A DNA stretch of 64,000 bases, from NCBI GenBank assembly GCA_015233115.1, contig JADFYJ010000001.1, positions 67,084-131,083 on the forward strand, in the 5' to 3' direction. Both the position numbers and the translations under genes were made by a program. Of the stretch, positions 1 to 64,000 are shown one piece after another (positions within the stretch are counted from its first letter, which is position 1; every line of letters starts with the position of its first letter). The notes under the pieces were generated by a model. It saw nothing but the letters and a program-made list of their open reading frames with translations, ran no database searches and was not told the DNA's origin. This DNA comes from Candidatus Omnitrophota bacterium (GTDB lineage Bacteria; Omnitrophota; Gorgyraeia; Zapsychrales; Zapsychraceae).

Positions 1-36
1 GCGGGCGATCGGGTGATCGCCCCTACGACGATTTTT
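1..36 (+). terminator. Rho-independent terminator of an upstream gene lying off-window
   Basis: GGGCGATC-GGGT-GATCGCCC hairpin (8-bp GC-rich stem) followed by a T-run (cgattttttt). Confidence 0.5.
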
Positions 37-93
37 TTGAAATTTTGGTTTTTGATTTTTTATTTGCTTTTTTAAGTATATCAAGTTTTTACT

Positions 94-125
94 CGGTTAC
101 TTTGTTACTCGGTTACTAGGTTACT
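94..125 (+). repeat. Four tandem octamers NGGTTACT (CGGTTACT TTGTTACT CGGTTACT AGGTTACT), 17 bp upstream of the first gene
   Basis: Direct reading of the sequence. The same octamer family recurs at 52577-52632 (inverted) and 52817-52848 (direct). Confidence 0.9.
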
Positions 126-142
126 CTATAGAGATAAAATTT

Positions 143-1006
143 ATGAGACATAACACGGATTGGTTTGACAACAAGCATTCACTGATCATTATGGTCGGGG
201 CGGCGTTATTGGTGATTCTTTTGGCCGTTAATTTTTTGTCAAATGATACGCCTGACCGCGCGCATGTGTTGCGGATTTCGGGGCCGGTGGTGATCGAGCG
301 AGCCGGAGAAAAAATTATACCTAGCGCTGGTATGCTTTTAAATGGCCAGGATAAAATTTTGACCGGCGAGGGATCATTTGTCGAAGTCGCTTATGATGAT
401 AATTTTAAGGATGTGGTCCGCATTGAAGCCAATTCTAAAGTTGTTTTTGAAAGCGCCAGGATCGAAAAGCAAACCACGCTTTTCATGGATCGCGGGGAAA
501 TGAAATTAAAATTAGATAAATTGGAAAAAGGCTCTACGTTTAAAGTCCGCACGCCCGTCGCGATTGCCGGTGTCAGAGGAACGGCTTTCGGAATGAAATT
601 TCAGGGGGATCAGGTTGTGATCACGGATTTTGAAAGTAAAATATTTGTCAAAGGATTAAATGATAATTTTGTGGAGATGAAGGACGAGCTTTTATTAAAT
701 GACGGATGGAAAGTCCGGGTTGCGCAATTCGAAAAACCGTCGCGGGTCGAGCGGATGACGGATGACGAGCATCTTTTATGGCAATCCTGGTTAAATGAAA
801 TTAACTCTTTACCTAAGGATAGTCTTGTGAATAATAGCTCTTACTCGAACTTCGCGGACATGAAAGAGTCTTTAACGCGCCGGGCCGCTTCTCAGTTATC
901 ACTGATCATAACCCGCACGGCTTCTTCAGCGTCAACGCTGGCCGTCATGCTGTTCGCGGTTTTAGTTCTTGGAACAGGAAAGGTAGTGGAAAAAGTATGG
1001 GCATAA
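143..1006 (+). CDS. FecR-domain protein with an N-terminal transmembrane segment (anti-sigma/iron-signalling-like)
   Basis: TPVAIAGVRGTAFGM motif typical of the FecR domain. There is an N-terminal hydrophobic helix. The ORF abuts the next gene. Confidence 0.55.
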   Translation: MRHNTDWFDNKHSLIIMVGAALLVILLAVNFLSNDTPDRAHVLRISGPVVIERAGEKIIPSAGMLLNGQDKILTGEGSFVEVAYDDNFKDVVRIEANSKVVFESARIEKQTTLFMDRGEMKLKLDKLEKGSTFKVRTPVAIAGVRGTAFGMKFQGDQVVITDFESKIFVKGLNDNFVEMKDELLLNDGWKVRVAQFEKPSRVERMTDDEHLLWQSWLNEINSLPKDSLVNNSSYSNFADMKESLTRRAASQLSLIITRTASSASTLAVMLFAVLVLGTGKVVEKVWA

Positions 1007-1752
1007 CGAAAATAGTTGAACATGATGAGCATATTGAACAATTGTGGTATATGAAGGAACAGGGTGAGGTTTCCGTTGATTTTTTAAAAACGTCAATGGG
1101 AAATACTTATAATGAAAAAGTGATTGAAGAGCTTTTTAACAGCGGCTTGATTGATTTAAGTCAAAACGCTTTGATTATTAAACTGTCCGACGATGGAGAA
1201 GCCCGCGCCCGTCAATTGATCAGAGCTCACCGTTTAGCGGAACGTTTAATCGCGGATGTTTTGGGCGGAGGGGGAACTGATCTGGAAAAAATTGCGTGTG
1301 AATTTGAACATACAGTTTCAGCCGAATTAGTCAATAGCATCTGTACTTTGTTAGGCCACCCGAAAGAATGCCCGCATGGTATGCCAATTCCTGAGGGAGA
1401 GTGTTGCCGTCTGGCTTTAAAAACTGAGTTGAGTTTGATCGTGCCTTTATCTGATCTTAAATTGGGAGAAACAGCCCGCATTGCATATATTAACTGCCGT
1501 AATGATCAGCAGATTCATAAACTTGAGGGATTGTGTATCAGGCCGGGCGTGATTGTTAAACTTCACCAAAATTACCCGACTTATGTTATTGAATGCGAGG
1601 GCGCCAGCATTGCCTTGGATAAAGAAGTGATCGCGAATATTTGCGTTTGGAAAAATGCTCAGCCTTCGGTTAGCGCGGCGGATCAGAAAAAATTGGATAA
1701 AAAAAATAACGGCAAAAGTTTGAGTAAATTTTTTCACCTTTTTAAAAAATGA
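997..1752 (+). CDS. DtxR/MntR-family metal-dependent transcriptional repressor with a C-terminal FeoA (SH3-like) domain
   Basis: RAHRLAERLIADVLG followed by EHTVSAELVN...HGMPIP matches the DtxR metal-site and dimerisation region. The C-terminal LKLGETARI...GVIVKL segment is a FeoA-like fold. Confidence 0.8.
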   Translation: MGITKIVEHDEHIEQLWYMKEQGEVSVDFLKTSMGNTYNEKVIEELFNSGLIDLSQNALIIKLSDDGEARARQLIRAHRLAERLIADVLGGGGTDLEKIACEFEHTVSAELVNSICTLLGHPKECPHGMPIPEGECCRLALKTELSLIVPLSDLKLGETARIAYINCRNDQQIHKLEGLCIRPGVIVKLHQNYPTYVIECEGASIALDKEVIANICVWKNAQPSVSAADQKKLDKKNNGKSLSKFFHLFKK

Positions 1753-1762
1753 GGAGAATTTC

Positions 1763-2932
1763 ATGGAGCAGCAATTAGAAGAGTTGCGTTTAAAAGAGAA
1801 GAAGCTGATTTATTTACTCGGTGAGACCATGTTTAATTTGTATAAGTCTCAAGGCGTGCGTTTTCTTTATACCTCTGCCGGTGAAGAAAAAGAAAAGGAG
1901 GTGACAAAATTAGTCAGATTGTTGGATTATATCGAGGACCGAATCGTTAAAATAGAAGAAATTTACAACGAGGAAGATGCGGAAGATGAAGCGGAATGTG
2001 AATGTGAATGTACAGAATGCGAATCAGAAGAAATGGAAGATAGCGCTGAAGACATGGCTGAAGCGGTAGCTGTTGAACCTGATTCCGAAATTATTTTAGG
2101 CGAAGAATCGCCCAAACAGGATGATGTCGTGGCTTTGGCTGAAAAACTGCTTCGACCCGATAAAGAAGTAGAATTAGAAGTAGAAATGATTACTCCGGTT
2201 GAGGCGGTAATCATGGACACGGTTGAAAATATATCGACTCCGGATTTGCCGATTGTTCAAGAAACCGCGGAGTCAACAGACGTGCTGCAAAATATTCTAG
2301 AATCTGCCGTGTTTGTTTCTGAGGCGGATAAAAATCTTTTTGAAAAAAATGTCAAACAGTATAAAAAAGGAACAGAACGCGAGCGGGAAGTCAGTATAAA
2401 CCAGATTTCGCATACGGTCAGCAATGAAGAACTCAAAAAAGTGTACCTTTTTGTGATGAAAGATTCCAGCGTTGCTGTTAGGCTGGCAGTTATGAAAAAC
2501 ATTTCGAGGATGAAGGAAAACGAAACTGCCGGATTCTGGGAATTGGGTTTGCATGACTCTGATATAAAAGTTAGAACCACAGCCATCAAAGGGATCGGCA
2601 CCCATGTTACAGATGCCCACCGGGAAGTTTTGGAAAATCTTCTAAATGATAATGACCCTTTAGTGCGTGGTTTGGCTGTGACATATCTGGGTATGTATTA
2701 TGGAAAGGACGGAGTTCTTAAGGCTTTGACGGCCTGGGAGGATGAAAGTCCTTACGTGCGGACAAGTTTAATTGAAATGATGTCTATAGTGAAGCCGGAA
2801 GGCGCGCTCTTGACGATCAAAAATTTATTATCTGATACTGATGAAGGTGTTAAGAAAGAAGCTGAAAAAGCACTCAAAAAAATTATGCCGGAAAGAAAAA
2901 GGGAAGGAACTCATGACAAACGAAAACGATAA
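1763..2932 (+). CDS. HEAT-repeat (PBS-lyase-like) protein with an acidic, Cys-containing N-terminal segment (ECECECTECESEEMED)
   Basis: C-terminal repeats with (D/N)xxVRxxA periodicity (DIKVRTTAIKGIG, DPLVRGLAV, SPYVRTSLIE, DEGVKKEAEKAL). SD-like GAGGAG lies upstream. Confidence 0.6.
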   Translation: MEQQLEELRLKEKKLIYLLGETMFNLYKSQGVRFLYTSAGEEKEKEVTKLVRLLDYIEDRIVKIEEIYNEEDAEDEAECECECTECESEEMEDSAEDMAEAVAVEPDSEIILGEESPKQDDVVALAEKLLRPDKEVELEVEMITPVEAVIMDTVENISTPDLPIVQETAESTDVLQNILESAVFVSEADKNLFEKNVKQYKKGTEREREVSINQISHTVSNEELKKVYLFVMKDSSVAVRLAVMKNISRMKENETAGFWELGLHDSDIKVRTTAIKGIGTHVTDAHREVLENLLNDNDPLVRGLAVTYLGMYYGKDGVLKALTAWEDESPYVRTSLIEMMSIVKPEGALLTIKNLLSDTDEGVKKEAEKALKKIMPERKREGTHDKRKR

Positions 2933-3383
2933 AAAATCAGGTAAAGAGAATTTTTTAAAAACCGTTTCCTACGGAACCGGAATAATCTGCAAGAAAGTCG
3001 CCGGCATTGGTAAAGTTGCGCAAACGAAACAATGGAAGAATGTTGTATCATCGACTCATAAATTATGTGATAAGGTTGGAACGAAAACCATGACGGTGGT
3101 GGAAAAAGTAAAGACCTCGGTTAAAAAAGGCACCAAAGATATCAGCAAATCTTTTGCCGCAGGGATGGAATCGGTCGAGAAAAAAGAAACAGCCAAAGAG
3201 ACGGCAATGTCTGTTAAAAAAACCGTAACTCCGGCGAAAAAGGTTGCTTCCAAAACCGCGGGCAAGCCTAGAACTGCGGCGAAAAAAAATGCGCGTAAAG
3301 CGGCGGTTGAAAAAAATGTTCCGATTAACGTTGATTTAGAAAAAGAGATTGATAGTATAACGATGGGCGTTAAAGAATCTTAA
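2913..3383 (+). CDS. Lysine-rich basic low-complexity protein (histone-H1-like composition)
   Basis: ORF 2841..3383. The internal Met at 2913 avoids a 90-nt out-of-frame overlap with the preceding gene. Composition is K/A/T/V-rich. Confidence 0.4.
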   Translation: MTNENDKKSGKENFLKTVSYGTGIICKKVAGIGKVAQTKQWKNVVSSTHKLCDKVGTKTMTVVEKVKTSVKKGTKDISKSFAAGMESVEKKETAKETAMSVKKTVTPAKKVASKTAGKPRTAAKKNARKAAVEKNVPINVDLEKEIDSITMGVKES

Positions 3384-3386
3384 AAC

Positions 3387-3520
3387 GGTATGTGGCATGT
3401 AGTATGTAGTTAAAACGATAGATTGGAAAAACGATTACTAAAATCATATGTTTTAGATGTTTTGTTTTTTAAAAATGATAAATTTTTTTGCGACATGCAA
3501 CATGCTACGAACGACATACT
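3387..3520. repeat. Composite intergenic element made of a TATGTRG heptamer array, a GGAAAAACGATTA core, an AT-rich spacer and an inverted heptamer array
   Basis: ggtatgtggcatgtagtatgtagtt at 3387-3411 and its inverted counterpart cgacatgcaacatgctacgaacgacatact at 3491-3520. The core ttggaaaaacgattact lies at 3423-3439. Confidence 0.8.
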
Positions 3521-3532
3521 TTTAAAATTAGG

Positions 3533-5551
3533 ATGCGCAGCATAATGGCCAAAAAAAACAAGCAAGAGATTCTTCAGGAATGCGACACCCAGTTTGATTC
3601 TCTATTTACATCTTTTGGTAAATTGTTGTATGAGAACATTCAAGCTGGTGGCATCTCCTTTTATTTTGATCCTCCGGACGCTGTTTTGACTGCTAGGGCA
3701 AAGCGTTATATCCGGGATATTGTGGTGCAAAAAATTTCTGACAAAAAAGTCAAACCAATGCCGCAAAAAACTGTTCCTAAAGTTGTTCCTAAAGCTGTTC
3801 CAAAAGTTGTGGCTGTGCCGGTTTTGAAACCTAAAAAAAATCAGGTTACGGCTATTTTCAATGGCGCGAAAAATGTTATTATGGGTAAACGGAAAGAAAA
3901 TAAACCGGCCTCTTTAGGCATAGACCGCCGGGGGCAGTTAGAATCATACACGCATTTGGTCGTTGATCTCCATGTCTTTGCCAAAAAGCTTTCTCTCGTT
4001 CAGAAAGATTTTAATCAATGTATTATTAAGGATCTTTTAAGCTCGCCTGGAGAGCAGATTTCATCTTATCAATCGGCGGTTGACGAAAAAATCCGGGAGA
4101 TCATATTATTGATGGCTAAGAAGCAGGAGGTTATAAAAACGATTATGGAAAAGAAAAGACAATTCTTTGCGGAACATACTGGAGCCAAAATGTGGAAACC
4201 CGAAGAAGATTTTTTGAAGCAGGTGCAACAGGACGCGGTTGAAACCACACAACGTATTGATGGTTTAATCAGTGAAGTGGTTGACCTTTTTAAAAACATT
4301 AAAGAACTTTATGATCATGACCTTGAACAGCACCGCTTAGTTCAGGAACAGGAAAAATTGCGGCAAGATTTGGTATCAACGTTTCCTGATTCATCTGTAT
4401 CTTCAGAGATTGACTTGCCAGTTTTGGAAAACACGCCGGAAGAAATTCCTGAATCTTTGGCTGTTTTAGAATCTATTTCTAAAAGTGTACCTGAAGAATC
4501 AGAACAACCTGAACTGCTCGAACCACCAGAACATCTTGAACAGCCAGAACAGCCCGATGAACAAGTGATCATGGTTCCGATCGCGGAACAACAGATCGAT
4601 CAAATTACTGAACAGGAACCGATCCGTCCCACTGAAGAAATTCTGGAGGAAGTGGAAGATTATGGATTGTTCGAAACGGCTGCGCGAAAGTTAGGAAGCG
4701 AAGTTGTAGATAAAGACCAAAAACTTGAAATTTTGCATATGCTCTTTCGCAATTCACCGAAAAAAGTCGTGCCGTTCTTATATGAATTTGTCAGGGATGC
4801 GGATATATTTCCAAAACGTCAATTGTTATTTTTATTAAATATGTTGGATTATCCGGCTATGGTTGGTGTTTACCGCCGATTTGTAACGGATGAAAATTCG
4901 TCAATGCGTCTGCAGGGAGTAATGGGTTTAGTCAAGTTAGATTCTATTGAATCAAAACAAGTGATCGCGACAGCCATTCATGATCGCGATCCGCATATTC
5001 GTAGATTTATTGTGAACCATTTAGATCACAGGGGTAGTGATCCTGAAGCGACAGCGATCGGGCGTTTAGCTGGCGACAGCGATGAGAATGTCGCGCGGAT
5101 TGCCATCCGTAAATTAGGATTAATGGGGAATCATTTCGCGTTTGTCTCTTTAGTTCCCAAGCTTGAGTCTCCGAATATTAAGATCCGTAAAGAAGTTATT
5201 AGTGCTTTGAAAGTCCTGACAGGCACAGATCTCGGATATAATTATGCCGCGACTGACAGTGAATTAAAACGTCATGTCCAGCCGTGGAAGACTTTGGCTA
5301 AGGAAAGTTATATGCATCCTCGTTTGTTACGGGATTTGAAATTAAAACATCTTCCGGCGCCGGGCACACCCAGACTCCAGACTGTAATTTCTAAAGAACC
5401 AAAAAAAACATCTGTAACTTCACAGAGGTCAGTGGTGGCAAAGAAAAAGACTCCGGTCGTGGCCCCCAAAAAAATATTTGCTCCTGCAAAAAGTTCGCAA
5501 CGGATGGCAGTGGTTGTAAATAAAAAAACTGTTAAAAAGAATAAAAGATGA
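3533..5551 (+). CDS. HEAT-repeat protein with KVVPK tandem repeats and an acidic Pro/Glu-rich linker
   Basis: C-terminal HEAT-like repeats (DPHIRRFIVNHL, DENVARIAIRKLG, NIKIRKEVISAL). The start is placed after the inverted heptamer array (ORF opens at 3488), so it is uncertain (3533 or 3545). Confidence 0.55.
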   Translation: MRSIMAKKNKQEILQECDTQFDSLFTSFGKLLYENIQAGGISFYFDPPDAVLTARAKRYIRDIVVQKISDKKVKPMPQKTVPKVVPKAVPKVVAVPVLKPKKNQVTAIFNGAKNVIMGKRKENKPASLGIDRRGQLESYTHLVVDLHVFAKKLSLVQKDFNQCIIKDLLSSPGEQISSYQSAVDEKIREIILLMAKKQEVIKTIMEKKRQFFAEHTGAKMWKPEEDFLKQVQQDAVETTQRIDGLISEVVDLFKNIKELYDHDLEQHRLVQEQEKLRQDLVSTFPDSSVSSEIDLPVLENTPEEIPESLAVLESISKSVPEESEQPELLEPPEHLEQPEQPDEQVIMVPIAEQQIDQITEQEPIRPTEEILEEVEDYGLFETAARKLGSEVVDKDQKLEILHMLFRNSPKKVVPFLYEFVRDADIFPKRQLLFLLNMLDYPAMVGVYRRFVTDENSSMRLQGVMGLVKLDSIESKQVIATAIHDRDPHIRRFIVNHLDHRGSDPEATAIGRLAGDSDENVARIAIRKLGLMGNHFAFVSLVPKLESPNIKIRKEVISALKVLTGTDLGYNYAATDSELKRHVQPWKTLAKESYMHPRLLRDLKLKHLPAPGTPRLQTVISKEPKKTSVTSQRSVVAKKKTPVVAPKKIFAPAKSSQRMAVVVNKKTVKKNKR

Positions 5552-5886
5552 CCAATACGATAAAACAAACACCAACTAAAAGAGCTCCCCGTAAAACCGC
5601 GGCTGTAAAAAAATCCATGACCGGAATTGGCACCCGTATGTCGGAAAGCGCGGAACGCGTCGCGGATATTATTCTTGAGGATAATCCCGGGGAAAAAAAA
5701 TCTAAAACGAAAAAAATTACTGACGAAACTCTTACGATGTTTAAGAGTGTGGCAGAACAAGTCAGAACCAATCTGAAAGATGTGCGTCCACAGGATTTTG
5801 TGGGCGATTTAGCTTATGGCGCAGGCAGAATTTCAGGAGCGACCAAACGAGCGCTGAGCCGCTTATATGATAATTTAACTGATTAA
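5548..5886 (+). CDS. Small basic hypothetical protein
   Basis: ORF start overlaps the stop of the upstream gene (ATGA). No recognisable motif. Confidence 0.4.
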   Translation: MTNTIKQTPTKRAPRKTAAVKKSMTGIGTRMSESAERVADIILEDNPGEKKSKTKKITDETLTMFKSVAEQVRTNLKDVRPQDFVGDLAYGAGRISGATKRALSRLYDNLTD

Positions 5887-6066
5887 TGGTAGATCCTCTC
5901 CGCCTTTGGGGAGAAAACCGGGTCTGGGGCTCCCCATAGTTTTTAAAAACTTAAAGGCAGTTAGACTTAATCGGTTTTCTGTTCAGCATATGGTTAAGAA
6001 TATTTAAGATAATATTTTAACATAATTTGTTAAAATGAAGTCTAACAGAGGGCAGGGTGAGGGGAT

Positions 6067-6249
6067 ATGAATAATAAATTTTTTAACGATCTTGGCCAGC
6101 AATTTTACGCGTGGTACCGGGACCATAAAATTCGTTTTGAATATGGCGGGCAAAGTAAGGACCTGGAGCTAGAAGTTGAACGCATTACAGGACTTATAAA
6201 TTATGTAGAGAAGAAAAAAGCGTCACTTCTTGACAAAAAAATAATTTGA
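6067..6249 (+). CDS. Small hypothetical protein (60 aa)
   Basis: Isolated ORF with an upstream GGGTGAGGGG SD-like sequence. No motif. Confidence 0.3.
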   Translation: MNNKFFNDLGQQFYAWYRDHKIRFEYGGQSKDLELEVERITGLINYVEKKKASLLDKKII

Positions 6250-6361
6250 AATAATACGTATAACTTCTTGATTTTGTTTTTGTTTCTCTTTATAATAAGT
6301 GCAGTTTATAGATAATTCATTTAATTTTCTAAACAAAGCACCCGTTTTCGACGAGGAATTT

Positions 6362-7441
6362 ATGCCAACAGAAAAAACAGCAGCTGGTTCCAATGATTTC
6401 GCGCGCTTTTTAGGATCAACTATCCGACGAGTGGAAAATGATTTCAAATTTTTGACTTTATTCCCTAAGCGTCCATTGCCTAAACCTGTGGCCGTGAAAA
6501 AAGAAATTCCGATTGCTGCTGTTTCCGTTCCTGTTCCCGTTGTTGCAAAGCCTTTGCCGTCGGTGACTTCAGTTAAAATTAATATTCCCGAGCCGGTTAT
6601 TTTTGAAAAAACCAAACCCGCTGTCCCCCATGCTGAAGCGTCACCGGTTGCCGTGGAAAAAATAATTCCCTTGTCAGCTGAAGAGAAAAAATATATTAGC
6701 AAAGAACAAGGATTAAAAAATATTACGTTTGTTAATAAGGCCGAACAAGTTAAAGCGGAAATTTATTTCCGTGATTTACAGTCGTCCAGCCGAGCTTTGC
6801 GTGTTGATGCCTTGCGTGAGATCAGGAAGCTTTCACGGCCGACAGTTATAGCGATATTGGAACAACTCTTGTCCGTCGAAACAGATACGTTACAGATTAT
6901 CGAATTGGTTAATGCTTTAGCCGCGGTTAGTGAAGACACCCAAATCCCTAAAAATTTATTCCGAAAATATATTTCTCATCCTGATGCCGGCATTCGTTTA
7001 GCGGCACTGCGGGCCATTTCAAAATACCGGGATGAAGAAAGTTTTAATGTTTTAACGACCTATCTAAAAGATAAAGATTCGGAAGTCCGCCGGCAAATGA
7101 TTAATTGTTTATGCTGGTCCTTCGGTGAACGCTGTCTGCCGTACGTGATTGTCGCGTTGCATGATTCTGATCCCATTGTCCGTAAGGCGGCCACCCAGAT
7201 TGCCGGTGTTTTAAAATCTAAGCAGGCGATTTCTTCCTTGATTACTCTATTGAGCGATCAGCATGAAGAAGTTCAGTCCGGCGCGGCAGCCGCTTTGAAA
7301 AAAATAACCAAAGAAGATTTTGATTTCAAGGTGACAGGGACAAAAAGAGAAAAAGATGATGCTATCGAATCCTGGCGTTTTTGGTGGAGAGAAAACCAAA
7401 CCCAATTCGAACGAGCTAAAGATAAATTTGTAATTAAATAA
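6362..7441 (+). CDS. HEAT-repeat protein with a Pro/Val-rich N-terminal half
   Basis: HEAT-like repeats (DAGIRLAALRAI, DSEVRRQMINCL, DPIVRKAATQIAG, HEEVQSGAAAALKKI). GAGGAA SD precedes the internal Met at 6362 (ORF opens at 6299). Confidence 0.55.
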   Translation: MPTEKTAAGSNDFARFLGSTIRRVENDFKFLTLFPKRPLPKPVAVKKEIPIAAVSVPVPVVAKPLPSVTSVKINIPEPVIFEKTKPAVPHAEASPVAVEKIIPLSAEEKKYISKEQGLKNITFVNKAEQVKAEIYFRDLQSSSRALRVDALREIRKLSRPTVIAILEQLLSVETDTLQIIELVNALAAVSEDTQIPKNLFRKYISHPDAGIRLAALRAISKYRDEESFNVLTTYLKDKDSEVRRQMINCLCWSFGERCLPYVIVALHDSDPIVRKAATQIAGVLKSKQAISSLITLLSDQHEEVQSGAAAALKKITKEDFDFKVTGTKREKDDAIESWRFWWRENQTQFERAKDKFVIK

Positions 7442-7464
7442 ATGTATATACCAAGGAGGCTGTT

Positions 7465-7650
7465 ATGAAGGGATTACTAATTGCAGTAGGAGTGGTTTTC
7501 GCGGGTTTTGTGGGATACAAAATTATTGAGAAGAAAAATCCCGCACTTTTTAAAAAGATCAAGGGCAATATTACTAATGCCGGAAAAAATATGTCAGCAA
7601 TGGTGGAAGAGGCGAAAGAATCATTTTATGAAGGTTACGCTCAAGGCTAA
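7465..7650 (+). CDS. Small single-pass membrane protein (61 aa)
   Basis: Strong SD (AAGGAGG) 6 nt upstream. N-terminal hydrophobic helix LLIAVGVVFAGFVGY. Confidence 0.5.
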   Translation: MKGLLIAVGVVFAGFVGYKIIEKKNPALFKKIKGNITNAGKNMSAMVEEAKESFYEGYAQG

Positions 7651-7665
7651 TAAAGGGAAATAACT

Positions 7666-8040
7666 ATGGCTGTCAATAAATCAACTTTTAAAAAATGTTC
7701 GGTCAAGGGTTGCCGCAATAAAGGACTGGCTAATGGCCGCTGTCTAAAGCATGCTAAGATCTCTGCGTCAACGCATGTCGCTCCTGTTAAAAGAACTGTA
7801 TCGCATATCAAAAAGGTACGCGCGGCGCATGTTGAACATGTTAAAGAACCAGAAGTAAAAGTGGTTCATGCCGCGCCAGAAGAGAAAAAAGTATTAAAGC
7901 TTGAAGCGCCAGCGGTTATGAAACATAAAGAACAAAAAGTTTCTGGCCGACATAAAGGACCCCTTAATTCTGTTTGTTATTGGGCCGGTACGTTTTTTAG
8001 CGACACGACGGAGATTTTTAAAATACAAAAGGCGAAATAA
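7666..8040 (+). CDS. Basic zinc-ribbon-like protein (CxxC...CxxH)
   Basis: KKCSVKGCRNKGLANGRCLKHAK cysteine/histidine pattern. Lys-rich. Sits within the + strand operon. Confidence 0.4.
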   Translation: MAVNKSTFKKCSVKGCRNKGLANGRCLKHAKISASTHVAPVKRTVSHIKKVRAAHVEHVKEPEVKVVHAAPEEKKVLKLEAPAVMKHKEQKVSGRHKGPLNSVCYWAGTFFSDTTEIFKIQKAK

Positions 8041-8043
8041 TTT

Positions 8044-8814
8044 ATGATGAGACGAATATGTGTCGCGAATCAAAAGGGCGGGGTTGCTAAAACTACGACC
8101 TCATTAAATTTGGCGGCTGAACTGGCGCGGGCAGGTAAAAAAGTTGTTTTGATCGACATGGATCCTCAGTTTTCTTCGACGGCAGCCATTTTTGGCAATC
8201 AACGTTTTGAATTTAATATTTATAATGTCATTGTTGATAAGATGGATATCCATTCGGTTATCCAGCATTCAGACGCTTTTGGCATTGACGTTGTGCCAAG
8301 CGATATTGAATTGTCCGGCGCTTCCTTGAGGATTAATGAGCAGATCGGGCGGGAAAAAGTTTTGTACCATTATACCCGCAAACTGAAATATGATTATATG
8401 ATCGTGGACGCGCCGCCGTCTTTGGGCTTGCTAACTGTCAACGCTTTGACCGCGTGCGATGAACTGCTGGTTCCGATTTGTCCTGAATTTTTTTCGTTAA
8501 AGGGGATTAAACTTCTGGAAGAGATAGTGGAGAATGTACGGGTCGGGTTAGGGTGCGATATTAAAATTACGGGTGTGGTGATTACGCGTTATCGCGAAAG
8601 GTTAGTGACGAATGAAGCGAGGAACGCGATCAGAAATTATTTTGGCAAGAAAGTATTTAAAATTGAAATTCCTGAAAATATAAAGTTAGAAGAAGCTCAC
8701 AACGCCCATCTGCCGGTGTATAAGTACGATGTGAAATCAAAGGGGGCGGAAGCGTACCATCAATTAGCAAAGGAGATTATGAATGGGAGATTCCAGAAAA
8801 ATCCAAGCAAGTAA
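8044..8814 (+). CDS. ParA/MinD-family P-loop ATPase
   Basis: Deviant Walker A NQKGGVAKTTTSLNLA, then LIDMDPQ, then IVDAPPSLG. Classic ParA/Soj arrangement. Confidence 0.85.
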   Translation: MMRRICVANQKGGVAKTTTSLNLAAELARAGKKVVLIDMDPQFSSTAAIFGNQRFEFNIYNVIVDKMDIHSVIQHSDAFGIDVVPSDIELSGASLRINEQIGREKVLYHYTRKLKYDYMIVDAPPSLGLLTVNALTACDELLVPICPEFFSLKGIKLLEEIVENVRVGLGCDIKITGVVITRYRERLVTNEARNAIRNYFGKKVFKIEIPENIKLEEAHNAHLPVYKYDVKSKGAEAYHQLAKEIMNGRFQKNPSK

Positions 8815-9604
8815 GGAGACGGATACGACATCAAGAAGAAAAAAGCTTATTGATAATCCGCTTCTTCAATCAACTGTAAGAATGTCTTCGCACCGGGACA
8901 GCGAACCTGAACTTGCGTCCAGGTCTTCCATCCGTTCCGCGGTAAGGCAGATTAAAGATTCGACTAAGTACATCATGTCTCCTGATGAAGAAAAGGCCAG
9001 TGTTTTTGAAATTATTTCAGATTTAGAAAAACAGCTGGATGCCGCGTTTAGCATTAAAGATGCTCAGGAAAATGAAATCCAGAGTTTGAATACCAAAGTT
9101 GATAATGCTCAGGAGAAAGCCGGGATGCTAGAGGCTAAACTCAAAGAGATGAAAGGTTTGCTGGTTTCTCAGGAAGAATTGAATTCTGAGTTGGAATTTC
9201 TCGAGAATGAACGTTTGGAAACAGTCGGCAAAACCAAGTCTTTGGAAGAAGATTTGGTAGGGCGCGAAGCTGTTATTAAAGATCTGGAAAATAAAATTGC
9301 TTCCCTTCAAAAGGAATGTGAAAGCCGGGATACCAGAATAGAACAAATCGAACTGGAACTTTCCAGCGCGAATAAAACGATTCAAAGTTTTCATCATCAG
9401 ATCTCGCTATTGGAAGATGAGAAAGAAGCAGTTACCAATAAACTTGAAAAAACTGACGGTGAACTGAGCAGTACTATTACCGAGCGTGATCAGCTTAAAC
9501 GTGAGTTAGAACGCGCTAAAGAAAGTCTGGACGAGATTCGTTTGATGTTAGCCGATACTCGCTCCCGCGCGCGCGAACATTATTACAAACCAAAAGGAAA
9601 ATAG
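8783..9604 (+). CDS. Coiled-coil protein
   Basis: Heptad-rich E/K/L composition throughout (LEAKLKEMKGLLVSQEELNSELEFLENERLE...). Start uncertain (the ORF overlaps the parA-like stop). Confidence 0.5.
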   Translation: MGDSRKIQASKETDTTSRRKKLIDNPLLQSTVRMSSHRDSEPELASRSSIRSAVRQIKDSTKYIMSPDEEKASVFEIISDLEKQLDAAFSIKDAQENEIQSLNTKVDNAQEKAGMLEAKLKEMKGLLVSQEELNSELEFLENERLETVGKTKSLEEDLVGREAVIKDLENKIASLQKECESRDTRIEQIELELSSANKTIQSFHHQISLLEDEKEAVTNKLEKTDGELSSTITERDQLKRELERAKESLDEIRLMLADTRSRAREHYYKPKGK

Positions 9605-9624
9605 TTATAGTAAGGAGTTTTAAT

Positions 9625-10617
9625 ATGGGACAGCCTAAAGGCTTAGATGTGGGTACGATGAACCTGGTAGGCGCGGAACAAGGCGCTGACGGCAAGATTA
9701 AGTTGAAATTGGTTCGTCACACTTTCTTGGATATTGACGCGAATTCTTTTACCTTGAACATGCTGAAAAAACAAAAAGTTCAGTATGCTGAAATGGGTAA
9801 AAAAGTTTATGTTTTAGGTGATTCAGCTTTTGAATTGGCTAATATCATGAATAAAACCGTCCGACGTCCAATGCAGGATGGTGTCATGAGTCCAGGCGAA
9901 GCTGATGCTCTGCCAATTTTTGGCCTTTTGATCGAAGCGGTTTTGGGCAAACCTACAGAAAAAAATCAGTTATGTTATTTCTCTGTCCCTGCAGACCCGG
10001 TCGACGCTAATTTTAATATTGTTTATCACACCAGCGTTATTATCGGCGCGCTTAAGAATTTAGGATATACTCCTAAGCCCATGAATGAAGGTCACGCGGT
10101 TGTATTCGCGGAATTAGGTGAAAAAGATTTTACCGGAATTGGTATTTCAGCCGGCGGCGGTATGTTTAATATTTGTGTTTGTTATAAAACAATTCCTGCG
10201 ATTAGTTTCGCGACCAGCCGTGCTGGTGACTGGATTGATAAAAACGTGGCGCAAGTACTCGGTATTAAAACAACTCGCGCGACCGCAATTAAAGAAAAAG
10301 GAATTAATATTTATAAGCCGGCAAACCGCGAAGAAGAAGCGGTTTGTATTTATTATCGGAATTTGATTAATTATACGTTAGTCAATATTAAGAATAAATT
10401 TGAAACAGCAGAATCAATGCCTCAATTTCCGGAACCGATTGAAATCGTGTGTGCCGGCGGTTCTTCTATGATCAACGGATTTGTGGATGTTTTTAAAGAG
10501 GAACTAAAGAAAATGACCTTCCCGATTCCGATCAGCGATGTCCGTCTAGCCAGTGAACCGTTGTACGCAACAGCAAGAGGTTGTTTGCTTGCAGGTCTAA
10601 GCGAAGTTGATGAGTAA
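9625..10617 (+). CDS. Actin-like ATPase of the MamK family (MamK/Mad28-like)
   Basis: Conserved blocks shared with MamK: GLDVGT (phosphate 1), YVLGDSAFE, RRPMQDGV, TGIGISAGGG (phosphate 2) and IVCAGGSSMINGF (adenosine motif). SD AAGGAG is upstream. Confidence 0.75.
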   Translation: MGQPKGLDVGTMNLVGAEQGADGKIKLKLVRHTFLDIDANSFTLNMLKKQKVQYAEMGKKVYVLGDSAFELANIMNKTVRRPMQDGVMSPGEADALPIFGLLIEAVLGKPTEKNQLCYFSVPADPVDANFNIVYHTSVIIGALKNLGYTPKPMNEGHAVVFAELGEKDFTGIGISAGGGMFNICVCYKTIPAISFATSRAGDWIDKNVAQVLGIKTTRATAIKEKGINIYKPANREEEAVCIYYRNLINYTLVNIKNKFETAESMPQFPEPIEIVCAGGSSMINGFVDVFKEELKKMTFPIPISDVRLASEPLYATARGCLLAGLSEVDE

Positions 10618-10665
10618 TTTGTGAAATTTTTACGGGGACATGATACGTAATTTGTGGGTTTTTAG

Positions 10666-10739
10666 TTGTTGGATGTTGGTTGTTGGTTATTGATATAATC
10701 GCTTTTTCCAAAAACCAAAAACGATCAACCATCAACCAA
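10666..10739. repeat. Composite intergenic element made of a TTGTTGG heptamer array, an inverted core ATCGCTTTTTCC and an inverted CAACCAA array
   Basis: gttgttggatgttggttgttggtt at 10666-10689, atcgctttttcc at 10698-10709 and caaccatcaaccaa at 10726-10739. Confidence 0.8.
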
Positions 10740-10792
10740 ATTATGTTTCGTGTCCCCTGATTAATATAACTTTCTTACGAAAGAGGGCGGGA

Positions 10793-12238
10793 GTGGGTGA
10801 AGATGAATTAGCAAAAGTCAGGGAGAGACTTTCGAAAATAAACGAAAAAATTAAGCAGTATTCCTCCGTAAAAAATCCGCAGTCTGCTAAAGAAAAACCT
10901 TTTGATTCTTCCCGATATAGACAAGGCAAAGAAATTTCTGTTGAAAAAATGCACGCTAAATTGCGGGCCATTAATCAATATGTCCGGGATCGTGCTTTAG
11001 GTAAAGATGTGGAATATCCGGTCAGGGAAGAAGTTGAAGTCGAAGAAGAAATTGAAGCCCCTGTCGCTCAACCTGCTCCCGTGCCTGAACGACGTGTAGT
11101 CCAACGGATTTCCAATGAAGTGGTTATGGAAAAGGCTGAGGCAATTGGTGAAGTGATGGATGAGTCAGCCGTCACCAAACCTGAAGAAGCCACTACCGCG
11201 GATTTGCCGGGAACTTCACGGGTTGTGGAAGCGGCGCGTCTTGGCGTCGGCCTTGATCTGGGAACCGCGTATATTGTGTCCAGCCGTGAAGTGGAAGATA
11301 AACGGGTATTTGTCAAAAATGAGCGGAATGCTTTTTTGTCGGTTCGGTGTGATACCGCGACGAAAGAACTTTTGAGCAAACTCAAAGTTAAATATGTCGC
11401 TTTGGGCGAGAAACTGTATGTTTTAGGAACTATGGCGTTGGAATTAGCGGACATGTTCGGACGTGAAACACAGCGGTCCATGAATATGGGAATTCTTAAT
11501 CCGTCAGAATCGGAATCGATTCCGATTATCAAACTTTTGGTGCAGAATATTTTGTGGGCGCCCCGTCAGCCAGGAGAAATTTGCTGTTTTTCCATTCCTG
11601 CCCAGCCTATCGACCGCGATCAAGATACGATTTATCATCGGGGAGTTTTTGAAGGAATTTTAAAGAGCATAGGTTTTGACGCGATGGTTATTGATGAAGG
11701 TTACGCGGTCGTTTTATCAGAAATGGAAAAACAAAATTTTACCGGTATAGGTGTTTCTTGCGGAGCGGGCATGGTTAATATTTGCGCAGCTTTTCAAACA
11801 GTGCCAGTATTGTCATTTTCGATTACGCGCGGTGGAGATTGGATAGATAAAAACGCGGCAACAGTTTTAGGGATTCCTACGACCAGAGTTTCATCAATCA
11901 AAGAGCACGGCATGGATTTAAAAAATCTTAAAAACCGCGAAGAAGAAGCGATCGCGATTTATTATCGTAATTATATCCATTATTTGTTAGAGAGCATGGC
12001 GAAAGTATTTGGAGACAGTGCAAACACATTAAATTTTAAGGATCCCGTGGATATTGTTTTTGCAGGCGGATCTTCGATGGTTCCGGGCTTTATTGATGTG
12101 GTCAGAGAAGAAATTAAATCTATTAAATTTGCTTTTGCCCTTGGTAATGTGACCAGAGCGGACGAGCCTTTCACGAGCGTGGTACGGGGTTGTTTGTTTA
12201 ACGCGATCAATGCGGGAAATAAAACGAATGAGTCCTGA
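10793..12238 (+). CDS. MamK-family actin-like ATPase with a ~150-aa N-terminal extension
   Basis: C-terminal 330 aa are paralogous to 9625..10617 (GLDLGTAY, YVLGTMALE, TGIGVSCGAG, IVFAGGSSMVPGF). GTG start with an upstream AAGAGGG SD. The N-terminal extension is charged with a Pro-rich stretch. Confidence 0.7.
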   Translation: MGEDELAKVRERLSKINEKIKQYSSVKNPQSAKEKPFDSSRYRQGKEISVEKMHAKLRAINQYVRDRALGKDVEYPVREEVEVEEEIEAPVAQPAPVPERRVVQRISNEVVMEKAEAIGEVMDESAVTKPEEATTADLPGTSRVVEAARLGVGLDLGTAYIVSSREVEDKRVFVKNERNAFLSVRCDTATKELLSKLKVKYVALGEKLYVLGTMALELADMFGRETQRSMNMGILNPSESESIPIIKLLVQNILWAPRQPGEICCFSIPAQPIDRDQDTIYHRGVFEGILKSIGFDAMVIDEGYAVVLSEMEKQNFTGIGVSCGAGMVNICAAFQTVPVLSFSITRGGDWIDKNAATVLGIPTTRVSSIKEHGMDLKNLKNREEEAIAIYYRNYIHYLLESMAKVFGDSANTLNFKDPVDIVFAGGSSMVPGFIDVVREEIKSIKFAFALGNVTRADEPFTSVVRGCLFNAINAGNKTNES

Positions 12239-12821
12239 CATTTCAGGTTTGACCGAAGATCCGGAAATTTTGGTACAAAAATATTCCAAACGCTTAGATG
12301 ATATCCGTATGGCACGGCATCAATTGGACGGCGAATTTTTAACCACGAATACATCTCTCAATGATTTTATCTCTTCCACCGATGCGGTTATTCACCGTTT
12401 GATGACTAAAAAAGCAGAACCTAAAAAAATGACGATTGTCCCATCGGCTGACGTCATTTCCTCTCAGCCGCCGTTAGTCGCGCCAGCTGGCGGACAAGCG
12501 ATGACGCTAGAGGATTTTAAAACTCATATGGGGTCGATTTTGCAAGGTTCTTTGGAAGCGGCTACGGATAAGATTTCTAATCGCATCCAAGGGATGCTGA
12601 AAGAATTAAGAGGATTGTCCGGCCCCGCGCGCGACGCGAAATATCGCGAGATCCAGCAGGTCGCTGAATATGAAATGATTGATATTTCTCAACTTTATAA
12701 ACATGAAGAAGTACAAAGTAATTTAGGCGAAATCGGGGTTGCTGAAACTGAAACTAAAAGTATCGACGCGAATTTGGAGCGCCTGCGTAAAATGCGCGGC
12801 TCGAAACCTAAAAAAGAGTAA
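12210..12821 (+). CDS. Hypothetical protein
   Basis: ORF overlapping the stop of the upstream gene. An alternative start lies at 12228. No motif. Confidence 0.45.
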   Translation: MREIKRMSPDISGLTEDPEILVQKYSKRLDDIRMARHQLDGEFLTTNTSLNDFISSTDAVIHRLMTKKAEPKKMTIVPSADVISSQPPLVAPAGGQAMTLEDFKTHMGSILQGSLEAATDKISNRIQGMLKELRGLSGPARDAKYREIQQVAEYEMIDISQLYKHEEVQSNLGEIGVAETETKSIDANLERLRKMRGSKPKKE

Positions 12822-12835
12822 CAAAAGAGAACGAT

Positions 12836-14008
12836 ATGATTATAATTTTTGGTGTTTTGATATTTTTGGCTTCATTGGCATTAATTGATTTTGTTTTTCT
12901 ATTTCAAGACATCCTTAAACTAGAAAAAGCAGCTAAGGGTCAGGGCGATGGTGAACATAGCGATGTGACCCGTTTAAAGCAGGATTTAGAGTTCAAGGTT
13001 AATGAGTTATCAGCGAAAGAACAAGAGATCCGGCGTATTACGTCTGATTTAACCAGACTGCAAAATCAGCAAAAAAGCGTTATGCTGGAAGCAGAATCAG
13101 CCTCTGCAAAAGATAATGAAATCAAACGCCTGACCATTGAGTTAGCGCATATGACGGATCAAGCCAAAGAAATTGCTAAAGTAAAAACCGATTTATCCGC
13201 TGCTCTTTCAGAAACGCAGGATTATAAAAATAAGGTTGAACAGATTCGGCTCGAGTACGACAAAATTAAAGCTGAACTTACCAAAAAAATTGCTGAAGGC
13301 TCGACCGCGAATACGGCTAGCCAGGAATATGAAAAAAACATTCAACAATTAAACGCGGAAGCTAAGAAATTTAAAAGTGAGCTGGACAGCAAGATCAATG
13401 AGCTTATTCTTGCTCAGACAGATGCACAAGAAAATAAGAAAAAATTGGTTCAGGTTCAAGCTGACTATGACAAACTGAAAGTTGACTTAAATCTTAAGAT
13501 CACTGAAGGCACTGCTGCACAAGCCACATCGGAAGCGTCCCAAGAAAATCTTCGCCAGCTTCATAATGAACTCAAAAAATTAAAAAATGATTTAGAACTT
13601 AAAACCACTGAGTTGGCAGATAAAGATATAGAAGTTAAAACAGTTGCCGCGGAATTGGCTAAAATACAATATCAGCAAAAAAACGCGGTTAAAAGTAGTC
13701 AGGATTTGACTGAAGGTTTAAGTAAGCTTAAGAAAACTGCCGACGAATTAGATTTAATTGAAAAGTCTTTGGATGAAGAAAAAAAAGCTTTGTATGAAAT
13801 GAAAACCCGGTTTCAGGAAGGCAAAATGAAACTAGGACTTTTGAGTGAAAAAAGTAAAGAATCGGTGGAACTCATCGCCCAGTTTGCTGAAGGCAAAGAA
13901 TTTGAAGAATTCCGCAAATCCATCCACATGGACGAGATCATTAATAAATATGAAGGTGAAATTAAAAGTTTAAAGTTGAAGGTTTTAGATCTCGAAAAAA
14001 AAGTTTAA
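12836..14008 (+). CDS. Membrane-anchored coiled-coil protein
   Basis: N-terminal hydrophobic helix IIIFGVLIFLASLALIDFVFLF followed by about 350 aa of heptad-rich coiled coil. Confidence 0.55.
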   Translation: MIIIFGVLIFLASLALIDFVFLFQDILKLEKAAKGQGDGEHSDVTRLKQDLEFKVNELSAKEQEIRRITSDLTRLQNQQKSVMLEAESASAKDNEIKRLTIELAHMTDQAKEIAKVKTDLSAALSETQDYKNKVEQIRLEYDKIKAELTKKIAEGSTANTASQEYEKNIQQLNAEAKKFKSELDSKINELILAQTDAQENKKKLVQVQADYDKLKVDLNLKITEGTAAQATSEASQENLRQLHNELKKLKNDLELKTTELADKDIEVKTVAAELAKIQYQQKNAVKSSQDLTEGLSKLKKTADELDLIEKSLDEEKKALYEMKTRFQEGKMKLGLLSEKSKESVELIAQFAEGKEFEEFRKSIHMDEIINKYEGEIKSLKLKVLDLEKKV

Positions 14009-14020
14009 ATTTAATAATCA

Positions 14021-14042
14021 GCAACCAACAACCAACAACCAG
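14021..14042. repeat. Three tandem CAACCAA heptamers (inverted orientation of TTGGTTG)
   Basis: gcaaccaacaaccaacaaccag, lying between the coiled-coil gene and the sensor kinase gene. Confidence 0.8.
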
Positions 14043-14059
14043 TGATTACAATATGATCG

Positions 14060-15514
14060 TTGATTAAAATTATGAAACTGCGTACACAACTGATAGTTTT
14101 AGTGTCATTGTTAATATTTATGATTTTGTGTTCTGTGTTTTTGATCAAATCCCAGTCCTGGCTGTTGGTAATCGCTGGCGTAGTCATGGGAATGGTCATT
14201 TCTCTTATTATCAGCAAATTTAAAAATGATGACCCTGAAGTTCTGGCGCAAATTGCCAAAGGCAGAACCGAGTTTGGAAAGTTATCCCAAACGCTTAAAG
14301 CTTCCTTGACTGAAAATGAAGATCTCATGAAGGAAGTAGCGGCGCGCAAAGAACGCGAAGAATTGATTCGCAAAAGTGAGATTAAGTTCCGTCATCTTTT
14401 GGACAGTCTGCCGGTCAGAGTATTTTATAAAGATAAAAATTCGGTTTTTTCCGCGTGTAACAAAGCGTTCGCGCAAGATCTAAACGCGTCAATCACTGAC
14501 ATCATTGGTAAAACAGATTATGATTTTTGTCTGAAAGAACTAGCAGACAAATACCGGGCTGATGATAAGCGGATTCTTGAATCTGGAAAAGTTCAAGAAC
14601 TTGAAGAAAGATACATAGCTGACGGAAAAGACATGATCGTGCAAACTATTAAAACTCCGGTTCGCAATGAAGAGGGCGAAATTACCGGAATATTAGTTAT
14701 TTTATGGGATATCACCGAGCGTAAACAGGCAGAAGATGCATTGCAAACCATGCATAAGGCGCTTGAGGATGCTCATAAACAACTTAAGGAGTCAATGGCC
14801 CAATTGGTGCAAGCTGAAAAGCTGACGGCATTGGGTGAACTTACTTCGGGCATCGCCCATGAATTAAATCAACCGCTGAATGTCACTAAGATTATTTGTC
14901 AGGGCATATTGCGGGATATACAAAAAGGAAGATATTCCGAGACAGAAGCCAAAACTGATTTGCCGCAAATTGTTCTGCAAATGGATAAACTCGCCGCGAT
15001 TATTACGCATATGCGTATTTTTACCCGTCAAACCGATGGCATGTTACAGGAAAAACAGGATATTAATGGTATTTTGAATAATGTGCTGAAATTTTTACGC
15101 CAGCAATATAAAGATCATAATGTTCATGTCATTGAAAATTTCGCGGTGGGTTTACCTCTGGTAAAAGTCGATTCTATTCGCATTGAACAAGTATGCTTGA
15201 ACCTTCTTACGAATGCTCGTTACTCAGTTGAAAATTCCGGAAAGGTTGCCCGGAAAATCGAAATTAAAACATATTATGATGACAGGCAGAATATGGTTAT
15301 TTTCGAAGTCGCTGATAATGGAACCGGGCTCAACGCGGAACAAAGAAATAAGTTATTTCAACCCTTTTTTACGACTAAAGCTCCGGGCAGCGGCACAGGT
15401 TTAGGATTATCAGTAAGCAAAAAAATTATTGAAGAACATAACGGCCGGATCGAAGAATGTGGGCAAGAGGGCGAAGGCGCGGTGTTTAGAGTATTTTTGC
15501 CGGCGGTGCAATAA
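14060..15514 (+). CDS. Membrane sensor histidine kinase (TM-PAS-HisKA-HATPase)
   Basis: Two N-terminal TM helices and a PAS domain. H-box GIAHELNQPL. HATPase G-boxes DNGTGL and GSGTGLGLS. Confidence 0.85.
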   Translation: MIKIMKLRTQLIVLVSLLIFMILCSVFLIKSQSWLLVIAGVVMGMVISLIISKFKNDDPEVLAQIAKGRTEFGKLSQTLKASLTENEDLMKEVAARKEREELIRKSEIKFRHLLDSLPVRVFYKDKNSVFSACNKAFAQDLNASITDIIGKTDYDFCLKELADKYRADDKRILESGKVQELEERYIADGKDMIVQTIKTPVRNEEGEITGILVILWDITERKQAEDALQTMHKALEDAHKQLKESMAQLVQAEKLTALGELTSGIAHELNQPLNVTKIICQGILRDIQKGRYSETEAKTDLPQIVLQMDKLAAIITHMRIFTRQTDGMLQEKQDINGILNNVLKFLRQQYKDHNVHVIENFAVGLPLVKVDSIRIEQVCLNLLTNARYSVENSGKVARKIEIKTYYDDRQNMVIFEVADNGTGLNAEQRNKLFQPFFTTKAPGSGTGLGLSVSKKIIEEHNGRIEECGQEGEGAVFRVFLPAVQ

Positions 15515-15517
15515 AAA

Positions 15518-15641
15518 TGTAACAGTGTGACAATGTGACAATGAAAAAGCGATTAATGGGAAGAAAATGTACGGTTTTAAAAAATAATTTTTATTTTTTG
15601 TTTTTTGCATTGTTACACTGTTACATTGTCACACTGTCACG
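15518..15641. repeat. Composite element made of a GTRACART octamer array, a GAAAAAGCGATTAATGGGAAG core, an AT-rich spacer and an inverted octamer array
   Basis: tgtaacagtgtgacaatgtgacaatg at 15518-15543 and its inverted counterpart cattgttacactgttacattgtcacactgtcacg at 15608-15641. Confidence 0.85.
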
Positions 15642-15672
15642 TTATTGATATAACAACTATTGAGGCTAAATT

Positions 15673-16494
15673 ATGTATCATGAGAAAATAATTATAATTG
15701 ATAATGATGCTGATAGTGTGAAAACGTTAGCCTCCATCATTAACGAGCAGGGCTTTTCCGTAATCGAAGCGGCTGATGCCAATTCAGCATTTGAAAAAAT
15801 TAATGCGGAAAAACCGAGTATAATGTTTATCGATATCAAGAACAATGATTTTGAGCTTATCCGGCGCGTGAAAGAAGTTGTGCCGTTCTTGCAATTTGTA
15901 GTCATAGGAAACGGAGATGTCAATACTGCTGTTAATACGTGGCGGGAAGGCGGACTGGATTATTTAAAGAAGCCGGTCGACACAGGTGTCTTGACCGTAA
16001 TTTTAAGCGCGGCCGAAGCGAAAATCCGCGAATATAAAAGCACGCAGTTCTCGCCGGTTTTGCTGATTTTAGAAGATGATAATGAGACGCGTGACTTTTT
16101 AGGGCGGATGATGGGTAAAGAAAATTGGGATGTTTGTAAAGCCTCGAACGGGGATGAAGCGATAGCACAGTTTAAAACCCATAAAATTGATGTGGTTATT
16201 TCGGATGTTAAAATGCCGGGGAACGACGGATTAAATGTGCTTCATGAATTAAGAGTATTAAGCCCGGATTTTGAGGCGGTCATGGTAACCGGGTATGGCG
16301 ATGATGAAAGTGTGTTAAAAGCGTGGGAAGAAGGCGCGATGAATTTTGTAAAAAAACCTATAGATATAAACCAACTGCAGATGTTTCTTTCCAAAGCATT
16401 GGAAGTTTTAAATTTAAAGCGGGCTTTTAAATACCGAGGCCAGGAATTAAATTTTTCAAAAAAAATTATTGAACAAATGGTTGCAAAACAATAG
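15673..16494 (+). CDS. Response regulator with two tandem receiver domains and no output domain
   Basis: Two REC-like halves (IIIIDND...FIDIK and VLLILEDD...ISDVKMPGNDG). Confidence 0.8.
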   Translation: MYHEKIIIIDNDADSVKTLASIINEQGFSVIEAADANSAFEKINAEKPSIMFIDIKNNDFELIRRVKEVVPFLQFVVIGNGDVNTAVNTWREGGLDYLKKPVDTGVLTVILSAAEAKIREYKSTQFSPVLLILEDDNETRDFLGRMMGKENWDVCKASNGDEAIAQFKTHKIDVVISDVKMPGNDGLNVLHELRVLSPDFEAVMVTGYGDDESVLKAWEEGAMNFVKKPIDINQLQMFLSKALEVLNLKRAFKYRGQELNFSKKIIEQMVAKQ

Positions 16495-16503
16495 AAGTTC
16501 GTA

Positions 16504-16545
16504 GGGGAGGGGCAGTGACCCTCCCGAAATAAAATATATTTTTTA
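16504..16545 (+). terminator. Possible intrinsic terminator
   Basis: GGGAGGG-cagtga-CCCTCCC hairpin. The T-run is displaced by about 13 nt, so this is weak. Confidence 0.3.
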
Positions 16546-16558
16546 AAAAGGATTTTTT

Positions 16559-18235
16559 ATGGAAGATACTCAATCAAATCTACCATCATTAATTAAAGAA
16601 GATCAAGCCAAAAGAAACGTGCTGATTGTTGAAGACAGCTCAGTTATCAGGAAATTACTGGAACGCGAATTGACTAAAACATATTTCATTCCGTTAAGCG
16701 CTGGAGATGGCGAAAGCGCGATTAAAATTGCTGAGACTGAAAAAATCGATATTATGCTCATTGATGTCAATCTTCCGGATATTGACGGTATTGATTTGTT
16801 ACAAAAATTAAAAATTCAACAGCCGGATAGCGTGGCTATTATCATGACGAGTTTGGGTAGTGAAGAGATAGCGGTTCAAGCGTTAAAAAAAGGGGCGATC
16901 GATTATTTGAGTAAACCTTTTAGCACGGCTGATCTTTCTGCTGCTTTAGGGCGCGCTTTGGAGAAACTTGAAGCCAAACAAGGTGATGAATATAAAAATA
17001 CGATTCTGATAACTGACGATGAATTGCCGGTGGTTGAACAGTTAAAGAAATTTTTGGACAAGGAAGGGTTTTTAACTTTTGGAGCTTTATCCGCGGAAGA
17101 GGGCTTGGAAATAATCACTAAACAACGGATTGATATTCTTATTACGGATATTCGGATGGGCGGCATGAACGGGATGGATTATTTCGTGAAAGCTAAAAGC
17201 CTTTATCCTGATATTGAGGGTATTGTTGTGACGGGTAATAAAAATTTGGAATTTTCTGTGCAAATGTTAAGAGCGGGGGCTTTTGACTATATTAACAAAC
17301 CCGTCGATTTAGGCGATCTTTTGTTTTCCGTGAATAAGGCGATTGAACGCATTCATCTGAACCGGAGCAGAGTATTTCGCGAGCGAGAAACAAAGATTAC
17401 GTCAGAAATTATCTCGAAAAATAATGAAGAATTGGAGCGCCGGGTCGAGCAGCGGAGTAAGGAACTGATGCTCATTCAAACGCAACTGGTGCAGACTTCT
17501 AAATTAGCGACATTAGGTGAAATGGCGACTGGGTTGGCGCATGAAATGAATCAGCCTCTGGGAGGTATCGCGCTCGTGGCCACGTCGTTTCGAAAATATA
17601 TGGAAAAAGGTTTATTAAATAATGAACGGCTCACGGCCGGGGTTAAAGATATAGAATCTTGCATTGAACGGATGTCTTATATCATTAATCATATCCGCAC
17701 CTTTGCCCGTCAGGAAGCCCTGGAATTCGCTCAGATTGATGTGACGACGACGATTGACGCCACCTTAGGTTTATTAGGAGAACAGTTGAGGATGCGGGAA
17801 ATTGAAGTCATTAAATATTTTGAGCCGGATTTGCCTAAAGTACTTGGTGAACCTCATCAATTGGAACAAGTTTGGATTAATTGTATTACCAATGCCCGCG
17901 ATGCCATGGATGAGAAGCAAAAGCAGATTACGGAAGGAAAATTAAAGATCGAAGGATATCAAAAAAAACTGGTTATTTCTGTAACTCATGATAAAGCCGC
18001 GAATAGGGTTTTGCTGGCTTTTGCGGATAATGGGATGGGTATTGATGAAGAAACGAAGAAAAAAGTTTTTGAGCCGTTTTTTACGACAAAGGAAGTTGGT
18101 AAAGGCACCGGATTAGGGTTGTCGATTAGTTTTGGAATTATTGAATCTCATAAAGGACACATCGAGATGGATGGTAAAAAAGATGAAGGCGTGACCATGA
18201 AAGTATATTTGTTGACGGGGGGGGGGGGTAGATAA
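16559..18235 (+). CDS. Hybrid histidine kinase with REC-REC-HisKA-HATPase architecture and no sensor domain
   Basis: Two receiver domains (LIVEDSS...[11 protein letters not shown] and ILITDDE...[11 protein letters not shown]). H-box [10 protein letters not shown]. HATPase DNGMGI and GKGTGLGLS. The C-terminus runs through a G12 tract. Confidence 0.85.
18217..18228 (+). repeat. Homopolymeric G12 tract at the kinase / PAS-sensor gene junction
   Basis: gacGGGGGGGGGGGGtagaTAATGcat. The tract encodes the C-terminal GGGG of the kinase. The next gene starts at the overlapping TAATG. Confidence 0.9.
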
Positions 18236-20511
18236 TGCATAATTTTTTTGTATCGCAAATGGATTATATTTTCTTTGTATATGGGTTATCATTCATTTGT
18301 TTAGCGGCTACATCATTTTTTATGTACCGCGCCAGACCGCAATTGACGTATTGGAAATGGTTTGCTTTGTTTGGAATTTTTCATGGGATAGCGGAATGGC
18401 TGGATATGCTGGTTTTTAGTATGGGAGACGGTTTTTTATTTAAGCTGATCAGGATTTTATTTTTAACTTTATCATTTTTGTGTTTTGTGGAAATCGCCCG
18501 CGCTGAAGCGCAAAAACGCTGGGGCAATATATTGGGGCCATGGGTTTATATTCCGCTTTTATCTTTCACTTTAGGCTCGGGATGGATTTTGGGAGGATTG
18601 ACTGGCGTTAATATTTTGTCGCGGTATGTTTTTGGTGTTATGGGGGGGCTTCTCGCCATAAGCGTAATCTTAACATCAACGAAAAGTGATAAGGGGCGAA
18701 CGCGCTCTTTAGTTATATTTGCTAGTCTTTTGGGATGTTATGTTTGTACTCAATTTGTGGTACCTCGAGGATCATTTTTCCCTTCGTCATTAATGAATCA
18801 AGACACTTTTTTTTCTATTTTGGGTTTTCCCATTCAATTAGTCCGCATGGTTTTCGCCCTCGTTTTAGCTTGGATAGTCTGGTTGAAATATTCACGGTTG
18901 CGTATGCGAATGTTTTCAACGACAGAAAATAAATTGCGTTTTTGGCAAAAGGTTTGGTTTCCGTTAGGTTTTGTTATGATACTTACATTGGGCGGATTGC
19001 TGACTTACTATTCAGGTTATATTAAGGATCAGGAAAGCCGGCGTCATTTGCTGGATAATGCAGAAATTGCAGCTAGTTTGATTAATCCAAACAGAATTAA
19101 AACTCTGACCGGAACAGATCAAGATTTGCAGAATGAAAATTATAATAGGATTAGGGAGCAATTTTTGAATATCCTGACTGCTCAGCCTGAGGCATTATAT
19201 GTGTATCTTTTTGGCAAGAAGGACGGGAAAAATATTTTTCTTCTGGATACAGAACAGTCTGCGAAAATGAAATTAGTGCCTTTAGCAAAACCTGGAGAAG
19301 TGTATCCCGAAGACACGGAAATACTGGATCGAATCTTTCAGTCTGGCGGCTCTTGCGTAGTAGGCCCGGAGACGGACAAATGGGGTGCGTTTATTTCCGG
19401 ACTGGCCTCGATTCAGGATCCAGTTACAAACCGTTTCGTCGCGGTTTTGGGAATTGATTATGATGCCTCTCAATGGTCTTTAACCATTAATCGTGCCCGT
19501 TTAATGCCTATTGGAATAACACTATTATTTGGTATATTGTATCTAGTGTTTTTTATGGTTTACAAGCATGAAGAAGCAACTAAGCAGGGGGCGGAAGAAA
19601 GAGAATTGATACAAGTCAAATTGGCTGCTCAGTTACAGGAAAGCCAGGAACATTTGGATATGGCTTTAAAATCATCTCAAATGGGGACCTGGCATTGGGA
19701 TATAGAAAAAGATTATCGTTTTTGGGATGAACAAACTCACCGTTTAATGGGAACAGACCCACGGATTTTTGCGGGATCTTATCAGGAATTTTCCTGTATT
19801 TTACATCTAGATGATCACCAAAAATTAAATGACGCGCTGGCTAGAGCGTTAAAAGATGGTTTTTATGAAACAGATTACCGGGTGATTTGGCCGGATAAAA
19901 GCATTCATTACATTAATTCACGCGGCAAAGTTATTTATGATGACCAGAATAAGGCTCAGCGGATTATTGGTGTATGTTGGGATATAACCGGACAAAAGCG
20001 CGCGGAAAATTTATTATTGGAAAGTGAAAAAAAATATCATGTGCTTTTTGATGAGATGGTCAGTGGTTTTGCATACCATCAATTAATTTGTGATGAAAAA
20101 GGCCAGCCAGTGGATTACATTACTCTTGAGGTAAATAAAGAATTTGAGAAGCTAACGAACGGGCCAAAAGAATTAGTTATTGGTAAGCGGGCTTACGCGG
20201 CAGTACCAGGTCTGGATAAAGAATGGTTGGATATTTTTGGACAGGTCGCTTTGACTGGTCAGCCTTGTCACTACGTGCAGTATGCGTCTAATCTTGGTAA
20301 ATGGTTTGAAGGTTCTGTTTTCAGCGGAGAGAAGGGTTTTTTCGCGGTGACTTTTGTAGATATAACCGATAAGAAAAAAACTGAAGAAGAGCGGAATTCG
20401 CAAATGCAAGAACTTAAAATTTTTTATCAAGCCAGTGTGGGACGCGAAGAGCGTATTGTTGAGCTCAAAGACGAGGTGGAACGATTGAAAAAAGAATTGG
20501 GGCGGCCATGA
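18235..20511 (+). CDS. Membrane PAS/PAC sensor protein without a transmitter domain
   Basis: About 8 predicted TM helices at the N-terminus, a periplasmic-like segment and two PAS/PAC-like regions (WHWD, FWDEQTHRLMG). Coiled-coil C-terminus. No H-box or HATPase motifs. Confidence 0.6.
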   Translation: MHNFFVSQMDYIFFVYGLSFICLAATSFFMYRARPQLTYWKWFALFGIFHGIAEWLDMLVFSMGDGFLFKLIRILFLTLSFLCFVEIARAEAQKRWGNILGPWVYIPLLSFTLGSGWILGGLTGVNILSRYVFGVMGGLLAISVILTSTKSDKGRTRSLVIFASLLGCYVCTQFVVPRGSFFPSSLMNQDTFFSILGFPIQLVRMVFALVLAWIVWLKYSRLRMRMFSTTENKLRFWQKVWFPLGFVMILTLGGLLTYYSGYIKDQESRRHLLDNAEIAASLINPNRIKTLTGTDQDLQNENYNRIREQFLNILTAQPEALYVYLFGKKDGKNIFLLDTEQSAKMKLVPLAKPGEVYPEDTEILDRIFQSGGSCVVGPETDKWGAFISGLASIQDPVTNRFVAVLGIDYDASQWSLTINRARLMPIGITLLFGILYLVFFMVYKHEEATKQGAEERELIQVKLAAQLQESQEHLDMALKSSQMGTWHWDIEKDYRFWDEQTHRLMGTDPRIFAGSYQEFSCILHLDDHQKLNDALARALKDGFYETDYRVIWPDKSIHYINSRGKVIYDDQNKAQRIIGVCWDITGQKRAENLLLESEKKYHVLFDEMVSGFAYHQLICDEKGQPVDYITLEVNKEFEKLTNGPKELVIGKRAYAAVPGLDKEWLDIFGQVALTGQPCHYVQYASNLGKWFEGSVFSGEKGFFAVTFVDITDKKKTEEERNSQMQELKIFYQASVGREERIVELKDEVERLKKELGRP

Positions 20512-21488
20512 AGCACTTAAAATTATTTTTACTGATGGGATTATTATTTTTTTTGGTGGGAGTCCCAACTCTTCAGGCTTCTGAAGTGTCCCGTTTGACT
20601 ATCGCGTTGGATGATTGGGTGGGATATGGTTTATTTTATTTGGCTAAAGAAAAAGGATTCATGCGCGATGAAGGCGTTGATTTGGTTTTTGTCGATGAAC
20701 CATTAGATTCGGCGCGGCGCGACGCTTTTCAACAAGGCATATTAGATTGCGAAGGCGGTACTTTAGATTTGTTAGCTTCAAAAATCGCGCAGAATTCACC
20801 TATTGTCTCAGTCATGGAAACCGACCAATCTTTTGGTTCAGACGGTATTGTTGCCAATGAAAATATTAAAACTTTAGAAGATTTAAAGGGAAAAACCGTG
20901 GCCTTGGCACGCGACGATGCTGGGGAAACTTTTATTTCGGTCGTGTTTCATAAAAAAGACTTGTCTTTTAATGATTTAGTTATTGTGTCTACCGCGCCAG
21001 AAAATGTGGCGGAGACTTTTGTTAAAAATGAGGCAGAGGCATGCGTGACTTGGGAACCGCAAATTTCTCAAGCTCTACAAAAACCTGGCGCGCATATTTT
21101 AACCAGTTCCAGGGAATATCCGGGTATTATCATTGACACGTTGAATGTCAGAAAAGATTTGGTAGAAAAGGATCCTCTCTTGGTGAAAAAACTGATGCGT
21201 GGCTGGTTTACGGCTGTAAAATATTATCAGGAACATCCGGTTGAGGCGAGTGGAATTGTCGCGAAATATTATAAAATGTCTTCAGAAGAATACCGAAAAC
21301 AGGTCGCTGGTTTGAAATGGATCAGCTATGAAGAGCAGAAGAGTATTTTAGAATATAAAAAGTTGATCGATACGTTTAAAGTTATCACTGATATTAAATT
21401 CGAGAACGGCCGGATTTCCCAAAAGTTTGATGGGACAAAATTTATCAATCACACACTTTTGGAAAAATTGTATGAAAATCGTCGTTAA
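20508..21488 (+). CDS. Periplasmic substrate-binding protein (NMT1/SsuA/TauA-like family) with a signal peptide
   Basis: Signal peptide LLMGLLFFLVGVPTLQA. Paralogous to 29892..30875. Sits directly upstream of a Cache-type kinase. Confidence 0.6.
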   Translation: MKHLKLFLLMGLLFFLVGVPTLQASEVSRLTIALDDWVGYGLFYLAKEKGFMRDEGVDLVFVDEPLDSARRDAFQQGILDCEGGTLDLLASKIAQNSPIVSVMETDQSFGSDGIVANENIKTLEDLKGKTVALARDDAGETFISVVFHKKDLSFNDLVIVSTAPENVAETFVKNEAEACVTWEPQISQALQKPGAHILTSSREYPGIIIDTLNVRKDLVEKDPLLVKKLMRGWFTAVKYYQEHPVEASGIVAKYYKMSSEEYRKQVAGLKWISYEEQKSILEYKKLIDTFKVITDIKFENGRISQKFDGTKFINHTLLEKLYENRR

Positions 21489-24400
21489 AATAACCCTTTC
21501 CTTTTTGATTATCAGTTTGATCGTCATTTGCACGATTGGTCCGTTTTTTTATTTTACGTCAAAAGATTATCTGCAAAAATCCTTATATAATAATTTGTCT
21601 GCTACTCTTTCTTCCCGGGTTGATCACATTGAAACATATTTTAAATTGATCAAACTTTTGATTCTGCAAAGATCTAAAAGTGTGGTATTTGAAAATTATT
21701 TGGTTTACCACGACAACGCTGATCCCCGGCAGGCAGAAACTTTGGAATCGGCCAAGAAATTGCTGATGAGGACTAAAGAAGCGGCTCATGAGTTTTATGA
21801 AGTGATGTTATTGGACGCGGCAGGCCGCGTGGTGGTTTCAAGTGATGAAACCAGTGTTGGGCAGGATAAATCCACGGATGCGTATTTTTTAGGAGCGAAG
21901 CGAGATGTTTATGTCAAAGATATGTATTTTTCAGTTTCGAAACATAAGCCGCTCATGGCCGTGTCAGCGCCGATTATTGAAAGCCAAACTAAGAAATTTT
22001 TAGGTGTCTTTGTGGTGCGGCTTATTTTGGATGATATATTCCAAATTTTTACCAATGTGACTGGTTTGGGAGATACCGGAGAAGTTTACGCGGTTAATAA
22101 GTACGGATATATAATTACACCGTCCCGGTTTTCATCTAATATTTTCTTAAAGCAGAAGATTCGGATCGATGACAGCAGGCAAGAAAAAATAATCAATACT
22201 TCGGACCATCGATCATTCAAAGGAAAAATTTCACGTGTTTATCCTAATTATCGAGGTGTACCTGTCGTAGGTGTTTATGAATATTTTCCAGCGATGAAGT
22301 GGAACATTGTCGCTGAAATGGAAGCCAAAGAAGCCTTCGCGTCTTTAGATAAACTTCGCACAATTTCTTTGATAATTTTTTTAATGGTCGCGCTCGCGGC
22401 TTGGTTGTTGGGAATGTTTATTGCCCGGTTAATTGTTGAACCGATCCGTCTGTTGCATAAGGGAACCGAAATTATCGGCGGCGGCAATTTAGATCACAAG
22501 GTCGCAATGCCGATGCAGGATGAAGTCGGTCAATTGTCACGGGCTTTTGATCTTATGGCGCAAAATTTAAAAAAGACCACCATTTCGATTGGGATTTTAA
22601 AGAATGAAATGGCGCAGCGGGAAAAAGTGGAAAAAGCTCTCATGGAGAGTGAAAACCGTTTCCGCTCGTTTTTTCAGGGATCCCGCGACGCGATTATGAC
22701 TATTGAACCGCCTAATTGGAATTTTGTGACAGCCAATCAGGCTACGTTAGATATGTTTAAAGTTAAAAATTTAGATGAATTTATTTCGTTTAGTATTGGA
22801 GACTTATCTCCGGAGAAACAGCCGGGAGGCCGTTTTTCTTCTGAAAAGGCCAAGGAAATGATTGAGCAGGCCATGCGGGATGGGTTCAATTATTTTGACT
22901 GGACTCACAAGAGAATCAACGGTGAAAAATTTCTCGTTACTGTGCTTTTGACTAAAATTGAAAATTTTGGAAAAGCGTTTCTTTTTGCCACGGTTAGGGA
23001 TATTACTCAACAAAAACAGGATGAAGAGCTGCTTAAAGATAATCAGCAGATGTTAGAGATTCAAAAAGGCCAATTGGAAGGAGCGTTAAAAGAATCGGTA
23101 AAATCTCACAAAATTATGGTTAATATGTTGGATGATAATAACCAATTGAGAGCTAAATTTGAGCAGTCTTCACGAAGATTTAAATTAATCTTGGAATCGT
23201 CTGGTGAGGGGATCTTTGGATTGGATAATGAAGGGAAGCACACTTTTGTCAATAAACAAGCCTTAAAATTTTTAGGATATGAAGAACAAGATTTGATTGA
23301 AAAGTCAAGTCATGCTATTTGGCATCATACTCGTCCAGATGGCAGTCCTTATCCCGCTCTGGAGTGTCCTATATACGCGACTTTGCATGATGGACAAATT
23401 CATCAGGGAGAAGAGTATTTCTGGCGAAAGAGTGGGGTTGGTTTTCCGGTTGAATTTAGTTGTTTTCCCCTTATTGAGGGCGGAAAAAGTATTGGAGCGG
23501 TGGTTTCTTTCCGGGACATTACTGAACGTAAACGCTATGAAGAAGAATTGCTCAAGTTAACTCGAGCTGTTAATCAAAGTCCGAGTTCGATTGTTATCAC
23601 CAATACCAACGGTGATATCGAATTTGTTAACCCCAAATTTAGCCAAGTGACGGGTTATTCGCAGGAAGAAGCCATGGGAAAAAATCCACGGGTTTTGAAA
23701 TCTGGAGAAATGGAGCTGGGAGAATATAAAAAGTTATGGGAAACGATCATCTCCGGAAATGAATGGCGCGGTGAATTTCATAATAAAAAAAAGAACGGCG
23801 AGCTGTATTGGGAACAGGCAGCCATTTCACCGATCAGAAATGCAGAAGGCAAAATTACTCATTATTTGGCCATTAAAGAAGACATTACTGAATTCAAAAA
23901 GCAATCCGCGGAAATCCAAAGGATTCGTAAGGCTCTTGATGATTCTCAAGCTCAGCTTTTTCAAACGGCCAAGCTTTCTACTTTAGGTGAAATGGCGACG
24001 GGCTTAGCGCATGAAATCAATCAGCCTTTGGGGGGAATTTCTTTAGTTATAACCATGTTTAAAAAATTTCTTGAGAAAAAGATTTTTACTGAAGACAAAT
24101 TGAGTGCAGGTATTAAGGATATTGAAACTTGCATTAACCGGATGACTCAGACGATTACCCACATCCGTTCATTTGCTCGTCAAGAGAAATTGGAAACGCA
24201 AGAAGTGGATGTGTTATTGACTATTGATTCAGCTTTAATTTTATTAGGAGAACAGCTCAGGATGCGCGAGGTTGAAATCACAAAAATGATCGAACCAAAT
24301 TTGCCCAAAATAATGGGTGAACCGCATCAGCTGGAGCAGGTGTGGATCAATTTCCTTTCCAATGCCCGAGACGCTATGGATTTCAAACAAAAACAAATTG

Positions 24401-24714
24401 AGGAAGGCGCGATCAGTTTAACTGGATATCATAAAAATCTTATTATTACCCTGACGCATGACAAAGACGCTAATATGCTGCTCGTGAGTTTTACCGATAA
24501 TGGCATTGGTGTTCCTGATGAATTTAAGAAAAAGATTTTCGATCCTTTTTTTACGACCAAGGAAGTTGGTAAAGGGACAGGTTTAGGTTTATCAATCAGT
24601 TATGGTATCATTGAATCTCATAAGGGAAGAATCGAAATTGAAAGTAAAGCGGGTGAAGGCGCGGTATTTAAGGTATATCTGCCAATAGAAAAGCGTGACT
24701 ATGTAACAGTGTGA
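21472..24714 (+). CDS. Sensor histidine kinase (periplasmic Cache-like domain, HAMP, three PAS/PAC, HisKA, HATPase)
   Basis: TM helix, periplasmic domain, second TM helix plus a HAMP domain. Multiple PAS domains. H-box [16 protein letters not shown] and GKGTGLGLS. Start uncertain (21430 or 21472). Confidence 0.85.
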
Positions 24715-24838
24715 CAATGAAAAAACTATGGGAGAGCAAAACAATCGTATAGATGATAATAATTATTTATGTGATTGAAATTTTTATTTACTCATTTAAA
24801 ATGTTAATACAATTATTACACTAATTTGGAGAAATACC

Positions 24839-26005
24839 ATGATTAAAATTTTGGTGGTTGATGATGAACAATTATTGCGGGATCGCTTGAAAGGGCTCCT
24901 AGAGCTTGAAGACTATGAAGTTTGTCTTGCTGAGAGCGGGTTAAAAGGTTTGGAAGTTTTCAACGAAAAAAAACCCGACATTATTGTTTCAGATATTAAA
25001 ATGCCTGGCATGGACGGTATTCAAATGCTTGAAAAAATTAAAGCTCTTGGTTCGGATGTTGAAGTGATTATGCTGACCGGCCACGGCGGCATTGAAACGG
25101 CCATACAAGCTTTAAAAATCGGGGCATTTGATTATATGAATAAACCGGTCAATTTCGATGAGTTGTGCGTGAATATTACCCGTGCTATCGAAGCCCAAAA
25201 AATGCGCCAGCAATTAAAATCTCAGCAGTCACAACTTTTGCAAGCAGCTAAATTGAATGCTGTGGGCGAACTTGGAGCAGGCGTGGCGCATGAAATGAAT
25301 CAGCCTTTAATGGCCATCGCGTCACATCTGGAAGTTTTACTGATGAACGATGTTATTCTCCAGGATGCCGCGCTTAAAACTAAGATTCTGAAAATAAAAG
25401 ATCAGTTTGCGCGTCTGGGTACCATTGTTAAACGTATGCATGAATATTCCGGCAGTCGTAAAGAAGGATTTATTCAGGAAGATGTGAACCGCCCAATTAC
25501 CGATGGTTTGTATTTGATGAGTCAACAGCTTAAAGACCATAACATTGAATTGACACTGGAACTTGAAAAAGATTTACCGGTTGTACATATTGATCGTTAC
25601 CAAATTCAGGATGTTATCATTAATTTTCTAGTCAATGCCCGTGACGCAGTTGATGAGCGCCATAGTCAAAAAGAAGGCGGCCATATTTGGCTTATGTCTA
25701 AAAAAATGAAAAATGGCAAAGGGATCATTGCTGGAGTTATCGATAATGGCATCCCGGTCAAAAGCGGATCGGAAGACAGTATTTTTAATCCTTTTTTTAC
25801 AACAAAAGCGCCTGGTAAAGGAACAGGCTTGGGACTTTCTGTGTCTTATAATATTATGAAGTCTCATAAAGGCGTTATAGGCTTTACCGCGCTCAAAAAT
25901 GACCGGAAACTTTTTTATTGTGTACTGCCGATCGATAAAAATACCAATTTGACCATTGACCCGGCATTGAATGAAGAATTAAAATCAGAATGGGAAACTT
26001 TATAA
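24839..26005 (+). CDS. Hybrid REC-HisKA-HATPase kinase
   Basis: Receiver domain (ILVVDDE...VSDIKMPGMDG). H-box [16 protein letters not shown] and GKGTGLGLS. Confidence 0.85.
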   Translation: MIKILVVDDEQLLRDRLKGLLELEDYEVCLAESGLKGLEVFNEKKPDIIVSDIKMPGMDGIQMLEKIKALGSDVEVIMLTGHGGIETAIQALKIGAFDYMNKPVNFDELCVNITRAIEAQKMRQQLKSQQSQLLQAAKLNAVGELGAGVAHEMNQPLMAIASHLEVLLMNDVILQDAALKTKILKIKDQFARLGTIVKRMHEYSGSRKEGFIQEDVNRPITDGLYLMSQQLKDHNIELTLELEKDLPVVHIDRYQIQDVIINFLVNARDAVDERHSQKEGGHIWLMSKKMKNGKGIIAGVIDNGIPVKSGSEDSIFNPFFTTKAPGKGTGLGLSVSYNIMKSHKGVIGFTALKNDRKLFYCVLPIDKNTNLTIDPALNEELKSEWETL

Positions 26006-26024
26006 ATAACAAGGAGATATAATT

Positions 26025-26561
26025 ATGGCAGGTACACCAAAGGGTTATGTTTTGCTGGTTGATGATGAAGATCCCATCCGTGAATCATTAGAAGAGCTTC
26101 TTACCGCCTGTGGGTTTAAAGTTTATAACGGGAATTGCGTAGATAACGCGATTAAAGTATTGGAAAAACAGGATGATATCGAAGCCATTGTTAGCGACCT
26201 TAAAATGCCTGGCAAAACCGGTATTGATTTACTGCATTATTTGAACGAAAATAACCGTCAAATTCCGGTTATATTTTTGACTGGTTATGGCACACTGGAA
26301 ACTTGTCAGGAAGCCGTTCGGGAAGGCGCGTTTGATTACATTCTTAAACCTATCGATGATAAAGACAAAGTGCTTTTTCCGTTGCGTCACGCTATTGAAA
26401 AATTCCGTCTCATCAAGAGTAATGAAGAATTAAAAATTGATATTTTGCGTATGGCTGAAGAGCATGAAAAATTATTGGACTCAATTTTAAATGATGCGCA
26501 GACTAAAGATAAAGTACAAGAGAAGATCAATTCAATTGTGCGCAAGTGGGAAACGAAGTAA
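26025..26561 (+). CDS. Single-domain response regulator (CheY-like)
   Basis: VLLVDDED...VSDLKMPGKTG receiver motifs. Strong SD AAGGAG. Confidence 0.8.
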   Translation: MAGTPKGYVLLVDDEDPIRESLEELLTACGFKVYNGNCVDNAIKVLEKQDDIEAIVSDLKMPGKTGIDLLHYLNENNRQIPVIFLTGYGTLETCQEAVREGAFDYILKPIDDKDKVLFPLRHAIEKFRLIKSNEELKIDILRMAEEHEKLLDSILNDAQTKDKVQEKINSIVRKWETK

Positions 26562-26590
26562 TTACTTATTAATAAAGAATAAAAGCAAAA

Positions 26591-26625
26591 AAAGACAGAT
26601 AAAATATATCTGTCTTTTTTTAAAT
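26591..26625 (+). terminator. Rho-independent terminator
   Basis: AAAGACAGAT-aaaatat-ATCTGTCTTT perfect 10-bp hairpin followed by a T-run. Confidence 0.85.
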
Positions 26626-26628
26626 AAA

Positions 26629-26646
26629 CGGAGAGGTAGGGATTCG
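26629..26646 (-). other. 18-nt duplicate of the tRNA-Ser 3' end (T-arm/acceptor fragment)
   Basis: cggagaggtagggattcg is identical to 26735-26752 of the adjacent intact tRNA. Downstream it diverges and does not fold as a tRNA. Confidence 0.7.
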
Positions 26647-26734
26647 GCGCCCTTCGGGTCGGCCACTCGCCTGCTAAGCAAAGGCTCCTACTCGTCGCCT
26701 TTAGCATGCTCTCTTCGAATCCTATATGATAAAA

Positions 26735-26819
26735 CGGAGAGGTAGGGATTCGAACCCTAGAAAGCTTGCGCCTTAACGGTTTTCAAGACCGCCGCATTCA
26801 ACCGCTCTGCCACCTCTCC
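26735..26819 (-). tRNA. tRNA-Ser(TGA)
   Basis: GGAGAGG/CCTCTCC acceptor, CUUGAAA anticodon loop, long variable arm, GGTTCGAATCC T-arm and discriminator G. Confidence 0.85.
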
Positions 26820-26874
26820 GAAAAAAATTACGAAGTAATTTTTTGAGGATCTCGAACCTTTAGGTGAGAGATCT
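26814..26874 (-). repeat. Conserved ~60-nt element upstream of tRNA-Ser (copy 1 of 3), with a GATCTC/GAGATC hairpin
   Basis: agatctctcacctaaaggttcgagatcctcaaaaaattacttcgtaatttttttc on the - strand, running directly into the tRNA 5' end. Near-identical to 43841-43901. Confidence 0.8.
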
Positions 26875-27038
26875 CAATCGAAAGTATCTCAATTATCCAC
26901 ATATACGAATTTTTGTCAAATATTTAGAAAATTTTGAATCTATAAATTTAATTTCCTATTTTTCTCATTTAGGTTAAAATACTAGTTAATTTAACTGGTT
27001 TGATGTGTATTGATTTTAATATTTTACAAGGAGGGTTT

Positions 27039-27566
27039 ATGGAGGGGATGTGGAAAGAAATTTCAGTAGAAGCTGTCAAATTGGGATTGAATCTTTTGGC
27101 TGCCATTTTAATTTTTATTTTAGGGAAATGGGCGGCTAAAATTGTTTCAAAATTTTCTGAAGGGATGATGACAAAAGCCAAAGTTAATCATACGTTAGCA
27201 TCATTCACAAAAAATATTGTTTATTATGGTCTTTTGATATTTGTGGCCATTGCCGCTCTTAATAAAGTCGGGATAGAAACAAATTCATTTGTCGCTTTGG
27301 TCGGCGCTGCCGGTTTAGCCGTTGGTTTTGCTTTACAAGGATCGTTAGCCAATTTCGCGGCGGGGGTTATGATCATATTTTTTCAACCCTTTCAAGTAGG
27401 CGATACGATTGAAGCGGCAGGTGCTATCGGGAAAGTTGAAGAGATCCAAATATTTAATACCGTCTTGCTAGGTGAGGGAAATAAGTTGATTATTATTCCA
27501 AATGGCAAATTAACGGCGGATAAAATTGTAGTCTCATTACCGCAAATGACTAAACCAGAGATTTAA
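27039..27566 (+). CDS. MscS-family mechanosensitive channel, short form
   Basis: TM helices followed by the conserved pore-helix region GAAGLAVGFALQGSLANFAAGVMIIFF and the beta-domain PFQVGDTIEAAGAIGKVEEI. Start uncertain (the ORF opens with TTG at 27000). Confidence 0.7.
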   Translation: MEGMWKEISVEAVKLGLNLLAAILIFILGKWAAKIVSKFSEGMMTKAKVNHTLASFTKNIVYYGLLIFVAIAALNKVGIETNSFVALVGAAGLAVGFALQGSLANFAAGVMIIFFQPFQVGDTIEAAGAIGKVEEIQIFNTVLLGEGNKLIIIPNGKLTADKIVVSLPQMTKPEI

Positions 27567-27695
27567 TGAATTTAAAGGCAGGAGTGTCGCGGAAGTTGAT
27601 TTAAAAAATATTATATTTTTTAAAATGACTTGTCTAAATTTTAATATTTGAATACAATATAAAAAATAAACCTAAATCTATATTTGATTATCTTC

Positions 27696-29147
27696 ATGAC
27701 AAAAAAACCTTTTTCTATTTCTAAATCGATCGAAGATGAATCTTTGATCCGAAAATTTTCGGTCATATTTTTAGTCATTTCATTACTGCCGACTTTAGTC
27801 CTTTTTTATTTTTATACCCAGTTATCTGGGACCGGTTCCATTCAAGTATCCGTTAAAAGTTTAAATTTCGCTCTGACTTTTATTGTTCTCGGCGTTTTAT
27901 TGGGTTATGGCACCATGCGGAGGATTATTAAAAATTTAATTGATTTAGTTACGTCTAATAAAAAAATTTTAGAACGAATATTGAGTCCTCAAAAATTAAA
28001 GGAAATGGGCTCGTCTAAAAATGAAATATCCATACTCACGCATTCTTTTATTGCGATTACCAGTGAGTTAGAAGAAAATGTCCGCGAACTGCAGTTAGCT
28101 AAAAATACCATTTATGATGTGATGAATAAGGTCGCAAAAGGGATGGCGAATATGGATCAGATCGAGACTTTTTTAGATTTGATTCTGGAGACAGTCACAG
28201 AGGCGATGTCTGGTCAGAAGGGTTATATCGTCCGGCTTGAACTTGACAGTAGTTTTAAAATTCATTCCGCGCATGGTGTTGCCCAAGATATTAATATTGA
28301 CCAATTATTATCTCCCGATGATATCACTTTTATTCGGGAAGTTTTAAAATCAAAAAAAGTCGATATTCGCACTAAAGATGATGTGGACTGGGCACAAAAA
28401 TTTAAAAGCGGAATATTTGAATTGCCATTTATTTGCGCTCCTTTAGTTAAGAAGGATGATATTCTGGGAGTATTAATTGTTTCCGGCCGCAAGATGGCCA
28501 GGGATTTTGACGCTGACGAAGGAGATTTAATGGCTCATTTAGCCGCGCAAACGGCAATTGCGATAGAAAACTCAAGGTTAAATAAAGATATTGAACAAAC
28601 GTATTTTGAAACTATTTCCGCTTTAGCTTTGGCGGTTGATGCTAAGGATCAATATTCTCGTGGGCATTTGGATCGGGTCGCTGATTGCGCGGATAAGATT
28701 GGCGTGCGTATGGGGCTTGAAGATAATGAGTTAAAACTTTTGCGAGATGCGGCGCGATTACATGATTTAGGAAAAATTGGTATTCCGGATGATGTATTGG
28801 GCAAAGGATCTCAATTAAGTGTAGAAGAATGGGTTATGATGCGTAAACATCCGGAAATTGGCGAAAGCATTATAAAGCCGGTTAGAACGTTATTACCTTT
28901 GTGTGATTTGATCCGGCACCATCATGAGAAGCTGGATGGTTCTGGATATCCGGATGGATTGAAAGGTAATGATGTCACGCCATTAGTCCGCATCATGGCT
29001 GTGGCAGATATTTACGACGCAGTAACGACTGACAGATCTTACCGGAAAAAAATAACCCCGCATGAGGCTTGCAATATTTTACGCAGTATGGGCAGTCAGC
29101 TAGATCAGGATGTCGTAGACATTTTGGCCGAGATTGTCGAGGAATAA
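27696..29147 (+). CDS. HD-GYP domain c-di-GMP phosphodiesterase with an N-terminal TM and GAF-like sensor region
   Basis: RLHDLGKIGIPD and HHEKLDGSGYPDGLKG signatures. Two N-terminal hydrophobic helices. Start uncertain (TTG at 27684 or ATG at 27696). Confidence 0.8.
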   Translation: MTKKPFSISKSIEDESLIRKFSVIFLVISLLPTLVLFYFYTQLSGTGSIQVSVKSLNFALTFIVLGVLLGYGTMRRIIKNLIDLVTSNKKILERILSPQKLKEMGSSKNEISILTHSFIAITSELEENVRELQLAKNTIYDVMNKVAKGMANMDQIETFLDLILETVTEAMSGQKGYIVRLELDSSFKIHSAHGVAQDINIDQLLSPDDITFIREVLKSKKVDIRTKDDVDWAQKFKSGIFELPFICAPLVKKDDILGVLIVSGRKMARDFDADEGDLMAHLAAQTAIAIENSRLNKDIEQTYFETISALALAVDAKDQYSRGHLDRVADCADKIGVRMGLEDNELKLLRDAARLHDLGKIGIPDDVLGKGSQLSVEEWVMMRKHPEIGESIIKPVRTLLPLCDLIRHHHEKLDGSGYPDGLKGNDVTPLVRIMAVADIYDAVTTDRSYRKKITPHEACNILRSMGSQLDQDVVDILAEIVEE

Positions 29148-29179
29148 ACTATATTTGAAATTGTCATTATTTTGTATTA

Positions 29180-29272
29180 AGATCTCTCACCTGACGGTTC
29201 GAGATCCTCACCATTCTCGGATGGATGATAGAGGTTTAATTTATTGAAGTCGGAGAGGTGTCTGAGTGGTTG
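29180..29272 (+). repeat. Upstream tRNA-Ser element (copy 2) followed by a 21-nt tRNA-Ser 5' fragment
   Basis: agatctctcacctgacggttcgagatcctca at 29180-29210. ggagaggtgtctgagtggttg at 29252-29272 duplicates the first 21 nt of the tRNA at 29359. Confidence 0.75.
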
Positions 29273-29358
29273 GCCGTTGATAATTTTGATGCGGCACCAG
29301 GCAATAATTGAAACGGTTCGCACACGATTAGGTGTGAATAAATGCTAATATTTTTTTT

Positions 29359-29446
29359 GGAGAGGTGTCTGAGTGGTTGAAGGTGGCGGCCTCGAAAGTC
29401 GCTGTTTCGCATTGCGGAACCCAGGGTTCGAATCCCTGCCTCTCCG
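29359..29446 (+). tRNA. tRNA-Ser(CGA)
   Basis: GGAGAGG acceptor, anticodon loop CUCGAAA, long variable arm, CAGGGTTCGAATCCCTG T-arm, CCTCTCC and discriminator G. Confidence 0.85.
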
Positions 29447-29805
29447 TTTAAATTTAATCAGTCAAGGGATGAGAACCCAAAAGGGGTGTGTCAGGGGAAA
29501 GCCTGTTTCCCCTGTTCTCTAGAGGGGTGACAGCGAAGCGCCAGAGGGGGTATGGCCCCCTATGGAGAGGATGAGCGACTAGCGAAGACGAGTTCGTTTC
29601 CCTGCCTCTCCGTTTAAATTTAATCAGTCAAGGGATGAGAACCCAAAAGGGGTGTGTCAGGGGAAAGCCTGTTTCCCCTGTTCTCTAGAGGGGTGACAGC
29701 GAAGCGCCAGAGGGGGTATGGCCCCCTATGGAGAGGATGAGCGACTAGCGAAGACGAGTTCGTTTCCCTGCCTCTCCGTTTAAATTTAATCAGTCAAGGG
29801 ATGAA
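29447..29805 (+). repeat. Tandem array of 2.2 copies of a 166-bp structured unit, each ending in a tRNA 3'-end mimic
   Basis: Units 29447-29612 and 29613-29778 are identical by eye. A third partial unit follows. Internal hairpins are CAGGGGAAA..TTTCCCCTG and AGGGGGTATGGCCCCCT. Each unit ends GAGTTCGTTTCCCTGCCTCTCCG. Confidence 0.9.
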
Positions 29806-29891
29806 AATATTTATTTTTGTTAGTAATCATATAGATTAATGGGACAATAATTTCGTCTTATAAAATACCTGACATTAAACAGGAGGCAGAC

Positions 29892-30875
29892 ATGCGGCGA
29901 ATCAAAAGCCTGTACATCTTTTGTTTAATTATGTGTATATTTACGTTTGCGGGTTGTACAAATAAATCTGCTTCAAAAAAACCTATCAAAATCTCCCTGA
30001 ATGTTTGGCCTGGATATGCCATTGCTTACCTTGCCCAGGAGAAGGGTATTTTTAAAAAAAACAATGTTGCAGTAGAATTGGTTTTAAAGGAATCCACAGC
30101 TGAATCTCTCGCTTTGTTTACTGACGGAGATGCTGACGGATGTTTGGATATTTTTATGGACGCGATTATGATTAACGCGAAAGGGATTCCGGCTATAATT
30201 GTTTCCCTGATAGATTATTCTACAAGCGGTGATGTTATTATAGGCAGACCGGAAATCCAGTCGTTATCTGAGCTTAAAGGGAAAACTGTGAGTTTTGAAG
30301 GGGTGAATACTTTCTCGCATATATTTGTCGTAAACGCGCTTGAAAAAGCGGGTGTCGAGGAAGATGATCTTAAATTTGAAAATATTAATGCCCATGATGT
30401 CTTGTCCGCGTTGGATGAAAAAAGGATTGACGCGGGACACACCTGGGAGCCCACCAAATCACGCGCATTAAAAAAAGGATATAAGATATTAGCCAAAGCG
30501 GGCGATTATCCCGGCATGATCACCGATGTTTTACTTTTTACACCGACAATGATAAAGGAGCGGCCCGAGGATATTCAGGCTATTATAAAATCATTGTTTG
30601 AGGCTCAGGATTATTTAAATAGTCACAAAGAGGAATCAATTTTGATTATGGCTGACAAAATGAAAATGTCCAAGGAAGAAATGATCGCGGGATTGGAAGG
30701 ATTGTATCAGCTGGATTTAAAAGAAAATATGACTTTGTTAACAACAAAAATTACCACGTTGGATGCTGCGGGAAAATTGATCATGGAATTTTATCTTAAC
30801 CATGGACAGCTTTCGAAAATCATCGATATTAAGAATATTGTTGAGCGAAAATTTATCGTGGAGTTGTCAAAATGA
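29892..30875 (+). CDS. Lipoprotein substrate-binding protein (NMT1/SsuA-like), paralogue of 20508..21488
   Basis: Lipobox FAGC. Shares GKTV(S/A) and WP/W-GY blocks with the other binding protein. Its stop overlaps the downstream kinase start (ATGA). Confidence 0.6.
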   Translation: MRRIKSLYIFCLIMCIFTFAGCTNKSASKKPIKISLNVWPGYAIAYLAQEKGIFKKNNVAVELVLKESTAESLALFTDGDADGCLDIFMDAIMINAKGIPAIIVSLIDYSTSGDVIIGRPEIQSLSELKGKTVSFEGVNTFSHIFVVNALEKAGVEEDDLKFENINAHDVLSALDEKRIDAGHTWEPTKSRALKKGYKILAKAGDYPGMITDVLLFTPTMIKERPEDIQAIIKSLFEAQDYLNSHKEESILIMADKMKMSKEEMIAGLEGLYQLDLKENMTLLTTKITTLDAAGKLIMEFYLNHGQLSKIIDIKNIVERKFIVELSK

Positions 30876-33800
30876 AATTAATGTTGAAATTGGCATTCAC
30901 CATAATTGCCATATCTTTGGTTGCGCTGTGTCTGATCTTCTTTTTCACATGGACTGCCAATGTTAAAACCCTGGAGACGAAGACCAAAGATGATTTAGAG
31001 GAACTCGCGTTTCATGCTCTGGATAAAATAGACCGTAATTTTTTTGAACGCTCAGGCGATATCCGGATATTGGCAAATGATCCGGTTATCATTTCCCGGG
31101 ATTCGACTCCGCAACAGATTACTGAACGCCTTATTGCTTATCGGAATACGTATAAAATGTATGTTTCTTTAAGTTTTTTTGATTTGAACCGCGTTAGGAT
31201 TGCGGATACCTCCGGATTAAGACTGGGAATGCAGGATGTAAAAAATAAGTATTGGGATGATGTTTTGCAAGGCCAATTGAGCATAGCCTCGGATATTGAG
31301 GTTTCGGCATCGTTAGGTTCGAATGTTATATTTTTTGCTTCACCCGTCAGAGACAAGAACGGACAGCTTTTTGGGGTCGTAACAGCCAGGATGGCAGTGG
31401 ACAGATTGTATGAGATAGTAGGCGACATCAGTATTTCAAAGCAAGTCAAAGAAACCGTCCGTATAGATCTGGTTGATAAAGAAGGCAAACTTATTTATTC
31501 TAGCCACAACCGCAAAGGGATATTGCGAGATAATTTATCAGATTGGGGAGAGGATGTCAGGGATTTTCAAGGAAAAAATTCAGGCTTTAAATCGCCTCAT
31601 AAAAATCCTGGAGGCGAAGAATCTATTTCTGTTTTTTATCGTGAACAAGGATATCTTGATTTTCAAGGGAATGATTGGATATTAATAGTCCATATTCCTA
31701 CGCGAGTTGTTTTTGCTTCGGTGGTTGATTTAAGAAATAAATGGCTTCTCGTGATCATTCCTTTTGCCTTGCTGGCTGTCATCATTTCTATAATTTTGGC
31801 TATCCGATATTCCAAACCATTAACAAAATTGAGAGATGCTGCCAATGAAGTTGGCAGCGGGAATTTGAATGTCAGGGTTAATATAAAATCGTATGATGAG
31901 ATTGGAGATTTGGTTAATGTTTTTAACCGGATGGTCAGTAATCTTCAAGAGAACATGACTTCAATCGGAAGACTTGAACAAGAGATGGATCAGCGTAAGA
32001 AAATTGAAATCGCTCTCAAAGAAAGTGAAGAATGGTTTTCAACGACTTTAAAAAGTATTGGCGACGCGGTTATTGCTACGGACGAAAAAGGACGCGTAAA
32101 ATTTATTAATTATGTAGCAGAGCAATTGACGGGTTGGAAATATAACGAAGCTGTTGGGAAATCTTTGGACGAAATTTTTCATATTGTTAATGAACAAACA
32201 AGGGAAGTTGTTGAAAATCCGGTTGTGAAGGTACTCAGGGATGGCGGAGTGGTGGGTTTGGCTAACCACACGGTTTTAATTTCCAAAGAAGGGAAAGAGG
32301 TTCCGCTGGCTGACAGCGGTGCGCCTATTAGAAATACCGCGGGAGAAATTATTGGAGTTGTTCTCGTTTTTCAGGATGTTACTGAGCGTAAACAGGCCGA
32401 AGACGCGCTGCAGGAGAGCGAGCAACAATTTATGGATGTTTTGTATGCTTCCCAGGATGCCATTCTTTTGATTGATAGCGAGCAATTTGTTGATTGCAAT
32501 GAAGCTACCGCCCGAATGCTTGGATACGTCAACCGTGCTGAGCTTTTAATGACCCACCCATCGAAACTGTCCCCGCCTATACAGCCGGATGGACAAAATT
32601 CTTTTGGGAAAGCTAATGAGATGATGCGGATTGCTCATGAAAAAGGGTTTAATCGGTTTGAATGGGTACATCGAAAAGCAAATGGATCAGATTTTCCGGT
32701 TGAAGTGTCTCTGACTCCTGTCTTGGTTAAAGGAAAGAGTGTTCTTCATTGCGTATGGCGCGATATCTCTGAGCTGAAATTGGCAGAGACAGAATTGGCC
32801 CGGTACCAGGAGCATCTTGAAGATATCGTCAAGGAACGCACCGAACTTTTACAGGTGAGTGAGGAACGTTATCGTCATATCGCCTCAGCGATTACGGATT
32901 ACATTTATACAGTTCTTATTGAGAATGGAAGACCCGTACGGACGATTTATAATCCAGCATGTTTAGTGGTCACGGGATATTCTGCGGATGAATTCCGGGA
33001 AGATCCTATGCTTTGGATTAAGGTTGTCGTTGAAGAAGATCAGCCGCTAGTTGCAAAACAGATTGAAGAGATTTTAACTGGCAAAAGGGATGTTAAACCT
33101 ATCGAGCACCGTATGATCCATAAGGATGGCCGTATTTGCTGGGTGAAAAATACGATTGTTCTTCATCATGATACGCGCGGCTGCCTGGATTCTTACGATG
33201 GCCTTATTAGTGATATCACGGCTAGAAGAGAAGCAGAAAAAATTCTTGAGGATCAAAAAAGAGCGCTCGATGAACACGCGATTGTATCAAAGGCAGATGC
33301 TCGCGGGCACATCACTTATGTGAATGATAAGTTTTGTGAAATTTCACAATATTCCCGGGAGGAACTCATTGGAAAGGATCATCGGATTATCAATTCCGGA
33401 TATCACCCGAAAGTGTTTTTTGAGAATTTATGGCGCACAATTAAAAGCGGAAAAGTTTGGCAAGGCAAGATTCGTAACCGGGCCCAGGATGGAAGTTTTT
33501 ACTGGGTTCAATCAACGATAGTGCCGGTTTTGGATGAAGGAGGTGCCGTTAAAGAATATATTAGTGCCAGAACAGATATTACTCAGAGTGTAGAAAATGA
33601 GGAACGTCTGGAAAGGGCGATGCTGGTCAAGTCGAACTTTGTTTCTACAGTTTCTCATGAACTGCGTACTCCCTTGGCATCCATCAAATCATCTATTGAC
33701 ATTTTGGATACTGAGGCGCCTGGAAAACTTAATGAGGATCAGAAAATTTTTATTGTTCGGGTGAAATCTAATATTGATCGTCTAGCACGGCTTATTAATG

Positions 33801-34666
33801 ATGTGCTTGATCTTTCCAAATTGGAGTCAGGCAAGATGATCATTAATTTGGTACCTTTTCATCCCGAAGAAGTGGTCAGAGACGTTATTGAGATGCAGAA
33901 ATCGGTTATCAAAAATAAAGCAGTCACTTTAGAGATAAAAAGTGAAAAAGGTTTGCCAGCGCTTTCCGCGGATAAAGACCGGGTGATCCAGGTTCTTAAT
34001 AATTTGATTAGTAATGCGTTAAAATTTACTCATGAGGGGAACATAACTGTTTCTGTCTCTTGCTTTGATCGAAAATTGATGACATTTTGTGTTCGCGATA
34101 CGGGCATGGGAATCAAGGAAGAAGATTTGCCCAAGTTGTTTCAAAAATTCCAGCAAGTGGGGGGCGCGAGCCAGCAAGTGAGCGGGACAGGGCTGGGGCT
34201 GGCGATCTGTAAAGAAATCGTTGAGAGGCACAATGGCCGGATCTGGGTTGAATCACAGTTTGGAAAAGGGAGCGCGTTTTTCTTTACTGTGCCAGTAAAA
34301 CATGATAAACGTATTTTAGTCGTCGATGATGATCCAGTTATTTCTAAATTGATTAGAAGCCTTCTTGAGAAAACGGAGAAATATGAAATTGAATCGGTTA
34401 CTGATGGATTTTTAGCCGGTCAGAAATATTTGGAGTTTGATCCGCATATTATTATTCTCGATGTTGGATTGCCGGGATTGAATGGGCTTGAGGTTTGTGC
34501 CAGGATTAAGAAAGACCCTAACACCATGCATACGAAAATTATGATGTTTTCTAGTTTCACCGAAGATTTGGAAAAAAAGTGTTGGGATGTGGGCGCGGAT
34601 GACATTTTAAATAAACCTTTGGATCAAGAAGAATTGTTTTTAAAAATCAGCAAACTTATCGAATAA
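30872..34666 (+). CDS. Hybrid sensor histidine kinase (periplasmic Cache-like domain, HAMP, about four PAS/PAC, HisKA, HATPase, C-terminal REC)
   Basis: Classical H-box SHELRTPL. RDTGMGI and GTGLGLAICK. C-terminal receiver (ILVVDDD...ILDVGLPGLNG). Confidence 0.85.
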   Translation: MKLMLKLAFTIIAISLVALCLIFFFTWTANVKTLETKTKDDLEELAFHALDKIDRNFFERSGDIRILANDPVIISRDSTPQQITERLIAYRNTYKMYVSLSFFDLNRVRIADTSGLRLGMQDVKNKYWDDVLQGQLSIASDIEVSASLGSNVIFFASPVRDKNGQLFGVVTARMAVDRLYEIVGDISISKQVKETVRIDLVDKEGKLIYSSHNRKGILRDNLSDWGEDVRDFQGKNSGFKSPHKNPGGEESISVFYREQGYLDFQGNDWILIVHIPTRVVFASVVDLRNKWLLVIIPFALLAVIISIILAIRYSKPLTKLRDAANEVGSGNLNVRVNIKSYDEIGDLVNVFNRMVSNLQENMTSIGRLEQEMDQRKKIEIALKESEEWFSTTLKSIGDAVIATDEKGRVKFINYVAEQLTGWKYNEAVGKSLDEIFHIVNEQTREVVENPVVKVLRDGGVVGLANHTVLISKEGKEVPLADSGAPIRNTAGEIIGVVLVFQDVTERKQAEDALQESEQQFMDVLYASQDAILLIDSEQFVDCNEATARMLGYVNRAELLMTHPSKLSPPIQPDGQNSFGKANEMMRIAHEKGFNRFEWVHRKANGSDFPVEVSLTPVLVKGKSVLHCVWRDISELKLAETELARYQEHLEDIVKERTELLQVSEERYRHIASAITDYIYTVLIENGRPVRTIYNPACLVVTGYSADEFREDPMLWIKVVVEEDQPLVAKQIEEILTGKRDVKPIEHRMIHKDGRICWVKNTIVLHHDTRGCLDSYDGLISDITARREAEKILEDQKRALDEHAIVSKADARGHITYVNDKFCEISQYSREELIGKDHRIINSGYHPKVFFENLWRTIKSGKVWQGKIRNRAQDGSFYWVQSTIVPVLDEGGAVKEYISARTDITQSVENEERLERAMLVKSNFVSTVSHELRTPLASIKSSIDILDTEAPGKLNEDQKIFIVRVKSNIDRLARLINDVLDLSKLESGKMIINLVPFHPEEVVRDVIEMQKSVIKNKAVTLEIKSEKGLPALSADKDRVIQVLNNLISNALKFTHEGNITVSVSCFDRKLMTFCVRDTGMGIKEEDLPKLFQKFQQVGGASQQVSGTGLGLAICKEIVERHNGRIWVESQFGKGSAFFFTVPVKHDKRILVVDDDPVISKLIRSLLEKTEKYEIESVTDGFLAGQKYLEFDPHIIILDVGLPGLNGLEVCARIKKDPNTMHTKIMMFSSFTEDLEKKCWDVGADDILNKPLDQEELFLKISKLIE

Positions 34667-34681
34667 CGGAAGGATAGGAAT

Positions 34682-35443
34682 ATGAAAGCAAAAATACTTA
34701 TTATTGATGATGAATTGGATTTGCGCGAGAATTTGAAGTATGTTTTTCTGATGAAAGGTTATGAGGTTGAACTGGCTGAGAATGGAGTTCAAGGATTAAA
34801 AAAATTAGAAACTTTTAGCCCAGACTTGATTGTATTAGACCTTAACATGCCTCAGATGGGCGGTATTGAATTTTATCAAAAAATTTGTGATCAAGATATT
34901 CCCAAGTATCCGGTTTTTGTGCTGACCGCCAGAGCGAATATGGAACAATTTTTTAGGGATTTTAATGTGGACGGATTTATGGCCAAGCCATTTGAAATTC
35001 CGGATTTGCTGAATGAGGTGAGCGCCATCTTAGATAAAAAATTGGGTAAAACTGAGGATCATGTATCTAAAGGAGGCGGAAATAAGAACGTTTTTATCGT
35101 GGAAAATAATGAAGTTTTTTCAGCCAAAGTGGGGGCTGCTTTCCTGATGAAAGGGTTTACGGTAAACTTGGCAAAAACGGGTACTGAGGCGATTGAGCGA
35201 ATTTCCCAAGTTGTTCCTGAGGTAGCTTGCGTGAAAATGAATTTGTCGGATATTTCCGGAGAAATGGTCATTGCCAAACTAAAGCGTATGGCCAAGACCT
35301 CGCGGGTGAAATTTATATTGTTTGATATAGGTATCGCGGATAATGAAATGGTAACAAATATGATTCAACATAAATTCGGCGTTGATAAATTTGCGATTGT
35401 GTCTTCGGAGAAAGATTTAATTGATGCGGTTGAAACACTTTAA
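34682..35443 (+). CDS. Response regulator with a canonical REC domain plus a degenerate second REC-like domain
   Basis: ILIIDDE...VLDLNMPQMGG, followed by a REC-like half lacking the phospho-acceptor context. Confidence 0.7.
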   Translation: MKAKILIIDDELDLRENLKYVFLMKGYEVELAENGVQGLKKLETFSPDLIVLDLNMPQMGGIEFYQKICDQDIPKYPVFVLTARANMEQFFRDFNVDGFMAKPFEIPDLLNEVSAILDKKLGKTEDHVSKGGGNKNVFIVENNEVFSAKVGAAFLMKGFTVNLAKTGTEAIERISQVVPEVACVKMNLSDISGEMVIAKLKRMAKTSRVKFILFDIGIADNEMVTNMIQHKFGVDKFAIVSSEKDLIDAVETL

Positions 35444-35473
35444 ATATTGTGGTGTTATTATACAAAACAAAAA

Positions 35474-35502
35474 TTGACAAACATAAAAGATTAAGATAAA
35501 TT
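35474..35502 (+). promoter_or_regulatory. Candidate sigma70-type promoter (TTGACA, 17 bp, TAAATT)
   Basis: Perfect -35 hexamer with a 17-bp spacer to an A/T-rich -10. Lies 24 bp upstream of the next ORF. Confidence 0.3.
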
Positions 35503-35525
35503 AATCACACTATTCTATAAATCAC

Positions 35526-36104
35526 GTGGCTTATATTTATATGCAGCTGGGTCAATCAAATTTTAGAGTTCTGGTCATTATTCCGTTGATCGTACTTTTC
35601 ACCTCAACGGCTTTTTCTGCCGAAGTGTATTATTTAGGAAGTAATTCTTCGCGTTCTTCATCTGCTGTCAATCCGGGTTTTTCTGCAAAACAAAGAGTTA
35701 ATGATTTATTTAAATCATTATATTCTGTCCAAAAAAATAATAATTCTTCAGGTTATATTGGCGGAAATTTTAGCCAGTCTGTTTCGTGGAACAATTTCAA
35801 TTTAACTTGGCCGTTTCATATGCCAGGTTTAAAAGGTTTTGAGAAAAATGGTTCTGCGCAGATTCAACTTTCAGCATCCACATTCGAAAGTTTAAATACT
35901 GCTCCTACAGGCGGATATGGCGCCAGTGGGACTATACCTGCCGATGCCGATGGAGTAGGAAAAGTATTTGTTTTTATTACGAAAGAAGGCTATTACGGTA
36001 AACTTAAGACCACGGCTAATCCAGGTGCCGCGAATACCGCTGATCCAGTTATTTTTGATTATGTGGTACAGACCAATGGTACAACAAATCTGGCTACACA
36101 ATAA
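35526..36104 (+). CDS. Secreted hypothetical protein (signal peptide, Gly/Asn/Ser-rich)
   Basis: Signal peptide VLVIIPLIVLFTSTAFSAEV. Confidence 0.45.
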   Translation: MAYIYMQLGQSNFRVLVIIPLIVLFTSTAFSAEVYYLGSNSSRSSSAVNPGFSAKQRVNDLFKSLYSVQKNNNSSGYIGGNFSQSVSWNNFNLTWPFHMPGLKGFEKNGSAQIQLSASTFESLNTAPTGGYGASGTIPADADGVGKVFVFITKEGYYGKLKTTANPGAANTADPVIFDYVVQTNGTTNLATQ

Positions 36105-36241
36105 TTTTTTTTAATCAAAGTATTGTCCAAAATTTAATCTGCATAGATCAGGCTGCCTAGATTTTTATCTAATTTTTTATCTTATATTTTACAATTATGT
36201 TATAGTAAAAATTCAAATCCAAGCTTAACCAAGGAATAATC

Positions 36242-37075
36242 ATGTTAAATTTTAATGTTGATAAGGAAAATTGTATTAAGTGTGGAGTCTGTGTATCAGA
36301 TTGCCCAGCGATGATTATTAATATGACGGATAATGGCCCAATTATTCTTCCTGAGAAAGAAAATAATTGTTTTAAATGTCAGCATTGTCTTGCTGTGTGT
36401 CCGGTCGGAGCTATTGCTATTTTGGGCGTTCAGCCGCGGGAAAGCCATCCTTTAACTGGAGAGTTGCCATCATCGGAGCAGATGGAAATGCTGATTAAAG
36501 GTCGCCGTTCAATCCGTAAGTATAAAGACGAAAATTTAGATCCTAAATTGATTCAGCGTCTTTTGGATACGGCCTGGTATGCGCCGACTGGAAAGAATAC
36601 CAAACAAGTTCAGCTCACTGTGGTTGATGATCGTGAAGTGATGAATCAATTTCGAAATAAAGCTATGACAGCTCTGTCCCGTCTCACCAAAGAGGGAAAA
36701 CTACCAGCAGGTTTGGAATTTTTTGCGGATATGGTGAATGCTTGGGAAAAGAATCATGTGGATGTGATTTTCCGTGGCGCACCGCATATGTTGATTGCTT
36801 CAGCACCAAAAAATGGAGTTTCACCGTTTCCAGATTGCATCATTGCGCTTTCTTACTTTGAACTTTTTGCGCAAAGTTTGGGTATAGGAACTATTTGGTC
36901 AGGATTGGCGAGATGGACCATCGCGGAACTTGTTCCTGAGCTTCGTAAAGATTTGGGAATCCCGGATGATCATATCATCGGGTTAGTCATGCCTTTTGGA
37001 AAACCAGCTGTCAAATATTTCCGATGTGTCCAGCATAAAACTCCTCATATTGTCAAAGTATCTAGAATTCAATAA
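36242..37075 (+). CDS. Ferredoxin (2x[4Fe-4S]) fused to a nitroreductase-family domain
   Basis: CIKCGVCVSDCP and CFKCQHCLAVCP, followed by the nitroreductase-like RRSIRKY motif. Confidence 0.7.
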   Translation: MLNFNVDKENCIKCGVCVSDCPAMIINMTDNGPIILPEKENNCFKCQHCLAVCPVGAIAILGVQPRESHPLTGELPSSEQMEMLIKGRRSIRKYKDENLDPKLIQRLLDTAWYAPTGKNTKQVQLTVVDDREVMNQFRNKAMTALSRLTKEGKLPAGLEFFADMVNAWEKNHVDVIFRGAPHMLIASAPKNGVSPFPDCIIALSYFELFAQSLGIGTIWSGLARWTIAELVPELRKDLGIPDDHIIGLVMPFGKPAVKYFRCVQHKTPHIVKVSRIQ

Positions 37076-37094
37076 TTTTATTAAAGGTTTATAA

Positions 37095-37952
37095 ATGAAT
37101 AAAATAGAGTCGGAACAATATAATAAAATTTGTGAAGCCAATTTGATTTTTTATAAGCAGACCGCTGATCAATATGAGTCCACTGAAACGTGTTTGGTAG
37201 ATAAAAAAGTTCAAGCTGGTTTGCAAAAGGATTTGGAAAATATTGTAGGATTTTTAAGGCAAAATAAAACCAAGGATGTTTATACGGTTTTAGACGCCTG
37301 CGGTGGATCTGGTAACGTGGCAACAAAATTGGTGCGGATGAAAAATCTCAATGTGACGTTGTGTGATCAGAGTCAGGAGTTAATTAATATTTTTTTGAAG
37401 AAAATAGCGGGACAAAATGTTATCTGTCAAGTCGTTAACACCGAAATTTCTACACATCTATCCCTTGCTCCGCAAAAATACGATTTAATTGTTTTTTCGT
37501 CAGCTCTTCATCATTTAGAGAATTATGAAGCGGTTTTAAAACTGGCAGCTGATTGTTTAGCAGACCACGGATTTATTTTTACTGCCTTTGATCCTATTCA
37601 GTGGAAAGGGCCTGCGCGTCTGATTATGCGTTTGGATTATTTAACGTTTAAACTTCTTCATCATTCCAAAGATGTTATTCCTGCGGTTCGTCGAAAGATT
37701 GGGCAGTGCTTAACCAAATTTTCAAAGCGATTGCCAGCCAAAGATCAAGTGAATTGGGGAGAAATAGCTGAATACCATGTGGATAAAGGGATCAATGATT
37801 TTGAATTGGTTCGTGCTATGGAGCAGAAACTATTAACAACGGTTTGGCATCGCCGGGAGACAAAGGCCAGGTATTTTATTTTTGAATTATTATTAAAATG
37901 CTGTGGGTGCAAGACGAATTTTACCCTGTTATTACAAAAAAAACCATGCTAA
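37095..37952 (+). CDS. Class I SAM-dependent methyltransferase
   Basis: Motif I VLDACGGSGNV and an acidic motif II, consistent with a Rossmann-type methyltransferase. Confidence 0.6.
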   Translation: MNKIESEQYNKICEANLIFYKQTADQYESTETCLVDKKVQAGLQKDLENIVGFLRQNKTKDVYTVLDACGGSGNVATKLVRMKNLNVTLCDQSQELINIFLKKIAGQNVICQVVNTEISTHLSLAPQKYDLIVFSSALHHLENYEAVLKLAADCLADHGFIFTAFDPIQWKGPARLIMRLDYLTFKLLHHSKDVIPAVRRKIGQCLTKFSKRLPAKDQVNWGEIAEYHVDKGINDFELVRAMEQKLLTTVWHRRETKARYFIFELLLKCCGCKTNFTLLLQKKPC

Positions 37953-38641
37953 AAATTTTAAGTCAGATTGAGGAAGGAATTCGGGCTTATCATATTCTTG
38001 AAGAAGGCGACCGTATTCTGGCCGCTATATCTGGAGGGAAAGACAGCTTAACCATGCTGCATTTTCTTAAGCAAATTCAGGCCTCTTCCAAAGTCCATTT
38101 TGATTTATCCGCAGTTCATATTAAGACGGATTTCCATTGCGGTTCCTGCGTTCACCGGGAAATGTTAAAAGATGTTTTTGAGCGTTTAGATGTTCCTTAT
38201 GTCATCAAAGATATTAAGGTTTTGGATGAACAAAAACAGACGAATTGCTTCTGGTGTTCCTGGTGCCGTAGAAAATGCTTATTTGAGACGGCGCGCGAGT
38301 TGGGGTGTAATAAGATTGCTTTTGGCCACCATAAAGATGATATCGTTGAGACTGTTCTTTTAAATTTATTTTTTAAAGGCGAGATTTCAACGATGACTCC
38401 GAATCAGGAAATGTTTAAAGGTGAGATTCGATTGATCCGGCCGCTATGCCTGGTAGATGAGGCCTTGATCAAACAATTTGCGCAGGAAAACAATTTTCCT
38501 CATCAAATGTGCCGCTGTCCATATGGTGCTGTTTCACAAAGAAAAACCATGAAATCGATTATTGATGATTTTTCTAATAATTTTCCAACGATTGATGTGC
38601 GAAATAATATTTTTAAAAGTTTATCAAATATTAAAATGTAG
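37946..38641 (+). CDS. PP-loop ATPase of the TtcA/TilS-like family (tRNA thiolation-type)
   Basis: SGGKDS PP-loop. Cys clusters CGSCVHR, CFWCSWCRRKC and CRCPYG. Start uncertain (ORF opens at 37898). Confidence 0.6.
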   Translation: MLKILSQIEEGIRAYHILEEGDRILAAISGGKDSLTMLHFLKQIQASSKVHFDLSAVHIKTDFHCGSCVHREMLKDVFERLDVPYVIKDIKVLDEQKQTNCFWCSWCRRKCLFETARELGCNKIAFGHHKDDIVETVLLNLFFKGEISTMTPNQEMFKGEIRLIRPLCLVDEALIKQFAQENNFPHQMCRCPYGAVSQRKTMKSIIDDFSNNFPTIDVRNNIFKSLSNIKM

Positions 38642-38654
38642 AGAAGGGAGAAAA

Positions 38655-38700
38655 AAGAAGATAGACAAGAGATATTATCTATCTTCTAATTTTCTTTTTA
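38655..38700. terminator. Bidirectional intrinsic terminator between convergent genes
   Basis: AGAAGATAGA-(11 nt)-TCTATCTTCT 10-bp stem flanked by A/T runs on both sides. Confidence 0.6.
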
Positions 38701-38704
38701 ATAA

Positions 38705-38872
38705 TTAACCAGCTGAAATGGCGTTGACTGGGCAAACTGTAGAACAGACTCCGCAATCAATACACTTCGCGGGATCGATTTTATAAGGAGTGCCTTCTGA
38801 AATAGCTTCAACAGGACATTCAGGTTTGCAAGTTCCGCATGCGACACAAGTATCACTAATTTTATAGGCCAT
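38705..38872 (-). CDS. 2x[4Fe-4S] ferredoxin (55 aa)
   Basis: CVACGTCKPECP and CIDCGVCSTVCP. Start placed at the internal Met preceded by an AAGGGGG SD. The longer ORF (to 38959) adds a non-conserved hydrophobic extension. Confidence 0.75.
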   Translation of the reverse strand: MAYKISDTCVACGTCKPECPVEAISEGTPYKIDPAKCIDCGVCSTVCPVNAISAG

Positions 38873-38982
38873 TTGAACCCCCTTGGTAGTGGTTTGAAAA
38901 ATTTTGATTATTTTAGCATACGCGTTATATAATACAAGAAAAAAGCCTAAAAAAGCCACAAAAAAGTCATAGAAAGGCAGTT

Positions 38983-39537
38983 ATGAATTTCAAACTCGCG
39001 TTTTTGGTTTTACCAATAGTATTTTTAGGCGCCAGCATGAGTGATGCCAAAAAAAGTGTGAGTACAGTTTTGGATAATAAGAAGTCAATTTCGGTTAAAC
39101 GCAGTCAGGGTATTTGTTATTCAGAAAAAGCAGGCGTATCATTTAAATGCAAAAATTCTTGGAATTTAACGGTTATGGATGGTGCCAATTTGTTTAATAG
39201 TAAAGAAATGCCGCATTTAACAGTTTCCGTCTCAACTATGGTGGTTGATTTTACAGTTTTGGAAGAGTTGGACCATGGATTTTTACATTCCACCGGATTA
39301 TATAGTGATAATTTTCAAAGAGAACATGTTATGTGCGCAGGACGTCCGGCATTAAAAATTAAGGCTTACGCTAAAGATAATCCCCATATGCGTTATGTAG
39401 GGCTATTTTTCTTAAAAAATAAAGAATTGACCAGCATATTGTTTTCCGTATATCCAGAAAAAAAATATTGGGATCAATATCAATTTACAATTAAAGAGAT
39501 GATTGATAGTTTAAATTTTATCGGATCTAATAAATGA
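38983..39537 (+). CDS. Secreted hypothetical protein
   Basis: Signal peptide LAFLVLPIVFLGASMSDA. Confidence 0.4.
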   Translation: MNFKLAFLVLPIVFLGASMSDAKKSVSTVLDNKKSISVKRSQGICYSEKAGVSFKCKNSWNLTVMDGANLFNSKEMPHLTVSVSTMVVDFTVLEELDHGFLHSTGLYSDNFQREHVMCAGRPALKIKAYAKDNPHMRYVGLFFLKNKELTSILFSVYPEKKYWDQYQFTIKEMIDSLNFIGSNK

Positions 39538-40778
39538 AATTGCAATATCAGGTCATTATAGTGGGCGGTGGTCCAGCAGGAATGATGGCCGCTATTCGTG
39601 CGGCTGAACGAAATTTTTCAGTCCTATTAATCGAAAAAAATGATCAATTAGGTCGAAAACTTTTAATAACCGGTCATGGAAAATGTAATTTTACTCACAC
39701 GGGAGACCTTAATTATTTTTTATCTCAATATGTCCCCAACGGAAAAGTTTTGCGGGAGGCTTTAACAACATTTTCCAATGATGATTTAATCCAATATTTT
39801 AAAAAGTCTGATATTCCTTCCTATACCGATGAGGGCGGCCGTTTTTTTCCTAAGACTGACAGCGCGCAATCTTTACTCGACGTTTTGCGTCGGGCCATTC
39901 AAAAACTTAAAATAAAAGTCTTATTTTCAACTCAGGTTATTGAGTTGATGGTTAAAAATCAGAAAATTTATGGTGTTCGGTTAAATGAAGGGACTGAGAT
40001 TTTAGGCGATCATGTCGTTATTTCTACTGGCGGAAGATCATATCCTGCAACAGGATCTTCGGGAGATGGTTATCATCTGGCGCGTTCAATGGGACACACC
40101 GTTTCTGATGCGAAACCTGCTTTGGTTTCATTTAAATTGTTGGGGAATATTCCTGCGTTATTAGAAGGGATATCCCTTCCTGATATTGTTCTAAAATTCA
40201 GGATGGATAAAAAGTTTTGGCAAGAAAGGGGCGCGATCATTTTTACCGCTAAAGGTATATCCGGTCCTGCTGTTTTGAATCTTTCGCTTGTCACTACAGA
40301 TTATTTTCCTTCAGCTAATCCTATTTTTTTACACATGGATTTGGTTCCTAATTCAACGGAAGAACTTTTAAATGTTGAATTAACAAATATTTTTCTTACA
40401 CATGGCAAGGCACAAATAAAGACTGTTCTAGCCGAATATGTTCCTATGCGTTTGTGTGAAGAATTTTTGCGTTCTTTAAATATTGATCCTTTACAAAAAA
40501 CAGCCCAAGTGACAAAAAAACAAAAATTTTTGATTGTTGAAAAATTAAAAGATTGGCCATTTCAAATTTTAGCAATGGGGCCATGGACCAATGCCATGAT
40601 TACCAAGGGAGGAATTTTTGAAAAAGAAATTGATTTTAGAACCGGACAGTCAAAATTAGTAAATGGCCTTTACTTTGCAGGAGAAGTCATAGGTGTTTGC
40701 GGTAAAACCGGCGGGTTTAACCTCCAAATGGCCTTCTCCACAGGTTACCTGGTTGGAGAAAAAATTGTCTCTTTTTAA
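39534..40778 (+). CDS. HI0933-like/BaiN-family FAD-dependent oxidoreductase
   Basis: N-terminal dinucleotide fold VIIVGGGPAGMMAA with family-typical length. C-terminal GEVIGVCGKTGGFNLQ. Confidence 0.7.
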   Translation: MKLQYQVIIVGGGPAGMMAAIRAAERNFSVLLIEKNDQLGRKLLITGHGKCNFTHTGDLNYFLSQYVPNGKVLREALTTFSNDDLIQYFKKSDIPSYTDEGGRFFPKTDSAQSLLDVLRRAIQKLKIKVLFSTQVIELMVKNQKIYGVRLNEGTEILGDHVVISTGGRSYPATGSSGDGYHLARSMGHTVSDAKPALVSFKLLGNIPALLEGISLPDIVLKFRMDKKFWQERGAIIFTAKGISGPAVLNLSLVTTDYFPSANPIFLHMDLVPNSTEELLNVELTNIFLTHGKAQIKTVLAEYVPMRLCEEFLRSLNIDPLQKTAQVTKKQKFLIVEKLKDWPFQILAMGPWTNAMITKGGIFEKEIDFRTGQSKLVNGLYFAGEVIGVCGKTGGFNLQMAFSTGYLVGEKIVSF

Positions 40779-40844
40779 ACTCTTGCGGAATTTTGATATT
40801 TATTCTATACTCTATATGTGTAATAGGACTAAAGGAGTACATGA

Positions 40845-43739
40845 ATGGCTGATACGGACAATAGAAAAGATAAATATAATGCAATCGCTCCTATTCCCCA
40901 ACAAACTTCCAAAACTATCCGCTGTCTTTTAATCGAAGATAATCCTATTGATTGCCGGCTTATTCAAGGTCTCCTAAAAAATTCTGTCTCTAACATTGAC
41001 ATAGTGTTTGAAGCTAATTTACAGACGGCTATGCGATTAGTTTTAGAACAAAATTTTGATATTATTTTATTAGACCTTATGCTCCCGGATAGTAGCGGCA
41101 TTGATACATTGAAAAAGATTGTGACTTTGGTTCCGCGTATTCCGGTTATTGTGTTAACTGGTCTTAATGATGAGCATATCGCGTTAAAAGCAATGCGTTT
41201 TGGCGCGCAAGATTATATTGTTAAAGGACAGTTTACTGGACGTATTCTCGAGAGAGCGGTTCAATACGCCATTGAGCGCAAGAGAGCCCAAGGGAAGTTA
41301 TCTGATTTTCAAAATTTTGCTGAAGTCGCGGGATATGGCTTTAGTATGTCAGATGCGGAAGGCCGGATCTTGTATGCTAATCAGGCTTATTGCAAAATGC
41401 TTGAGGAAGATTTAGAAGAAGATTTGATCGGACGTAATTTTTTTGAGTATTATCCTGTTGAAAAGCAAGCCTATGTCAAAAATGTCCTCATGCCGCAAGC
41501 CTTCAAAACTGGTCAATGGGCGGGAGAAATTGATTTAAAAAGCCGCCGCGGCGTTTTGTTTTCCGTTATTCAAAATATTGTTGTTGTTAATGATCGCCAC
41601 GGTCAGCCTTTATATATCGGTAACGTCTGTATTGATATTTCTGAACGCAAAAAAATTGAACAAAAGCTTTTAACCAGCGAAAAAAAATATCGCGAATTAT
41701 ATGAGACCATGGTTTCCGCTATGGCCCAGCATAAAATTGTTTTGGATGCGACCGGTAACCCGGTTGATTACGTTTTTATTGATGTGAATCCGGCTTTTGA
41801 AAAAATGACCGGGTTAAAAAAAGAAGACATTGTTAATCGGTCAGTGACTGAAGTTTTTCCTAATATTAACAAATCATCTTTTGATTGGATTGGGGTTTAT
41901 GGAGAAGTCGCTTTAGGGGGAAATCCTCGTCAACTTGAACAATATTTTGAACCTTTCCAAAAATGGTTTTCCATTTTAGTATACAGCCCTCAAAAGGGAT
42001 CATTTATTACTTTATTTTCAGATATTACGGAACAAAAGCTCATACAAAAAGAGTTAAGGAATTCAGAACAACGATATCATGGCTTGTTTGAAGGCATCAT
42101 GGACGGGGTCATTATTATGGATGAAAACAGTTTGATTATTGAAGCTAATCCTGCGTATCTGAAAATGCTGGGCTATGAATTAAATGATATCCGAGGGAAA
42201 AGCGTTGAAGATTTAACTCCCGCTAAGTGGCATCAATGGGAAAGAGAAGAAGTTTTTAAAGATCAACTTTTGGATCGGGGTTTTTCAGAAGCTTATCAAA
42301 AAGAATATATACGTAAAGATGGCGCCATTATTCCGGTTGAGCTACGGGCTTATGCTATTCGTAATGAAGATAATGAAACAATAGGATTCTGGGCCATTGT
42401 CAGAGATTTGACGGATCAAAAGCGTTCTGACGAAAAAATGAAAAAATTATTTTTTTATGACCGGTTAACTGGTTTACCTAACCGTATGTTGGCGATAGAT
42501 CGTGTTTCGCAAGTTATTGCCCGTCTAAAACGCGATGTGGGTAAAATGGTGGCAGTATTAGTGATTGATCTTGATCAATTTAAATTAGTGAATGATACAT
42601 TAGGGCATTTTTGTGGTGACCAATTGTTAATTGAAGCATCACAGCGGTTACAAAGTATAGTCCGGGAAAGCGATACCGTCGCGCGTTTGGGCGGAGATGA
42701 ATTTTTATTGGTTTTACCGGAAATCGATGATGAAGAACATGCTGTTATTGTGGCACAAAAAATATTGGACGCTTTTGCTCAGCCTTTCGAATTGGAAAAA
42801 CGCGAAGTATTTGTGTCGGCCAGTATTGGAATAGCTGCTTATCCAAATGATGGCATAAATTCAACGGAATTGCTGAAGAACGCGGATGCGGCTATGTTCA
42901 AAGCCAAGGAGGACAGCCGTAACACATTTAAATTTTTTGCTCCACAAATGAATGAGAAAGCCAATGTCCGTCTGCGTATGGAAACTCGATTGCGTAGGGC
43001 CATAGATCAAAATAATTTAATCTTACACTATCAGCCTATTTATGATATTAATTCACGCAAATTAATCGGCGCGGAAGCATTGTTGCGTTGGAATGATCCG
43101 GAATTAGGACTAGTCATGCCAAATGATTTTATTCCTTTGGCTGAGGAAACTGGCTTAATTGTTCCGATTGGAGAGTGGGTTTTAAACCAGGCTTGTTTAC
43201 AAGCGAGAAAATGGAGTCAATGGTTTGAAATGCCTTTTAAAATTTCTGTCAATGTTTCTTATAGGCAATTCGTAGGCAGTGATTTCGCGAAAATTGTGGC
43301 TGATGCGTTAAAGCATTCTGGTTTGAATGCGAATCAGTTGGAATTAGAAATAACCGAACGTTTATTGCTCCAGAATCCTGAGGCAGTTGGAAAAATTTTG
43401 CATCGTATAGTTGATACGGGGGTGAATTTAGCTATCGATGATTTTGGTACGGGATATTCCAGTCTTCATTATTTGAAAAAATACCCATTTCATACCTTAA
43501 AAATTGATCGTTCATTTATCGTTGATATGAAAATTGATTCTTCTGATGTCGCGCTTCCATCCGCTATTATTGCCCTTGCGCATACGTTGAATTTAATGGT
43601 GGTGGGAGAAGGTGTTGAAACAGAGGAACAATTGGAGTTTTTACGTTTTCAGGGTTGTGATTGGGCACAAGGATTTTTCTTCGCCAAGCCGGTTTCTGAA
43701 AAAGAATTTGAAGCCATCGCCAAATTAAAACACTTCTAA
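40845..43739 (+). CDS. Response regulator with three PAS domains, GGDEF and EAL (c-di-GMP turnover)
   Basis: Receiver domain (LLIEDNP...LLDLMLPDSSG). GGDEF intact (RLGGDEFLL). EAL intact (GAEALLRW, DDFGTGYSS). Confidence 0.85.
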   Translation: MADTDNRKDKYNAIAPIPQQTSKTIRCLLIEDNPIDCRLIQGLLKNSVSNIDIVFEANLQTAMRLVLEQNFDIILLDLMLPDSSGIDTLKKIVTLVPRIPVIVLTGLNDEHIALKAMRFGAQDYIVKGQFTGRILERAVQYAIERKRAQGKLSDFQNFAEVAGYGFSMSDAEGRILYANQAYCKMLEEDLEEDLIGRNFFEYYPVEKQAYVKNVLMPQAFKTGQWAGEIDLKSRRGVLFSVIQNIVVVNDRHGQPLYIGNVCIDISERKKIEQKLLTSEKKYRELYETMVSAMAQHKIVLDATGNPVDYVFIDVNPAFEKMTGLKKEDIVNRSVTEVFPNINKSSFDWIGVYGEVALGGNPRQLEQYFEPFQKWFSILVYSPQKGSFITLFSDITEQKLIQKELRNSEQRYHGLFEGIMDGVIIMDENSLIIEANPAYLKMLGYELNDIRGKSVEDLTPAKWHQWEREEVFKDQLLDRGFSEAYQKEYIRKDGAIIPVELRAYAIRNEDNETIGFWAIVRDLTDQKRSDEKMKKLFFYDRLTGLPNRMLAIDRVSQVIARLKRDVGKMVAVLVIDLDQFKLVNDTLGHFCGDQLLIEASQRLQSIVRESDTVARLGGDEFLLVLPEIDDEEHAVIVAQKILDAFAQPFELEKREVFVSASIGIAAYPNDGINSTELLKNADAAMFKAKEDSRNTFKFFAPQMNEKANVRLRMETRLRRAIDQNNLILHYQPIYDINSRKLIGAEALLRWNDPELGLVMPNDFIPLAEETGLIVPIGEWVLNQACLQARKWSQWFEMPFKISVNVSYRQFVGSDFAKIVADALKHSGLNANQLELEITERLLLQNPEAVGKILHRIVDTGVNLAIDDFGTGYSSLHYLKKYPFHTLKIDRSFIVDMKIDSSDVALPSAIIALAHTLNLMVVGEGVETEEQLEFLRFQGCDWAQGFFFAKPVSEKEFEAIAKLKHF

Positions 43740-43840
43740 TTGTAGCTTGCCGTTAATCAAAATAATTTTTCATAGCAATATTTTTACTTTATGATATTCT
43801 AGTTTTCAATAAATTTGATTAAATAATTATAAGTAATTTA

Positions 43841-43901
43841 AGATCTCTCACCTAACGGTTCGATATCCTCAAAAAATTACTTCGTAATTTTTTTCGGAGA
43901 G
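43841..43901 (+). repeat. Upstream tRNA-Ser element (copy 3), ending in a tRNA 5'-like GGAGAGG fragment
   Basis: agatctctcacctaacggttcgatatcctcaaaaaattacttcgtaatttttttcggagag. This is the reverse complement of 26814-26874. Confidence 0.8.
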
Positions 43902-43967
43902 GGCCGTTAATCCGGATGTTGTTATAGAAACGGCACAAATCCCGGATATTTGATAAAAGTATTTTTA

Positions 43968-44052
43968 GGAGAGGTGGCAGAGCGGTTGAACGCGCACGCT
44001 TGGAAAGCGTGTGACTCGCAAGGGTCCCAGGGTTCGAATCCCTGCCTCTCCG
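43968..44052 (+). tRNA. tRNA-Ser(GGA)
   Basis: GGAGAGG acceptor. Anticodon stem CACGC/GCGTG with loop UUGGAAA. Long variable arm. CCAGGGTTCGAATCCCTGG T-arm and discriminator G. Confidence 0.85.
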
Positions 44053-44261
44053 TTTTAAATTTAATCAGCAAAGGGATGAGAACCCAAAAGGGGTTAGTAA
44101 GGGGAAAGCTTGTTTCCCCTTTTCTCTAGAGGGGTGACACCCCTGCCGTTTTGATTCGTAATCAAGAATACAAAACGAATCAGCAGGGGGCCAGAGGCTG
44201 AGTGACCCCCTATGGAGAGGATGAGCGAATAGCGAATCCGAGTTCGTTTCCCTGCTCTCCG
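44053..44261 (+). repeat. Single 209-bp variant of the tRNA-linked repeat unit (with a ~45-bp insertion), ending in a degenerate tRNA 3' mimic
   Basis: The opening (tttaaatttaatcag...aaagggatgagaacccaaaagggg) and closing (ctatggagaggatgagcga.tagcgaa..cgagttcgtttccctgctctccg) blocks match the 166-bp unit at 29447. Confidence 0.85.
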
Positions 44262-44303
44262 TTTATTTTTATATCGTCCTTGATGAGAATTCTATAATCA
44301 TCT

Positions 44304-44840
44304 ATGAAACACAAAATTTTACCTGTCACAAAAAAAACTGATATCCCCAAAGAATACCGCGATAATCCTATTGGTTTATTGCTGGAATATCATAATTTGA
44401 ACCGTGAATTTGACGCTTATTTGCAGGCACGATTACTTATTGGCATGTGTATGGATAATCGTAAGCATTTGCATATGCCGGATAATTTTGCTTTTATCAT
44501 CCGATCTGGAGGCGCAAATTTACGTTATAGTGAATTTAAAGTTTCGTATGCGATTTCTGTGGGCCAAGTTGAGCATATCGCGTTGATTGGACATAATCAT
44601 TGCGGCATGGTTAATTTAGTCTCTCGTAAAGAAGAATTTATTAACGGCTTGGTTGAACGCGCGGGTTGGAGTAAGGACGCGGCGGAAGAACATTTCATGA
44701 ATTTGGCATTGATGCATGAAATTGGTAATGAAATTGATTTTGTCATGAGCGAGACGAACAGACTGCGTAAAAGATATCCCAAAATTAAAGTGGCTCCCTT
44801 GTATTATCAAGTAGAAGATAATCAGTTATACTGCCTTTAG
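44304..44840 (+). CDS. Beta-class carbonic anhydrase-like protein
   Basis: C-x-D-x-R (CMDNR), FIIRSGGAN (compare FxxRNxGN) and H-x-x-C-G (HNHCG) motifs in canonical order. Confidence 0.55.
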   Translation: MKHKILPVTKKTDIPKEYRDNPIGLLLEYHNLNREFDAYLQARLLIGMCMDNRKHLHMPDNFAFIIRSGGANLRYSEFKVSYAISVGQVEHIALIGHNHCGMVNLVSRKEEFINGLVERAGWSKDAAEEHFMNLALMHEIGNEIDFVMSETNRLRKRYPKIKVAPLYYQVEDNQLYCL

Positions 44841-44947
44841 CTTCGATTATTTGGACCTTTTATTCCCATTGCTTTATTTCATTAAGAGTGTGATAATACG
44901 TCCGCTATTGAAGACTATTCCAGGGAGTGGTGTTCTAGCAACACTTT

Positions 44948-47900
44948 ATGAATCTCACCAAAAATAATCCTAGTTATATCGTCTGTATCGGCGCGTCTGC
45001 CGGCGGACTGGAAGCATTGATTTCGTTTTTAAAATGCTTGCCTAAAACTACAAATATGGCGTATGTGCTGATTCAGCATCTGGAACCACAGCATAAAAGC
45101 GCGTTATCAGAGATTCTTTCCCGAGAAACAATTTTGAATGTCTGTGAAGCCAAGAATAATACAAAAGTCGAAGCAGGACATGTCTATGTTATTTCGCCTA
45201 ATACTCTGCTGGCCATTTCAAAAGGGTTTTTAAAAATTACTTCCCGGATAAAACGCATTGATGGGAGATATTTACCCATTGATTATTTTATGACCTCCTT
45301 GGCTAAAGATCAAGGTCCTAAGGCTGTTGGTATTATTCTTTCAGGGACAGGATCAGATGGGACTCTCGGGGCTAAAGCGATTAAAGATCAGGGAGGTATG
45401 GTATTTGCGCAAAATAAAATAACGGCGCGGTATTTTGGGATGCCGGGAAGTGTTATAGCGGGCGGATTGGCGGATTTTGTGTTGCCGCCTGATAAGATGG
45501 GGAAAAAACTTTTGCGTTTGGAAACCCATGAATACATTTCATCTTTAAAACCAACTATTAAGAGTCCTGATGAATCAGATTATCTTAATCGGATCCTTGT
45601 GTTACTTCGTGATCGAACGGGTGTGGATTTTATTCATTATAAGAAAAATACGATTGGTCGTCGAATTGAACGAAGGATGCTCTTTCATAATCTTAAAAAT
45701 CATGCGGATTATTATAACTATCTTAAAAAAAATCCGGTTGAAGTCGAAGCTTTGCGTCAGGATATTCTTATTCCCGTTACGTCTTTCTTCCGCGATCCTA
45801 AGCTATTCGCGGCAATTGCAAAAAAAGTGTTCCCACATATTACGCGTAAACGTTCCCCGCAAAATCCTCTTCGTTTATGGGTGACTGCCTGCTCTTCGGG
45901 GGAAGAGGTTTATTCTCTGGCTATATTCTTTTATGAGGCTATGGAAAAAAAGCAGATTAAGCCTTGCCTGCAGATTTTTGGGACGGATTTAAGTGAAATG
46001 CATATCAATAAAGCGCGCGCTGGTTTATATACCAAAGATATTTCTGACCATGTTTCCGCTGAACGTTTGCGGCGGTTTTTTGTGAAAACTGAGACAGGCT
46101 ATAAAATTGCTAAACCTATACGGGAACTCTGTATATTTGCTAAGCATGACATAACCAGCGACCCGCCATTGTCTAATATGGATATGGTGAGTTGCCGGAA
46201 CCTTCTTATTTATCTCGATTCATTTTTACAAAATAAAGCATTGTCAACGCTGCATTACGCGCTTAAACCCAATGGTTTTCTAATTCTGGGATCAGCGGAA
46301 TCAGTCACGGCCGTGCCGAATCTTTTTACGGTGGTTGATCAAAAACAAAAAATTTATTTAAAAAATATTTTAAGTCGGAAAATTATACCTGATATGAAAA
46401 AGAAACCTATTATATTGAATGCCCCCAAGAACCGGAACGCGGCAAAAAAAAATTATCCTAAACTTAGTCCAAATAAGCCCAGTAAAGTGACTGATTTTAA
46501 AATGCAAGAATTCGATAAAATAATTTTAGGAGATACGAAGAAGGACATAGCGAAGTTAAAAAAAGAATTCGGCCGGACAGTGGAACGTTTGAACGCGGTG
46601 AATGAGGAAAAAGATACTTTTAACGAAGAGCTAAAGGCAGCGAATGAAGAAGTTCAATCCAGCAATGAAGAATTGCAAAGCATGAATGAGGAGCTGGAGA
46701 CCTCTAAAGAAGAACTGCAATCGACCAACGAAGAATTGCTGACGCTTAATGAGGAATTGCAGAATAAAAATGGAGAGTTATTACGGCTTAACAGTGATTT
46801 GAGCAATGTTTTCGCCAGCACGAATATTCCTATTATTATCGTAGGTAATGATCTGTGTATCAAACGTTTTACACCGATGGCGCGAAAAGTGATGAACCTG
46901 ATCGCGACGGATGTCGAGCGTCCGATCGGTGATATTAAACTCAACATTGATGTCCCTAATTTAGAAGAAATCCTGCGTGGCGTCATCGAAGATATGGTTC
47001 CTAAAGAATCAGAAGTTCAAGACAAAGAAGGGCGATGGTATTGCATGCGTCTGAGGCCGTACCGGACGTTGGATAACAAAATTGACGGAGCGGTCATGAC
47101 CATGATCGATATTGATGTCATTAAGCGCAGTAATGAAAAAATAGAAAGCACTCTTAAATATACTCAGGCTATTATTGAAACCATGCGGGAACCTTTGGTC
47201 GTTTTGGATAAAGACGCCCGTATTTTATCCGCGAATAAATCTTTCTATGGCTTTTTTAAAACCACGTTAACTGAGACGGAAAATAAACTTTTATATGAGG
47301 TTGCGGGGCAGCATTGGGACAAACCAGAACTGCGGAAATTACTCGAGGATGTGTTACCGAAAAAAAGTCATTTTACGGATTTTGAAGTGACCATTGATTT
47401 TCCGAATATCGGCGTTAAAACCATAATTCTTGATGGTCAGCAGATTAAGATGCGCGGTCAAGAGCAACCCATGATCCTTCTGGTCATGGAAGATATCACA
47501 AAACGCAGAAAAGCGGAAGATGTTTTGAAACGTGATAGCGAAACTTTGGAAAAATTAGTTAAGGAACGAACTCAGGAAGCCATGGATCTGCAGATAAAAC
47601 TGGCACGGGAGAAACATCTTTCTGATTTAGGAACCATGGCCGCTACGGTCGCGCATGAATTGCGCAATACTTTGGCAGGGATCAGTGTAGCCGCGTATAA
47701 CATTAAGAAGAAGGTCAATGATCCCAAGGTTGAAGGGAATTTTAATGTTATTGATAAAAAAATATTAGAGGGTGATCATATTATTAATAATGTTTTATCG
47801 TATTCGAAAATTAAGATATCCCACTTAGGCGCAGTCAAAATCAATTATGTTCTTGAATTATGCATGACGGAATTACGTAACAAAGTCGTGAGCCATGGTG

Positions 47901-48304
47901 TATCCATTTATAACCAGACCAGTCTCACGAAGGATCTTTTTATTGAAGCGGACTCCATTCAAATTCGTGAAGTATTTTCAAATATTTTGAACAATGCCAT
48001 TGACGCAGTTAAAAAAGATGTCGGTGTTATAGATATTGAATCAAAAATTAATAATTCTGACGTAACTATTGTCATAAAAGATAATGGTGAAGGGATTGAT
48101 AAAGAAGATTTGAAGAAGGTTTTGAATCCTTTTTTCACGACCAAAGCAAATGGAACAGGGCTAGGGTTAGCCGTATGTAATCAGATTATTATGTTGCATG
48201 ACGGTTCAATTGCGATTGAAAGTGAAAAAGGTAAAGGTACCATCGTACAGGTTAGATTGCCAATATATAGGAGTAAAACCGCAGAAAATGATGTTACGCC
48301 GTAA
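44948..48304 (+). CDS. Fused CheB methylesterase, CheR methyltransferase, coiled-coil, PAS and histidine kinase
   Basis: CheB-type CIGASAGGLEAL and SGTGSDG. CheR-type LRLWVTACSSGEEVYS. NEELQS heptad tandem repeats. H-box VAHELRNTLAGI. DNGEGI and GTGLGLAVC. Confidence 0.8.
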   Translation: MNLTKNNPSYIVCIGASAGGLEALISFLKCLPKTTNMAYVLIQHLEPQHKSALSEILSRETILNVCEAKNNTKVEAGHVYVISPNTLLAISKGFLKITSRIKRIDGRYLPIDYFMTSLAKDQGPKAVGIILSGTGSDGTLGAKAIKDQGGMVFAQNKITARYFGMPGSVIAGGLADFVLPPDKMGKKLLRLETHEYISSLKPTIKSPDESDYLNRILVLLRDRTGVDFIHYKKNTIGRRIERRMLFHNLKNHADYYNYLKKNPVEVEALRQDILIPVTSFFRDPKLFAAIAKKVFPHITRKRSPQNPLRLWVTACSSGEEVYSLAIFFYEAMEKKQIKPCLQIFGTDLSEMHINKARAGLYTKDISDHVSAERLRRFFVKTETGYKIAKPIRELCIFAKHDITSDPPLSNMDMVSCRNLLIYLDSFLQNKALSTLHYALKPNGFLILGSAESVTAVPNLFTVVDQKQKIYLKNILSRKIIPDMKKKPIILNAPKNRNAAKKNYPKLSPNKPSKVTDFKMQEFDKIILGDTKKDIAKLKKEFGRTVERLNAVNEEKDTFNEELKAANEEVQSSNEELQSMNEELETSKEELQSTNEELLTLNEELQNKNGELLRLNSDLSNVFASTNIPIIIVGNDLCIKRFTPMARKVMNLIATDVERPIGDIKLNIDVPNLEEILRGVIEDMVPKESEVQDKEGRWYCMRLRPYRTLDNKIDGAVMTMIDIDVIKRSNEKIESTLKYTQAIIETMREPLVVLDKDARILSANKSFYGFFKTTLTETENKLLYEVAGQHWDKPELRKLLEDVLPKKSHFTDFEVTIDFPNIGVKTIILDGQQIKMRGQEQPMILLVMEDITKRRKAEDVLKRDSETLEKLVKERTQEAMDLQIKLAREKHLSDLGTMAATVAHELRNTLAGISVAAYNIKKKVNDPKVEGNFNVIDKKILEGDHIINNVLSYSKIKISHLGAVKINYVLELCMTELRNKVVSHGVSIYNQTSLTKDLFIEADSIQIREVFSNILNNAIDAVKKDVGVIDIESKINNSDVTIVIKDNGEGIDKEDLKKVLNPFFTTKANGTGLGLAVCNQIIMLHDGSIAIESEKGKGTIVQVRLPIYRSKTAENDVTP

Positions 48305-48407
48305 AAAGGGTTTGTTTTTATTTTTTCTTAGTTGTAATAAAACACCATTCTTGTATAATTTATAAAAATTATTTCAATCATGTTGAATTAATGAAGGGAG
48401 AACATTT

Positions 48408-49154
48408 ATGCTTTCTTCCAAACAACATCGTTTTGGCTGGGTTCCGGATATTCCAGATTCACGGGACTTGTTGTATGCGGCGGTCAGCCCCGCGATTAAA
48501 TTACCTGCCGTTGTTGATTTGCGGGAAAATTGTTCTATCGTCGAAGATCAGGGACGTTTAGGCAGTTGTACGGCGAACGCGCTGGCTGGCAATATTGAGT
48601 TTCTGGATAAGGATGCAGATCAAAAATATACGGATGTAAGCCGGTTATTCATTTATTACAACGAACGCGTGATCCGCGGTATGACGGCAACTGATTCCGG
48701 GGCCATGCTGCGGGATGGGATAAAAACTTTAGTTAAAAACGGGGTTTGTTCTGAAAAAATATGGCCATATGTGATTGAGCGTTTTACGGATAAACCAACC
48801 CAGAAATGTTATAATGAAGGGCTTAAACACCGGATTCTTTCCTATCATCGTATTCAGACTCTTAATGAAAAATTGATTTGTCTGGCTGATGGTTTTCCGT
48901 TTGTTCTTGGATTTACGGTTTATGAGAGTTTTCAATCTTTAGAGGTGGCTAAGACCGGGATTATGAATTTGCCTAAGAAAACCGAACGCGTTTTGGGTGG
49001 CCACGCGGTATTGGCTGTAGGTTATAACCTGAAAGATAAACGTTTCATCGTACGGAATTCCTGGGGAGACCAGTGGGGCCAGAAAGGATATTTCACCATG
49101 CCTTTCGATTACATGGAAACATTAGCACGGGATTTTTGGACGATACGTAAATAA
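48408..49154 (+). CDS. Papain-like (C1 family) cysteine peptidase with no obvious signal peptide
   Basis: QGRLGSCTANAL (catalytic Cys context), GGHAVLAVGY (catalytic His) and NSWGDQWG (Asn/Trp loop). Confidence 0.65.
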   Translation: MLSSKQHRFGWVPDIPDSRDLLYAAVSPAIKLPAVVDLRENCSIVEDQGRLGSCTANALAGNIEFLDKDADQKYTDVSRLFIYYNERVIRGMTATDSGAMLRDGIKTLVKNGVCSEKIWPYVIERFTDKPTQKCYNEGLKHRILSYHRIQTLNEKLICLADGFPFVLGFTVYESFQSLEVAKTGIMNLPKKTERVLGGHAVLAVGYNLKDKRFIVRNSWGDQWGQKGYFTMPFDYMETLARDFWTIRK

Positions 49155-49162
49155 TAAAAATA

Positions 49163-49336
49163 GTATGTGGTATGTAGTATGTAGTGAAAAATACGTATAA
49201 AATAGCAAGGCATAACTAATTATTGAAATAAAAAACAGATTTGTTTTTTGCGCTTTTCCAGTAAAGAATTTTAACGATATATTATTTTTTCAAAAACAAT
49301 TATATCTTTACTACATACGACATACTACATACGCAT
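49163..49336. repeat. Composite element made of a TATGTRG heptamer array, an AT-rich spacer with a GGAAAAGCGC-like core and an inverted heptamer array
   Basis: gtatgtggtatgtagtatgtagtg at 49163-49185 and its inverted counterpart ttactacatacgacatactacatacgcat at 49308-49336. Same heptamer family as 3387-3520. Confidence 0.85.
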
Positions 49337-49350
49337 AATTGGATAAAAAT

Positions 49351-49905
49351 ATGGATTTAGAGAAACTTTGGGAAAAAGCGCTTAAGAATACGGAGATTAT
49401 CCGCTCACGGATCCAGGGCATGTCAGCTTTGGCAGATACGCGGGTTCCTTATATTTTGCTTTCTGAATCGGAAGTCGATCAACACGATACAGTCATCCGT
49501 AAAGGGGAATTAATCGTACAGAAACCATCATTGGTTATTCCGCCGTTTAATCCGCAATTTAATGGTTTTGAATTTGAAAAGGATTTATCGGTCAATCAAA
49601 ATTCTTTCGTTAATTTTTTGATTGTGCGGGGAATCAGCATGCCGTCTTTTCTTTACGACAATCAGGCTGGTTCACTGGATATTTGTGAAATCAGTTTGAG
49701 CAAAGCGATTAAGGATCAATTGACTGCATTACAGCAGAAAGAGGATGTGATGACCGGACTTATTGCTGGCCCGTCAGATTGTTGGCAAATGTCTTTAATT
49801 ATTTTTATTTGCACACAAATTTTACGCAATACAGAAACAGATTTTCGGCATTTATTAGAGCAATATAGAAAAAGTGATAGAGGTGATAAAGGAAAAATCG
49901 ATTGA
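49351..49905 (+). CDS. Hypothetical protein
   Basis: ORF opens with TTG at 49339. First ATG at 49351. No motif. Confidence 0.4.
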   Translation: MDLEKLWEKALKNTEIIRSRIQGMSALADTRVPYILLSESEVDQHDTVIRKGELIVQKPSLVIPPFNPQFNGFEFEKDLSVNQNSFVNFLIVRGISMPSFLYDNQAGSLDICEISLSKAIKDQLTALQQKEDVMTGLIAGPSDCWQMSLIIFICTQILRNTETDFRHLLEQYRKSDRGDKGKID

Positions 49906-49959
49906 ATGGAAAAATAATTTAATAATTATTGAATACTTGATAATAAGGTAAGGATTTTT

Positions 49960-52557
49960 ATGAAAATGATGCGCATTTTAAGTGTTATGTTATTTTTGAT
50001 ATTATTGTCAGGCGGATCCCAGGCGGCAGAATTAACAGCGACGAAATATACTTTGGATAATGGTTTAACAGTTTTAATTACTGAAGTTCCGACTAGCCCG
50101 GTTATTGCGGTTTATGGTTTAATTAAAACAGGATCTGCCCGGGAAGGGAAATTTCTTGGATGCGGTGTTTCGCACTTTGTGGAACATATGCTTTTTAAAG
50201 GGACAGATAAGCGCGGAGTAGGCGAAATTCCGGCCCAGGTTCAGGCCGCAGGCGGATCAATTAATGCGTCGACCGGTACTGATTACACGATGTTTACGAT
50301 TAATGTTCCCAAAGATCAATTTGATTTGGGTTTGGATATTTTGTCCGATATGCTGATGCATCCTAAATTTGATCCAGTGGAATTGGAAAAAGAGCGGCTG
50401 GTTATTTTAAAAGAAATGGAATTATATGAAGATGAGCCTGACCATAGGCTCAACAAGCTTGTGTCTCAAAATGTGTATCTGAAGCATCCTTACCGTCATC
50501 CCATTATTGGTTATCCGGATTTATTCCGCAATGTTTCGCGTGACGATTTGGTTGAATATTTTAAATCCCGTTACTCGCCGAACAATACTATAATTTCCAT
50601 TGCCGGGAATGTAAAAAAAGATGAAATTTTTCCGAAGATAAAAAAAATATTTGAAAGTTTTTCTCGCAAACCGGACTTAAGCATGGCCGTGCCGCAAGAA
50701 CCGACACAAATCAGTAAACGTTTTTATGAAGAGGCATATCCGACGGACGTTACGCGCGTGTCTATGAGTTTTAGCGGGACCAGCATGAATGATGATGATA
50801 TGGTGCCGCTGGATGTTTTAGCAAAAATACTGGGGCAAGGTGCCAGTTCGCGGTTGTATTTGGATGTTTATAAAAAACGTCAACTGGTTTATTCAATCGG
50901 AGCAAATGATTCTACGCCGGTTGACCGCGGCTCATTCGAGATTGAAGCTTCGCTCGATTATAAAAATATCCCGGCCTTGGCAGATGCGGTTTGGCAAAAT
51001 ATTCGTCAAATCCAATTACAAGGGGTAACAGCTAAAGAATTAGAAAAAGTTAAAAATAGCGTATTAAGTGAATACGTGTTTGATCATCAAACCGCCAGTT
51101 CTTTGGCTTATAGTCAAGCTATCGGGGAGGCTTTTTTAGCAGATCCTAATTATGACGCGTATTATATCCAATCCATTAAGCGTGTTACATTGGATGACAT
51201 AAAGCGTGTGGCGCGAAAATATTTACAAGAAGATAAACTGACCGTTGTTATTTTAAAACCGCAAGAAATTCAAGCTGAGTCGAAAAAAGAAAAAAGTATG
51301 GTTAATGCGAAAAATGGCGAAATCGTAAAATTTGAACTTAAAAATGGAGTCAGGGTATTACTGCGGCAAGATAATGCGTTTCCTGTTGTATCGGTTCGCT
51401 TAGTTCTTAATGGAGGTTTGCGCCAAGAGACTGCTGATAATAACGGTATATTTTCACTATTAGCGTCAACATGGACGCGCGGCACCAAGAAAATGAAGCC
51501 TGATCAAATGGCTGAATTGCTTGAGTCCTCAGGAATTGGTTTAGGCGGCTTTTCAGGAAACAACAGTTTTGGGTTAAGCATGAGTTGTTTAAAAGAAAAT
51601 TTTGATCAAGGTATGATTCTTTTCATGGATGCGCTCAGAAATCCACTTTTTTCTGATGAGGAAATTTCTAACACTAAAAAGAATATGCTGGAGGGTATTA
51701 GACGGCGCAAAGACGATATCATGACTGAGTCAGGTTTTACCCTGAAACAAAAACTATACGGATCACATCCGTACGGCATGGATCAATCAGGGACGGAGAC
51801 GAGTATCCCGCGTTTAGACCGTAAAGCTTTACTGGCGCTTTATAAACAGTATGTTTATCCGTCCAATATGGTATTTTCCGTTTTCGGCGATATTGACGTT
51901 GATACAGTTAGAAAGAAAATTGAAACATTGTTTAGCGCGATTCCTGACCGGCCTGGGACAATTTGGCCTTCAGTCCCGGTAAAGGAAATAGCTGCACCGG
52001 TAGATTTTGTTTTAAATATGGATAAAAAACAAGCCTTGGTGTCGTTTGGTTTTATCGGTGTTGATTTCAAAAATAATGACCAATATAGTTTAAAAGTTTT
52101 AATGACGATATTGGGCTCATCCTTTGAAGGCCGCTTGTTTCAAAAAGTCCGGGAAAAACTCGGGCAGGCGTATCATGTCGGAGGATATTCCAGCCCAGGA
52201 GTAGACCGGGGACAATTGGTTATTTATTCTTTAACTTCGCCGGAAAAAGCGGCAGGCGTTAATAAGATCATGACCGATGAAATACTGGATATTCAAAAGG
52301 GAAACATCAGCGATAAAGAAATAAATGATGCTAAAGCGTATTTGAAAGGCACTTTCCAGGCAGGATTGGAGACGAATGACGCGTTAAATTTTATTGCTAC
52401 TTTAGATGAACTTTACGGTTTAGGGTATGACAATTATACCAAATTCAGCGCTGAAATCGACGCCGTGACCAAAGATAAAGTCAAGGAAGCAGCCAACAAA
52501 TATCTAGATCTTAATAAAAGAGTGATAATTACAACAATTCCCGTTGCGCAACGGTAA
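49960..52557 (+). CDS. Two-domain M16-family zinc peptidase (pitrilysin-like) with a signal peptide
   Basis: Inverted zinc motif HFVEHMLFKGT and the downstream E of the HxxEH...E triad. Duplicated M16 halves. Signal peptide ILSVMLFLILLSGGSQA. Confidence 0.85.
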   Translation: MKMMRILSVMLFLILLSGGSQAAELTATKYTLDNGLTVLITEVPTSPVIAVYGLIKTGSAREGKFLGCGVSHFVEHMLFKGTDKRGVGEIPAQVQAAGGSINASTGTDYTMFTINVPKDQFDLGLDILSDMLMHPKFDPVELEKERLVILKEMELYEDEPDHRLNKLVSQNVYLKHPYRHPIIGYPDLFRNVSRDDLVEYFKSRYSPNNTIISIAGNVKKDEIFPKIKKIFESFSRKPDLSMAVPQEPTQISKRFYEEAYPTDVTRVSMSFSGTSMNDDDMVPLDVLAKILGQGASSRLYLDVYKKRQLVYSIGANDSTPVDRGSFEIEASLDYKNIPALADAVWQNIRQIQLQGVTAKELEKVKNSVLSEYVFDHQTASSLAYSQAIGEAFLADPNYDAYYIQSIKRVTLDDIKRVARKYLQEDKLTVVILKPQEIQAESKKEKSMVNAKNGEIVKFELKNGVRVLLRQDNAFPVVSVRLVLNGGLRQETADNNGIFSLLASTWTRGTKKMKPDQMAELLESSGIGLGGFSGNNSFGLSMSCLKENFDQGMILFMDALRNPLFSDEEISNTKKNMLEGIRRRKDDIMTESGFTLKQKLYGSHPYGMDQSGTETSIPRLDRKALLALYKQYVYPSNMVFSVFGDIDVDTVRKKIETLFSAIPDRPGTIWPSVPVKEIAAPVDFVLNMDKKQALVSFGFIGVDFKNNDQYSLKVLMTILGSSFEGRLFQKVREKLGQAYHVGGYSSPGVDRGQLVIYSLTSPEKAAGVNKIMTDEILDIQKGNISDKEINDAKAYLKGTFQAGLETNDALNFIATLDELYGLGYDNYTKFSAEIDAVTKDKVKEAANKYLDLNKRVIITTIPVAQR

Positions 52558-52576
52558 GGGATGTGTAAAATATTAA

Positions 52577-52848
52577 GTAACCGAGTAACCGAGTAACCGA
52601 GTAACCGAGTAACCGAGTAACAAAGTAACAGAGAAAAAGCGATTGGTGGAAAAGTGCAAGAGCAGTAAATAAGAAAAAATTAATTAATAAAATTAAGTAA
52701 ATTTCATGTCGTAAATTAGGATTTTAAGCGAAATTATATTTTTAAATTTTTTATTATTAATGTTTTTAATTGTTTTTTGTTAGATTTATTTTTTCATTTT
52801 TTTTTGTGTTTTTACTCTGTCACTCGGTTACTAGGTTACTTTGTTACT
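52577..52848. repeat. Inverted pair of NGGTTACT octamer arrays (7 inverted copies and 4 direct copies) flanking a 185-bp AT-rich spacer with a GAAAAAGCGATTGGTGGAAAAG core
   Basis: (agtaaccg)x5, agtaacaa and agtaacag at 52577-52632. ctgtcact, cggttact, aggttact and ttgttact at 52817-52848. Same octamer family as 94-125. Confidence 0.9.
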
Positions 52849-52867
52849 ATTTAAAAGGAGTCCCAGC

Positions 52868-54226
52868 TTGTACGAATTTGAATTGCGCCTTATTGAAGTT
52901 TTGGAAGGCAAATTAAATTTGATTCAAAAACAAAATGAACGTGAAGAAGTCGTTAGCGACGGTTTATTGCATCTTCTCAAGACAAATGAATTTCCGCAAA
53001 ATAAAGCTTTAATCGAAAATAAAGATCAGCGTTTTAAATTTATTAAAGATTTTTTGAGCTACGGTGTAATCACGGAATTGATCTGCAATTATGATGTTGA
53101 AGACATCATTATTAATAATTTAAATCCCATCTATGTCCATCATAGTAAACGCGGATTTGTCGTCACGGATAAGCGTTTTAAGAACCGTCACGAATTAGAT
53201 CTTTTCTTAAAAAAACTGCTTTTATTCGCCGGCGGGAAAAAAATGCGCCGCATTCTGGATATTGAACTGCCGAATTTGGAAGGTCGCGTCAACATTGCCA
53301 TATCCGCTTTTGGCCCGCAAATTACTATTGCCCGTGCTAAAACCACTCCGCTGAGTATTATTGAACTGATTCGGGCCGGCACCTTAACGCATGAAGTGGC
53401 AGGTCAATTATGGTTTTATATTGAAGGTCTCAATATCCGTCCGGCAAATATTATTATTGCCGGAGGCCCGGGCGTGGGAAAAACTACTTTATTAAATTCT
53501 TTGTTATGTTTTATCCCGGATACTCACCGTACTGTCGTTATCGAAGATACTTTAGAATTAAATACTTTTATGGATGAAAGTTGTTCGCGTCTGGAAAGCG
53601 ATGAAGGCGTGTCTTTGGCTGATTTGGTCAAAAATAGTTTGCGCATGCGCCCCGAACGCATTATTGTCGGTGAGGTGCGCGGGGAAGAGGCCAAAGATAT
53701 GGTGACGGCGTGTAATATCGGAAAATATTGCATGGGAACGATCCACGCGTTAACCGCGCGGGAAGCTATTATCCGTTTGCAAAATGAACCCATGAATATT
53801 CCAGAAATGCTGGTCAATTTGATAGATGTTTTTGTGATTATGAAACGATATCACGTAAAAGAAAAATTGTTTCGTGTGATCGATGAAGTCAGCGAGACCA
53901 GCGGCATGGAACAAGTTAAAATACTTTTATCACAGGTGTTTAAATACGATTATGATCAGAAAACCGTAGTGTCCCGCAACCCGAGCACTGTATACCGGGA
54001 TAAATTGGCGGAACAATCCGGCTTAACTCCTAAAGACATTATGCTGGAGATTAAATTGCGAAAATTTCTTATGGAAGAAATGGATCGTCGTGATATGTCT
54101 ACCCTAAAAGAAATCACTACGTTTTGCCGTTTATACAGCCGCGACCCTCACCGCGCCATTGACTCGTTAAAGATTGACATGGAAAAAACCAAATATTTCC
54201 ATGAGATCATTTCAAAACGGTGTTAA
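52868..54226 (+). CDS. Type II/IV secretion-system family ATPase (CpaF/TadA/VirB11-like)
   Basis: Walker A GGPGVGKTT. Asp box, Walker B and His box pattern (ERIIVGEVRGEEA). TTG start at 52868 preceded by an AAAAGGAG SD (the ORF opens at 52841). Confidence 0.75.
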   Translation: MYEFELRLIEVLEGKLNLIQKQNEREEVVSDGLLHLLKTNEFPQNKALIENKDQRFKFIKDFLSYGVITELICNYDVEDIIINNLNPIYVHHSKRGFVVTDKRFKNRHELDLFLKKLLLFAGGKKMRRILDIELPNLEGRVNIAISAFGPQITIARAKTTPLSIIELIRAGTLTHEVAGQLWFYIEGLNIRPANIIIAGGPGVGKTTLLNSLLCFIPDTHRTVVIEDTLELNTFMDESCSRLESDEGVSLADLVKNSLRMRPERIIVGEVRGEEAKDMVTACNIGKYCMGTIHALTAREAIIRLQNEPMNIPEMLVNLIDVFVIMKRYHVKEKLFRVIDEVSETSGMEQVKILLSQVFKYDYDQKTVVSRNPSTVYRDKLAEQSGLTPKDIMLEIKLRKFLMEEMDRRDMSTLKEITTFCRLYSRDPHRAIDSLKIDMEKTKYFHEIISKRC

Positions 54227-54277
54227 GGCCCAAAATAACTTATAAAAAATTTCCCTAGAAATACCGGAAAGATTCTT

Positions 54278-56119
54278 ATGAAAGAACTTCTTAAAACTTA
54301 TTTTGGTTATGATCAATTCCGCCCGCTCCAGGAAGACATTATTAACGATGTTCTGTCAGGTAAAGATGTTTTTGTTTTAATGCCGACCGGAGGAGGGAAA
54401 TCACTGTGCTATCAATTGCCTGCCATAAAATTAGACGGAGTGACACTGGTTATCTCCCCTTTAATTTCATTGATGAAAGATCAGGTGGATGGATTGAATG
54501 CGAACGGAATTTCCGCTGCTTATATTAATTCTTCTTTATCATATCCGGAAATCAAAGCCATTGAGCAGGACATTTTAGAGCACAAAATTAAATTAATTTA
54601 TGTCGCGCCGGAACGCTTATTCCTGGATTCTTTCCAGCGCATTTTATCGCAGATCAAAATCAGTTTAATCGCGGTGGATGAGGCGCATTGTATTTCCGAG
54701 TGGGGCCATGATTTTAGAAAAGAATACCGGAATCTTCAATGCCTGAAAGAAAAATATCCTGCTATTCCCATTATCGCATTGACGGCAACTGCTACTTTAC
54801 GCGTGAGGGAAGATATTCTCAACCAGTTATCGTTAGATAAACCACAAAAATATGTTTCCAGTTTTGACCGGAAAAATTTGGAACTGATCGTTGAGAGAAA
54901 ACAGGCTACATTTGAGAAATTGGTCACGCTTTTAAAAGCGCATAAAAATGGTTCTGCCATAGTTTATTGTTTTTCCCAAAAAGAAACGGAAACGATCGCA
55001 GCCAATTTAAAAGAACGGGGATTTAAAGCTCTGCCCTATCATGCGGGCATGAAACCGGAAAACCGCAAAAAGAATCAGGATAAATTTATTAAAGATGAAG
55101 TCGATATCATCGTCGCGACTATTGCCTTTGGTATGGGAATTGACAAGCCGGATGTCCGGTTAGTGGTGCATTATACTTTTCCTAAATCATTAGAAGGATA
55201 TTATCAGGAAATCGGCCGCGCCGGCCGTGATGGTTTAAAAAGTCAATGCGTTTTATTTTATTCCGGCGGCGACGCGATTAAACATCGGTATTTTATTGAT
55301 ATGATGGACGATGAAGCCCAAAAGAAGGGTGCAGCTGATAAACTGCGCAAAATCGCGGATTATTGTGAAGGCACAATTTGCCGCCGCAAATACGTTTTGG
55401 AATATTTCGGTGAAAAATATCCGCAGGATAATTGTGGAAATTGCGATGTGTGTTTGGCGGATAAAGAAACATATGACGCGTCTGAATCAGTTCTGCAGAT
55501 ATTGACCTGCGTGAAATCAACCGGCAGTCGTTTTGGGAGCACATATATCGCTGACATGTTGCGCGGCTCTAAACAAAAGAAAATTTTAGATAATTTTCAT
55601 CATGAATCCGAAGTGTTTGGCTCATTAAAGGGACATTCATTCGAGGATATTAAAGGCTTAATTCGCGAACTTATTAGTATGCAGTTTTTGAGGGTGGCAG
55701 ATGGGGATTATCCGACATTGTCGGTAACTCCCCAGGCGGCAGAATGGTTTAACCGGAGAAGCCCGATTGAATTGAGCCGCAGGAAGAAAATTGAGATTGC
55801 TGAAGATAAGCCGGGCAAAGCAACAAAACGAAGATTTGTCGATAATGATTATGATTACGACGCAGATTTATTCGAGAAATTGCGTGAGTTACGCAGAACC
55901 TTAGCGGAAAGAAAGAGAGTGCCGGCGTATGTCATTTTTGGTGATGTGTCGTTAAGGGAAATGGCGCAAAAATGTCCATTGGACAAAGAAAGTTTTCTTG
56001 GTATAAAAGGTGTAGGTCAAAAAAAATTAGAGGATTATGGGGAAATCTTTTTACAGGTAATTGGCGGCCATGTTAAAAACGAAAACCCTCTGTCAGTTTC
56101 CCAGAGGGCTCAACGTTGA
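54278..56119 (+). CDS. recQ: ATP-dependent DNA helicase RecQ
   Basis: Q-motif region (FGYDQFRPLQ), motif I (PTGGGKSLCYQLP), DEAH (VDEAHCISEWGHDFR), RecQ C-terminal zinc-binding cysteines (CRRKYVLEYFGE...CGNCDVC) and an HRDC-like C-terminus. Confidence 0.9.
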   Translation: MKELLKTYFGYDQFRPLQEDIINDVLSGKDVFVLMPTGGGKSLCYQLPAIKLDGVTLVISPLISLMKDQVDGLNANGISAAYINSSLSYPEIKAIEQDILEHKIKLIYVAPERLFLDSFQRILSQIKISLIAVDEAHCISEWGHDFRKEYRNLQCLKEKYPAIPIIALTATATLRVREDILNQLSLDKPQKYVSSFDRKNLELIVERKQATFEKLVTLLKAHKNGSAIVYCFSQKETETIAANLKERGFKALPYHAGMKPENRKKNQDKFIKDEVDIIVATIAFGMGIDKPDVRLVVHYTFPKSLEGYYQEIGRAGRDGLKSQCVLFYSGGDAIKHRYFIDMMDDEAQKKGAADKLRKIADYCEGTICRRKYVLEYFGEKYPQDNCGNCDVCLADKETYDASESVLQILTCVKSTGSRFGSTYIADMLRGSKQKKILDNFHHESEVFGSLKGHSFEDIKGLIRELISMQFLRVADGDYPTLSVTPQAAEWFNRRSPIELSRRKKIEIAEDKPGKATKRRFVDNDYDYDADLFEKLRELRRTLAERKRVPAYVIFGDVSLREMAQKCPLDKESFLGIKGVGQKKLEDYGEIFLQVIGGHVKNENPLSVSQRAQR

Positions 56120-56349
56120 AATAATTTAAAATAATTACTTCTTTTTTGGAGTTTTTCTAGAAGTTTTCTTTTTATTAGTAACGACCATGATGTTCCTCTC
56201 GTTAGTGTTGTTGAAGAATTACATTCTTATAATAACACAGGATTAAACAGGGGCAATTGATTTTGTTTATTTTATACGAGTATATTTGACAAAATGCAGT
56301 ATAATTATTGAGATTTTTAAATTAATTAACCAAAGTTTAGGAGAATTTC

Positions 56350-56745
56350 ATGGAAGACAAAAACATAACTCAATATCCGGAGCCGGACCGATCGAATATA
56401 ATCCGTAATTTTACGGTGACAGAAGATAATGAAGAGATTGATACGGGCTGGGTAAAAGGATCTTTATCAGACGGCAGGCCATATTTGGCAGAAGCTTGGC
56501 AGAGAGAAGATGTCTCTATGCTGACTTTTTATTTTTCAATTAAAAATATTGAGGAAGCTACGCAGGAAGAGCTTATCACTTTACTCCTTAATAGCGGGGT
56601 ATTGGAGTTTATTGGCGAACAAAAACCAATAGGGATTGGGCAATTTACTGATATTCACAATAATGAGTTGTGGACAGTAAATGTCACTGTCAGCGAAGAT
56701 CAGGAAAAGTTCATTCATGATAAATTAAGTTTATTAAAATATTAA
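56350..56745 (+). CDS. Hypothetical protein (131 aa)
   Basis: Clean ORF with an AGGAGA SD. No motif. Confidence 0.4.
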   Translation: MEDKNITQYPEPDRSNIIRNFTVTEDNEEIDTGWVKGSLSDGRPYLAEAWQREDVSMLTFYFSIKNIEEATQEELITLLLNSGVLEFIGEQKPIGIGQFTDIHNNELWTVNVTVSEDQEKFIHDKLSLLKY

Positions 56746-56768
56746 ATTAAGTTTTTTATGATCATTAG

Positions 56769-56946
56769 AAACCCCGTTTAACCCGCATTTTGCAATACAA
56801 GTGGAAATGCGGCTTGAACCCCAGTCTTTTCTCGAATATACATTTTTGAAGACTGCCTTGTTTGCAATGCACTTTTTTATGTGAACATATTTGTCTAGAT
56901 GCTAAGTTTATTGCAAAGTCAGGGTTTAAACGACGGGGTTTTTTAT
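56769..56946 (+). ncRNA. Candidate structured RNA (~175 nt) closed by a long-range helix and ending in a U-tract
   Basis: 5' AACCCCGTTTAACCC (56770-56785) pairs with 3' GGGTTTAAACGACGGGGTT (56922-56940), followed by TTTTTT. Internal hairpins are CCGCATTT..AAATGCGG and CAGTCTT..AAGACTG. TTTGCAATA pairs with TATTGCAAA. Confidence 0.4.
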
Positions 56947-56967
56947 AAAAATATATATTTTTAACTT

Positions 56968-56992
56968 GGCACCTTGACAGGTGCTTTTTTTA
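56968..56992 (+). terminator. Intrinsic terminator
   Basis: GGCACC-ttgacag-GTGC hairpin followed by TTTTTTT. Confidence 0.5.
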
Positions 56993-57070
56993 TGATATAT
57001 TTAGAGAAATATTTATCGATAAAAAATTATCGATATATTCCAAGCCTAACATTTGCCGGAGAATTTAAAT

Positions 57071-57727
57071 ATGACGTCGCAGATACCTACCGTTGTATCC
57101 CGCTCCACGCTTAAACGTCTTCCTTTGTATTTACACGTGTTGGAAGATTTACAACGGCAGGGGCAGGAATACGCTTCGTGCACGATGATTGCGGGTAAAT
57201 TTGATTTTGGGCCCACTCAGGTTCGGAAAGATTTAGAAGTTACCGGAGCTGAAGGGACGGCCAAAATAGGGTTTAAAGTGTCAGCGTTGGTAAAAGATAT
57301 CAAAGAGTTTTTAGGCTGGCACAATGCGCATGACGCATTTTTAGTCGGAGCCGGCAATATGGGGAAAGCCCTGCTGGGTTATAAAGATTTTGATAAATAT
57401 GGTTTAAATATTGTCGCTGCGTTTGATCAGGATCCCAAAAAAGTCGGAACTAAAATTTTTAATAAAGAAATTTTACCAATGGAAAAAATGGCCAATTTAG
57501 TTAAACGGATGCATATCAATATCGGGATTGTTACGGTTCCCGCGGAATTTGCGCAAGGTGTTGTCGATATCATGGTAAGCGTAGGAATAAAAGCTATTTG
57601 GAATTTTGCGCCAGCGCCACTGCAGATTCCGGAAGGAATTATTTTAGAAAACGCTCGTTTGACTCAAAGTTTGGCCGTCTTGACTAATAAACTGACAATG
57701 AATTTTGACAAAGAGATGAAAGGATAA
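57071..57727 (+). CDS. rex: Redox-sensing transcriptional repressor Rex
   Basis: N-terminal winged helix with RLPLYLHVL. Rossmann NAD(H)-binding motif VGAGNMGKAL. Confidence 0.85.
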   Translation: MTSQIPTVVSRSTLKRLPLYLHVLEDLQRQGQEYASCTMIAGKFDFGPTQVRKDLEVTGAEGTAKIGFKVSALVKDIKEFLGWHNAHDAFLVGAGNMGKALLGYKDFDKYGLNIVAAFDQDPKKVGTKIFNKEILPMEKMANLVKRMHINIGIVTVPAEFAQGVVDIMVSVGIKAIWNFAPAPLQIPEGIILENARLTQSLAVLTNKLTMNFDKEMKG

Positions 57728-57732
57728 TTTTT

Positions 57733-58248
57733 ATGCCAAATGTTATGCTGCGCAAATTTGAAAAAGTTTGCGCGATCATTGATAAACACGATAATAATCC
57801 CGCTCATTTGATTCCGATTTTACAAGAGATTCAAAATGAATACCGTTATTTGCCCGAAGATGTGATGACTTTTTTAGCCACTTCATTGGGACTTTCTCCC
57901 GCGAAAGTTTTTGGCGTGGCTTCATTTTACGCTCATTTTTCCTTATCACCTAAAGGCAAATATGTTATCCGGCTCTGCGATGGTACAGCATGCCACGTTA
58001 AGGGTTCACACGGAATACTTGAAACTTTGTATGCCAAATTAAAACTTGATGAAAAAAATCATACGACTCCGGATATGTTATTTACGGTTGAAACTGTGGC
58101 TTGTCTGGGCGCCTGCGGAATCGCGCCGGTAGTTGTAATTAATGAAAAAGTTTATGGTCAGGTCACCGCCCAAAAAGCGGCAGATTTGGTGGATGAGATC
58201 ATGATGAAGGAGGATGGCAGTCATGTGTCAAATAAAGTCAACAGCTGA
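57733..58248 (+). CDS. NuoE-like [2Fe-2S] thioredoxin-fold subunit (HydC/HndA-type) of an NADH-dependent hydrogenase
   Basis: Four Cys in C-x4-C...C-x3-C spacing (CDGTACHVKG...CLGACGIAP). Confidence 0.8.
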   Translation: MPNVMLRKFEKVCAIIDKHDNNPAHLIPILQEIQNEYRYLPEDVMTFLATSLGLSPAKVFGVASFYAHFSLSPKGKYVIRLCDGTACHVKGSHGILETLYAKLKLDEKNHTTPDMLFTVETVACLGACGIAPVVVINEKVYGQVTAQKAADLVDEIMMKEDGSHVSNKVNS

Positions 58249-60118
58249 AATTGTCTTTACTGGACGTGAGGGTTTGCGGCGTATCATTATATGCACGGGA
58301 ACTGGCTGCGTTGCTAACGGCGCTTTGGATGTTTATAACACATTTCTTGAGGAAATGGCCGAAGCGGACATTGAAGTCGTAACTCATTTCAAGTCTTTAA
58401 ATGAAATACGCACTCCTGCTAATGGAGTTTATTTATCCAAAAGCGGATGCCAGGGATTTTGCCAAATGGGCCCGCTGGTTAGCATTGATCCGGATAATAT
58501 TTTGTATAACAAGGTAAAAGCTGAAGATGTCAAAGCCATCATTCATAAAACATTGCTAAAAGGCGAAGTGATCAAGTCATTATTGTATGTAGAGCCTTCC
58601 AGCGGCAAAATTTTTCGTTCACAAAAAGATATCCCTTTTTACCTCCGGCAAACGCGTTTTGTCCTCAAACAGTGCGGAGAGCTTAACCCCGAAGATATCA
58701 ATGAGTACATTGCTATCGGCGGATATAAAGCCGCGGAAAAGGCGTTTCGGGATATGACACCGGAACAAATTTGTAAAGACATGCTGGCGGCAGGTTTACG
58801 AGGCAGGGGAGGCGGAGGCTTTCCAACGGGATACAAATGGAATGTTTGTCGGATTCAGGATAATGCCAAAAAATATATTATTTGTAACGGTGATGAAGGC
58901 GATCCGGGCGCGTTTATGGATCGGTCAGTCATGGAAGGGAACCCTCATTCTGTTATTGAAGGAATGATGATCGCGGCTTGTGCCATTGGGGCAGATGAAG
59001 GCTATGTGTATGTGCGCGCGGAATATCCGCTGGCTGTTAAAAGAGTGAGGCAGGCATGCGCTGACGCTTTAGCTTTTGGACTTTTAGGAAATAATATTTT
59101 TAACACCGGACGGTCAATAAATATCCGGGTTATGGAAGGAGCTGGCGCATTTGTTTGCGGAGAAGAAACAGCTTTAATAGCGTCGATTGAAGGCCATCGC
59201 GGGATGCCGCGGTTAAAACCGCCTTTTCCGGCACAGTCAGGACTTTGGGGCAAACCAACAGTGATTAATAACGTAGAAACTTTAGCTACCGTTCCGCTCA
59301 TCCTGGTGAACGGAGTAGAAGAATTTCGCTCGATGGGTACTGAAAAATCTCCTGGCACAAAAACTTTTGCTTTAACCGGTCATGTGGCCAATACCGGTCT
59401 TATTGAAGTTCCTTTTGGAACTACCTTACGAGAAATAGTCATGGAAGTGGGCGGCGGAATTACGGATAAAAAAGGCCGTATTGATCCGAATGGTTTTAAG
59501 GCTGTTCAAATAGGGGGGCCGTCCGGTGGATGTTTGACGCAGGAACATTTAGATTTAAAAATGGATTTTGATTCTTTACGTTCTATTGGCGCCATGATTG
59601 GTTCTGGCGGGTTGGTATGCATGAACCAAGCAACGTGTATGGTTGCTGTTGCGAAATATTTTATGCAGTTTACTCAGCGGGAATCATGCGGCAAATGTGT
59701 ATTGTGCCGTGAAGGCACAAAACAAATGCTGTATTTACTGGAGGATATCGTCGAAGGCCGCGGGACAAAAGAAACACTTTCGCTCCTCGAAGAATTGGCC
59801 ATTGTGGTCCAAAAAGGATCATTGTGCGGTTTGGGAAAGACAGCTCCGAATCCTGTGCTTTCTACGCTTAGATACTTTAAAGATGAGTATATAGCGCATG
59901 TGGTGGAAAAACGCTGTCCAACCGGCGAATGCAAAAAATTAGCAAAACCAGAAATTCATCCGGAAAAATGCAAAGGCTGCACCTTATGCAGTAAAAAATG
60001 TCCGGTTGGAGCGATTAAAGGTGAAATTAAAAAAACGCATGTCATCAATGATAAAAAATGTATTAAATGTGGTGTGTGCGCTCAAGTTTGTAAATTTGAT
60101 GCGGTAACAGGAGTGTAA
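58214..60118 (+). CDS. NuoF-like flavoprotein subunit (HydB/HndC-type) with an N-terminal 2Fe-2S domain and C-terminal 2x[4Fe-4S]
   Basis: GRGGGGFPTGYKW (FMN site), NADH-binding glycine-rich motifs, the SLBB cluster C-x2-C-x2-C and two ferredoxin motifs at the C-terminus. Confidence 0.85.
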   Translation: MAVMCQIKSTAEIVFTGREGLRRIIICTGTGCVANGALDVYNTFLEEMAEADIEVVTHFKSLNEIRTPANGVYLSKSGCQGFCQMGPLVSIDPDNILYNKVKAEDVKAIIHKTLLKGEVIKSLLYVEPSSGKIFRSQKDIPFYLRQTRFVLKQCGELNPEDINEYIAIGGYKAAEKAFRDMTPEQICKDMLAAGLRGRGGGGFPTGYKWNVCRIQDNAKKYIICNGDEGDPGAFMDRSVMEGNPHSVIEGMMIAACAIGADEGYVYVRAEYPLAVKRVRQACADALAFGLLGNNIFNTGRSINIRVMEGAGAFVCGEETALIASIEGHRGMPRLKPPFPAQSGLWGKPTVINNVETLATVPLILVNGVEEFRSMGTEKSPGTKTFALTGHVANTGLIEVPFGTTLREIVMEVGGGITDKKGRIDPNGFKAVQIGGPSGGCLTQEHLDLKMDFDSLRSIGAMIGSGGLVCMNQATCMVAVAKYFMQFTQRESCGKCVLCREGTKQMLYLLEDIVEGRGTKETLSLLEELAIVVQKGSLCGLGKTAPNPVLSTLRYFKDEYIAHVVEKRCPTGECKKLAKPEIHPEKCKGCTLCSKKCPVGAIKGEIKKTHVINDKKCIKCGVCAQVCKFDAVTGV

Positions 60119-60123
60119 TACTT

Positions 60124-62136
60124 ATGGAAAAATATATTAATATTGACGGCAGGGATGTTCCGATTAACGGAGAAAAAAACCTTTTGGAATTGATCCGAAA
60201 AGCGGGGATTGATATTCCCACTTTTTGTTACGTATCCGAGTTGAGCGTGTATGGCGCGTGCCGTATGTGTACGGTTGAAATAGAGGGGCGCGGCTTGCAG
60301 ACATCGTGTTCTACTTTACCTGAACCGGGTTTAAAAGTCCGCACCAATACCGAAGTGGTGCGTCAAATTCGGCGGGTAGCTTTGGAATTAATTTTGGCTA
60401 ATCATGAGCGGGAATGCACCAGTTGTGTGAAAAATACAAATTGCAAACTGCAGAGTTTATCCAAAAGGATGGGGGTGGATGAAATTCGTTTCCGTTCCAT
60501 CAAAAAGCCGGCGATTATCGACGATGATAATCCGTCAATCGTCCGGAATCCGAATAAATGCATTTTATGCGGCGACTGTGTCCGGATGTGTTCTGAAGTG
60601 CAGGGTATCGGCGCGATTGATTTCGCGCATCGGGGACATGAAGTAGTGGTCCAGCCCGCCTTTGGCAAAAATTTATCCCAGGTGCAGTGTGTGTATTGCG
60701 GCCAATGTGCTCGGGTTTGCCCGACAGGCGCATTGACCCCAAAATCTGAAATTGTCCAGGTTTGGAAAGCTTTGCAGGATTCAACCAAGACTGTGGTGGT
60801 ACAGATTGCGCCGGCAGTGCGTGTGGCGCTGGGAGAATCTTTTGGATATCCGGCTGGCGCGTTGACCACTGGACAGATTGTCTCCGCGCTTAAAATGATG
60901 GGCTTCCGGAAAGTTTTTGACACTTGTTTTTCTGCGGATTTGACGATTCTGGAAGAAGGTAATGAATTTATCCGCCGTCTAAAAGAAAATTTGCCGCTGC
61001 CGATGTTTACGTCGTGCTGCCCTTCGTGGGTGAAATTTGTTGAACAGCATTTTCCGGAATTTATCCCGAATTTGTCAACGTGCAAATCGCCTCAGCAAAT
61101 GTTTGGTGCTGTTGCCAAAGGAATATTAGCGGCTGAAATGGGAATTAAAAAAGACAATATGGTGGTGGTATCCATTATGCCGTGTACCGCCAAAAAATTT
61201 GAAGCTAAGCGGTCAGAATTTGCGCAAAACGGAATACCAGATGTAGATCATGTCATTACCACGCAGGAATTAGCACAAATGATTAACGAGCATGGGATAC
61301 AATTTCGTAGCCTTAAACCTGAATCATTGGATATGCCGATGGGATTTAAAACCGGAGCTGGGGTTATTTTTGGAAATACCGGCGGGGTTATGGAAGCCAC
61401 GCTGCGGTATGTTTATGAGAAAGTAGAAGGCCGGATATTAGAAAACCCTGATTTTCAAGAAGTGCGGGGCGAGGCAGGAATCAGGGAAGCAGAGATCAAG
61501 TTGGCTGGTAAAATTTATAAACTCGCCGTGATTCATTCATTGGCCAATGCTAAGGAAATTTTGGCGCAAATTAAAAATGGTGAAAAACAATATCATTTTA
61601 TTGAATTTATGGCTTGTCCGGCAGGATGCATCAATGGCGCGGGCCAGCCGGTAAATTTTGATCCTGATTATCGTCGACAACGTGCTAAAGGGCTTTATGA
61701 GGCTGACAAAATGCAGCAGCTGCACAAATCTCAGGATAACCCTTATTTAAAAGAACTTTATACTAATAAACTGGGTGAGGTGGGGGGAGAAAAAGCGCAT
61801 CATTTACTACATACGAATTATAATGCGCGCCGCAGGATGAAGGGCAAATCCATGCTGATTGTTGATGGTAAAAATACCGAAAAATTAGAAATCAGCGTTT
61901 GTGTTGGGACCAGCTGTTACTTAAAAGGCAGCCAGGATTTACTGCATCATTTGGCCAGACATGTGGCAGAAAAAGGATTGCAGGACAAGGTTCAGGTCAA
62001 AGCTACATTCTGTTTTGAGAAATGTAATAAAGGGCCAAGTATCAAGGTTGGAGAAAAAGTGATTGATCATTGCGATATGCATAAAGCCGCTTTAGCAGTA
62101 GATAAAGCGATAGAGGCCATATTTACTAAGGTTTAA
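60124..62136 (+). CDS. hydA: [FeFe]-hydrogenase catalytic subunit HydA with a C-terminal NuoE-like domain
   Basis: H-cluster motifs are intact: L1 FTSCCPSW, L2 MPCTAKKFE, L3 EFMACPAGCINGAGQP. N-terminal 2Fe-2S, His-ligated and 4Fe-4S ferredoxin domains. Confidence 0.85.
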   Translation: MEKYINIDGRDVPINGEKNLLELIRKAGIDIPTFCYVSELSVYGACRMCTVEIEGRGLQTSCSTLPEPGLKVRTNTEVVRQIRRVALELILANHERECTSCVKNTNCKLQSLSKRMGVDEIRFRSIKKPAIIDDDNPSIVRNPNKCILCGDCVRMCSEVQGIGAIDFAHRGHEVVVQPAFGKNLSQVQCVYCGQCARVCPTGALTPKSEIVQVWKALQDSTKTVVVQIAPAVRVALGESFGYPAGALTTGQIVSALKMMGFRKVFDTCFSADLTILEEGNEFIRRLKENLPLPMFTSCCPSWVKFVEQHFPEFIPNLSTCKSPQQMFGAVAKGILAAEMGIKKDNMVVVSIMPCTAKKFEAKRSEFAQNGIPDVDHVITTQELAQMINEHGIQFRSLKPESLDMPMGFKTGAGVIFGNTGGVMEATLRYVYEKVEGRILENPDFQEVRGEAGIREAEIKLAGKIYKLAVIHSLANAKEILAQIKNGEKQYHFIEFMACPAGCINGAGQPVNFDPDYRRQRAKGLYEADKMQQLHKSQDNPYLKELYTNKLGEVGGEKAHHLLHTNYNARRRMKGKSMLIVDGKNTEKLEISVCVGTSCYLKGSQDLLHHLARHVAEKGLQDKVQVKATFCFEKCNKGPSIKVGEKVIDHCDMHKAALAVDKAIEAIFTKV

Positions 62137-62159
62137 TCAATTTTATAGGCGGTGAATGT

Positions 62160-63896
62160 ATGGTGGTAGATACACAAGGACAACAAGTCATTTTTACAAA
62201 TGAGGCGCAGTGCCGCGATTGTTATCGATGTGTCCGTGTTTGCCCGGTTAAAGCCATTAAGGTTGAAGGTAATCAGGCCAGGGTGGATGCGGATCGGTGC
62301 ATTGTTTGCGGAACCTGTGTCCGTGAATGTCCACAAGGCGCGAAAACGTACCGTAAAGATATTGATCTGGCAGAATCTATTATTGAAAAAGGCGGGATGC
62401 TTGCCGCCAGTATAGCCCCTGCTTTTGCCGGAGTTTTTGAAGAATGGGAATATTTGCGTCTCACGTCGGCATTGAGACGCTTAGGTTTTAAATATGTGGC
62501 AGAAACCGCGATAGGTGCATATATGGTAGCGCGCGAAACTGCCGGAGTCGTCCGGAGTAATACCGGTTCACATATTTGTACAGCTTGTCCAGCTTTAGTG
62601 AATTTTGTTGAGAAATATGATCCTAAACGTATTCCCCTTATGGTGCCGGTTGTTTCCCCGATGATCGCTCATGCAAAACATATTAAAAATCAGTTTGGGA
62701 CAGAAACAAAAGTTGTATTTATCGGGCCTTGTGTCGCTAAGAAATTCGAGGCTCAGCGTCAGGAATTAAAGGGTATCGTTGATTGTGTTTTAACATTCGA
62801 AGAGTTGGAAATACTTTTATCTCGTCGCGGCATTGATTTAAGAAATTGTGAGGAAAGCGCGTTTGATGAACTCCCTTGCGGCCGGTCGCGGATATTTCCC
62901 GTTGAAGGCGGTTCGCTGGCCACTGCGGAAATGGATACAAATGTCATTGATGAACGAATAATTTTTGTCAGCGGATTTGATGAAATAAAAACTTGCATGG
63001 CGGCTAACACCAACAAAGGCATGGGACAGGTGATCGAGCCTCTATTATGCTCGAAGGGTTGCGTGAATGGTCCGGGAATTAAACGGCCGGGAAATCCTTT
63101 TGAACGCCGGGCAAAAATTATCCGTTACGCGAAGCAATTTATGTCAGCAGCAGGAAAAGAACCGGCAAAAATTGACCTTAAAACTAATTATTGTTCGATT
63201 CCGGTTATTGCTCAGGGAGAGGTTATTGAAGCCAATGTCCGCGCTGTTCTTGAAAAAACTGGAAAAGCCCGGATAGAACAACAGTTGAATTGCGGGGCAT
63301 GCGGCTATTCGAGCTGTCGTGACCAGGCCGTAGCTGTCGTGCAGGGGATGGCAGAAACCAGCATGTGCATTCCTTATATGCGGAGACTGGCAGAACAGCG
63401 GTCTGACCGGATTATGCAAACCAGTCCTAACGGTATTGTTGTTTTGGATCAAGATTTTAAAATTGTTGATCTAAACGCGGCGTTTGGCACTATGTTTAAA
63501 ACCGGGCCTTCAGCACTGGGACGGCACATTTCTCAATTCGTAGACCCTGATCCTTTTGAAAAAGTGGCGTGCCGGCAAGTAGAAATTCACGACGATCAAC
63601 GCGAATACCCACAGTACAATTTGGTTGTGCGGGAAGTTGTTTATGCTTTGCGGTCAGAAGCTCAATATGTGGGCATGTTTATCAATATTACGTCAACAGC
63701 TTATAATGCCCAGCAATTGCAACAGGTCAAGGATGAAACTGTACAACAAGCTCAAGAATTATATGCTCACCAAATAGAAATGGCAAAAAATTTAGCCAAT
63801 TTCCTTGGTCAATATACGGCCAAAGGCGAGCAGATAGTCCATAAACTTTTAGACGCGGTGAATGATAAAGATAGTTTCCGGAATAAGAAAATTTAA
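62160..63896 (+). CDS. Sensory-type [FeFe]-hydrogenase paralogue (HydS/HfsB-like) with a C-terminal PAS domain
   Basis: Two N-terminal 4Fe-4S motifs. Variant H-cluster motifs (CTACPALV, GPCVAKKFE, LCSKGCVNGPG). A C-terminal PAS-like fold (IVVLDQDFKIVDLNAAF...). Confidence 0.7.
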   Translation: MVVDTQGQQVIFTNEAQCRDCYRCVRVCPVKAIKVEGNQARVDADRCIVCGTCVRECPQGAKTYRKDIDLAESIIEKGGMLAASIAPAFAGVFEEWEYLRLTSALRRLGFKYVAETAIGAYMVARETAGVVRSNTGSHICTACPALVNFVEKYDPKRIPLMVPVVSPMIAHAKHIKNQFGTETKVVFIGPCVAKKFEAQRQELKGIVDCVLTFEELEILLSRRGIDLRNCEESAFDELPCGRSRIFPVEGGSLATAEMDTNVIDERIIFVSGFDEIKTCMAANTNKGMGQVIEPLLCSKGCVNGPGIKRPGNPFERRAKIIRYAKQFMSAAGKEPAKIDLKTNYCSIPVIAQGEVIEANVRAVLEKTGKARIEQQLNCGACGYSSCRDQAVAVVQGMAETSMCIPYMRRLAEQRSDRIMQTSPNGIVVLDQDFKIVDLNAAFGTMFKTGPSALGRHISQFVDPDPFEKVACRQVEIHDDQREYPQYNLVVREVVYALRSEAQYVGMFINITSTAYNAQQLQQVKDETVQQAQELYAHQIEMAKNLANFLGQYTAKGEQIVHKLLDAVNDKDSFRNKKI

Positions 63897-63907
63897 GGAA
63901 AGAATTA

Positions 63908-64000
63908 TGGCTTATCAACACGTTGAGGTGGAAAGTCAACAATCCTCCAAGCATCCGGGAACGCCGTGCGGTGATACATTTTTAGTGAAACGTACCATTT
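63908..64000 (+). CDS. 5' end of a gene truncated by the window edge, possibly a PP2C/SpoIIE-type phosphatase
   Basis: Only 31 codons are visible. TPCGDTF resembles PP2C motif I (x-GD-x-F/Y). Confidence 0.3.

What the first reader, a model, noticed from the sequence alone, without database searches (positions are those of the whole stretch)
143..14008. Actin/ParA/HEAT-repeat/coiled-coil cluster resembling the accessory (mad-type) part of a magnetosome gene cluster
About 14 kb of same-strand genes run in this order:
- a FecR-domain protein and a DtxR-FeoA iron-responsive repressor;
- three HEAT/PBS-lyase-like repeat proteins carrying acidic, Lys-rich and Pro-rich low-complexity modules;
- a 61-aa membrane protein, a zinc-ribbon protein and a ParA/MinD ATPase;
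- a coiled-coil protein, two tandem MamK-family actins, a hypothetical protein and a membrane-anchored coiled-coil protein.

The MamK-like blocks (Y-V-L-G-D-x-A-F-E and R-x-P-M-Q-D-G-V) are seen directly. In magnetotactic Deltaproteobacteria, Nitrospirae and Omnitrophica, a HEAT-repeat protein (Mad23), coiled-coil proteins, a second MamK-like actin (Mad28) and a ParA-like ATPase are co-clustered next to the mamAB genes. This is recalled from Lefevre et al. (2013) and has not been re-checked.

No MamB/M/E/A/Q/O/P-like gene is in the window. This is therefore either the distal part of a magnetosome cluster whose core lies upstream of position 1, or an uncharacterised cytoskeletal organelle- or DNA-positioning system that reuses the same parts.
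Basis: partly seen in the sequence, partly recalled or inferred. Interest (0 to 1): 0.85.

Follow-up and report, generated by a model that had tools for sequence, protein, structure and literature searches.

The report
Accessory half of an Omnitrophota magnetosome cluster

Summary
All 16 genes are collinear in at least seven other Omnitrophota genomes.

The window comes from a 269-kb contig of an NCBI 'Candidatus Omnitrophica' MAG with locus-tag prefix HQL26. That prefix falls in the HQL11-HQL30 series, which appears to correspond to the 20 Omnitrophota magnetotactic genomes of Lin et al. 2020.

In the closest relatives, the array follows directly after this gene series: mamI, mamE, mamP (with a magnetochrome domain), mamM, mamB, mamA, mamQ, a MamN-like gene, a TauE gene and feoB. 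On the window's own contig, a MamB orthologue sits 16 protein accessions upstream of the inferred accession of the first gene.

One correction is needed. The two actins are not MamK-family. They belong to the Mad28/'Volactin' family (Pfam PF25216, 265-276 bits; NCBIfam MamK only 30 bits against a cut-off of 400). No MreB-type MamK was found in any fetched Omnitrophota locus.

- HEAT-C matches the Nitrospirota gene at the Mad23 position (E = 6e-23).
- The ParA is Soj-type and only weakly like the Nitrospirota ParA at the Mad29 position.
- Orthology of the coiled-coil proteins to Mad24-26 could not be tested.

The array is a separable module. It lies about 37 kb from the mam core in one genome, and next to PBP2-RodA in another.

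The parts
2..38 (+). GC hairpin (2-23) followed by a T-run (31-38). It looks like the terminator of the upstream gene, which would mean the array starts its own transcript.
   Evidence: Sequence read. The fold is -15.3 kcal/mol with z = -1.95, so support is weak.
88..125 (+). Four to five tandem copies of the 8-nt unit GTTACTNN, immediately upstream of the FecR start codon. This may be a regulator-binding array. It is specific to this genome.
   Evidence: One search finds 13 matches in the window against 0.11 expected. The other copies are at 52576-52629 and 52819-52848. None occur in the fetched loci.
143..1006 (+). FecR-domain membrane protein with N- and C-terminal hydrophobic segments. It is the first gene of the array.
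   Evidence: Pfam FecR, 48.7 bits. TM-like segments at residues 10-35 and 259-283. Homologues were found in only 11 GTDB species genomes, all Omnitrophota MAGs and nearly all from the Lin magnetic-enrichment series.
997..1752 (+). DtxR/MntR-type metal-dependent repressor with a C-terminal FeoA (SH3-like) domain.
   Evidence: Pfam Fe_dep_repr_C 81 bits and FeoA 38.6 bits. NCBIfam MntR and DtxR are the best hits. The exact protein is MBF0477921.
1763..2932 (+). HEAT-A, a Mad23-like HEAT-repeat protein. It has a short N-terminal helical domain, a long acidic linker (net charge -34) and C-terminal HEAT repeats.
   Evidence: Pfam HEAT_2, 60.7 bits. Match to the Nitrospirota Mad23-position protein, E = 8e-8. 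Charge.
2841..3383 (+). Lys-rich small protein (24% Lys, net charge +29). The true start is probably the ATG at 2913.
   Evidence: ORF. Conserved after HEAT-A in the relatives at 31-47% identity. Composition.
3488..5551 (+). HEAT-B, the second Mad23-like HEAT protein, carrying Lys/Pro-rich and acidic low-complexity modules. The start is probably the ATG at 3545.
   Evidence: Pfam HEAT_2, 36.4 bits. Match to the Nitrospirota Mad23-position protein, E = 1e-13. 34-54% identity in the relatives.
5548..5886 (+). 112-aa basic protein following HEAT-B.
   Evidence: Conserved in all relatives at 34-59% identity. It shares the AKK-type repeat with the Lys-rich ORF (repeat family D1).
6067..6249 (+). 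60-aa protein resembling the N-terminal domain of HEAT-A. It is the last gene of module 1.
   Evidence: blastp against HEAT-A residues 19-60, E = 5e-5. 41-76% identity in the relatives. It stays with the mam core in L017.
6299..7441 (+). HEAT-C, the closest match to Mad23 and the first gene of module 2.
   Evidence: Pfam HEAT_2, 77 bits. 30% identity over 207 aa, E = 6e-23, to the HEAT protein at the Mad23 position in Nitrospirota MGC L026.
7465..7650 (+). 61-aa single-pass membrane protein.
   Evidence: TM-like segment at residues 3-22. 39-70% identity in the relatives.
7666..8040 (+). 124-aa Lys-rich protein with a variable CCCH knuckle and a conserved C-terminal motif. It is a candidate partner of the ParA.
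   Evidence: Alignment of 7 orthologues. No Pfam family matched.
8044..8814 (+). Soj-type ParA ATPase with a deviant Walker A motif (KGGVAKTT).
   Evidence: Pfam AAA_31, 170 bits. PDB matches: ParA 8RAY 184 bits and Thermus Soj 160 bits. 75-89% identity in the relatives. Only the P-loop region matches the Nitrospirota ParA at the Mad29 position (E = 1.5e-4).
8783..9604 (+). 273-aa coiled-coil protein with a basic N-terminus. Its gene overlaps the ParA 3' end by 32 nt.
   Evidence: Coordinates. Only sub-threshold Pfam hits to coiled-coil families such as Tropomyosin. 54-75% identity in the relatives.
9625..10617 (+). Actin 1, a Mad28/Volactin-family actin without an N-terminal extension. It is highly conserved.
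   Evidence: Pfam Volactin, 265 bits. NCBIfam MamK only 30 bits against a cut-off of 400. 38% identity to the Nitrospirota Mad28-position protein. The model has pLDDT 89, and its best TM-score is to the MamK filament, 0.74. 60% identity to a Planctomycetota actin.
10793..12238 (+). Actin 2, a paralogue with 42% identity to actin 1. It has a roughly 150-aa N-terminal extension carrying two conserved helical motifs.
   Evidence: Pfam Volactin, 276 bits. The exact protein is HQL26_00455 / MBF0477933. N-terminal motifs.
12210..12821 (+). 203-aa conserved protein of unknown fold.
   Evidence: 38-50% identity in the relatives. No Pfam hit.
12836..14008 (+). Membrane-anchored coiled-coil protein. It is the last gene of the array.
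   Evidence: TM-like segment at residues 1-27. SMC-like coiled-coil hits. The exact protein is HQL26_00465.

Best explanation
Window 143-14008 is the accessory, chain-organising part of the magnetosome gene cluster of an uncultured magnetotactic Omnitrophota bacterium (MAG with locus prefix HQL26). The biomineralisation core (mamI/E/P/M/B/A/Q, a MamN-like gene and a TauE gene) lies upstream on the same contig. In the relatives feoB sits directly before FecR; it could not be seen on this contig.

**Proposed working. These steps are inferred, not shown.**
- **Iron regulation.** The FecR-domain membrane protein and the DtxR-type repressor couple iron status to expression.
- **HEAT adaptors.** Three Mad23-like HEAT proteins, each followed by a small basic protein, act as adaptors. 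They would link magnetosome-membrane proteins to one another and to filaments. This follows Mad23 in Desulfovibrio magneticus RS-1, which joins crystals into sub-chains.
- **Actin filaments.** The two Mad28-family actins polymerise into the filament or filaments that align and localise the chain. They would stand in for a MamK gene, which was not found in these clusters.
- **ParA positioning.** The Soj-type ParA would work with the translationally coupled basic coiled-coil protein, and perhaps with the Lys-rich 124-aa protein. Together they would position or partition the chain relative to the nucleoid, as ParA/adaptor pairs do for carboxysomes.
- **Membrane tether.** The membrane-anchored coiled-coil protein tethers the assembly.
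For: **Source**
- Actin 2 is 100% identical to HQL26_00455 on a 269,155-bp contig.
- Window proteins are MBF0477921 to MBF0477968, in ascending order along the window.
- The MamB orthologue P0241 is MBF0477904, on a contig of the same length.
- Sister MAG names (nDJH13bin20 and others) match the naming of the Lin 2020 magnetotactic set. That set includes 20 Omnitrophota genomes (PMC7602337).

**Synteny**
- The whole array is collinear in seven or more genomes.
- It is directly preceded by the mam core plus feoB in L012, L010 and L025.
- The best NCBIfam hits of those upstream genes are MamP, MamM, MamB, MamA, MamQ and MamN. Pfam finds the magnetochrome and MamI domains.

**Homology to mad genes.** The Nitrospirota MGC L026 follows the published gene order (PMC9376291).
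- It has a Volactin-family actin and a ParA-like gene beside mamK, and a HEAT protein at the Mad23 position.
- Actin 1 and actin 2 are 38% and 35% identical to that actin (E = 2e-66 and 1e-62).
- HEAT-C matches that HEAT protein at E = 6e-23.

**Function of homologues**
- RS-1 genetics and two-hybrid data cover Mad20/23/25/26, Mad28 and MamK (PMC12748827).
- Mad28 forms filaments in vivo and has a MamK-like fold (PMC10653835).
- My model of actin 1 has pLDDT 89. Its best TM-score is to the MamK filament 5LJV.
Against: **The upstream DNA was not read.**
- The link to mamB on the window's own contig rests on contig length and accession numbering.
- The FecR accession (MBF0477920) is inferred rather than looked up.

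**The array is separable from mam genes.**
- It lies about 37 kb from the mam core in the L003/L017 contig.
- It sits directly after PBP2-RodA, with no FecR, DtxR or FeoB, in L027.
- It does not follow the mam core in the closed genome CP070807.

**The actin family is not specific to magnetotactic bacteria.**
- Actin 1 is 60% identical to single-copy actins of Planctomycetota that sit among housekeeping genes.
- A crude NJ tree does not place the Omnitrophota actins as sister to the Nitrospirota Mad28-position protein.

**Other gaps.**
- The ParA matches the Nitrospirota Mad29-position ParA only at the P-loop.
- My Mad23, Mad28 and Mad29 references are identified by position and domain, not by a deposited name.
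- No experiment exists for any Omnitrophota protein.
Confidence: 0.87

Rival explanations
1. The HEAT/ParA/coiled-coil/actin array is a general cytoskeletal system of Omnitrophota and the wider PVC group, serving cell shape, division or nucleoid positioning. On this view it merely lies beside the magnetosome genes in some genomes and is not dedicated to magnetosomes.
For: - Actin 1 is 60% identical to single-copy Planctomycetota actins in housekeeping neighbourhoods.
- The Pfam family is named after an archaeal cell-shape actin (PMC10869688).
- In L027 the array follows PBP2 and RodA.
- It is unlinked from the mam core in L003/L017 and in L028.
- The ParA is Soj-like.
- Actin-2-type N-terminal motifs occur in a Verrucomicrobiota protein.
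Against: - In seven or more genomes from magnetically enriched samples, the array is contiguous and co-directional with mamAB and feoB.
- The L003/L017 genome, where the array is unlinked, still carries a full mam core on the same contig.
- At least ten long contigs carry both the actins and MamB.
- The numbers of Omnitrophota actin-1-type and MamB-type 90% clusters are similar, about 58 and 57.
- HEAT-C is specifically closer to the Nitrospirota Mad23-position protein (89 bits) than to generic HEAT or PBS-lyase models (about 31 bits).
- A Volactin-family actin plus a ParA also lie inside a Nitrospirota MGC.
Confidence: 0.1
2. It is a DNA-partition locus for a chromosome or plasmid, using a ParA and actin-like segregation ATPases as ParM or AlfA systems do.
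For: A Soj-type ParA with a classical deviant Walker A motif. Actin-fold ATPases lie adjacent.
Against: - No ParB or centromere-like repeat array lies in or near the cluster.
- The contig is 269 kb of chromosomal-type genes.
- The actins are not close to ParM-type proteins. The nearest solved sequences and folds are MamK and MreB.
- Synteny is with mam genes.
Confidence: 0.02

Closest known systems
Omnitrophota-type magnetosome gene clusters (Lin et al. 2018, ISME J, PMC5955933; Lin et al. 2020, Microbiome, PMC7602337)
   Same: Same phylum and same collinear gene array. The window's MAG carries the HQL26 prefix, within the HQL11-HQL30 'Candidatus Omnitrophica' series. The sister MAGs (nDJH13bin20, nDJH2bin18, nDJH15bin6, MBPbin6, Cal1bin1) are named in those studies' style.
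   Different: Nothing essential differs. On this contig 16 protein accessions separate MamB from the inferred FecR accession, against 9 genes in nDJH13bin20. Window bases 1-142 are intergenic rather than the end of feoB.
Mad23/Mad25/Mad26/Mad28 chain-organisation module of Desulfovibrio magneticus RS-1 (Russell et al. 2025, PMC12748827) and mad23-26, mad28, mad29 of Nitrospirota
   Same: The kinds of parts match: a HEAT protein with a short coiled coil, long coiled-coil proteins, a non-MamK actin, and a ParA-like ATPase next to the actin. Homology is measurable for the actins and for HEAT-C.
   Different: - There are three HEAT paralogues, each with a small basic partner ORF.
- There are two tandem actins, and no MreB-type MamK was found in the cluster.
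- The ParA is Soj-type and barely similar to the Nitrospirota one.
- FecR and DtxR genes head the array.
- Orthology of the coiled-coil proteins to Mad24-26 cannot be shown.
MamK (Pfam MreB_Mbl; NCBIfam NF040964; PDB 5LJV)
   Same: Actin fold. MamK is the best TM-score among solved structures (0.74) and the best solved-sequence match (E = 1.6e-6).
   Different: - NCBIfam MamK scores only 30 bits against a cut-off of 400.
- There is no Pfam MreB_Mbl hit.
- Identity to a Nitrospirota MamK is 24% over half the length (E = 3e-4).

Volactin (Haloferax volcanii cell-shape actin; Pfam PF25216)
   Same: Both window actins match the Pfam model end to end at 265-276 bits.
   Different: These are bacterial, duplicated, and embedded in a magnetosome cluster. 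I found no paper among the 17 mentioning volactin that is about magnetotactic bacteria.
ParA/adaptor organelle-positioning pairs (McdA-McdB for carboxysomes), cited from general knowledge
   Same: A ParA-type ATPase sits next to a small protein with a basic N-terminus and a coiled coil, inside an organelle gene cluster. The two genes overlap.
   Different: No sequence relationship to McdB was tested. The ParA keeps the classical signature lysine. The function is purely inferred.

Membership tests
Magnetosome gene cluster (accessory mad region) | Physical linkage to mamAB-type core genes (MamB/M CDF transporters, MamA TPR, MamQ LemA, MamE protease, MamI, MamP with magnetochrome) | tested here: met
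   Shown directly in syntenic relatives L012, L010, L025 and L017. It is indirect for the window's own contig: the MamB orthologue MBF0477904 is on a 269,155-bp contig in the same accession block as window proteins MBF0477921-968.
Magnetosome gene cluster (accessory mad region) | The host is a magnetotactic bacterium | not testable with these tools
   Support is indirect only. The locus-tag series HQL11-HQL30 and the sister MAG names match the magnetically enriched metagenomes of Lin et al. 2020. No microscopy exists for this organism.
Mad28 (second actin of deep-branching magnetotactic bacteria) | An actin-fold protein, distinct from MamK, encoded in or near the MGC and homologous to Mad28 of Nitrospirota or Desulfobacterota | tested here: met
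   - Identity to the Volactin-family actin at the mad28 position of Nitrospirota MGC L026 is 38% and 35% (E = 2e-66 and 1e-62).
- The E-value against MamK from the same locus is only 3e-4.
- The actin fold is modelled at pLDDT 89.
- Caveat: the reference is identified by position and domain, not by name. The NJ tree does not resolve orthology.
MamK | Membership of the MamK/MreB-type family (NCBIfam NF040964 cut-off 400 bits; Pfam MreB_Mbl) | tested here: not met
   NCBIfam MamK scores 30.2 and 29.2 bits. There is no MreB_Mbl hit at E below 0.01. No MamK-like ORF occurs in any Omnitrophota locus.
Mad23 | A HEAT-repeat protein with a short coiled-coil or low-complexity N-terminal part, encoded in the MGC | tested here: met
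   HEAT-C is 30% identical over 207 aa (E = 6e-23) to the 533-aa HEAT protein that follows mamO-Cter in L026. HEAT-B gives 1e-13 and HEAT-A gives 8e-8. Pfam HEAT_2 matches all three.
Mad29 | Homology to the ParA-like ATPase encoded next to mad28 | tested here: inconclusive
   The superfamily and the genomic position match. The window ParA aligns only over the 47-residue P-loop region (E = 1.5e-4); some orthologues reach 29% identity over 149 residues.
Mad24/Mad25/Mad26 coiled-coil proteins | Sequence homology to the named coiled-coil Mad proteins | not testable with these tools
   I could obtain no reference sequences for Mad25 or Mad26. The partial Mad24-position ORF and the two coiled-coil proteins in L026 give only chance-level matches.
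Mad17/Mad30 (FeoB/FeoA of MGCs) | feoB and feoA homologues inside the MGC | tested here: inconclusive
   FeoB directly precedes FecR in the relatives, but it is not in the window. The only FeoA-type domain is the C-terminal SH3-like domain of the DtxR repressor.
Pfam Volactin (PF25216) | Score above the gathering threshold (35 bits) over the full model | tested here: met
   265.3 and 276.2 bits, covering model positions 3-321 of 321.
ParA/Soj ATPases | A deviant Walker A motif (KGGxxK[ST]) and full-length similarity to Soj | tested here: met
   The motif KGGVAKTT is at residues 11-18. Thermus Soj 1WCV scores 160 bits and ParA 8RAY scores 184 bits over residues 2-249.

The most novel reading that the evidence does not exclude
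In Omnitrophota the magnetosome chain may be organised without any MamK, by a self-contained and transposable cytoskeletal module: HEAT adaptors, a Soj-type ParA with a basic coiled-coil partner, and two Mad28/Volactin-family actins.

On this reading the first actin is the orthologue of a highly conserved 'housekeeping' actin of Planctomycetota and other PVC bacteria. Two consequences would follow.
- Mad28 would be a recruit from a widespread, uncharacterised bacterial actin family that is related to archaeal volactin.
- What has been listed as Omnitrophota 'MamK' would be misassigned.
Probability: 0.25. Interest if true: 0.6.

Novelty: already known. Interest (0 to 1): 0.3.

Why it matters
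The result confirms that reading raw sequence can pick out the accessory half of a magnetosome cluster even when no mam gene is visible. It also corrects the family assignment of the actins.

For specialists there are three modest but useful points.
- **No MamK found.** The Omnitrophota clusters seen here carry two Mad28-type actins and no MreB-type MamK.
- **Family link.** The Mad28-position actin of Nitrospirota falls in the same Pfam family as archaeal volactin and as a very conserved actin of non-magnetotactic Planctomycetota.
- **Mobile module.** The HEAT/ParA/actin array behaves as a module that can move independently of the biomineralisation genes.

These points bear on how magnetosome chains are built in deep-branching phyla, and on whether mamK is a safe universal marker. 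They do not reveal a new kind of system.

Tried and rejected
1. **Fetching the window's own contig.** Exact-protein look-ups for actin 1, FecR, actin 2/P0121 and MamB/P0241 all returned 'not on record'. I therefore could not read the upstream DNA and relied on accession numbers and contig length.
2. **Finding the genome in a collection scan.** The genome contigs and metagenome-contig scans with the FecR alignment did not find the window's genome; the best hits were 61% and 65% identical.
3. **Finding a named Mad28.**
   - The two actin searches were saturated by unnamed Omnitrophota and Planctomycetota proteins.
   - The exhaustive representative search, followed by cluster look-ups on ten 370-430-aa representatives, gave no magnetotactic names.
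   - Paper supplements held no sequences.
   - A Nitrospirota MGC reached through MamB solved the problem.
4. **Fold search.** The AlphaFold-database fold library was unavailable.
5. **Family models.** NCBIfam has no Mad models.
6. **DNA-partition reading.** I rejected it because there is no ParB or centromere-like repeat.
7. **Operon structure.** The promoter and terminator scan gave chance-level terminator counts, so it says nothing firm.
8. **Non-coding RNA.** Rfam found only three tRNAs, all outside the cluster.

Full report
**Observation**

The ORF listing reproduces the described same-strand gene order between 143 and 14008. Pfam confirms each domain call:
- FecR
- a DtxR-type repressor with an FeoA/SH3 domain
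- three HEAT-repeat proteins
- a ParA (AAA_31, 170 bits)
- two coiled-coil proteins
- two actin-fold proteins

They are a Lys-rich 180-aa protein (2841-3383), a 112-aa protein (5548-5886) and a 60-aa protein (6067-6249).

The rest of the window (14-64 kb) encodes the following, with no mam gene:
- histidine kinases and response regulators
- a GGDEF-EAL protein
- a CheB-CheR fusion kinase
- peptidases
- RecQ and Rex
- an FeFe-hydrogenase cluster

**Source**

Actin 2 is 100% identical to 'MAG: hypothetical protein HQL26_00455 [Candidatus Omnitrophica bacterium]' on a 269,155-bp contig.

Exact look-ups place the window proteins at MBF0477921 (DtxR) to MBF0477968 (hydrogenase), ascending with window coordinates.

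The closest relatives are Omnitrophota MAGs named nDJH13bin20, nDJH2bin18, nDJH15bin6, MBPbin6, Cal1bin1 and similar. These are in the naming style of the magnetically enriched metagenomes of Lin et al. 2018 and 2020. The 2020 study reports 20 Omnitrophota magnetotactic genomes. The HQL11-HQL30 prefixes seen among the hits fit that number.

**Synteny**

All 16 genes are collinear in L001/L012, L004/L015, L007, L009, L010 and L014. Identities to the window proteins across those loci:

| Protein | Identity |
|---|---|
| ParA | 75-89% |
| Actin 1 | 72-90% |
| 273-aa coiled coil | 54-75% |
| FecR | 52-57% |

Upstream of FecR in nDJH13bin20 and nDJH2bin18 lies the following series:
- MamI (Pfam PF26391)
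- a MamE-like trypsin-PDZ protease
- MamP, with a PDZ domain and the magnetochrome domain PF18509
- two CDF transporters
- a TPR protein
- a LemA protein
- a PDZ-CitMHS transporter
- TauE
- a PDZ protein
- two unknown proteins
- FeoB

For the orthologues in L017, the best NCBIfam models are MamP (182 bits), MamM (245), MamB (231), MamA (138), MamQ (114) and MamN (237). All fall below cut-offs that were trained on Alphaproteobacteria, but each is the top hit.

On the window's own contig, the MamB orthologue P0241 (83% identical to the nDJH13bin20 protein) is MBF0477904. That is 16 accessions before the FecR accession MBF0477920, which I inferred from its neighbour rather than looked up.

I could not read that DNA, because this assembly is not in the gene-position index.

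**The actins**

Both actins match Pfam Volactin (PF25216) end to end, at 265 and 276 bits. They give no MreB_Mbl hit. NCBIfam MamK scores 30 bits against a cut-off of 400. The only solved-structure sequence match is MamK, at E = 1.6e-6 over half the protein.

An AlphaFold model of actin 1 (pLDDT 89) is a canonical actin fold. Its best TM-score is to the MamK filament 5LJV (0.74), with MreB close behind, at 17-20% identity.

To obtain a reference, I fetched a Nitrospirota MGC through its MamB, which is deposited as 'magnetosome protein MamB', AMP41559. Its gene order matches the published Nitrospirota order (PMC9376291). It contains:
- a 408-aa Volactin-family actin, a 159-aa ORF and a 300-aa ParA-like protein. 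This matches the published trio 'mad28, mad29 and a hypothetical' in content, though not in order.
- an MreB_Mbl-type MamK
- a 533-aa HEAT protein after the TauE gene, which is the Mad23 position

Comparison with the window actins gives:

| Window protein | vs Nitrospirota Mad28-position actin | vs Nitrospirota MamK |
|---|---|---|
| Actin 1 | 38% identity, E = 2e-66 | E = 3e-4 |
| Actin 2 | 35% identity, E = 1e-62 | E = 0.004 |

So the actins are Mad28-family, not MamK-family. The Mad28-position gene of Nitrospirota belongs to the Pfam Volactin family. I found no paper linking the two names among the 17 that mention volactin.

No MreB-type MamK ORF exists in any fetched Omnitrophota locus, including the complete cluster L025 + L010.

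The two actins are 42% identical paralogues.
- Actin 1 is very conserved. It is 60% identical to single-copy Planctomycetota actins that sit among housekeeping genes.
- Actin 2 evolves faster. It carries a roughly 150-aa N-terminal extension with two conserved helical motifs, which also occur in a Verrucomicrobiota protein.

The family is large. It has 1151 representatives at 50% clustering with E below 1e-3. A crude NJ tree does not make the Omnitrophota actins sister to the Nitrospirota Mad28-position protein.

**Other parts**

*HEAT proteins.*
- HEAT-C matches the Nitrospirota Mad23-position protein at E = 6e-23 (89 bits). HEAT-B gives 1e-13 and HEAT-A gives 8e-8. Generic HEAT or PBS-lyase models score only about 30 bits.
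- The 60-aa ORF resembles the N-terminus of HEAT-A (E = 5e-5).
- HEAT-A has a net charge of -34, and the ORF after it has +29. This suggests repeated adaptor-plus-basic-partner units.

*ParA and its neighbours.*
- The ParA is Soj-type: Walker A KGGVAKTT; Thermus Soj 160 bits; ParA 8RAY 184 bits.
- It is only weakly similar to the Nitrospirota ParA at the Mad29 position.
- Its gene overlaps that of a 273-aa coiled-coil protein with a basic N-terminus.
- The preceding 124-aa Lys-rich protein has a CCCH knuckle in only 3 of 7 orthologues.

*Coiled-coil proteins.* Their relation to Mad24-26 could not be tested.

**Modularity**

- On one JGI contig (L003/L017), HEAT-C through the last coiled-coil gene lies at about 6-14 kb. 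The mam core together with FecR, HEAT-A, the Lys-rich ORF, HEAT-B and the 112-aa and 60-aa ORFs lies at about 41-56 kb. That block has no DtxR or FeoB.
- In L027 the whole HEAT-to-actin array follows PBP2 and RodA directly.
- In the closed genome CP070807 the mam core is not followed by the array.

This keeps alive a minority reading in which the array is a general cytoskeletal module. Four observations count against that reading:
- the array is contiguous with mamAB and feoB in seven or more genomes;
- at least ten long contigs carry both the actins and MamB;
- the numbers of Omnitrophota actin-1-type and MamB-type clusters are similar;
- homologous parts lie inside a Nitrospirota MGC.

**Mechanism**

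Function is inferred from Desulfovibrio magneticus RS-1 (PMC12748827). In RS-1:
- Mad23 joins crystals into sub-chains.
- Mad25 and Mad26 keep sub-chains linear.
- Mad28 localises the chain to the positive cell curvature.
- These proteins interact in two-hybrid assays.

Mad28 also forms filaments in vivo (PMC10653835). The roles I propose for ParA and its partner, for FecR and DtxR, and for the basic small proteins are my own inference.

**Verdict**

The system is already known: these are published magnetotactic Omnitrophota genomes. Interest is modest.

Noticed in passing
window 88-125 (+), 52576-52629 (-), 52819-52848 (+): Tandem arrays of the 8-nt unit GTTACTNN lie in three intergenic places: just upstream of FecR, and on both sides of the 52.56-52.84 kb intergenic region before a T2SSE ATPase gene. 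There are 13 matches against 0.11 expected. None occur in the 27 loci fetched up to that point.
   Followed up: partly
L027 1-13100 (JGI 3300053785, Omnitrophota): The whole HEAT / ParA / coiled-coil / two-actin array sits directly downstream of PBP2 (transpeptidase) and RodA, with no FecR, DtxR, FeoB or mam gene in the 21 kb seen. I could not determine whether this organism has mam genes elsewhere.
   Followed up: partly
L003 (contig 1-20757) and L017 (contig 40873-61700) of Ga0209211_10000699: In this genome the cluster is split. The mam core with FecR, HEAT-A, HEAT-B and the 60-aa ORF lies about 37 kb from HEAT-C, ParA and the actins. DtxR and FeoB are absent from the mam-linked part.
   Followed up: yes
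L002 and L003, low-coordinate ends: Contigs from two independent assemblies (ENA ERZ27254745 and JGI 3300025308) both end at the same point, about 9.8 kb upstream of actin 1. This suggests a repeat or a strain-variable junction there.
   Followed up: no
L005 9250-11140 (Planctomycetota GCA_046154185.1): A single-copy Volactin-family actin, 60% identical to window actin 1, lies among housekeeping genes (NDK, NFACT, HIT, malate/lactate dehydrogenase) with no ParA or HEAT neighbours.
   Followed up: partly
P0353, P0354, P0357 (representative library): The top-scoring representatives for actin 1 are proteins of about 730-750 aa containing two actin domains in tandem. They appear to be fused versions of the tandem gene pair.
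   Followed up: no
L028 (closed Omnitrophota genome CP070807.1, 96.7-117.7 kb): A compact mam core runs MamI, MamE, PDZ proteins, MamM, MamB, MamA, MamQ, PDZ-CitMHS, TauE, PDZ. It is followed by opposite-strand ECF sigma and kinase genes rather than by the feoB, FecR, HEAT and actin array.
   Followed up: no
window 14060-26561 and 30872-35443: A dense block of PAS histidine kinases, hybrid kinases and response regulators follows the array. Kinase and regulator genes follow it in every relative as well. This hints at a conserved signalling link, possibly to magneto-aerotaxis.
   Followed up: no
window 44948-48304: A 1118-aa fusion protein with CheB methylesterase, CheR methyltransferase, PAS and histidine-kinase domains.
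   Followed up: no
window 7666-8040 and its orthologues: The C-x4-C-x9-C-x2-H knuckle of the 124-aa protein is an optional insertion, present in 3 of 7 orthologues. The conserved parts are a basic N-terminus, a V(S/T)RIKKVRA motif and a C-terminal motif approximately (K/R)G.LN.VC(F/Y).AG.
   Followed up: yes
window 26735-26819 (-), 29359-29446 (+), 43968-44052 (+): Three tRNA genes. These are the only Rfam matches in the window.
   Followed up: no
PMC10653835, Table S1A: The 'MamK' set used for ancestral reconstruction lists proteins from non-magnetotactic Planctomycetota (Phycisphaera mikurensis, strain Poly30) and an Omnitrophota protein, MBF0594750.1. The clusters seen here have no MreB-type MamK, so these entries may be actin-1-type (Volactin-family) proteins. 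I could not check this without the sequences.
   Followed up: no

Follow-up and report, generated by a model that had tools for sequence, protein, structure and literature searches.

The intergenic regions of the 64-kb Omnitrophota window, the whole stretch of DNA analysed here, raise the question of what the short tandem arrays between its genes are. The arrays cited in a sequence-only reading of the window could all be confirmed, displaced by no more than 3 nt from the positions given there; they are genuine, and intergenic DNA is enriched in them. A custom detector found 11 arrays of period 7 or 8 in the 5,556 intergenic bases of the window against 0.34 expected (the mean of 100 Markov simulations, in which the maximum was 2), while the 58 kb of coding DNA gave 2 weak arrays against 4.0 expected, none comparable in quality to the 11 intergenic ones. 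TRF placed every period-7/8 array with 2.9 copies or more in intergenic DNA. Half of the window arrays have the 8-nt period. As in the heptamer/STRR class, the arrays contain three or more tandem units of about 7 nt and occur only between genes, with units that include GYATGTR, TTGTTGG, GTRACART and AGTAACCG. They make up eight loci, E0–E7: five inverted pairs, plus three that have a single arm or are truncated by the window edge. No rRNA gene was found in the window, and every element lies between protein-coding ORFs, its arms abutting stop and start codons; in E0–E4, E6 and E7 the right arm ends 2–52 nt 5′ of the next start codon.

The inverted pairs are E1 (3387–3520), E2 (10662–10740), E4 (15512–15643), E6 (49160–49334) and E7 (52574–52852), with all features here and below on the plus strand unless indicated. 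The left arm of E7 (52574–52633), five AGTAACCG units followed by AGTAACAA and AGTAACAG, lies 17 nt past the stop codon of an M16-peptidase gene and leads into the core GAAAAAGCGATTGGTGGAAAAG (52633–52654). An AT-rich spacer of 157 nt separates this core from the right arm of four inverted units (52812–52852), which overlaps TTG 52841, the listed start of a T2SSE-ATPase ORF. In E6, 3.5 copies of GTATGTR (49160–49187) lie 6 nt past the stop codon of a C1-peptidase gene, and 3.5 copies of YACATAC (49308–49334) end 4 nt before the ORF 49339–49905. The E1 left arm, three GYATGTR units (3387–3411) beginning 4 nt past the stop of gene 2841–3383, is followed by the core-like TTGGAAAAACGATTACT (3423–3439; by direct reading, the core minus 1 nt) and by inverted, diverged units (3488–3520) that end 24 nt before ATG 3545 of a HEAT-repeat gene. 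The three GTRACART units of E4 (15512–15543) begin at the stop of the kinase gene 14060–15514; the core GAAAAAGCGATTAATGGGAAG (15543–15563) comes next, and a T-tract and right arm with four AYTGTYAC units (15601–15643) end 29 nt before a REC-REC gene at 15673. E2 consists of about four TTGTTGG units (10662–10695), the exact core GAAAAAGCGATT on the minus strand (10697–10708) and a right arm of CCAAAAA/CAACCAA units (10708–10740) upstream of an actin-like gene at 10793; actin-like genes stand on both sides of the element, which is downstream of a ParA-like gene.

The inverted-pair architecture, which the sequence-only reading had ascribed to at least six regions, is seen at these five loci. E3 is a single right-type arm of three CAACCAA units (14015–14045), 15 nt upstream of a PAS-kinase gene at 14060. 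E0 comprises a T-rich tract (34–88) and a right-type arm of about five (N)GGTTACT units (89–129) ending 13 nt before a FecR-domain gene at 143; its left arm, if any, would lie before base 1. E5 has a left arm, GTGACTAT GTAACAGT GTGACAAT, followed by the core-like GAAAAAACTATGGGAGAG (together 24696–24737), and a right arm decayed to about one degenerate unit at about 24806–24822. Its intact left arm (24696–24719) runs over the final codons and stop (24712–24714) of the kinase gene 21427–24714, bearing out the earlier report of stop-codon overlap; these elements can add codons to gene ends, as here. A position after kinase genes, also asserted earlier, is true of only two of the eight elements.

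Copies of the elements at unrelated loci are homologous. Unit families recur across the window in the pairs E0/E7, E1/E6, E2/E3 and E4/E5: the E1 and E6 left arms are identical at 22 of 23 bases, E0 aligns with the right side of E7, and E4 and E5 have a 19-nt stretch in common and share ATGTAACAGTGTGACAATG with AAAAA after it, E4 having one extra unit. The 12-mer core GAAAAAGCGATT has three exact copies in the window, on both strands, each inside an element beside an arm (E2, E4 and E7, whose arms differ). With up to one mismatch allowed there are 8 matches in the window against 1.8 expected, a number that none of 100 shuffles reached. The spacers in this genome are A+T-rich, with an A-run and the core first and a T-run last. 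The conserved spacer core proposed from the sequence was found as three exact copies within elements, with the corrections that the E7 core begins at 52633 instead of 52636 and that the E2 core is the minus-strand reading. The idea that the core opens a short peptide (MKKRL...) was also considered and rejected, as copies do not agree in frame or length. The likeness of the units to HutP (UAG-N4) or PUF (UGUA) RNA sites fits some units only, and we know of no HutP- or PUF-type protein in this organism.

The same architecture occurs in other genomes. A metagenome scan with four GTRAC octamers as the query, which selects the sample for such octamers, returned 120 loci of 26–72% G+C; 29–30 of these had an inverted partner array within 700 nt, and many also contained inverted pairs of other units. 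In six of the eight metagenomic pairs with spacers of ~390–590 nt, the spacer encodes a PF05635 ORF; the long spacers of loci L019 and L070 are without a convincing one. This family (PF05635/TIGR02436) comprises four-helix-bundle, Avd-like proteins annotated as "23S rRNA intervening-sequence protein". GTRAC arrays are present in viral contigs as well, with an inverted partner in 14 of 120 loci; none of these viral loci has a PF05635 ORF or gives evidence of a phage origin. Several contigs end inside or beside such arrays, which may break assemblies.

The association also appears from the protein side. Among loci chosen by similarity to array-flanked seed proteins, flanking arrays were found at 18 of 18 (Planctomycetota, cyanobacteria, Gemmatimonadota). 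Inverted octamer arrays bracket the ORF at all four metagenomic or MAG loci of this search; on plasmids (cyanobacteria, Gemmatirosa), arrays lie beside the ORF in 14 of 14, with clear inverted pairs in at least 10. Arrays of both orientations flank the four-helix-bundle gene of an Ignavibacteria-like locus too. In all, 7 metagenomic, 4 MAG and 14 plasmid loci combine a PF05635 ORF in the loop with this architecture, and array density within 200 nt of the ORF ends is 12.7 times that elsewhere in the same loci. The association of the arrays with the four-helix-bundle gene is thus seen from both starting points, DNA and protein. The gene-carrying cassettes often lie within operons (PFOR alpha/beta, V-ATPase, cas6-cas4, cas10-cmr3, parA-parB), are co-oriented with their neighbours in nearly all cases, and in other phyla the architecture also has ribonucleotide-reductase genes among its neighbours. 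In the window, a six-frame search revealed no PF05635 gene or remnant, even at E = 10, and class membership of the window elements therefore rests on their architecture and the related GTAAC/GTGAC unit.

Our preferred reading, held with middling confidence, places the eight window loci, as ORF-less forms, in a widespread and seemingly unnamed class of intergenic fold-back elements that resemble rRNA intervening sequences (IVSs) and are probably co-transcribed and cut by RNase III. The anatomy of the class is an array of 7- or 8-nt units at or just past the upstream stop codon, a spacer, and the array again in inverted form, ending just short of the next ribosome-binding site. The element would be co-transcribed with the neighbouring genes, and its arms would pair into an RNA stem of 21–46 bp that RNase III, by analogy with rRNA intervening sequences, would cut. 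The flanking cistrons would remain intact, so that insertion would be tolerated. The element could then persist as a selfish or neutral passenger, which may incidentally alter how stable its neighbours are or how they are translated; further copies would arise by a copying step, and the arms would later evolve through replication slippage. Any function of E3 and E5 would have to rely on one arm. Two candidates put forward in the sequence-only reading, hairpin modules and a non-autonomous mobile repeat, come close to this view given the fold-backs, the homologous copies, the core in both orientations, the absence from syntenic relatives and the longer gene-carrying relatives.

Folding is consistent with stems in four of the five pairs. 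RNA-fold z-scores were −3.6 (E1), −0.9 (E2), −7.5 (E4), −5.2 (E6) and −6.5 (E7); the weak hairpin predicted for E2 is therefore no better than that of shuffled sequence. Between 21 and 46 arm positions are paired, and the folds of E1, E4, E6 and E7 contain an IVS-type stem, that of E2 does not. Complementarity between arms is only 82–95%, and the arms show no compensatory change from unit to unit. Whole-spacer folds favour the plus strand and the stems contain 10 G-U against 3 A-C pairs. Such strand asymmetry was considered as a sign of RNA-level selection and dropped after a test of arm-only duplex energies in 28 elements, of which 16 favour the sense and 12 the antisense strand. This test for RNA-level selection was negative, with no sense-strand preference in the duplexes, and pairing could matter equally in DNA. 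Scans of the elements with promoter and terminator consensus sequences gave nothing specific.

A close parallel in structure is with the 23S rRNA intervening sequences of Coxiella, Leptospira and Salmonella. In Coxiella, the terminal inverted repeats pair into a 28-bp stem whose loop carries an S23p ORF, and RNase III cleaves inside that stem (PMC4990558). Both have terminal inverted repeats and a stem of ~20–45 bp around a loop (PMC4990558), and both are sporadically distributed among relatives; IVSs are transcribed within the host transcript, as the present elements probably are. The PF05635 (S23p, four-helix-bundle) ORF occupies the loop of the long forms here and of only some IVSs. Unlike IVSs, the window elements lie between protein-coding genes and not in 23S helices 9, 25 or 45, their arms are tandem 7–8-nt arrays, and they are all ORF-less.

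No Rfam family matched any of the elements at gathering or E-value thresholds, and the earlier statement that no annotated feature explains the conserved core with its variable arms holds in part; the elements do, however, belong with known, unexplained repeats, the STRR/TAACTGA heptamers of cyanobacteria, Beggiatoaceae and Bacteroidetes. These likewise consist of 7-nt units in tandem (8-nt ones occur here as well), repeated from 2 to more than 10 times; nearly all are intergenic, and many lie a few nucleotides from a start codon, with strain-specific content and whole-unit indels (PMC4679880; bioRxiv 10.1101/2022.06.06.494920). The window units differ in not being TAACTGA and in numbering several per genome, and the window arrays in forming inverted pairs around a spacer; among 170 TAACTGA sets of the BOGUAY genome, one indirect repeat was reported (PMC4679880). 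A link between heptamer repeats and the four-helix-bundle gene was not found in the literature searched.

Like MITEs and REP/REPIN sequences, the elements are short and intergenic with inverted ends and several copies per genome, and long gene-carrying and short gene-less forms coexist. However, the inner core is conserved and the arms vary between copies (E2, E4, E7), the reverse of a MITE. The elements have no known mobility enzyme and the cargo is no known transposase; no target-site duplication was seen, the flanks of the window elements, L126 and L133 showing no consistent direct repeats. The long-form cargo belongs to the same four-helix-bundle superfamily as the Avd accessory protein of diversity-generating retroelements, with weak matches to PF22296 (bAvd) (PMC10053308), yet reverse transcriptase, template repeat and variable repeat are absent beside the cassettes examined.

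A rather unlikely alternative is that the arrays are bound, as RNA or DNA, by a sequence-specific oligomeric protein that controls downstream translation or transcription, the inverted partner only modulating access. Candidate binders would be an Avd-like four-helix-bundle pentamer, whose gene adjoins the arrays, or a post-transcriptional regulator as proposed for the Beggiatoaceae TAACTGA repeats. Within arms, 5–6 nt of the unit are fixed and few positions vary (GTRACART, AGTAACNN), as binding sites would, and units are reused within a genome, both in the four pairs of window loci and at L133, where one unit recurs at at least six loci in 20 kb. Copy numbers are often unequal between arms, and single right-type arms stand directly upstream of starts at E3 and E0, like most TAACTGA sets of BOGUAY, which lie directly upstream of start codons (PMC4679880). 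This proposal must, however, accommodate at least three unrelated unit families in 64 kb with no candidate binding protein in the window, and the extreme diversity of units across genomes would demand many specificities. Moreover, a 7–8-nt period does not hold one face of the DNA helix.

The arrays could instead be neutral by-products of slippage or template switching in weakly constrained spacers, hypermutable and possibly contingency loci, with neither hairpin function nor mobility, which we consider improbable. Strains are seen to differ in an array by one complete unit, which also supports the preferred reading: the otherwise identical L132 and L129 differ by an 8-nt, one-unit indel, much as E4 has one unit more than E5. 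The comparison with related genomes that the sequence-only reading had proposed was informative, in that arrays are absent from four syntenic Omnitrophota loci (M16 gene 45–51% identical in amino acids), and in three of the four the M16-to-T2SSE spacer is 64–128 nt, against 283 nt here. Arrays missing from relatives are what slippage would give, and periods that are not multiples of three would be expected to be kept out of genes. Yet slippage alone accounts neither for the inverted partner arrays nor for the conserved 12-mer core shared by three loci whose arms differ, the near-identical arms at unrelated loci, the restriction to 7–8-nt periods or the 12.7-fold concentration around one gene family.

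The orientation of the E2 core, opposite to that in E4 and E7 with arm polarity unchanged, would be expected of a flipped spacer, as would be produced if the elements were invertible promoter switches (invertons) in which recombination between arms turns the downstream gene on or off. The window spacers, 25–190 nt long, A+T-rich and full of −10-like hexamers between inverted repeats of 21–46 nt, would also suit such a switch. We nonetheless regard this as very improbable: reverse insertion of the whole element explains E2 equally well, nearly every gene-carrying relative has its ORF in the same orientation as the neighbouring genes, no recombinase is encoded among the 47 genes scanned, and, with arms that vary from locus to locus, a single site-specific enzyme could not act on all of them. 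The last possibility, that the arrays are operators for the nearby paralogous response regulators, as first suggested, or ParR-/omega-type iteron centromeres, would fit the place of E4 and E5 between kinase and receiver genes and the setting of E2 (parC iterons flank a promoter, and 7-bp heptads are bound by ribbon-helix-helix proteins), but it is largely refuted and scarcely credible, since no DNA-binding output domain can be recognised in any of the window's six receiver-domain proteins (15673, 16559, 24839, 26025, 34682 and 40845; REC, kinase or PAS-GGDEF-EAL domains only), the genes beside six of the eight elements are non-signalling ones, and in other phyla the class occurs in many operon types (V-ATPase, PFOR, ribonucleotide-reductase, par, cas).

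Beyond the preferred reading of the window loci as ORF-less, IVS-like fold-back elements, a broader and decidedly tentative proposal may be made. The STRR/heptamer repeats of cyanobacteria, Beggiatoaceae and Bacteroidetes might be not regulatory repeats standing on their own but the arms of one widespread, selfish, IVS-like cassette family that invades hairpin loops (operon spacers and 23S rRNA helices); the Avd-like protein of the full-length form might recognise the arrays and mediate copying or RNA processing, and the Omnitrophota elements would be gene-less derivatives.

To our knowledge, bacterial tandem heptamer repeats have gone without an accepted function through more than three decades of cataloguing (STRRs since 1990), and the family named "four helix bundle / S23 / 23S rRNA IVS protein", which is abundant, is likewise uncharacterised. 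Here these two puzzles are found together: the arrays bracket the gene, mostly as inverted pairs, and array pairs persist without it, as in the Omnitrophota window. We suggest that cassettes inside CRISPR-Cas operons may explain the scoring of this protein as "CRISPR-associated". The long-unexplained heptamer repeats are thereby tied to a possibly selfish, gene-carrying cassette, and the joint model offers testable predictions, namely that RNase III processes the stem, that the four-helix-bundle protein binds the arrays, and that strains gain and lose whole cassettes.

All arrays of 7-8-nt units cited in the sequence-only reading are present in the window, and Tandem Repeats Finder placed period-7 and period-8 arrays of about three or more copies in intergenic DNA only. 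Comparison with base composition bore this out. Using a detector that required at least 3 copies and at least 75% unit-to-unit identity and included a low-complexity filter, we found 11 arrays in 5,556 intergenic bases versus a mean of 0.34 and a maximum of 2 in first-order Markov simulations of that sequence, and 2 weak arrays in the 58 kb of coding DNA versus 4.0 expected. The arrays fall in eight loci, E0 to E7. The proposed architecture, an arm, a spacer and the same array inverted, held for five of these, E1 (3387-3520), E2 (10662-10740), E4 (15512-15643), E6 (49160-49334) and E7 (52574-52852), but not for all: E3 (14015-14045) is a single arm ahead of a start codon, and in E5 the left arm is intact (24696-24719) but the right is vestigial. 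E0 (89-129), a right arm, lies at the edge of the window.

The elements fit tightly between genes, with left arms starting 0-20 nt past a stop codon and right arms finishing a few to ~50 nt before the next start. The overlap with a stop codon that had been noted is real: a 1095-residue sensor kinase takes its stop and its final six codons from the E5 left-arm octamers (24696-24714), so that the C-terminus has been remodelled by the element. Predicted RNA folds were stronger than those of dinucleotide shuffles for E1, E4, E6 and E7 (z of -3.6, -7.5, -5.2 and -6.5, respectively), while E2 reached only -0.9. The stem continues beyond the arrays to take in an A-run that follows the left arm and a T-run that precedes the right one.

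A conserved spacer core had also been described, and this is supported. The 12-mer GAAAAAGCGATT occurs exactly three times in the 64 kb, twice on the plus strand (E4 and E7) and once on the minus strand (E2), and every copy abuts an arm; allowing one mismatch gives 8 matches versus 1.8 expected, a number reached by none of the shuffles. The core was not found in any of 125 comparison loci and is thus specific to the lineage of the window. Homology among copies extends beyond the core. E1 and E6 lie 46 kb apart beside unrelated genes, and their left arms match at 22 of 23 positions, with the unit variants in the same order. E4 and E5 have in common ATGTAACAGTGTGACAATG and the following AAAAA, differing by one extra octamer in E4 and a 3-nt deletion in the E5 core, and E0 can be aligned to the right side of E7. 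Thus, the same core occurs with different arm units and the same arms occur at different genes, a pattern that suggests copying of elements to new sites followed by rapid evolution of the arms.

The presence/absence comparison with relatives showed that the elements are not conserved. In four loci from other Omnitrophota assemblies that are syntenic to 49-54 kb (L004, L139, L140 and L141; M16 protein identity 45-51%), ~90 kb in total, no 7/8-mer arrays of this kind were found, and the spacer between the M16 and T2SSE genes is 64-128 nt in three of the four compared to 283 nt in the window. The window's M16-peptidase gene (49960-52557) matches an NCBI protein from a "Candidatus Omnitrophica bacterium" MAG (269-kb contig) at 100% identity, with the next relatives at only ~51%.

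To examine the architecture more widely, metagenomes were scanned for runs of four GTRAC-core octamers, units of the type seen in E0, E4, E5 and E7. This returned at least 120 loci, with G + C contents of 26 to 72%; for 29-30 of the 120 matches listed, an inverted partner array lies no more than 700 nt away. Many of these contigs also hold arrays of unrelated 7- or 8-nt units for which we had not selected, often as inverted pairs. The arrays at these loci likewise adjoin stop and start codons and lie mostly between co-directional genes, with one convergent (L024) and one divergent (L118) exception. Spacers range from 0 to ~600 nt and, among the matches listed, six of the eight pairs with spacers of ~390-590 nt hold a small ORF matching Pfam PF05635 ("23S rRNA-intervening sequence protein"; NCBIfam TIGR02436, "four helix bundle protein"), which has weak similarity to bAvd. 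A profile built from five such ORFs and run on the 120 listed loci identified seven, all beside arrays and six clearly bracketed by inverted arrays; in the remaining case (L110) the ORF is split and only one of its sides has an array. In L085, the ORF lies between V-ATPase genes and its flanking arrays consist of TAATGCC heptamers, a unit outside the search pattern.

The reverse search, starting from the protein, gave the same association. Four homologues chosen solely on contig size (L126, L129, L133 and L136), from sources that include a Phycisphaerae MAG, all have the ORF between co-oriented genes and bracketed by inverted octamer arrays of GTACCTGA or AGTAACGA type. In L133 the ORF separates the alpha and beta subunit genes of a 2-oxoacid:ferredoxin oxidoreductase, and within 20 kb this contig holds at least six array loci of a single unit family, of which some carry the gene and others lack it. 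When 72,556 plasmids were searched with tblastn, the protein was present in 41 records; almost all of these are cyanobacterial (Nostoc 21, Calothrix 4, others), and Gemmatirosa is also represented. All 14 plasmid loci inspected have 7/8-mer arrays beside the ORF, at least 10 as a clear inverted pair, for example (GGGAGTA)x8 before and (TCCCTAC)x4 after the ORF in Nostoc edaphicum, and GGGTGTR before and YACACCC after it in N. punctiforme. Across the 18 protein-side loci, stretches no more than 200 nt from an ORF end have 12.7 times the array density found elsewhere in these loci (35 arrays in 7.2 kb versus 40 in 104 kb). A six-frame search of the window detected neither a PF05635 gene nor any remnant of one.

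On plasmids, cassettes sit within operons, between cas6 and cas4 (twice), cas10 and cmr3, parA and parB, and ribonucleotide-reductase subunits. Insertions of cassette and arrays into CRISPR-Cas operons were seen in Anabaena sp. 90 pANA02 (L264), Pseudanabaena galeata (L269) and Picosynechococcus PCC 7003 (L274). A large clustering study lists "23S rRNA IVP" among CRISPR-associated families (PMC10910872), and such cassettes may be the reason for that listing. L126 and L129 are related Planctomycetota-like contigs. Just upstream of a URO-D gene, a GTACCTGA-type element is gene-less in L129 (8756-8850) and ORF-carrying in L126 (9926-10437); in L129 and L136 the copy with the ORF is found upstream of uvrD instead. 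Comparison of these three contigs suggests that cargo or whole cassettes are gained or lost between relatives.

It is plausible that a repeat-binding regulator acts at the arrays, especially at the single arms E3 and E0. Such regulators have been proposed for TAACTGA heptamers preceding start codons in Beggiatoaceae (PMC4679880) and for Nostoc heptamers (bioRxiv 10.1101/2022.06.06.494920), and an obvious candidate binder is the four-helix-bundle protein encoded alongside; however, the three unit families within 64 kb and the enormous unit diversity across genomes argue against this. Pure slippage would explain whole-unit indels, such as the single 8-nt unit by which one array differs between otherwise identical contigs from different samples, but leaves unexplained the inverted partners, the conserved core and the clustering near a single gene family. 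An invertible element would suit the E2 core, which is reversed, yet no recombinase was found among the 47 genes scanned and insertion in reverse explains E2 equally well. The suggestion that the arrays are operators for neighbouring response regulators fails because no receiver protein of the window has a DNA-binding domain and the class is found in unrelated operons.

The window has a G + C content of ~40% and a strongly positive GC skew, and all 47 of its larger ORFs are on the plus strand, encoding mainly signalling proteins, cytoskeletal-type proteins and a hydrogenase cluster. Its sole convincing minus-strand protein gene encodes a 55-residue 2x[4Fe-4S] ferredoxin (38706-38872), in an apparent 341-nt spacer. 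The cluster at 143-14008 encodes a FecR-domain protein, a DtxR-type iron repressor fused to FeoA, three HEAT-repeat proteins, a ParA/MinD-like ATPase, coiled-coil proteins and two actin-like proteins that match Pfam "Volactin" (E = 1e-78 to 1e-82), and could be a cytoskeletal or organelle-positioning cluster. Magnetotaxis occurs in some Omnitrophota.

Repeats of another kind accompany tRNA genes. The sites of one are 29426-29807 and 44040-44270: a 166-bp unit is present x 2.3 (99% identity), each copy opening with the 3' end of tRNA-Ser(CGA) (GTTCG..CCTGCCTCTCCG) followed by a G + C-rich self-complementary stretch, and a similar sequence comes after tRNA-Ser(GGA). These resemble reiterated scars of attachment sites or integrative elements, or else a tRNA-linked repeat. 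A 43-nt inverted repeat (26844-26886 and 29168-29210, also ~43841-43890 and 26800-26850; 86% complementary) surrounds the 2.3-kb segment between two tRNA-Ser genes; by eye, similar sequence lies beside the third tRNA-Ser gene, and partial tRNA-like duplicates lie at ~26639 and ~29253. In the Omnitrophota relative L004, a 76-bp unit (x 2.2; 8817-8980) upstream of a tRNA gene cluster is of a different kind.

Tandem heptamers are an already known, unexplained feature of some bacteria, and rRNA intervening sequences (IVSs) and the PF05635 family are also known. In the literature searched (full text, with incomplete coverage, so that an earlier description is possible) we found neither the inverted-pair architecture nor its occurrence in Omnitrophota, Planctomycetota, Ignavibacteria-like and Gemmatimonadota sequences, nor the association of arrays with the four-helix-bundle gene. 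The closest described anatomy is that of the 23S rRNA IVS. The Coxiella IVS is 428 nt long; terminal inverted repeats form its 28-bp stem, within which RNase III cuts, and the loop contains an S23p ORF. This IVS is considered selfish and is sporadic among relatives (PMC4990558). The elements described here have the same parts, but are located between protein-coding genes and have stems of tandem 7-8-mers. Based on the anatomy shared with IVSs and with the gene-bearing relatives, we propose to place the window elements in the four-helix-bundle cassette class, as members that lack the gene.

In such a model, an element would be transcribed together with its neighbouring genes, its arms would pair as a long RNA duplex and RNase III would cleave this duplex, leaving the flanking cistrons intact so that the insertion could be tolerated. 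Whole-spacer folds and G-U counts appeared to favour the sense strand, but arm-only duplex energies for 28 elements split 16 to 12, a negative result for selection at the RNA level, and the arms are imperfect and of unequal length, without unit-by-unit compensation. Therefore, the pairing might be important at the DNA level, or the arrays might serve mainly to bind protein.

Follow-up and report, generated by a model that had tools for sequence, protein, structure and literature searches.

A Mad28-type actin gene pair with one N-terminally extended member at a putative magnetosome locus of Omnitrophota

Why would a bacterium keep two different actin-like genes side by side, one of them with a long N-terminal extension, and to which actin family do they belong? 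The question is raised by a 64,000-nt stretch of DNA from a Candidatus Omnitrophota bacterium (the window), from whose first nucleotide all positions are counted. ORF A ('ActA'; 9625..10617, + strand) starts at an ATG behind the Shine-Dalgarno sequence TAAGGAG (9611-9617) and encodes a leaderless actin-like ATPase of 330 aa. ORF B ('ActB'; 10793..12238, + strand) starts at a GTG and encodes an actin-like protein of 481 aa, which is 100% identical to the hypothetical protein HQL26_00455 recorded at NCBI for a Candidatus Omnitrophica MAG. Pairwise alignment showed 42% identity over 321 residues without a gap (E 2e-103), the actin core of ORF B beginning at about residue 151 (residues 151-481; 11243..12238, +) after an extension of about 150 aa.

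Both proteins carry recognizable actin motifs: phosphate-1 reads GLDVGT in ORF A and GLDLGT in ORF B, connect-1 NEGHAV and DEGYAV, and phosphate-2 GIGISAGGGM and GIGVSCGAGM, while the adenosine motif AGGSSM and the connect-2 motif RGCL occur in both. The canonical Asp of phosphate-2 is replaced by Ser in both ORFs; every family member aligned has this Ser (S175 in the ORF A alignment). The sequence-only reading had described two intact, adjacent actin-fold paralogues on the same strand with all five actin motifs; coordinates, identity and motifs confirm the pair, and the five motifs are indeed all present, but only in their Mad28/Volactin version. The ORF B core also keeps the invariant columns of the family, including D155, E302, S322/G324/G326 and G425/G426, shows a dN/dS of 0.02 against the orthologue at locus L018, and was predicted by AlphaFold2 as a complete four-subdomain actin fold with pLDDT >90. 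ORF A and ORF B are intact genes under purifying selection with the nucleotide-binding residues of their family retained. A decaying duplicate or pseudogene, considered for ORF B, was ruled out by the intact core, the kept residues and the dN/dS.

On profile and motif evidence, both proteins belong to the Mad28/Volactin family and not to MamK. The Pfam Volactin profile PF25216, with a gathering threshold of 35 bits, matched ORF A with 265.3 bits (E 1.2e-78; protein residues 5-323, profile positions 3-320 of 321) and ORF B with 276.2 bits (E 5.9e-82; residues 152-471, profile positions 3-321 of 321). The NCBIfam MamK model NF040964, with a curated cut-off of 400 bits, gave ORF A a score of 30.2 bits and ORF B one of 29.2 bits, the aligned part spanning about 150 residues (57-212). 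The 'MamK-family' label of the sequence-only reading therefore had to be given up. By the motif definitions of Awal et al. 2023 (PMC10653835), MamK has DxGxG in phosphate-2 and xEPx in connect-1, where ORF A has ISAGGG and NEGH and ORF B has VSCGAG and DEGY; both ORFs carry the Mad28 signature of xxxSxGxGxx in phosphate-2 and xExx, without Pro, in connect-1. Neither protein matched Pfam MreB_Mbl (PF06723) at E <= 0.01, and the FtsA models stayed below their cut-offs (PF14450, 22.7 and 18.8 bits against 31.8; TIGR01174, 16 bits against 175.85). Some NCBI records of orthologues bear the name 'cell division FtsA domain-containing protein'. The top PDB match of a Foldseek search with the ORF B core was the MamK filament 5LJV (E 6.5e-14, TM 0.74, 20% identity), MreB structures forming a second tier at 14-18% identity, and the nearest solved structure by sequence was MamK 5LJW (E 1.6e-6). 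MamK ranking before MreB is in keeping with the 'MamK-like fold' published for Mad28.

How close the pair is to Nitrospirota Mad28 was measured against P0490 of Ca. Magnetominusculus dajiuhuensis, a protein identified as Mad28 by gene context only. P0490 carries PF25216, and its locus has feoB and a DtxR/FeoA gene on one side, followed by P0490 itself (Volactin), a hypothetical gene and a ParA gene. We took it as Mad28 because this context matches the published mad17/mad30 and mad28-hypothetical-mad29 arrangements (PMC9376291). Over the whole core, identity to P0490 is 38% for ORF A (E 3e-70) and 34% for ORF B (E 2e-66). The DtxR/FeoA protein of the window is 51% identical to the one adjoining P0490; the two ParA proteins have only the P-loop region in common, and no similarity was detected between the 203-aa gene 3' of ORF B and the 183-aa gene 3' of P0490. 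Protein database searches returned no match named Mad28. For Mad28 of RS-1, published primers gave five short peptides, one of which, NQLNA, fits the QLNAFF hallmark of the P0490 subfamily; with these peptides, RS-1 Mad28 was not recognized among the homologues collected.

The likeness to the Mad28 proteins of RS-1, BW-1, Mbav and HCH-1 thus comprises PF25216 (via P0490), the phosphate-2 Ser, the connect-1 motif without Pro, the MamK-like fold and a neighbourhood with feoB, DtxR/FeoA and a ParA-like gene. It extends to a leader before the core, about 48 aa long in RS-1 and about 90 aa in Nitrospirota, which starts with a short acidic/amphipathic helix; for RS-1 Mad28 such an N-terminal region has already been described (PMC12713370). 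On the other hand, the window proteins are only 34-38% identical to P0490 and lie in a separate (PVC) branch, and the window has two genes, paired in at least 20 genomes, one leaderless and the other with a leader of about 150 aa containing two repeated helices. The only genomes for which a duplicated mad28 has been recorded are two from Nitrospirota (PMC9376291).

The GTG start of ORF B and its extension of about 150 aa, said in the sequence-only reading to be absent from MamK and MreB, both withstood closer inspection. The Shine-Dalgarno sequence AGAGGG and the GTG occupy 10782..10795 (+). This GTG is the first ATG, GTG or TTG downstream of the preceding stop and the sole possible start before motif 1, a conserved heptad helix (10802..10864, +; residues 4-24, DELAKVRERLSKINEKIKQYS) that starts four codons past the GTG and is kept in about 58 orthologues. 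The arrangement AAAGAGG, 5-9 nt, GTG GTx GAx GAx is repeated in at least 8 orthologous loci from at least 8 species, GTG again being the sole start before motif 1. A second conserved helix, motif 2 (10931..10996, +; residues 47-68, EISVEKMHAKLRAINQYVRDRA), repeats the pattern phi-R/H-x-K/R-L-x-x-I-N within the extension. Across 59 orthologues, column identity and group conservation reached 52% and 71% in motif 1 and 59% and 79% in motif 2, and AlphaFold2 predicted helices at residues 3-24 (pLDDT 74-83) and 50-68 (pLDDT 81-88). The remainder is an acidic, Pro-rich, disordered linker (10997..11242, +; residues 69-150), variable in sequence (column identity of about 27% and sparse occupancy in the alignment of the same 59 orthologues) and widely variable in length, with pLDDT <50 over most of residues 79-144; residues 138-139 form a small conserved LP motif. 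The Pro-rich stretch that had drawn attention to the extension, EAPVAQPAPVPERRVVQRI, is present at residues 88-106 (window 11054-11110), but it falls in this least conserved part; the conserved elements are the two helices.

Could the extension nevertheless be an annotation artefact, with translation starting at an internal Met near the core, or ORF B a duplicate in decay? The GTG codon itself, in-frame Met codons at residues 53, 112 and 122, and three database entries (P0010, P0024 and P0030) annotated from the equivalent of M53 speak for such a reading. Against it stand the conservation of motif 1 directly behind the GTG, the Shine-Dalgarno sequence and GTG kept across species with no alternative start, a dN/dS of 0.14 for the extension (and likewise for the linker) against locus L018, the two confidently predicted helices and the intact core, so that we regard it as practically negligible. 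On this comparative evidence the extension is real and translated, as the earlier reading had assumed. By BLAST it was found only within the ORF B orthologue group, and HMMs of motif 1, motif 2 or both matched the leaders of other family members only at a non-significant E of 0.1-2; every such match lay at the very N-terminal end of a Nitrospirota or Desulfobacterota leader, which is suggestive only. The helices are duplicated and have a narrow heptad-type hydrophobic stripe flanked by charges, features that would suit binding to another protein better than membrane anchoring of the usual kind.

The 175-bp gap between the two ORFs contains a long imperfect hairpin (10634..10757, +). Folding of 10610-10800, with the inverted repeats mapped, gave an MFE of -52.8 kcal/mol (z -2.95). 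The base of the stem, GGGGACATGATAC...TGTCCCC, is kept at the closest orthologous locus, L018, and the hairpin is absent from orthologues with a gap of 18-31 bp. No consensus promoter or terminator was found in the gap, where the number of candidate sites was not above that in shuffled sequence. Co-transcription of ORF A and ORF B is plausible, and the GTG start together with the hairpin (in the window and L018) hints that the output of ORF B may be lower than that of ORF A.

The flanking genes place the pair in a recognizable setting. On its 5' side lie, on the + strand, a ParA/MinD-type ATPase gene in a mad29-like position (8044..8814; Pfam AAA_31, CbiA and ParA), whose last 32 nt are shared with the next gene, and that next gene, encoding a 273-aa coiled-coil protein (8783..9604) with weak tropomyosin, SMC and crescentin rod matches only, directly 5' of ORF A. 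On the 3' side, also on the + strand, a conserved 203-aa protein without a Pfam or NCBIfam match (12210..12821) starts within the end of ORF B; in L001 and L004 the overlap of the called genes is 4 nt. After it, on the same strand, comes a 390-aa coiled-coil protein (12836..14008) with an N-terminal hydrophobic segment and SMC-like coiled-coil matches only. Further upstream, a mad-like block (143..7441, +) comprises, by Pfam, FecR (143-1006, +), DtxR/FeoA (997-1752, +) and three HEAT-repeat proteins (1763-2932, 3488-5551 and 6299-7441, +), with small basic proteins between. No mam gene was found within the window; the neighbours are mad-like only.

This arrangement is conserved. Both actin genes were present in 20 of 20 assessable Omnitrophota-type genomes, and the order ParA, coiled-coil, ORF A, ORF B, 203-aa gene was kept wherever the contig reaches far enough; in one genome a HEAT gene separates the two actin genes. 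The ParA/MinD-type protein (75-93% identical) and the 273-aa coiled-coil gene are syntenic in the Omnitrophota loci covering their region, the 203-aa gene (35-77% identity) follows ORF B in the loci reaching that far, and the 390-aa coiled-coil gene occurs in many, not all, orthologous loci. The upstream block has the same order in L004, L007, L013, L014, L020 and L023, with FeoB ahead of it in L004; in L022 the upstream order is TauE, a PDZ protein, two unassigned ORFs and then FeoB, and in UBA10174 the upstream flank consists of NAPRTase and AAA_14 genes, not FecR and DtxR. In about 20 Omnitrophota-type genomes, identity is 71-95% for the ORF A orthologues and 60-95% for the ORF B core, and about 58 full-length ORF B orthologues were collected. 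Within Omnitrophota only some two dozen species representatives carry the pair, and the majority of these are MAGs obtained as magnetotactic bacteria in the survey of Lin et al. 2020 (PMC7602337); mad28 has been named among the magnetosome cluster genes of Omnitrophota (PMC12713370). Judged from these neighbours and carriers, the pair most likely belongs to the magnetosome gene cluster of magnetotactic Omnitrophota, at the end that carries the accessory mad genes.

The two genes did not arise by a recent tandem duplication. ORF A is 55-62% identical to Planctomycetota homologues as against about 42% to ORF B, and the two were sisters in 0 of 100 bootstraps of a neighbour-joining (NJ) tree, in which ORF A nests among Planctomycetota short forms and ORF B forms a long separate branch; the tree was built on Kimura-corrected p-distances, and its deep branching order is indicative only. 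ORF B is an old, anciently diverged paralogue. ORF A is nearer to homologues of apparently non-magnetotactic Planctomycetota than to the Mad28 of Nitrospirota or Desulfobacterota. The family is large, with 543 relatives in GTDB species representatives, Planctomycetota being most of those listed, and 1151 clusters at 50% identity. It is founded on Volactin of Haloferax volcanii (HVO_2015), whose PF25216 profile both ORFs match over its full length (E ~1e-80) and which is a dynamically polymerising actin homologue (PMC10869688); Volactin differs in being archaeal, in acting in the rod-to-disk cell-shape transition and in having no known organelle link or comparable gene neighbourhood. The literature searched contained no paper connecting volactin with Mad28.

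Three other accounts of the pair have to be weighed. That MamK and a MamK-like partner build a heteropolymer here, as in Magnetospirillum magneticum AMB-1, might be argued from the nearest structures, 5LJW and 5LJV, and from MamK being the sole notable NCBIfam match, but that match is partial and far below its cut-off, the Pfam assignment is Volactin with no MreB_Mbl match, the phosphate-2 and connect-1 residues are not those of MamK, structural alignment gives about 20% identity, and magnetotactic Omnitrophota are reported to have a separate mamK (Table S1A, PMC10653835); we consider it highly improbable. MamK is nonetheless instructive as the nearest solved structure, as an actin whose filaments position magnetosomes and as a precedent for interacting paralogues, and of the pair types proposed in the sequence-only reading a MamK/Mad28-like pair is the closest analogy, though MamK-family membership does not hold. 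MamK has an Asp in phosphate-2 and no N-terminal extension, and while MamK and MamK-like are close paralogues, the divergence between ORF A and ORF B is ancient.

Alternatively, the genes could encode a general cytoskeleton of the PVC lineage, acting in shape, division or, with ParA, chromosome or cargo positioning, and merely adjoin magnetosome genes. The size of the family and its mostly non-magnetotactic membership fit this, as do the place of ORF A among Planctomycetota short forms, the occurrence in some Planctomycetota of a short gene followed by an N-extended one, the flank in UBA10174, and non-magnetosome contexts such as that of a Nitrospirae paralogue adjoining a class A PBP (JMFO01, L088) and that of the Desulfurivibrio alkaliphilus member. 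We nevertheless think it unlikely: the Omnitrophota carriers are mostly MAGs recovered as magnetotactic, the pair always lies within a mad-like block of HEAT, coiled-coil and ParA genes (with DtxR/FeoA, FecR and FeoB where the contig allows), none of these mad-like neighbours accompany the Planctomycetota genes, and mad28 is reported from Omnitrophota clusters. About equally doubtful is a division of labour in which ORF B does not polymerise but regulates ORF A filaments as nucleator, capper or membrane anchor, its actin fold being kept as a module that binds filament ends. Its faster evolution and long separate branch, the kept GTG, suggestive of lower expression, and the adaptor-like N-terminal module are in line with such a role; however, ORF B retains all family-invariant nucleotide-binding and core residues, strong constraint on its core and a complete predicted fold, and is indistinguishable from polymerising members at the level tested.

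The account that we favour, and think probable though well short of certain, is that of a conserved Mad28-type actin pair in magnetotactic Omnitrophota, with a filament-forming core subunit and a tethered adaptor subunit. Filament formation by Mad28 is documented in vivo as well as in vitro (PMC10653835), ATP-dependent polymerisation and effects on chain position or curvature-dependent localisation are known only for the BW-1, Mbav, HCH-1 and RS-1 proteins (PMC10653835, PMC12748827, PMC12713370), and the magnetosome chain is mislocalised in an RS-1 delta-mad28 mutant (PMC12748827). By analogy with these proteins of Desulfobacterota and Nitrospirota, both members of the pair would polymerise into filaments that position the magnetosome chain. 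Compact, leaderless and slowly evolving, ORF A would supply the bulk filament, and ORF B would co-assemble with it or form a filament of its own. The twin N-terminal helices of ORF B, on a flexible tether of about 80 residues, could then dock onto a partner, most likely one of the coiled-coil proteins encoded nearby or else the membrane. In two-hybrid tests Mad28 bound the coiled-coil protein Mad25 (PMC12748827), and N-terminal truncations of RS-1 Mad28 abolish filaments (PMC12713370). The lower amount of ORF B that is hinted at would be expected of an adaptor subunit. Short terminal helices on a linker also attach other actin filaments to surfaces, namely the N-terminal amphipathic helix of MreB and the C-terminal membrane-targeting helix of FtsA, but the window proteins have no Pfam MreB match and score below the FtsA cut-offs, and their helices are duplicated and of heptad type.

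A bolder version, which we put forward only tentatively, is a two-component heteropolymer in which a rarer ORF B co-assembles into the ORF A polymer and its twin-helix module couples the filament to coiled-coil or HEAT-repeat magnetosome proteins; more broadly, Mad28 would be just the magnetosome tip of a large, unstudied actin family found in >500 GTDB species, chiefly Planctomycetota and Desulfobacterota. We know of no described counterpart among bacterial actins to such a built-in 'actin plus adaptor' heteropolymer. Mad28 itself is known, and what is new is the conserved two-subunit pair.

Mad28 is a recently recognized second magnetosome actin of deep-branching magnetotactic bacteria that differs from MamK in its action and may sense cell curvature. 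Its place in the same Pfam family as the archaeal volactin suggests a broad cytoskeletal family and not an invention specific to magnetotactic bacteria, the family being widespread in apparently non-magnetotactic Planctomycetota and Desulfobacterota. E. coli and Magnetospirillum delta-mamK, both established as heterologous hosts for Mad28, lend themselves to direct tests of the pair. With function split over obligatorily paired paralogues, one without the N-terminal region and one with it enlarged and bearing two conserved helices, the locus would be a natural experiment that separates the polymerising part of Mad28 from the docking part.

The two genes lie in tandem on the + strand, ORF A at 9625-10617 (330 aa, ATG start) and ORF B at 10793-12238 (481 aa, GTG start), and a strong Shine-Dalgarno site, TAAGGAG, stands 7 nt 5' of ORF A. 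Pairwise alignment of the two proteins gave 42% identity over 321 ungapped residues (E 2e-103), and the actin core of ORF B begins at about residue 151. The tandem actin paralogues proposed by the sequence-only reading are thus borne out as two intact genes under selection, predicted to encode actin-fold ATPases. All five actin-fold motifs are indeed found in both proteins, but two of them depart from the MamK form: in phosphate-2 a Ser replaces the Asp (GIGISAGGG in ORF A, GIGVSCGAG in ORF B), and connect-1 lacks the Pro of MamK (NEGH and DEGY, respectively). The phosphate-2 Ser is invariant throughout the family alignment.

The MamK-family label first given to the pair proved wrong. Against the MamK model of NCBIfam both proteins scored ~30 bits with a cut-off of 400, whereas each matched the Pfam family PF25216 'Volactin' (cut-off 35 bits) over the full profile length (ORF A, 265 bits, E 1.2e-78; ORF B, 276 bits, E 5.9e-82). 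The Pfam search gave no MreB_Mbl match for either protein, and both stayed under the thresholds of the FtsA models of Pfam and NCBIfam. The nearest solved structures by sequence were MamK entries (E ~1e-6). An AlphaFold2 model of ORF B, computed from an alignment of 59 orthologues, had a mean pLDDT of 83 (core >90), and its top Foldseek match was the MamK filament 5LJV (E 6.5e-14, TM 0.74, 20% identity), with MreB next. Several NCBI records of family members (P0121, P0123, P0006, P0021, P0198 and P0212) carry the names 'cell division FtsA domain-containing protein' or 'cell division protein FtsA' while the FtsA models score below their cut-offs, which looks like systematic mis-annotation.

Mad28 has a MamK-like fold with 15-17% identity to MamK, and its phosphate-2 motif reads xxxSxGxGxx instead of xxxDxGxGxx and its connect-1 motif xExx instead of xEPx (Awal et al. 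2023, PMC10653835). This signature is present in both ORF A and ORF B. We deduced five short peptides of RS-1 Mad28 from the supplement primers of Shimoshige et al. 2025, one of which, NQLNA, led to a subfamily that is marked by a QLNAFF motif. A search for this subfamily returned Desulfobacterota and Nitrospirota proteins, every one of them PF25216, including those of several Nitrospirae MAGs (HQK/HQL locus tags) and P0490, a protein of Ca. Magnetominusculus dajiuhuensis. Beside the gene of P0490 lie feoB and a DtxR/FeoA gene, and after it come a hypothetical gene and one for ParA. Because this order equals the published Nitrospirota arrangement of 'mad28, mad29 and a hypothetical protein', in which feoA and feoB represent mad30 and mad17, respectively, as their homologues (PMC9376291), we took P0490 as Mad28; the reference for comparison is therefore one chosen by gene context and not an experimentally studied Mad28. 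P0490 aligned over the whole core with ORF A (38% identity, E 3e-70) and with ORF B (34%, E 2e-66), and the DtxR/FeoA proteins encoded in the window and beside P0490 share 51% identity. On account of the motif signature, the identity to P0490 and the gene context of P0490, we assign both genes, from sequence, to the Mad28/Volactin family, the Mad28 side resting on the context-identified P0490; our confidence in this assignment, taken jointly with a translated extension of ORF B, is high.

The extension is a real part of the protein: about 58 orthologues span 98-99% of ORF B with the extension included. Computed on 59 aligned sequences, its conserved parts are motif 1 (residues 4-24, ELxxVRxRLxxINxKIK; 52% column identity, 71% group conservation) and motif 2 (residues 47-68, SLEEMxxKLRxINxYLRxR; 59% and 79%), which have in common the pattern phi-(R/H)-x-(K/R)-L-x-x-I-N-x-x-phi-(K/R) with a hydrophobic spacing of 3-4-3-4. 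The linker that follows (residues 69-135) is variable in length and without consensus (27% column identity, 33% group conservation). The Pro-rich stretch emphasised in the sequence-only reading (residues 88-106) falls inside this linker, where alignment occupancy is low, and loses its place as the key feature to the two motifs; a small LP motif occupies residues 138-139. AlphaFold2 predicted helices at 3-24 and 50-68 (pLDDT 74-88) and disorder for most of 69-144. The extension of ORF B is thus a conserved twin-helix module that a disordered tether joins to the core.

Two alternatives would remove the extension or the gene itself, namely that translation starts at an internal Met or that ORF B is a pseudogene. 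The GTG stands four codons before motif 1, and in at least eight species it is the sole possible start before that motif, with a conserved AAAGAGG upstream. Against L018, the closest orthologous locus, dN/dS was 0.14 in the motifs, 0.14 in the linker and 0.02 in the core. Because of this conserved start, the motif conservation and the dN/dS values, we rejected both alternatives. N-terminal extensions, even coiled-coil fusions, are common in the Volactin family. Nitrospirota leaders of the Mad28 clade (~90 aa) have a short acidic helix (MAEASEYQKEIEKLKQRLTEIE...) and then a Pro/Ala-rich linker, a design that resembles ORF B although the similarity is statistically insignificant (E 0.1-2). In RS-1 Mad28 an N-terminal region of 48 aa contains an amphipathic helix, and filaments are lost when this region is truncated (PMC12713370). 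Unusual representatives of the family are P0224, P0225 and P0228 (about 730 aa) and P0227 (669 aa), some with two actin cores per polypeptide and one in which a ~340-aa N-terminal region that by eye resembles a coiled coil is fused to the core; they may be natural fusions, joining partner types that are separate in the window, or else gene-calling artefacts.

The pairing of the two genes could be read as a recent tandem duplication, but ORF A is nearer to Planctomycetota short forms (55-62% identity; ~350 aa, leaders of 25-40 aa) than to ORF B (~42%). Neighbor-joining (NJ) analysis of 79 cores (325 columns, 100 bootstraps) nested the ORF A clade, with 100% support, among these short forms and placed ORF B in a separate deep lineage, and sisterhood of the two was recovered in 0/100 bootstraps; the Desulfobacterota/Nitrospirota (Mad28) clade had 100% support. 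Judged by the tree and the identities, the pair is therefore an old association of two diverged family members and not a recent duplication. In seven Planctomycetota loci, too (L032, L046, L073, L075, L078, L079 and L083), a short gene is followed in tandem, about 1.4-1.7 kb further on, by another copy, and 139-483 residues precede the core of this copy in the six readable ORFs (140-180 in five). As these second copies group by themselves with 100% bootstrap support, apart from ORF B, the pairing of a short with a long form seems to have arisen more than once. The family has 543 relatives among GTDB species representatives, the majority of the matches listed being from Planctomycetota; no mad-like neighbours were found at the Planctomycetota loci (L027-L086). 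Desulfurivibrio alkaliphilus has one family member (P0404), and in the Nitrospirae genome JMFO01 (L088 10001-13293) the gene of one member is the immediate 5' neighbour of that for a class A penicillin-binding protein.

ORF B matches the hypothetical protein HQL26_00455 of a Candidatus Omnitrophica MAG at 100% identity, and most other carriers are MAGs of magnetotactic-bacteria surveys (PMC7602337), with the isolate names nDJH*, nHGR*, nHLH*, nS315*, nXX*, MBPbin6 and Cal1bin1. In GTDB the pair occurs in only about two dozen Omnitrophota species representatives. The gene order in the window is FecR, DtxR/FeoA, HEAT 1, a 180-aa protein, HEAT 2, 112-aa and 60-aa proteins, HEAT 3, 61-aa and 124-aa proteins, ParA, a 273-aa coiled-coil protein, ORF A, ORF B, a 203-aa protein, a 390-aa coiled-coil protein and then a lengthy series of PAS histidine kinases and response regulators; no mam genes lie within the 64 kb. 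Searching 86 fetched loci by tblastn with all the proteins listed, we found the order ParA, coiled-coil, ORF A, ORF B, 203-aa gene kept in every Omnitrophota-type locus holding the region, and both actin genes in 20/20 genomes whose contig allows assessment. Their adjacency is broken once, by a 304-aa HEAT gene in the MAG nDJH6bin18 (L021 4199-7779), where ParA was undetected at its usual position. ParA, coiled-coil and HEAT genes and the actin pair thus form a strictly conserved gene partnership, and the complete FecR-to-coiled-coil block recurs in at least six genomes. FeoB precedes the block in one locus (L004), and in another (L022) the genes before it are those for TauE and a PDZ protein, two unassigned ORFs and FeoB, an arrangement consistent with the accessory part at the 3' end of a magnetosome gene cluster.

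The three HEAT-repeat paralogues (1763-8040; 389, 687 and 380 aa) are each followed by small lysine-rich proteins without family match (180; 112 and 60; 61 and 124 aa), in what looks like a sub-module repeated three times and conserved in orthologous loci. The end of ParA overlaps the 273-aa coiled-coil gene by 32 nt (8783-8814), and the end of ORF B overlaps the 203-aa gene by 29 nt (12210-12238), or by 11 nt with a second-Met start and by 4 nt in L001 and L004; these overlaps suggest translational coupling inside the block. Signalling genes are unusually dense 3' of the block (14060-35443 and 44948-48304), with PAS histidine kinases, hybrid kinases, response regulators, NMT1-like binding proteins paired with Cache-PAS kinases, and an 1118-aa protein of fused CheB methylesterase, CheR methyltransferase, PAS and histidine-kinase domains. 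This run is partly syntenic in orthologous loci and may belong to magnetotaxis signalling.

Since the actin genes share a strand with gaps of 18-220 bp in orthologues, and the gap here holds no consensus terminator, their co-transcription is plausible. A long imperfect hairpin (10634-10757) occupies most of the 175-bp gap; the fold of 10610-10800 had an MFE of -52.8 kcal/mol (z -2.95). L018 retains the base of the stem, GGGGACATGATAC...TGTCCCC, with a far shorter loop, and the hairpin is absent in orthologues whose gaps measure 18-31 bp. The element may adjust the expression of ORF A relative to ORF B, or it may be a small repeat that was inserted.

Mad28 itself is already known, as are its N-terminal region and the functional differences that set it apart from MamK. 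Mad28 has been reported in Omnitrophota magnetosome clusters (PMC12713370), and a duplicated mad28 has been noted for two Nitrospirota genomes only (PMC9376291, PMC8353452). We found no description in the literature of a conserved pair of leaderless and long-leader forms in Omnitrophota, of the twin-helix module or, one general review naming volactin and the magnetosome set aside, of a Pfam family shared by Mad28 and volactin. Going by P0490, Mad28 shares this family with archaeal volactin and with homologues from Planctomycetota and Desulfobacterota, which number in the hundreds and whose bearers are apparently non-magnetotactic.

Mad28 polymerises (PMC10653835), and in RS-1 it places magnetosome chains at the positively curved cell side and interacts with the coiled-coil protein Mad25 (PMC12748827). 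ORF A, which has no leader, would be the bulk filament former, and ORF B would co-assemble with it or make a parallel filament. The conserved GTG start, together with the hairpin directly 3' of the ORF A stop in this genome and L018, hints that ORF B is the minor subunit; the hairpin is a weak clue because orthologues with the shortest gaps do without it. The N-terminal helices of ORF B would dock onto a coiled-coil neighbour or the membrane, a protein being somewhat more likely because the hydrophobic stripe of these helices is narrow, of heptad type and bordered by charged residues. We propose, with modest confidence, that the pair may work as a polymer plus adaptor.
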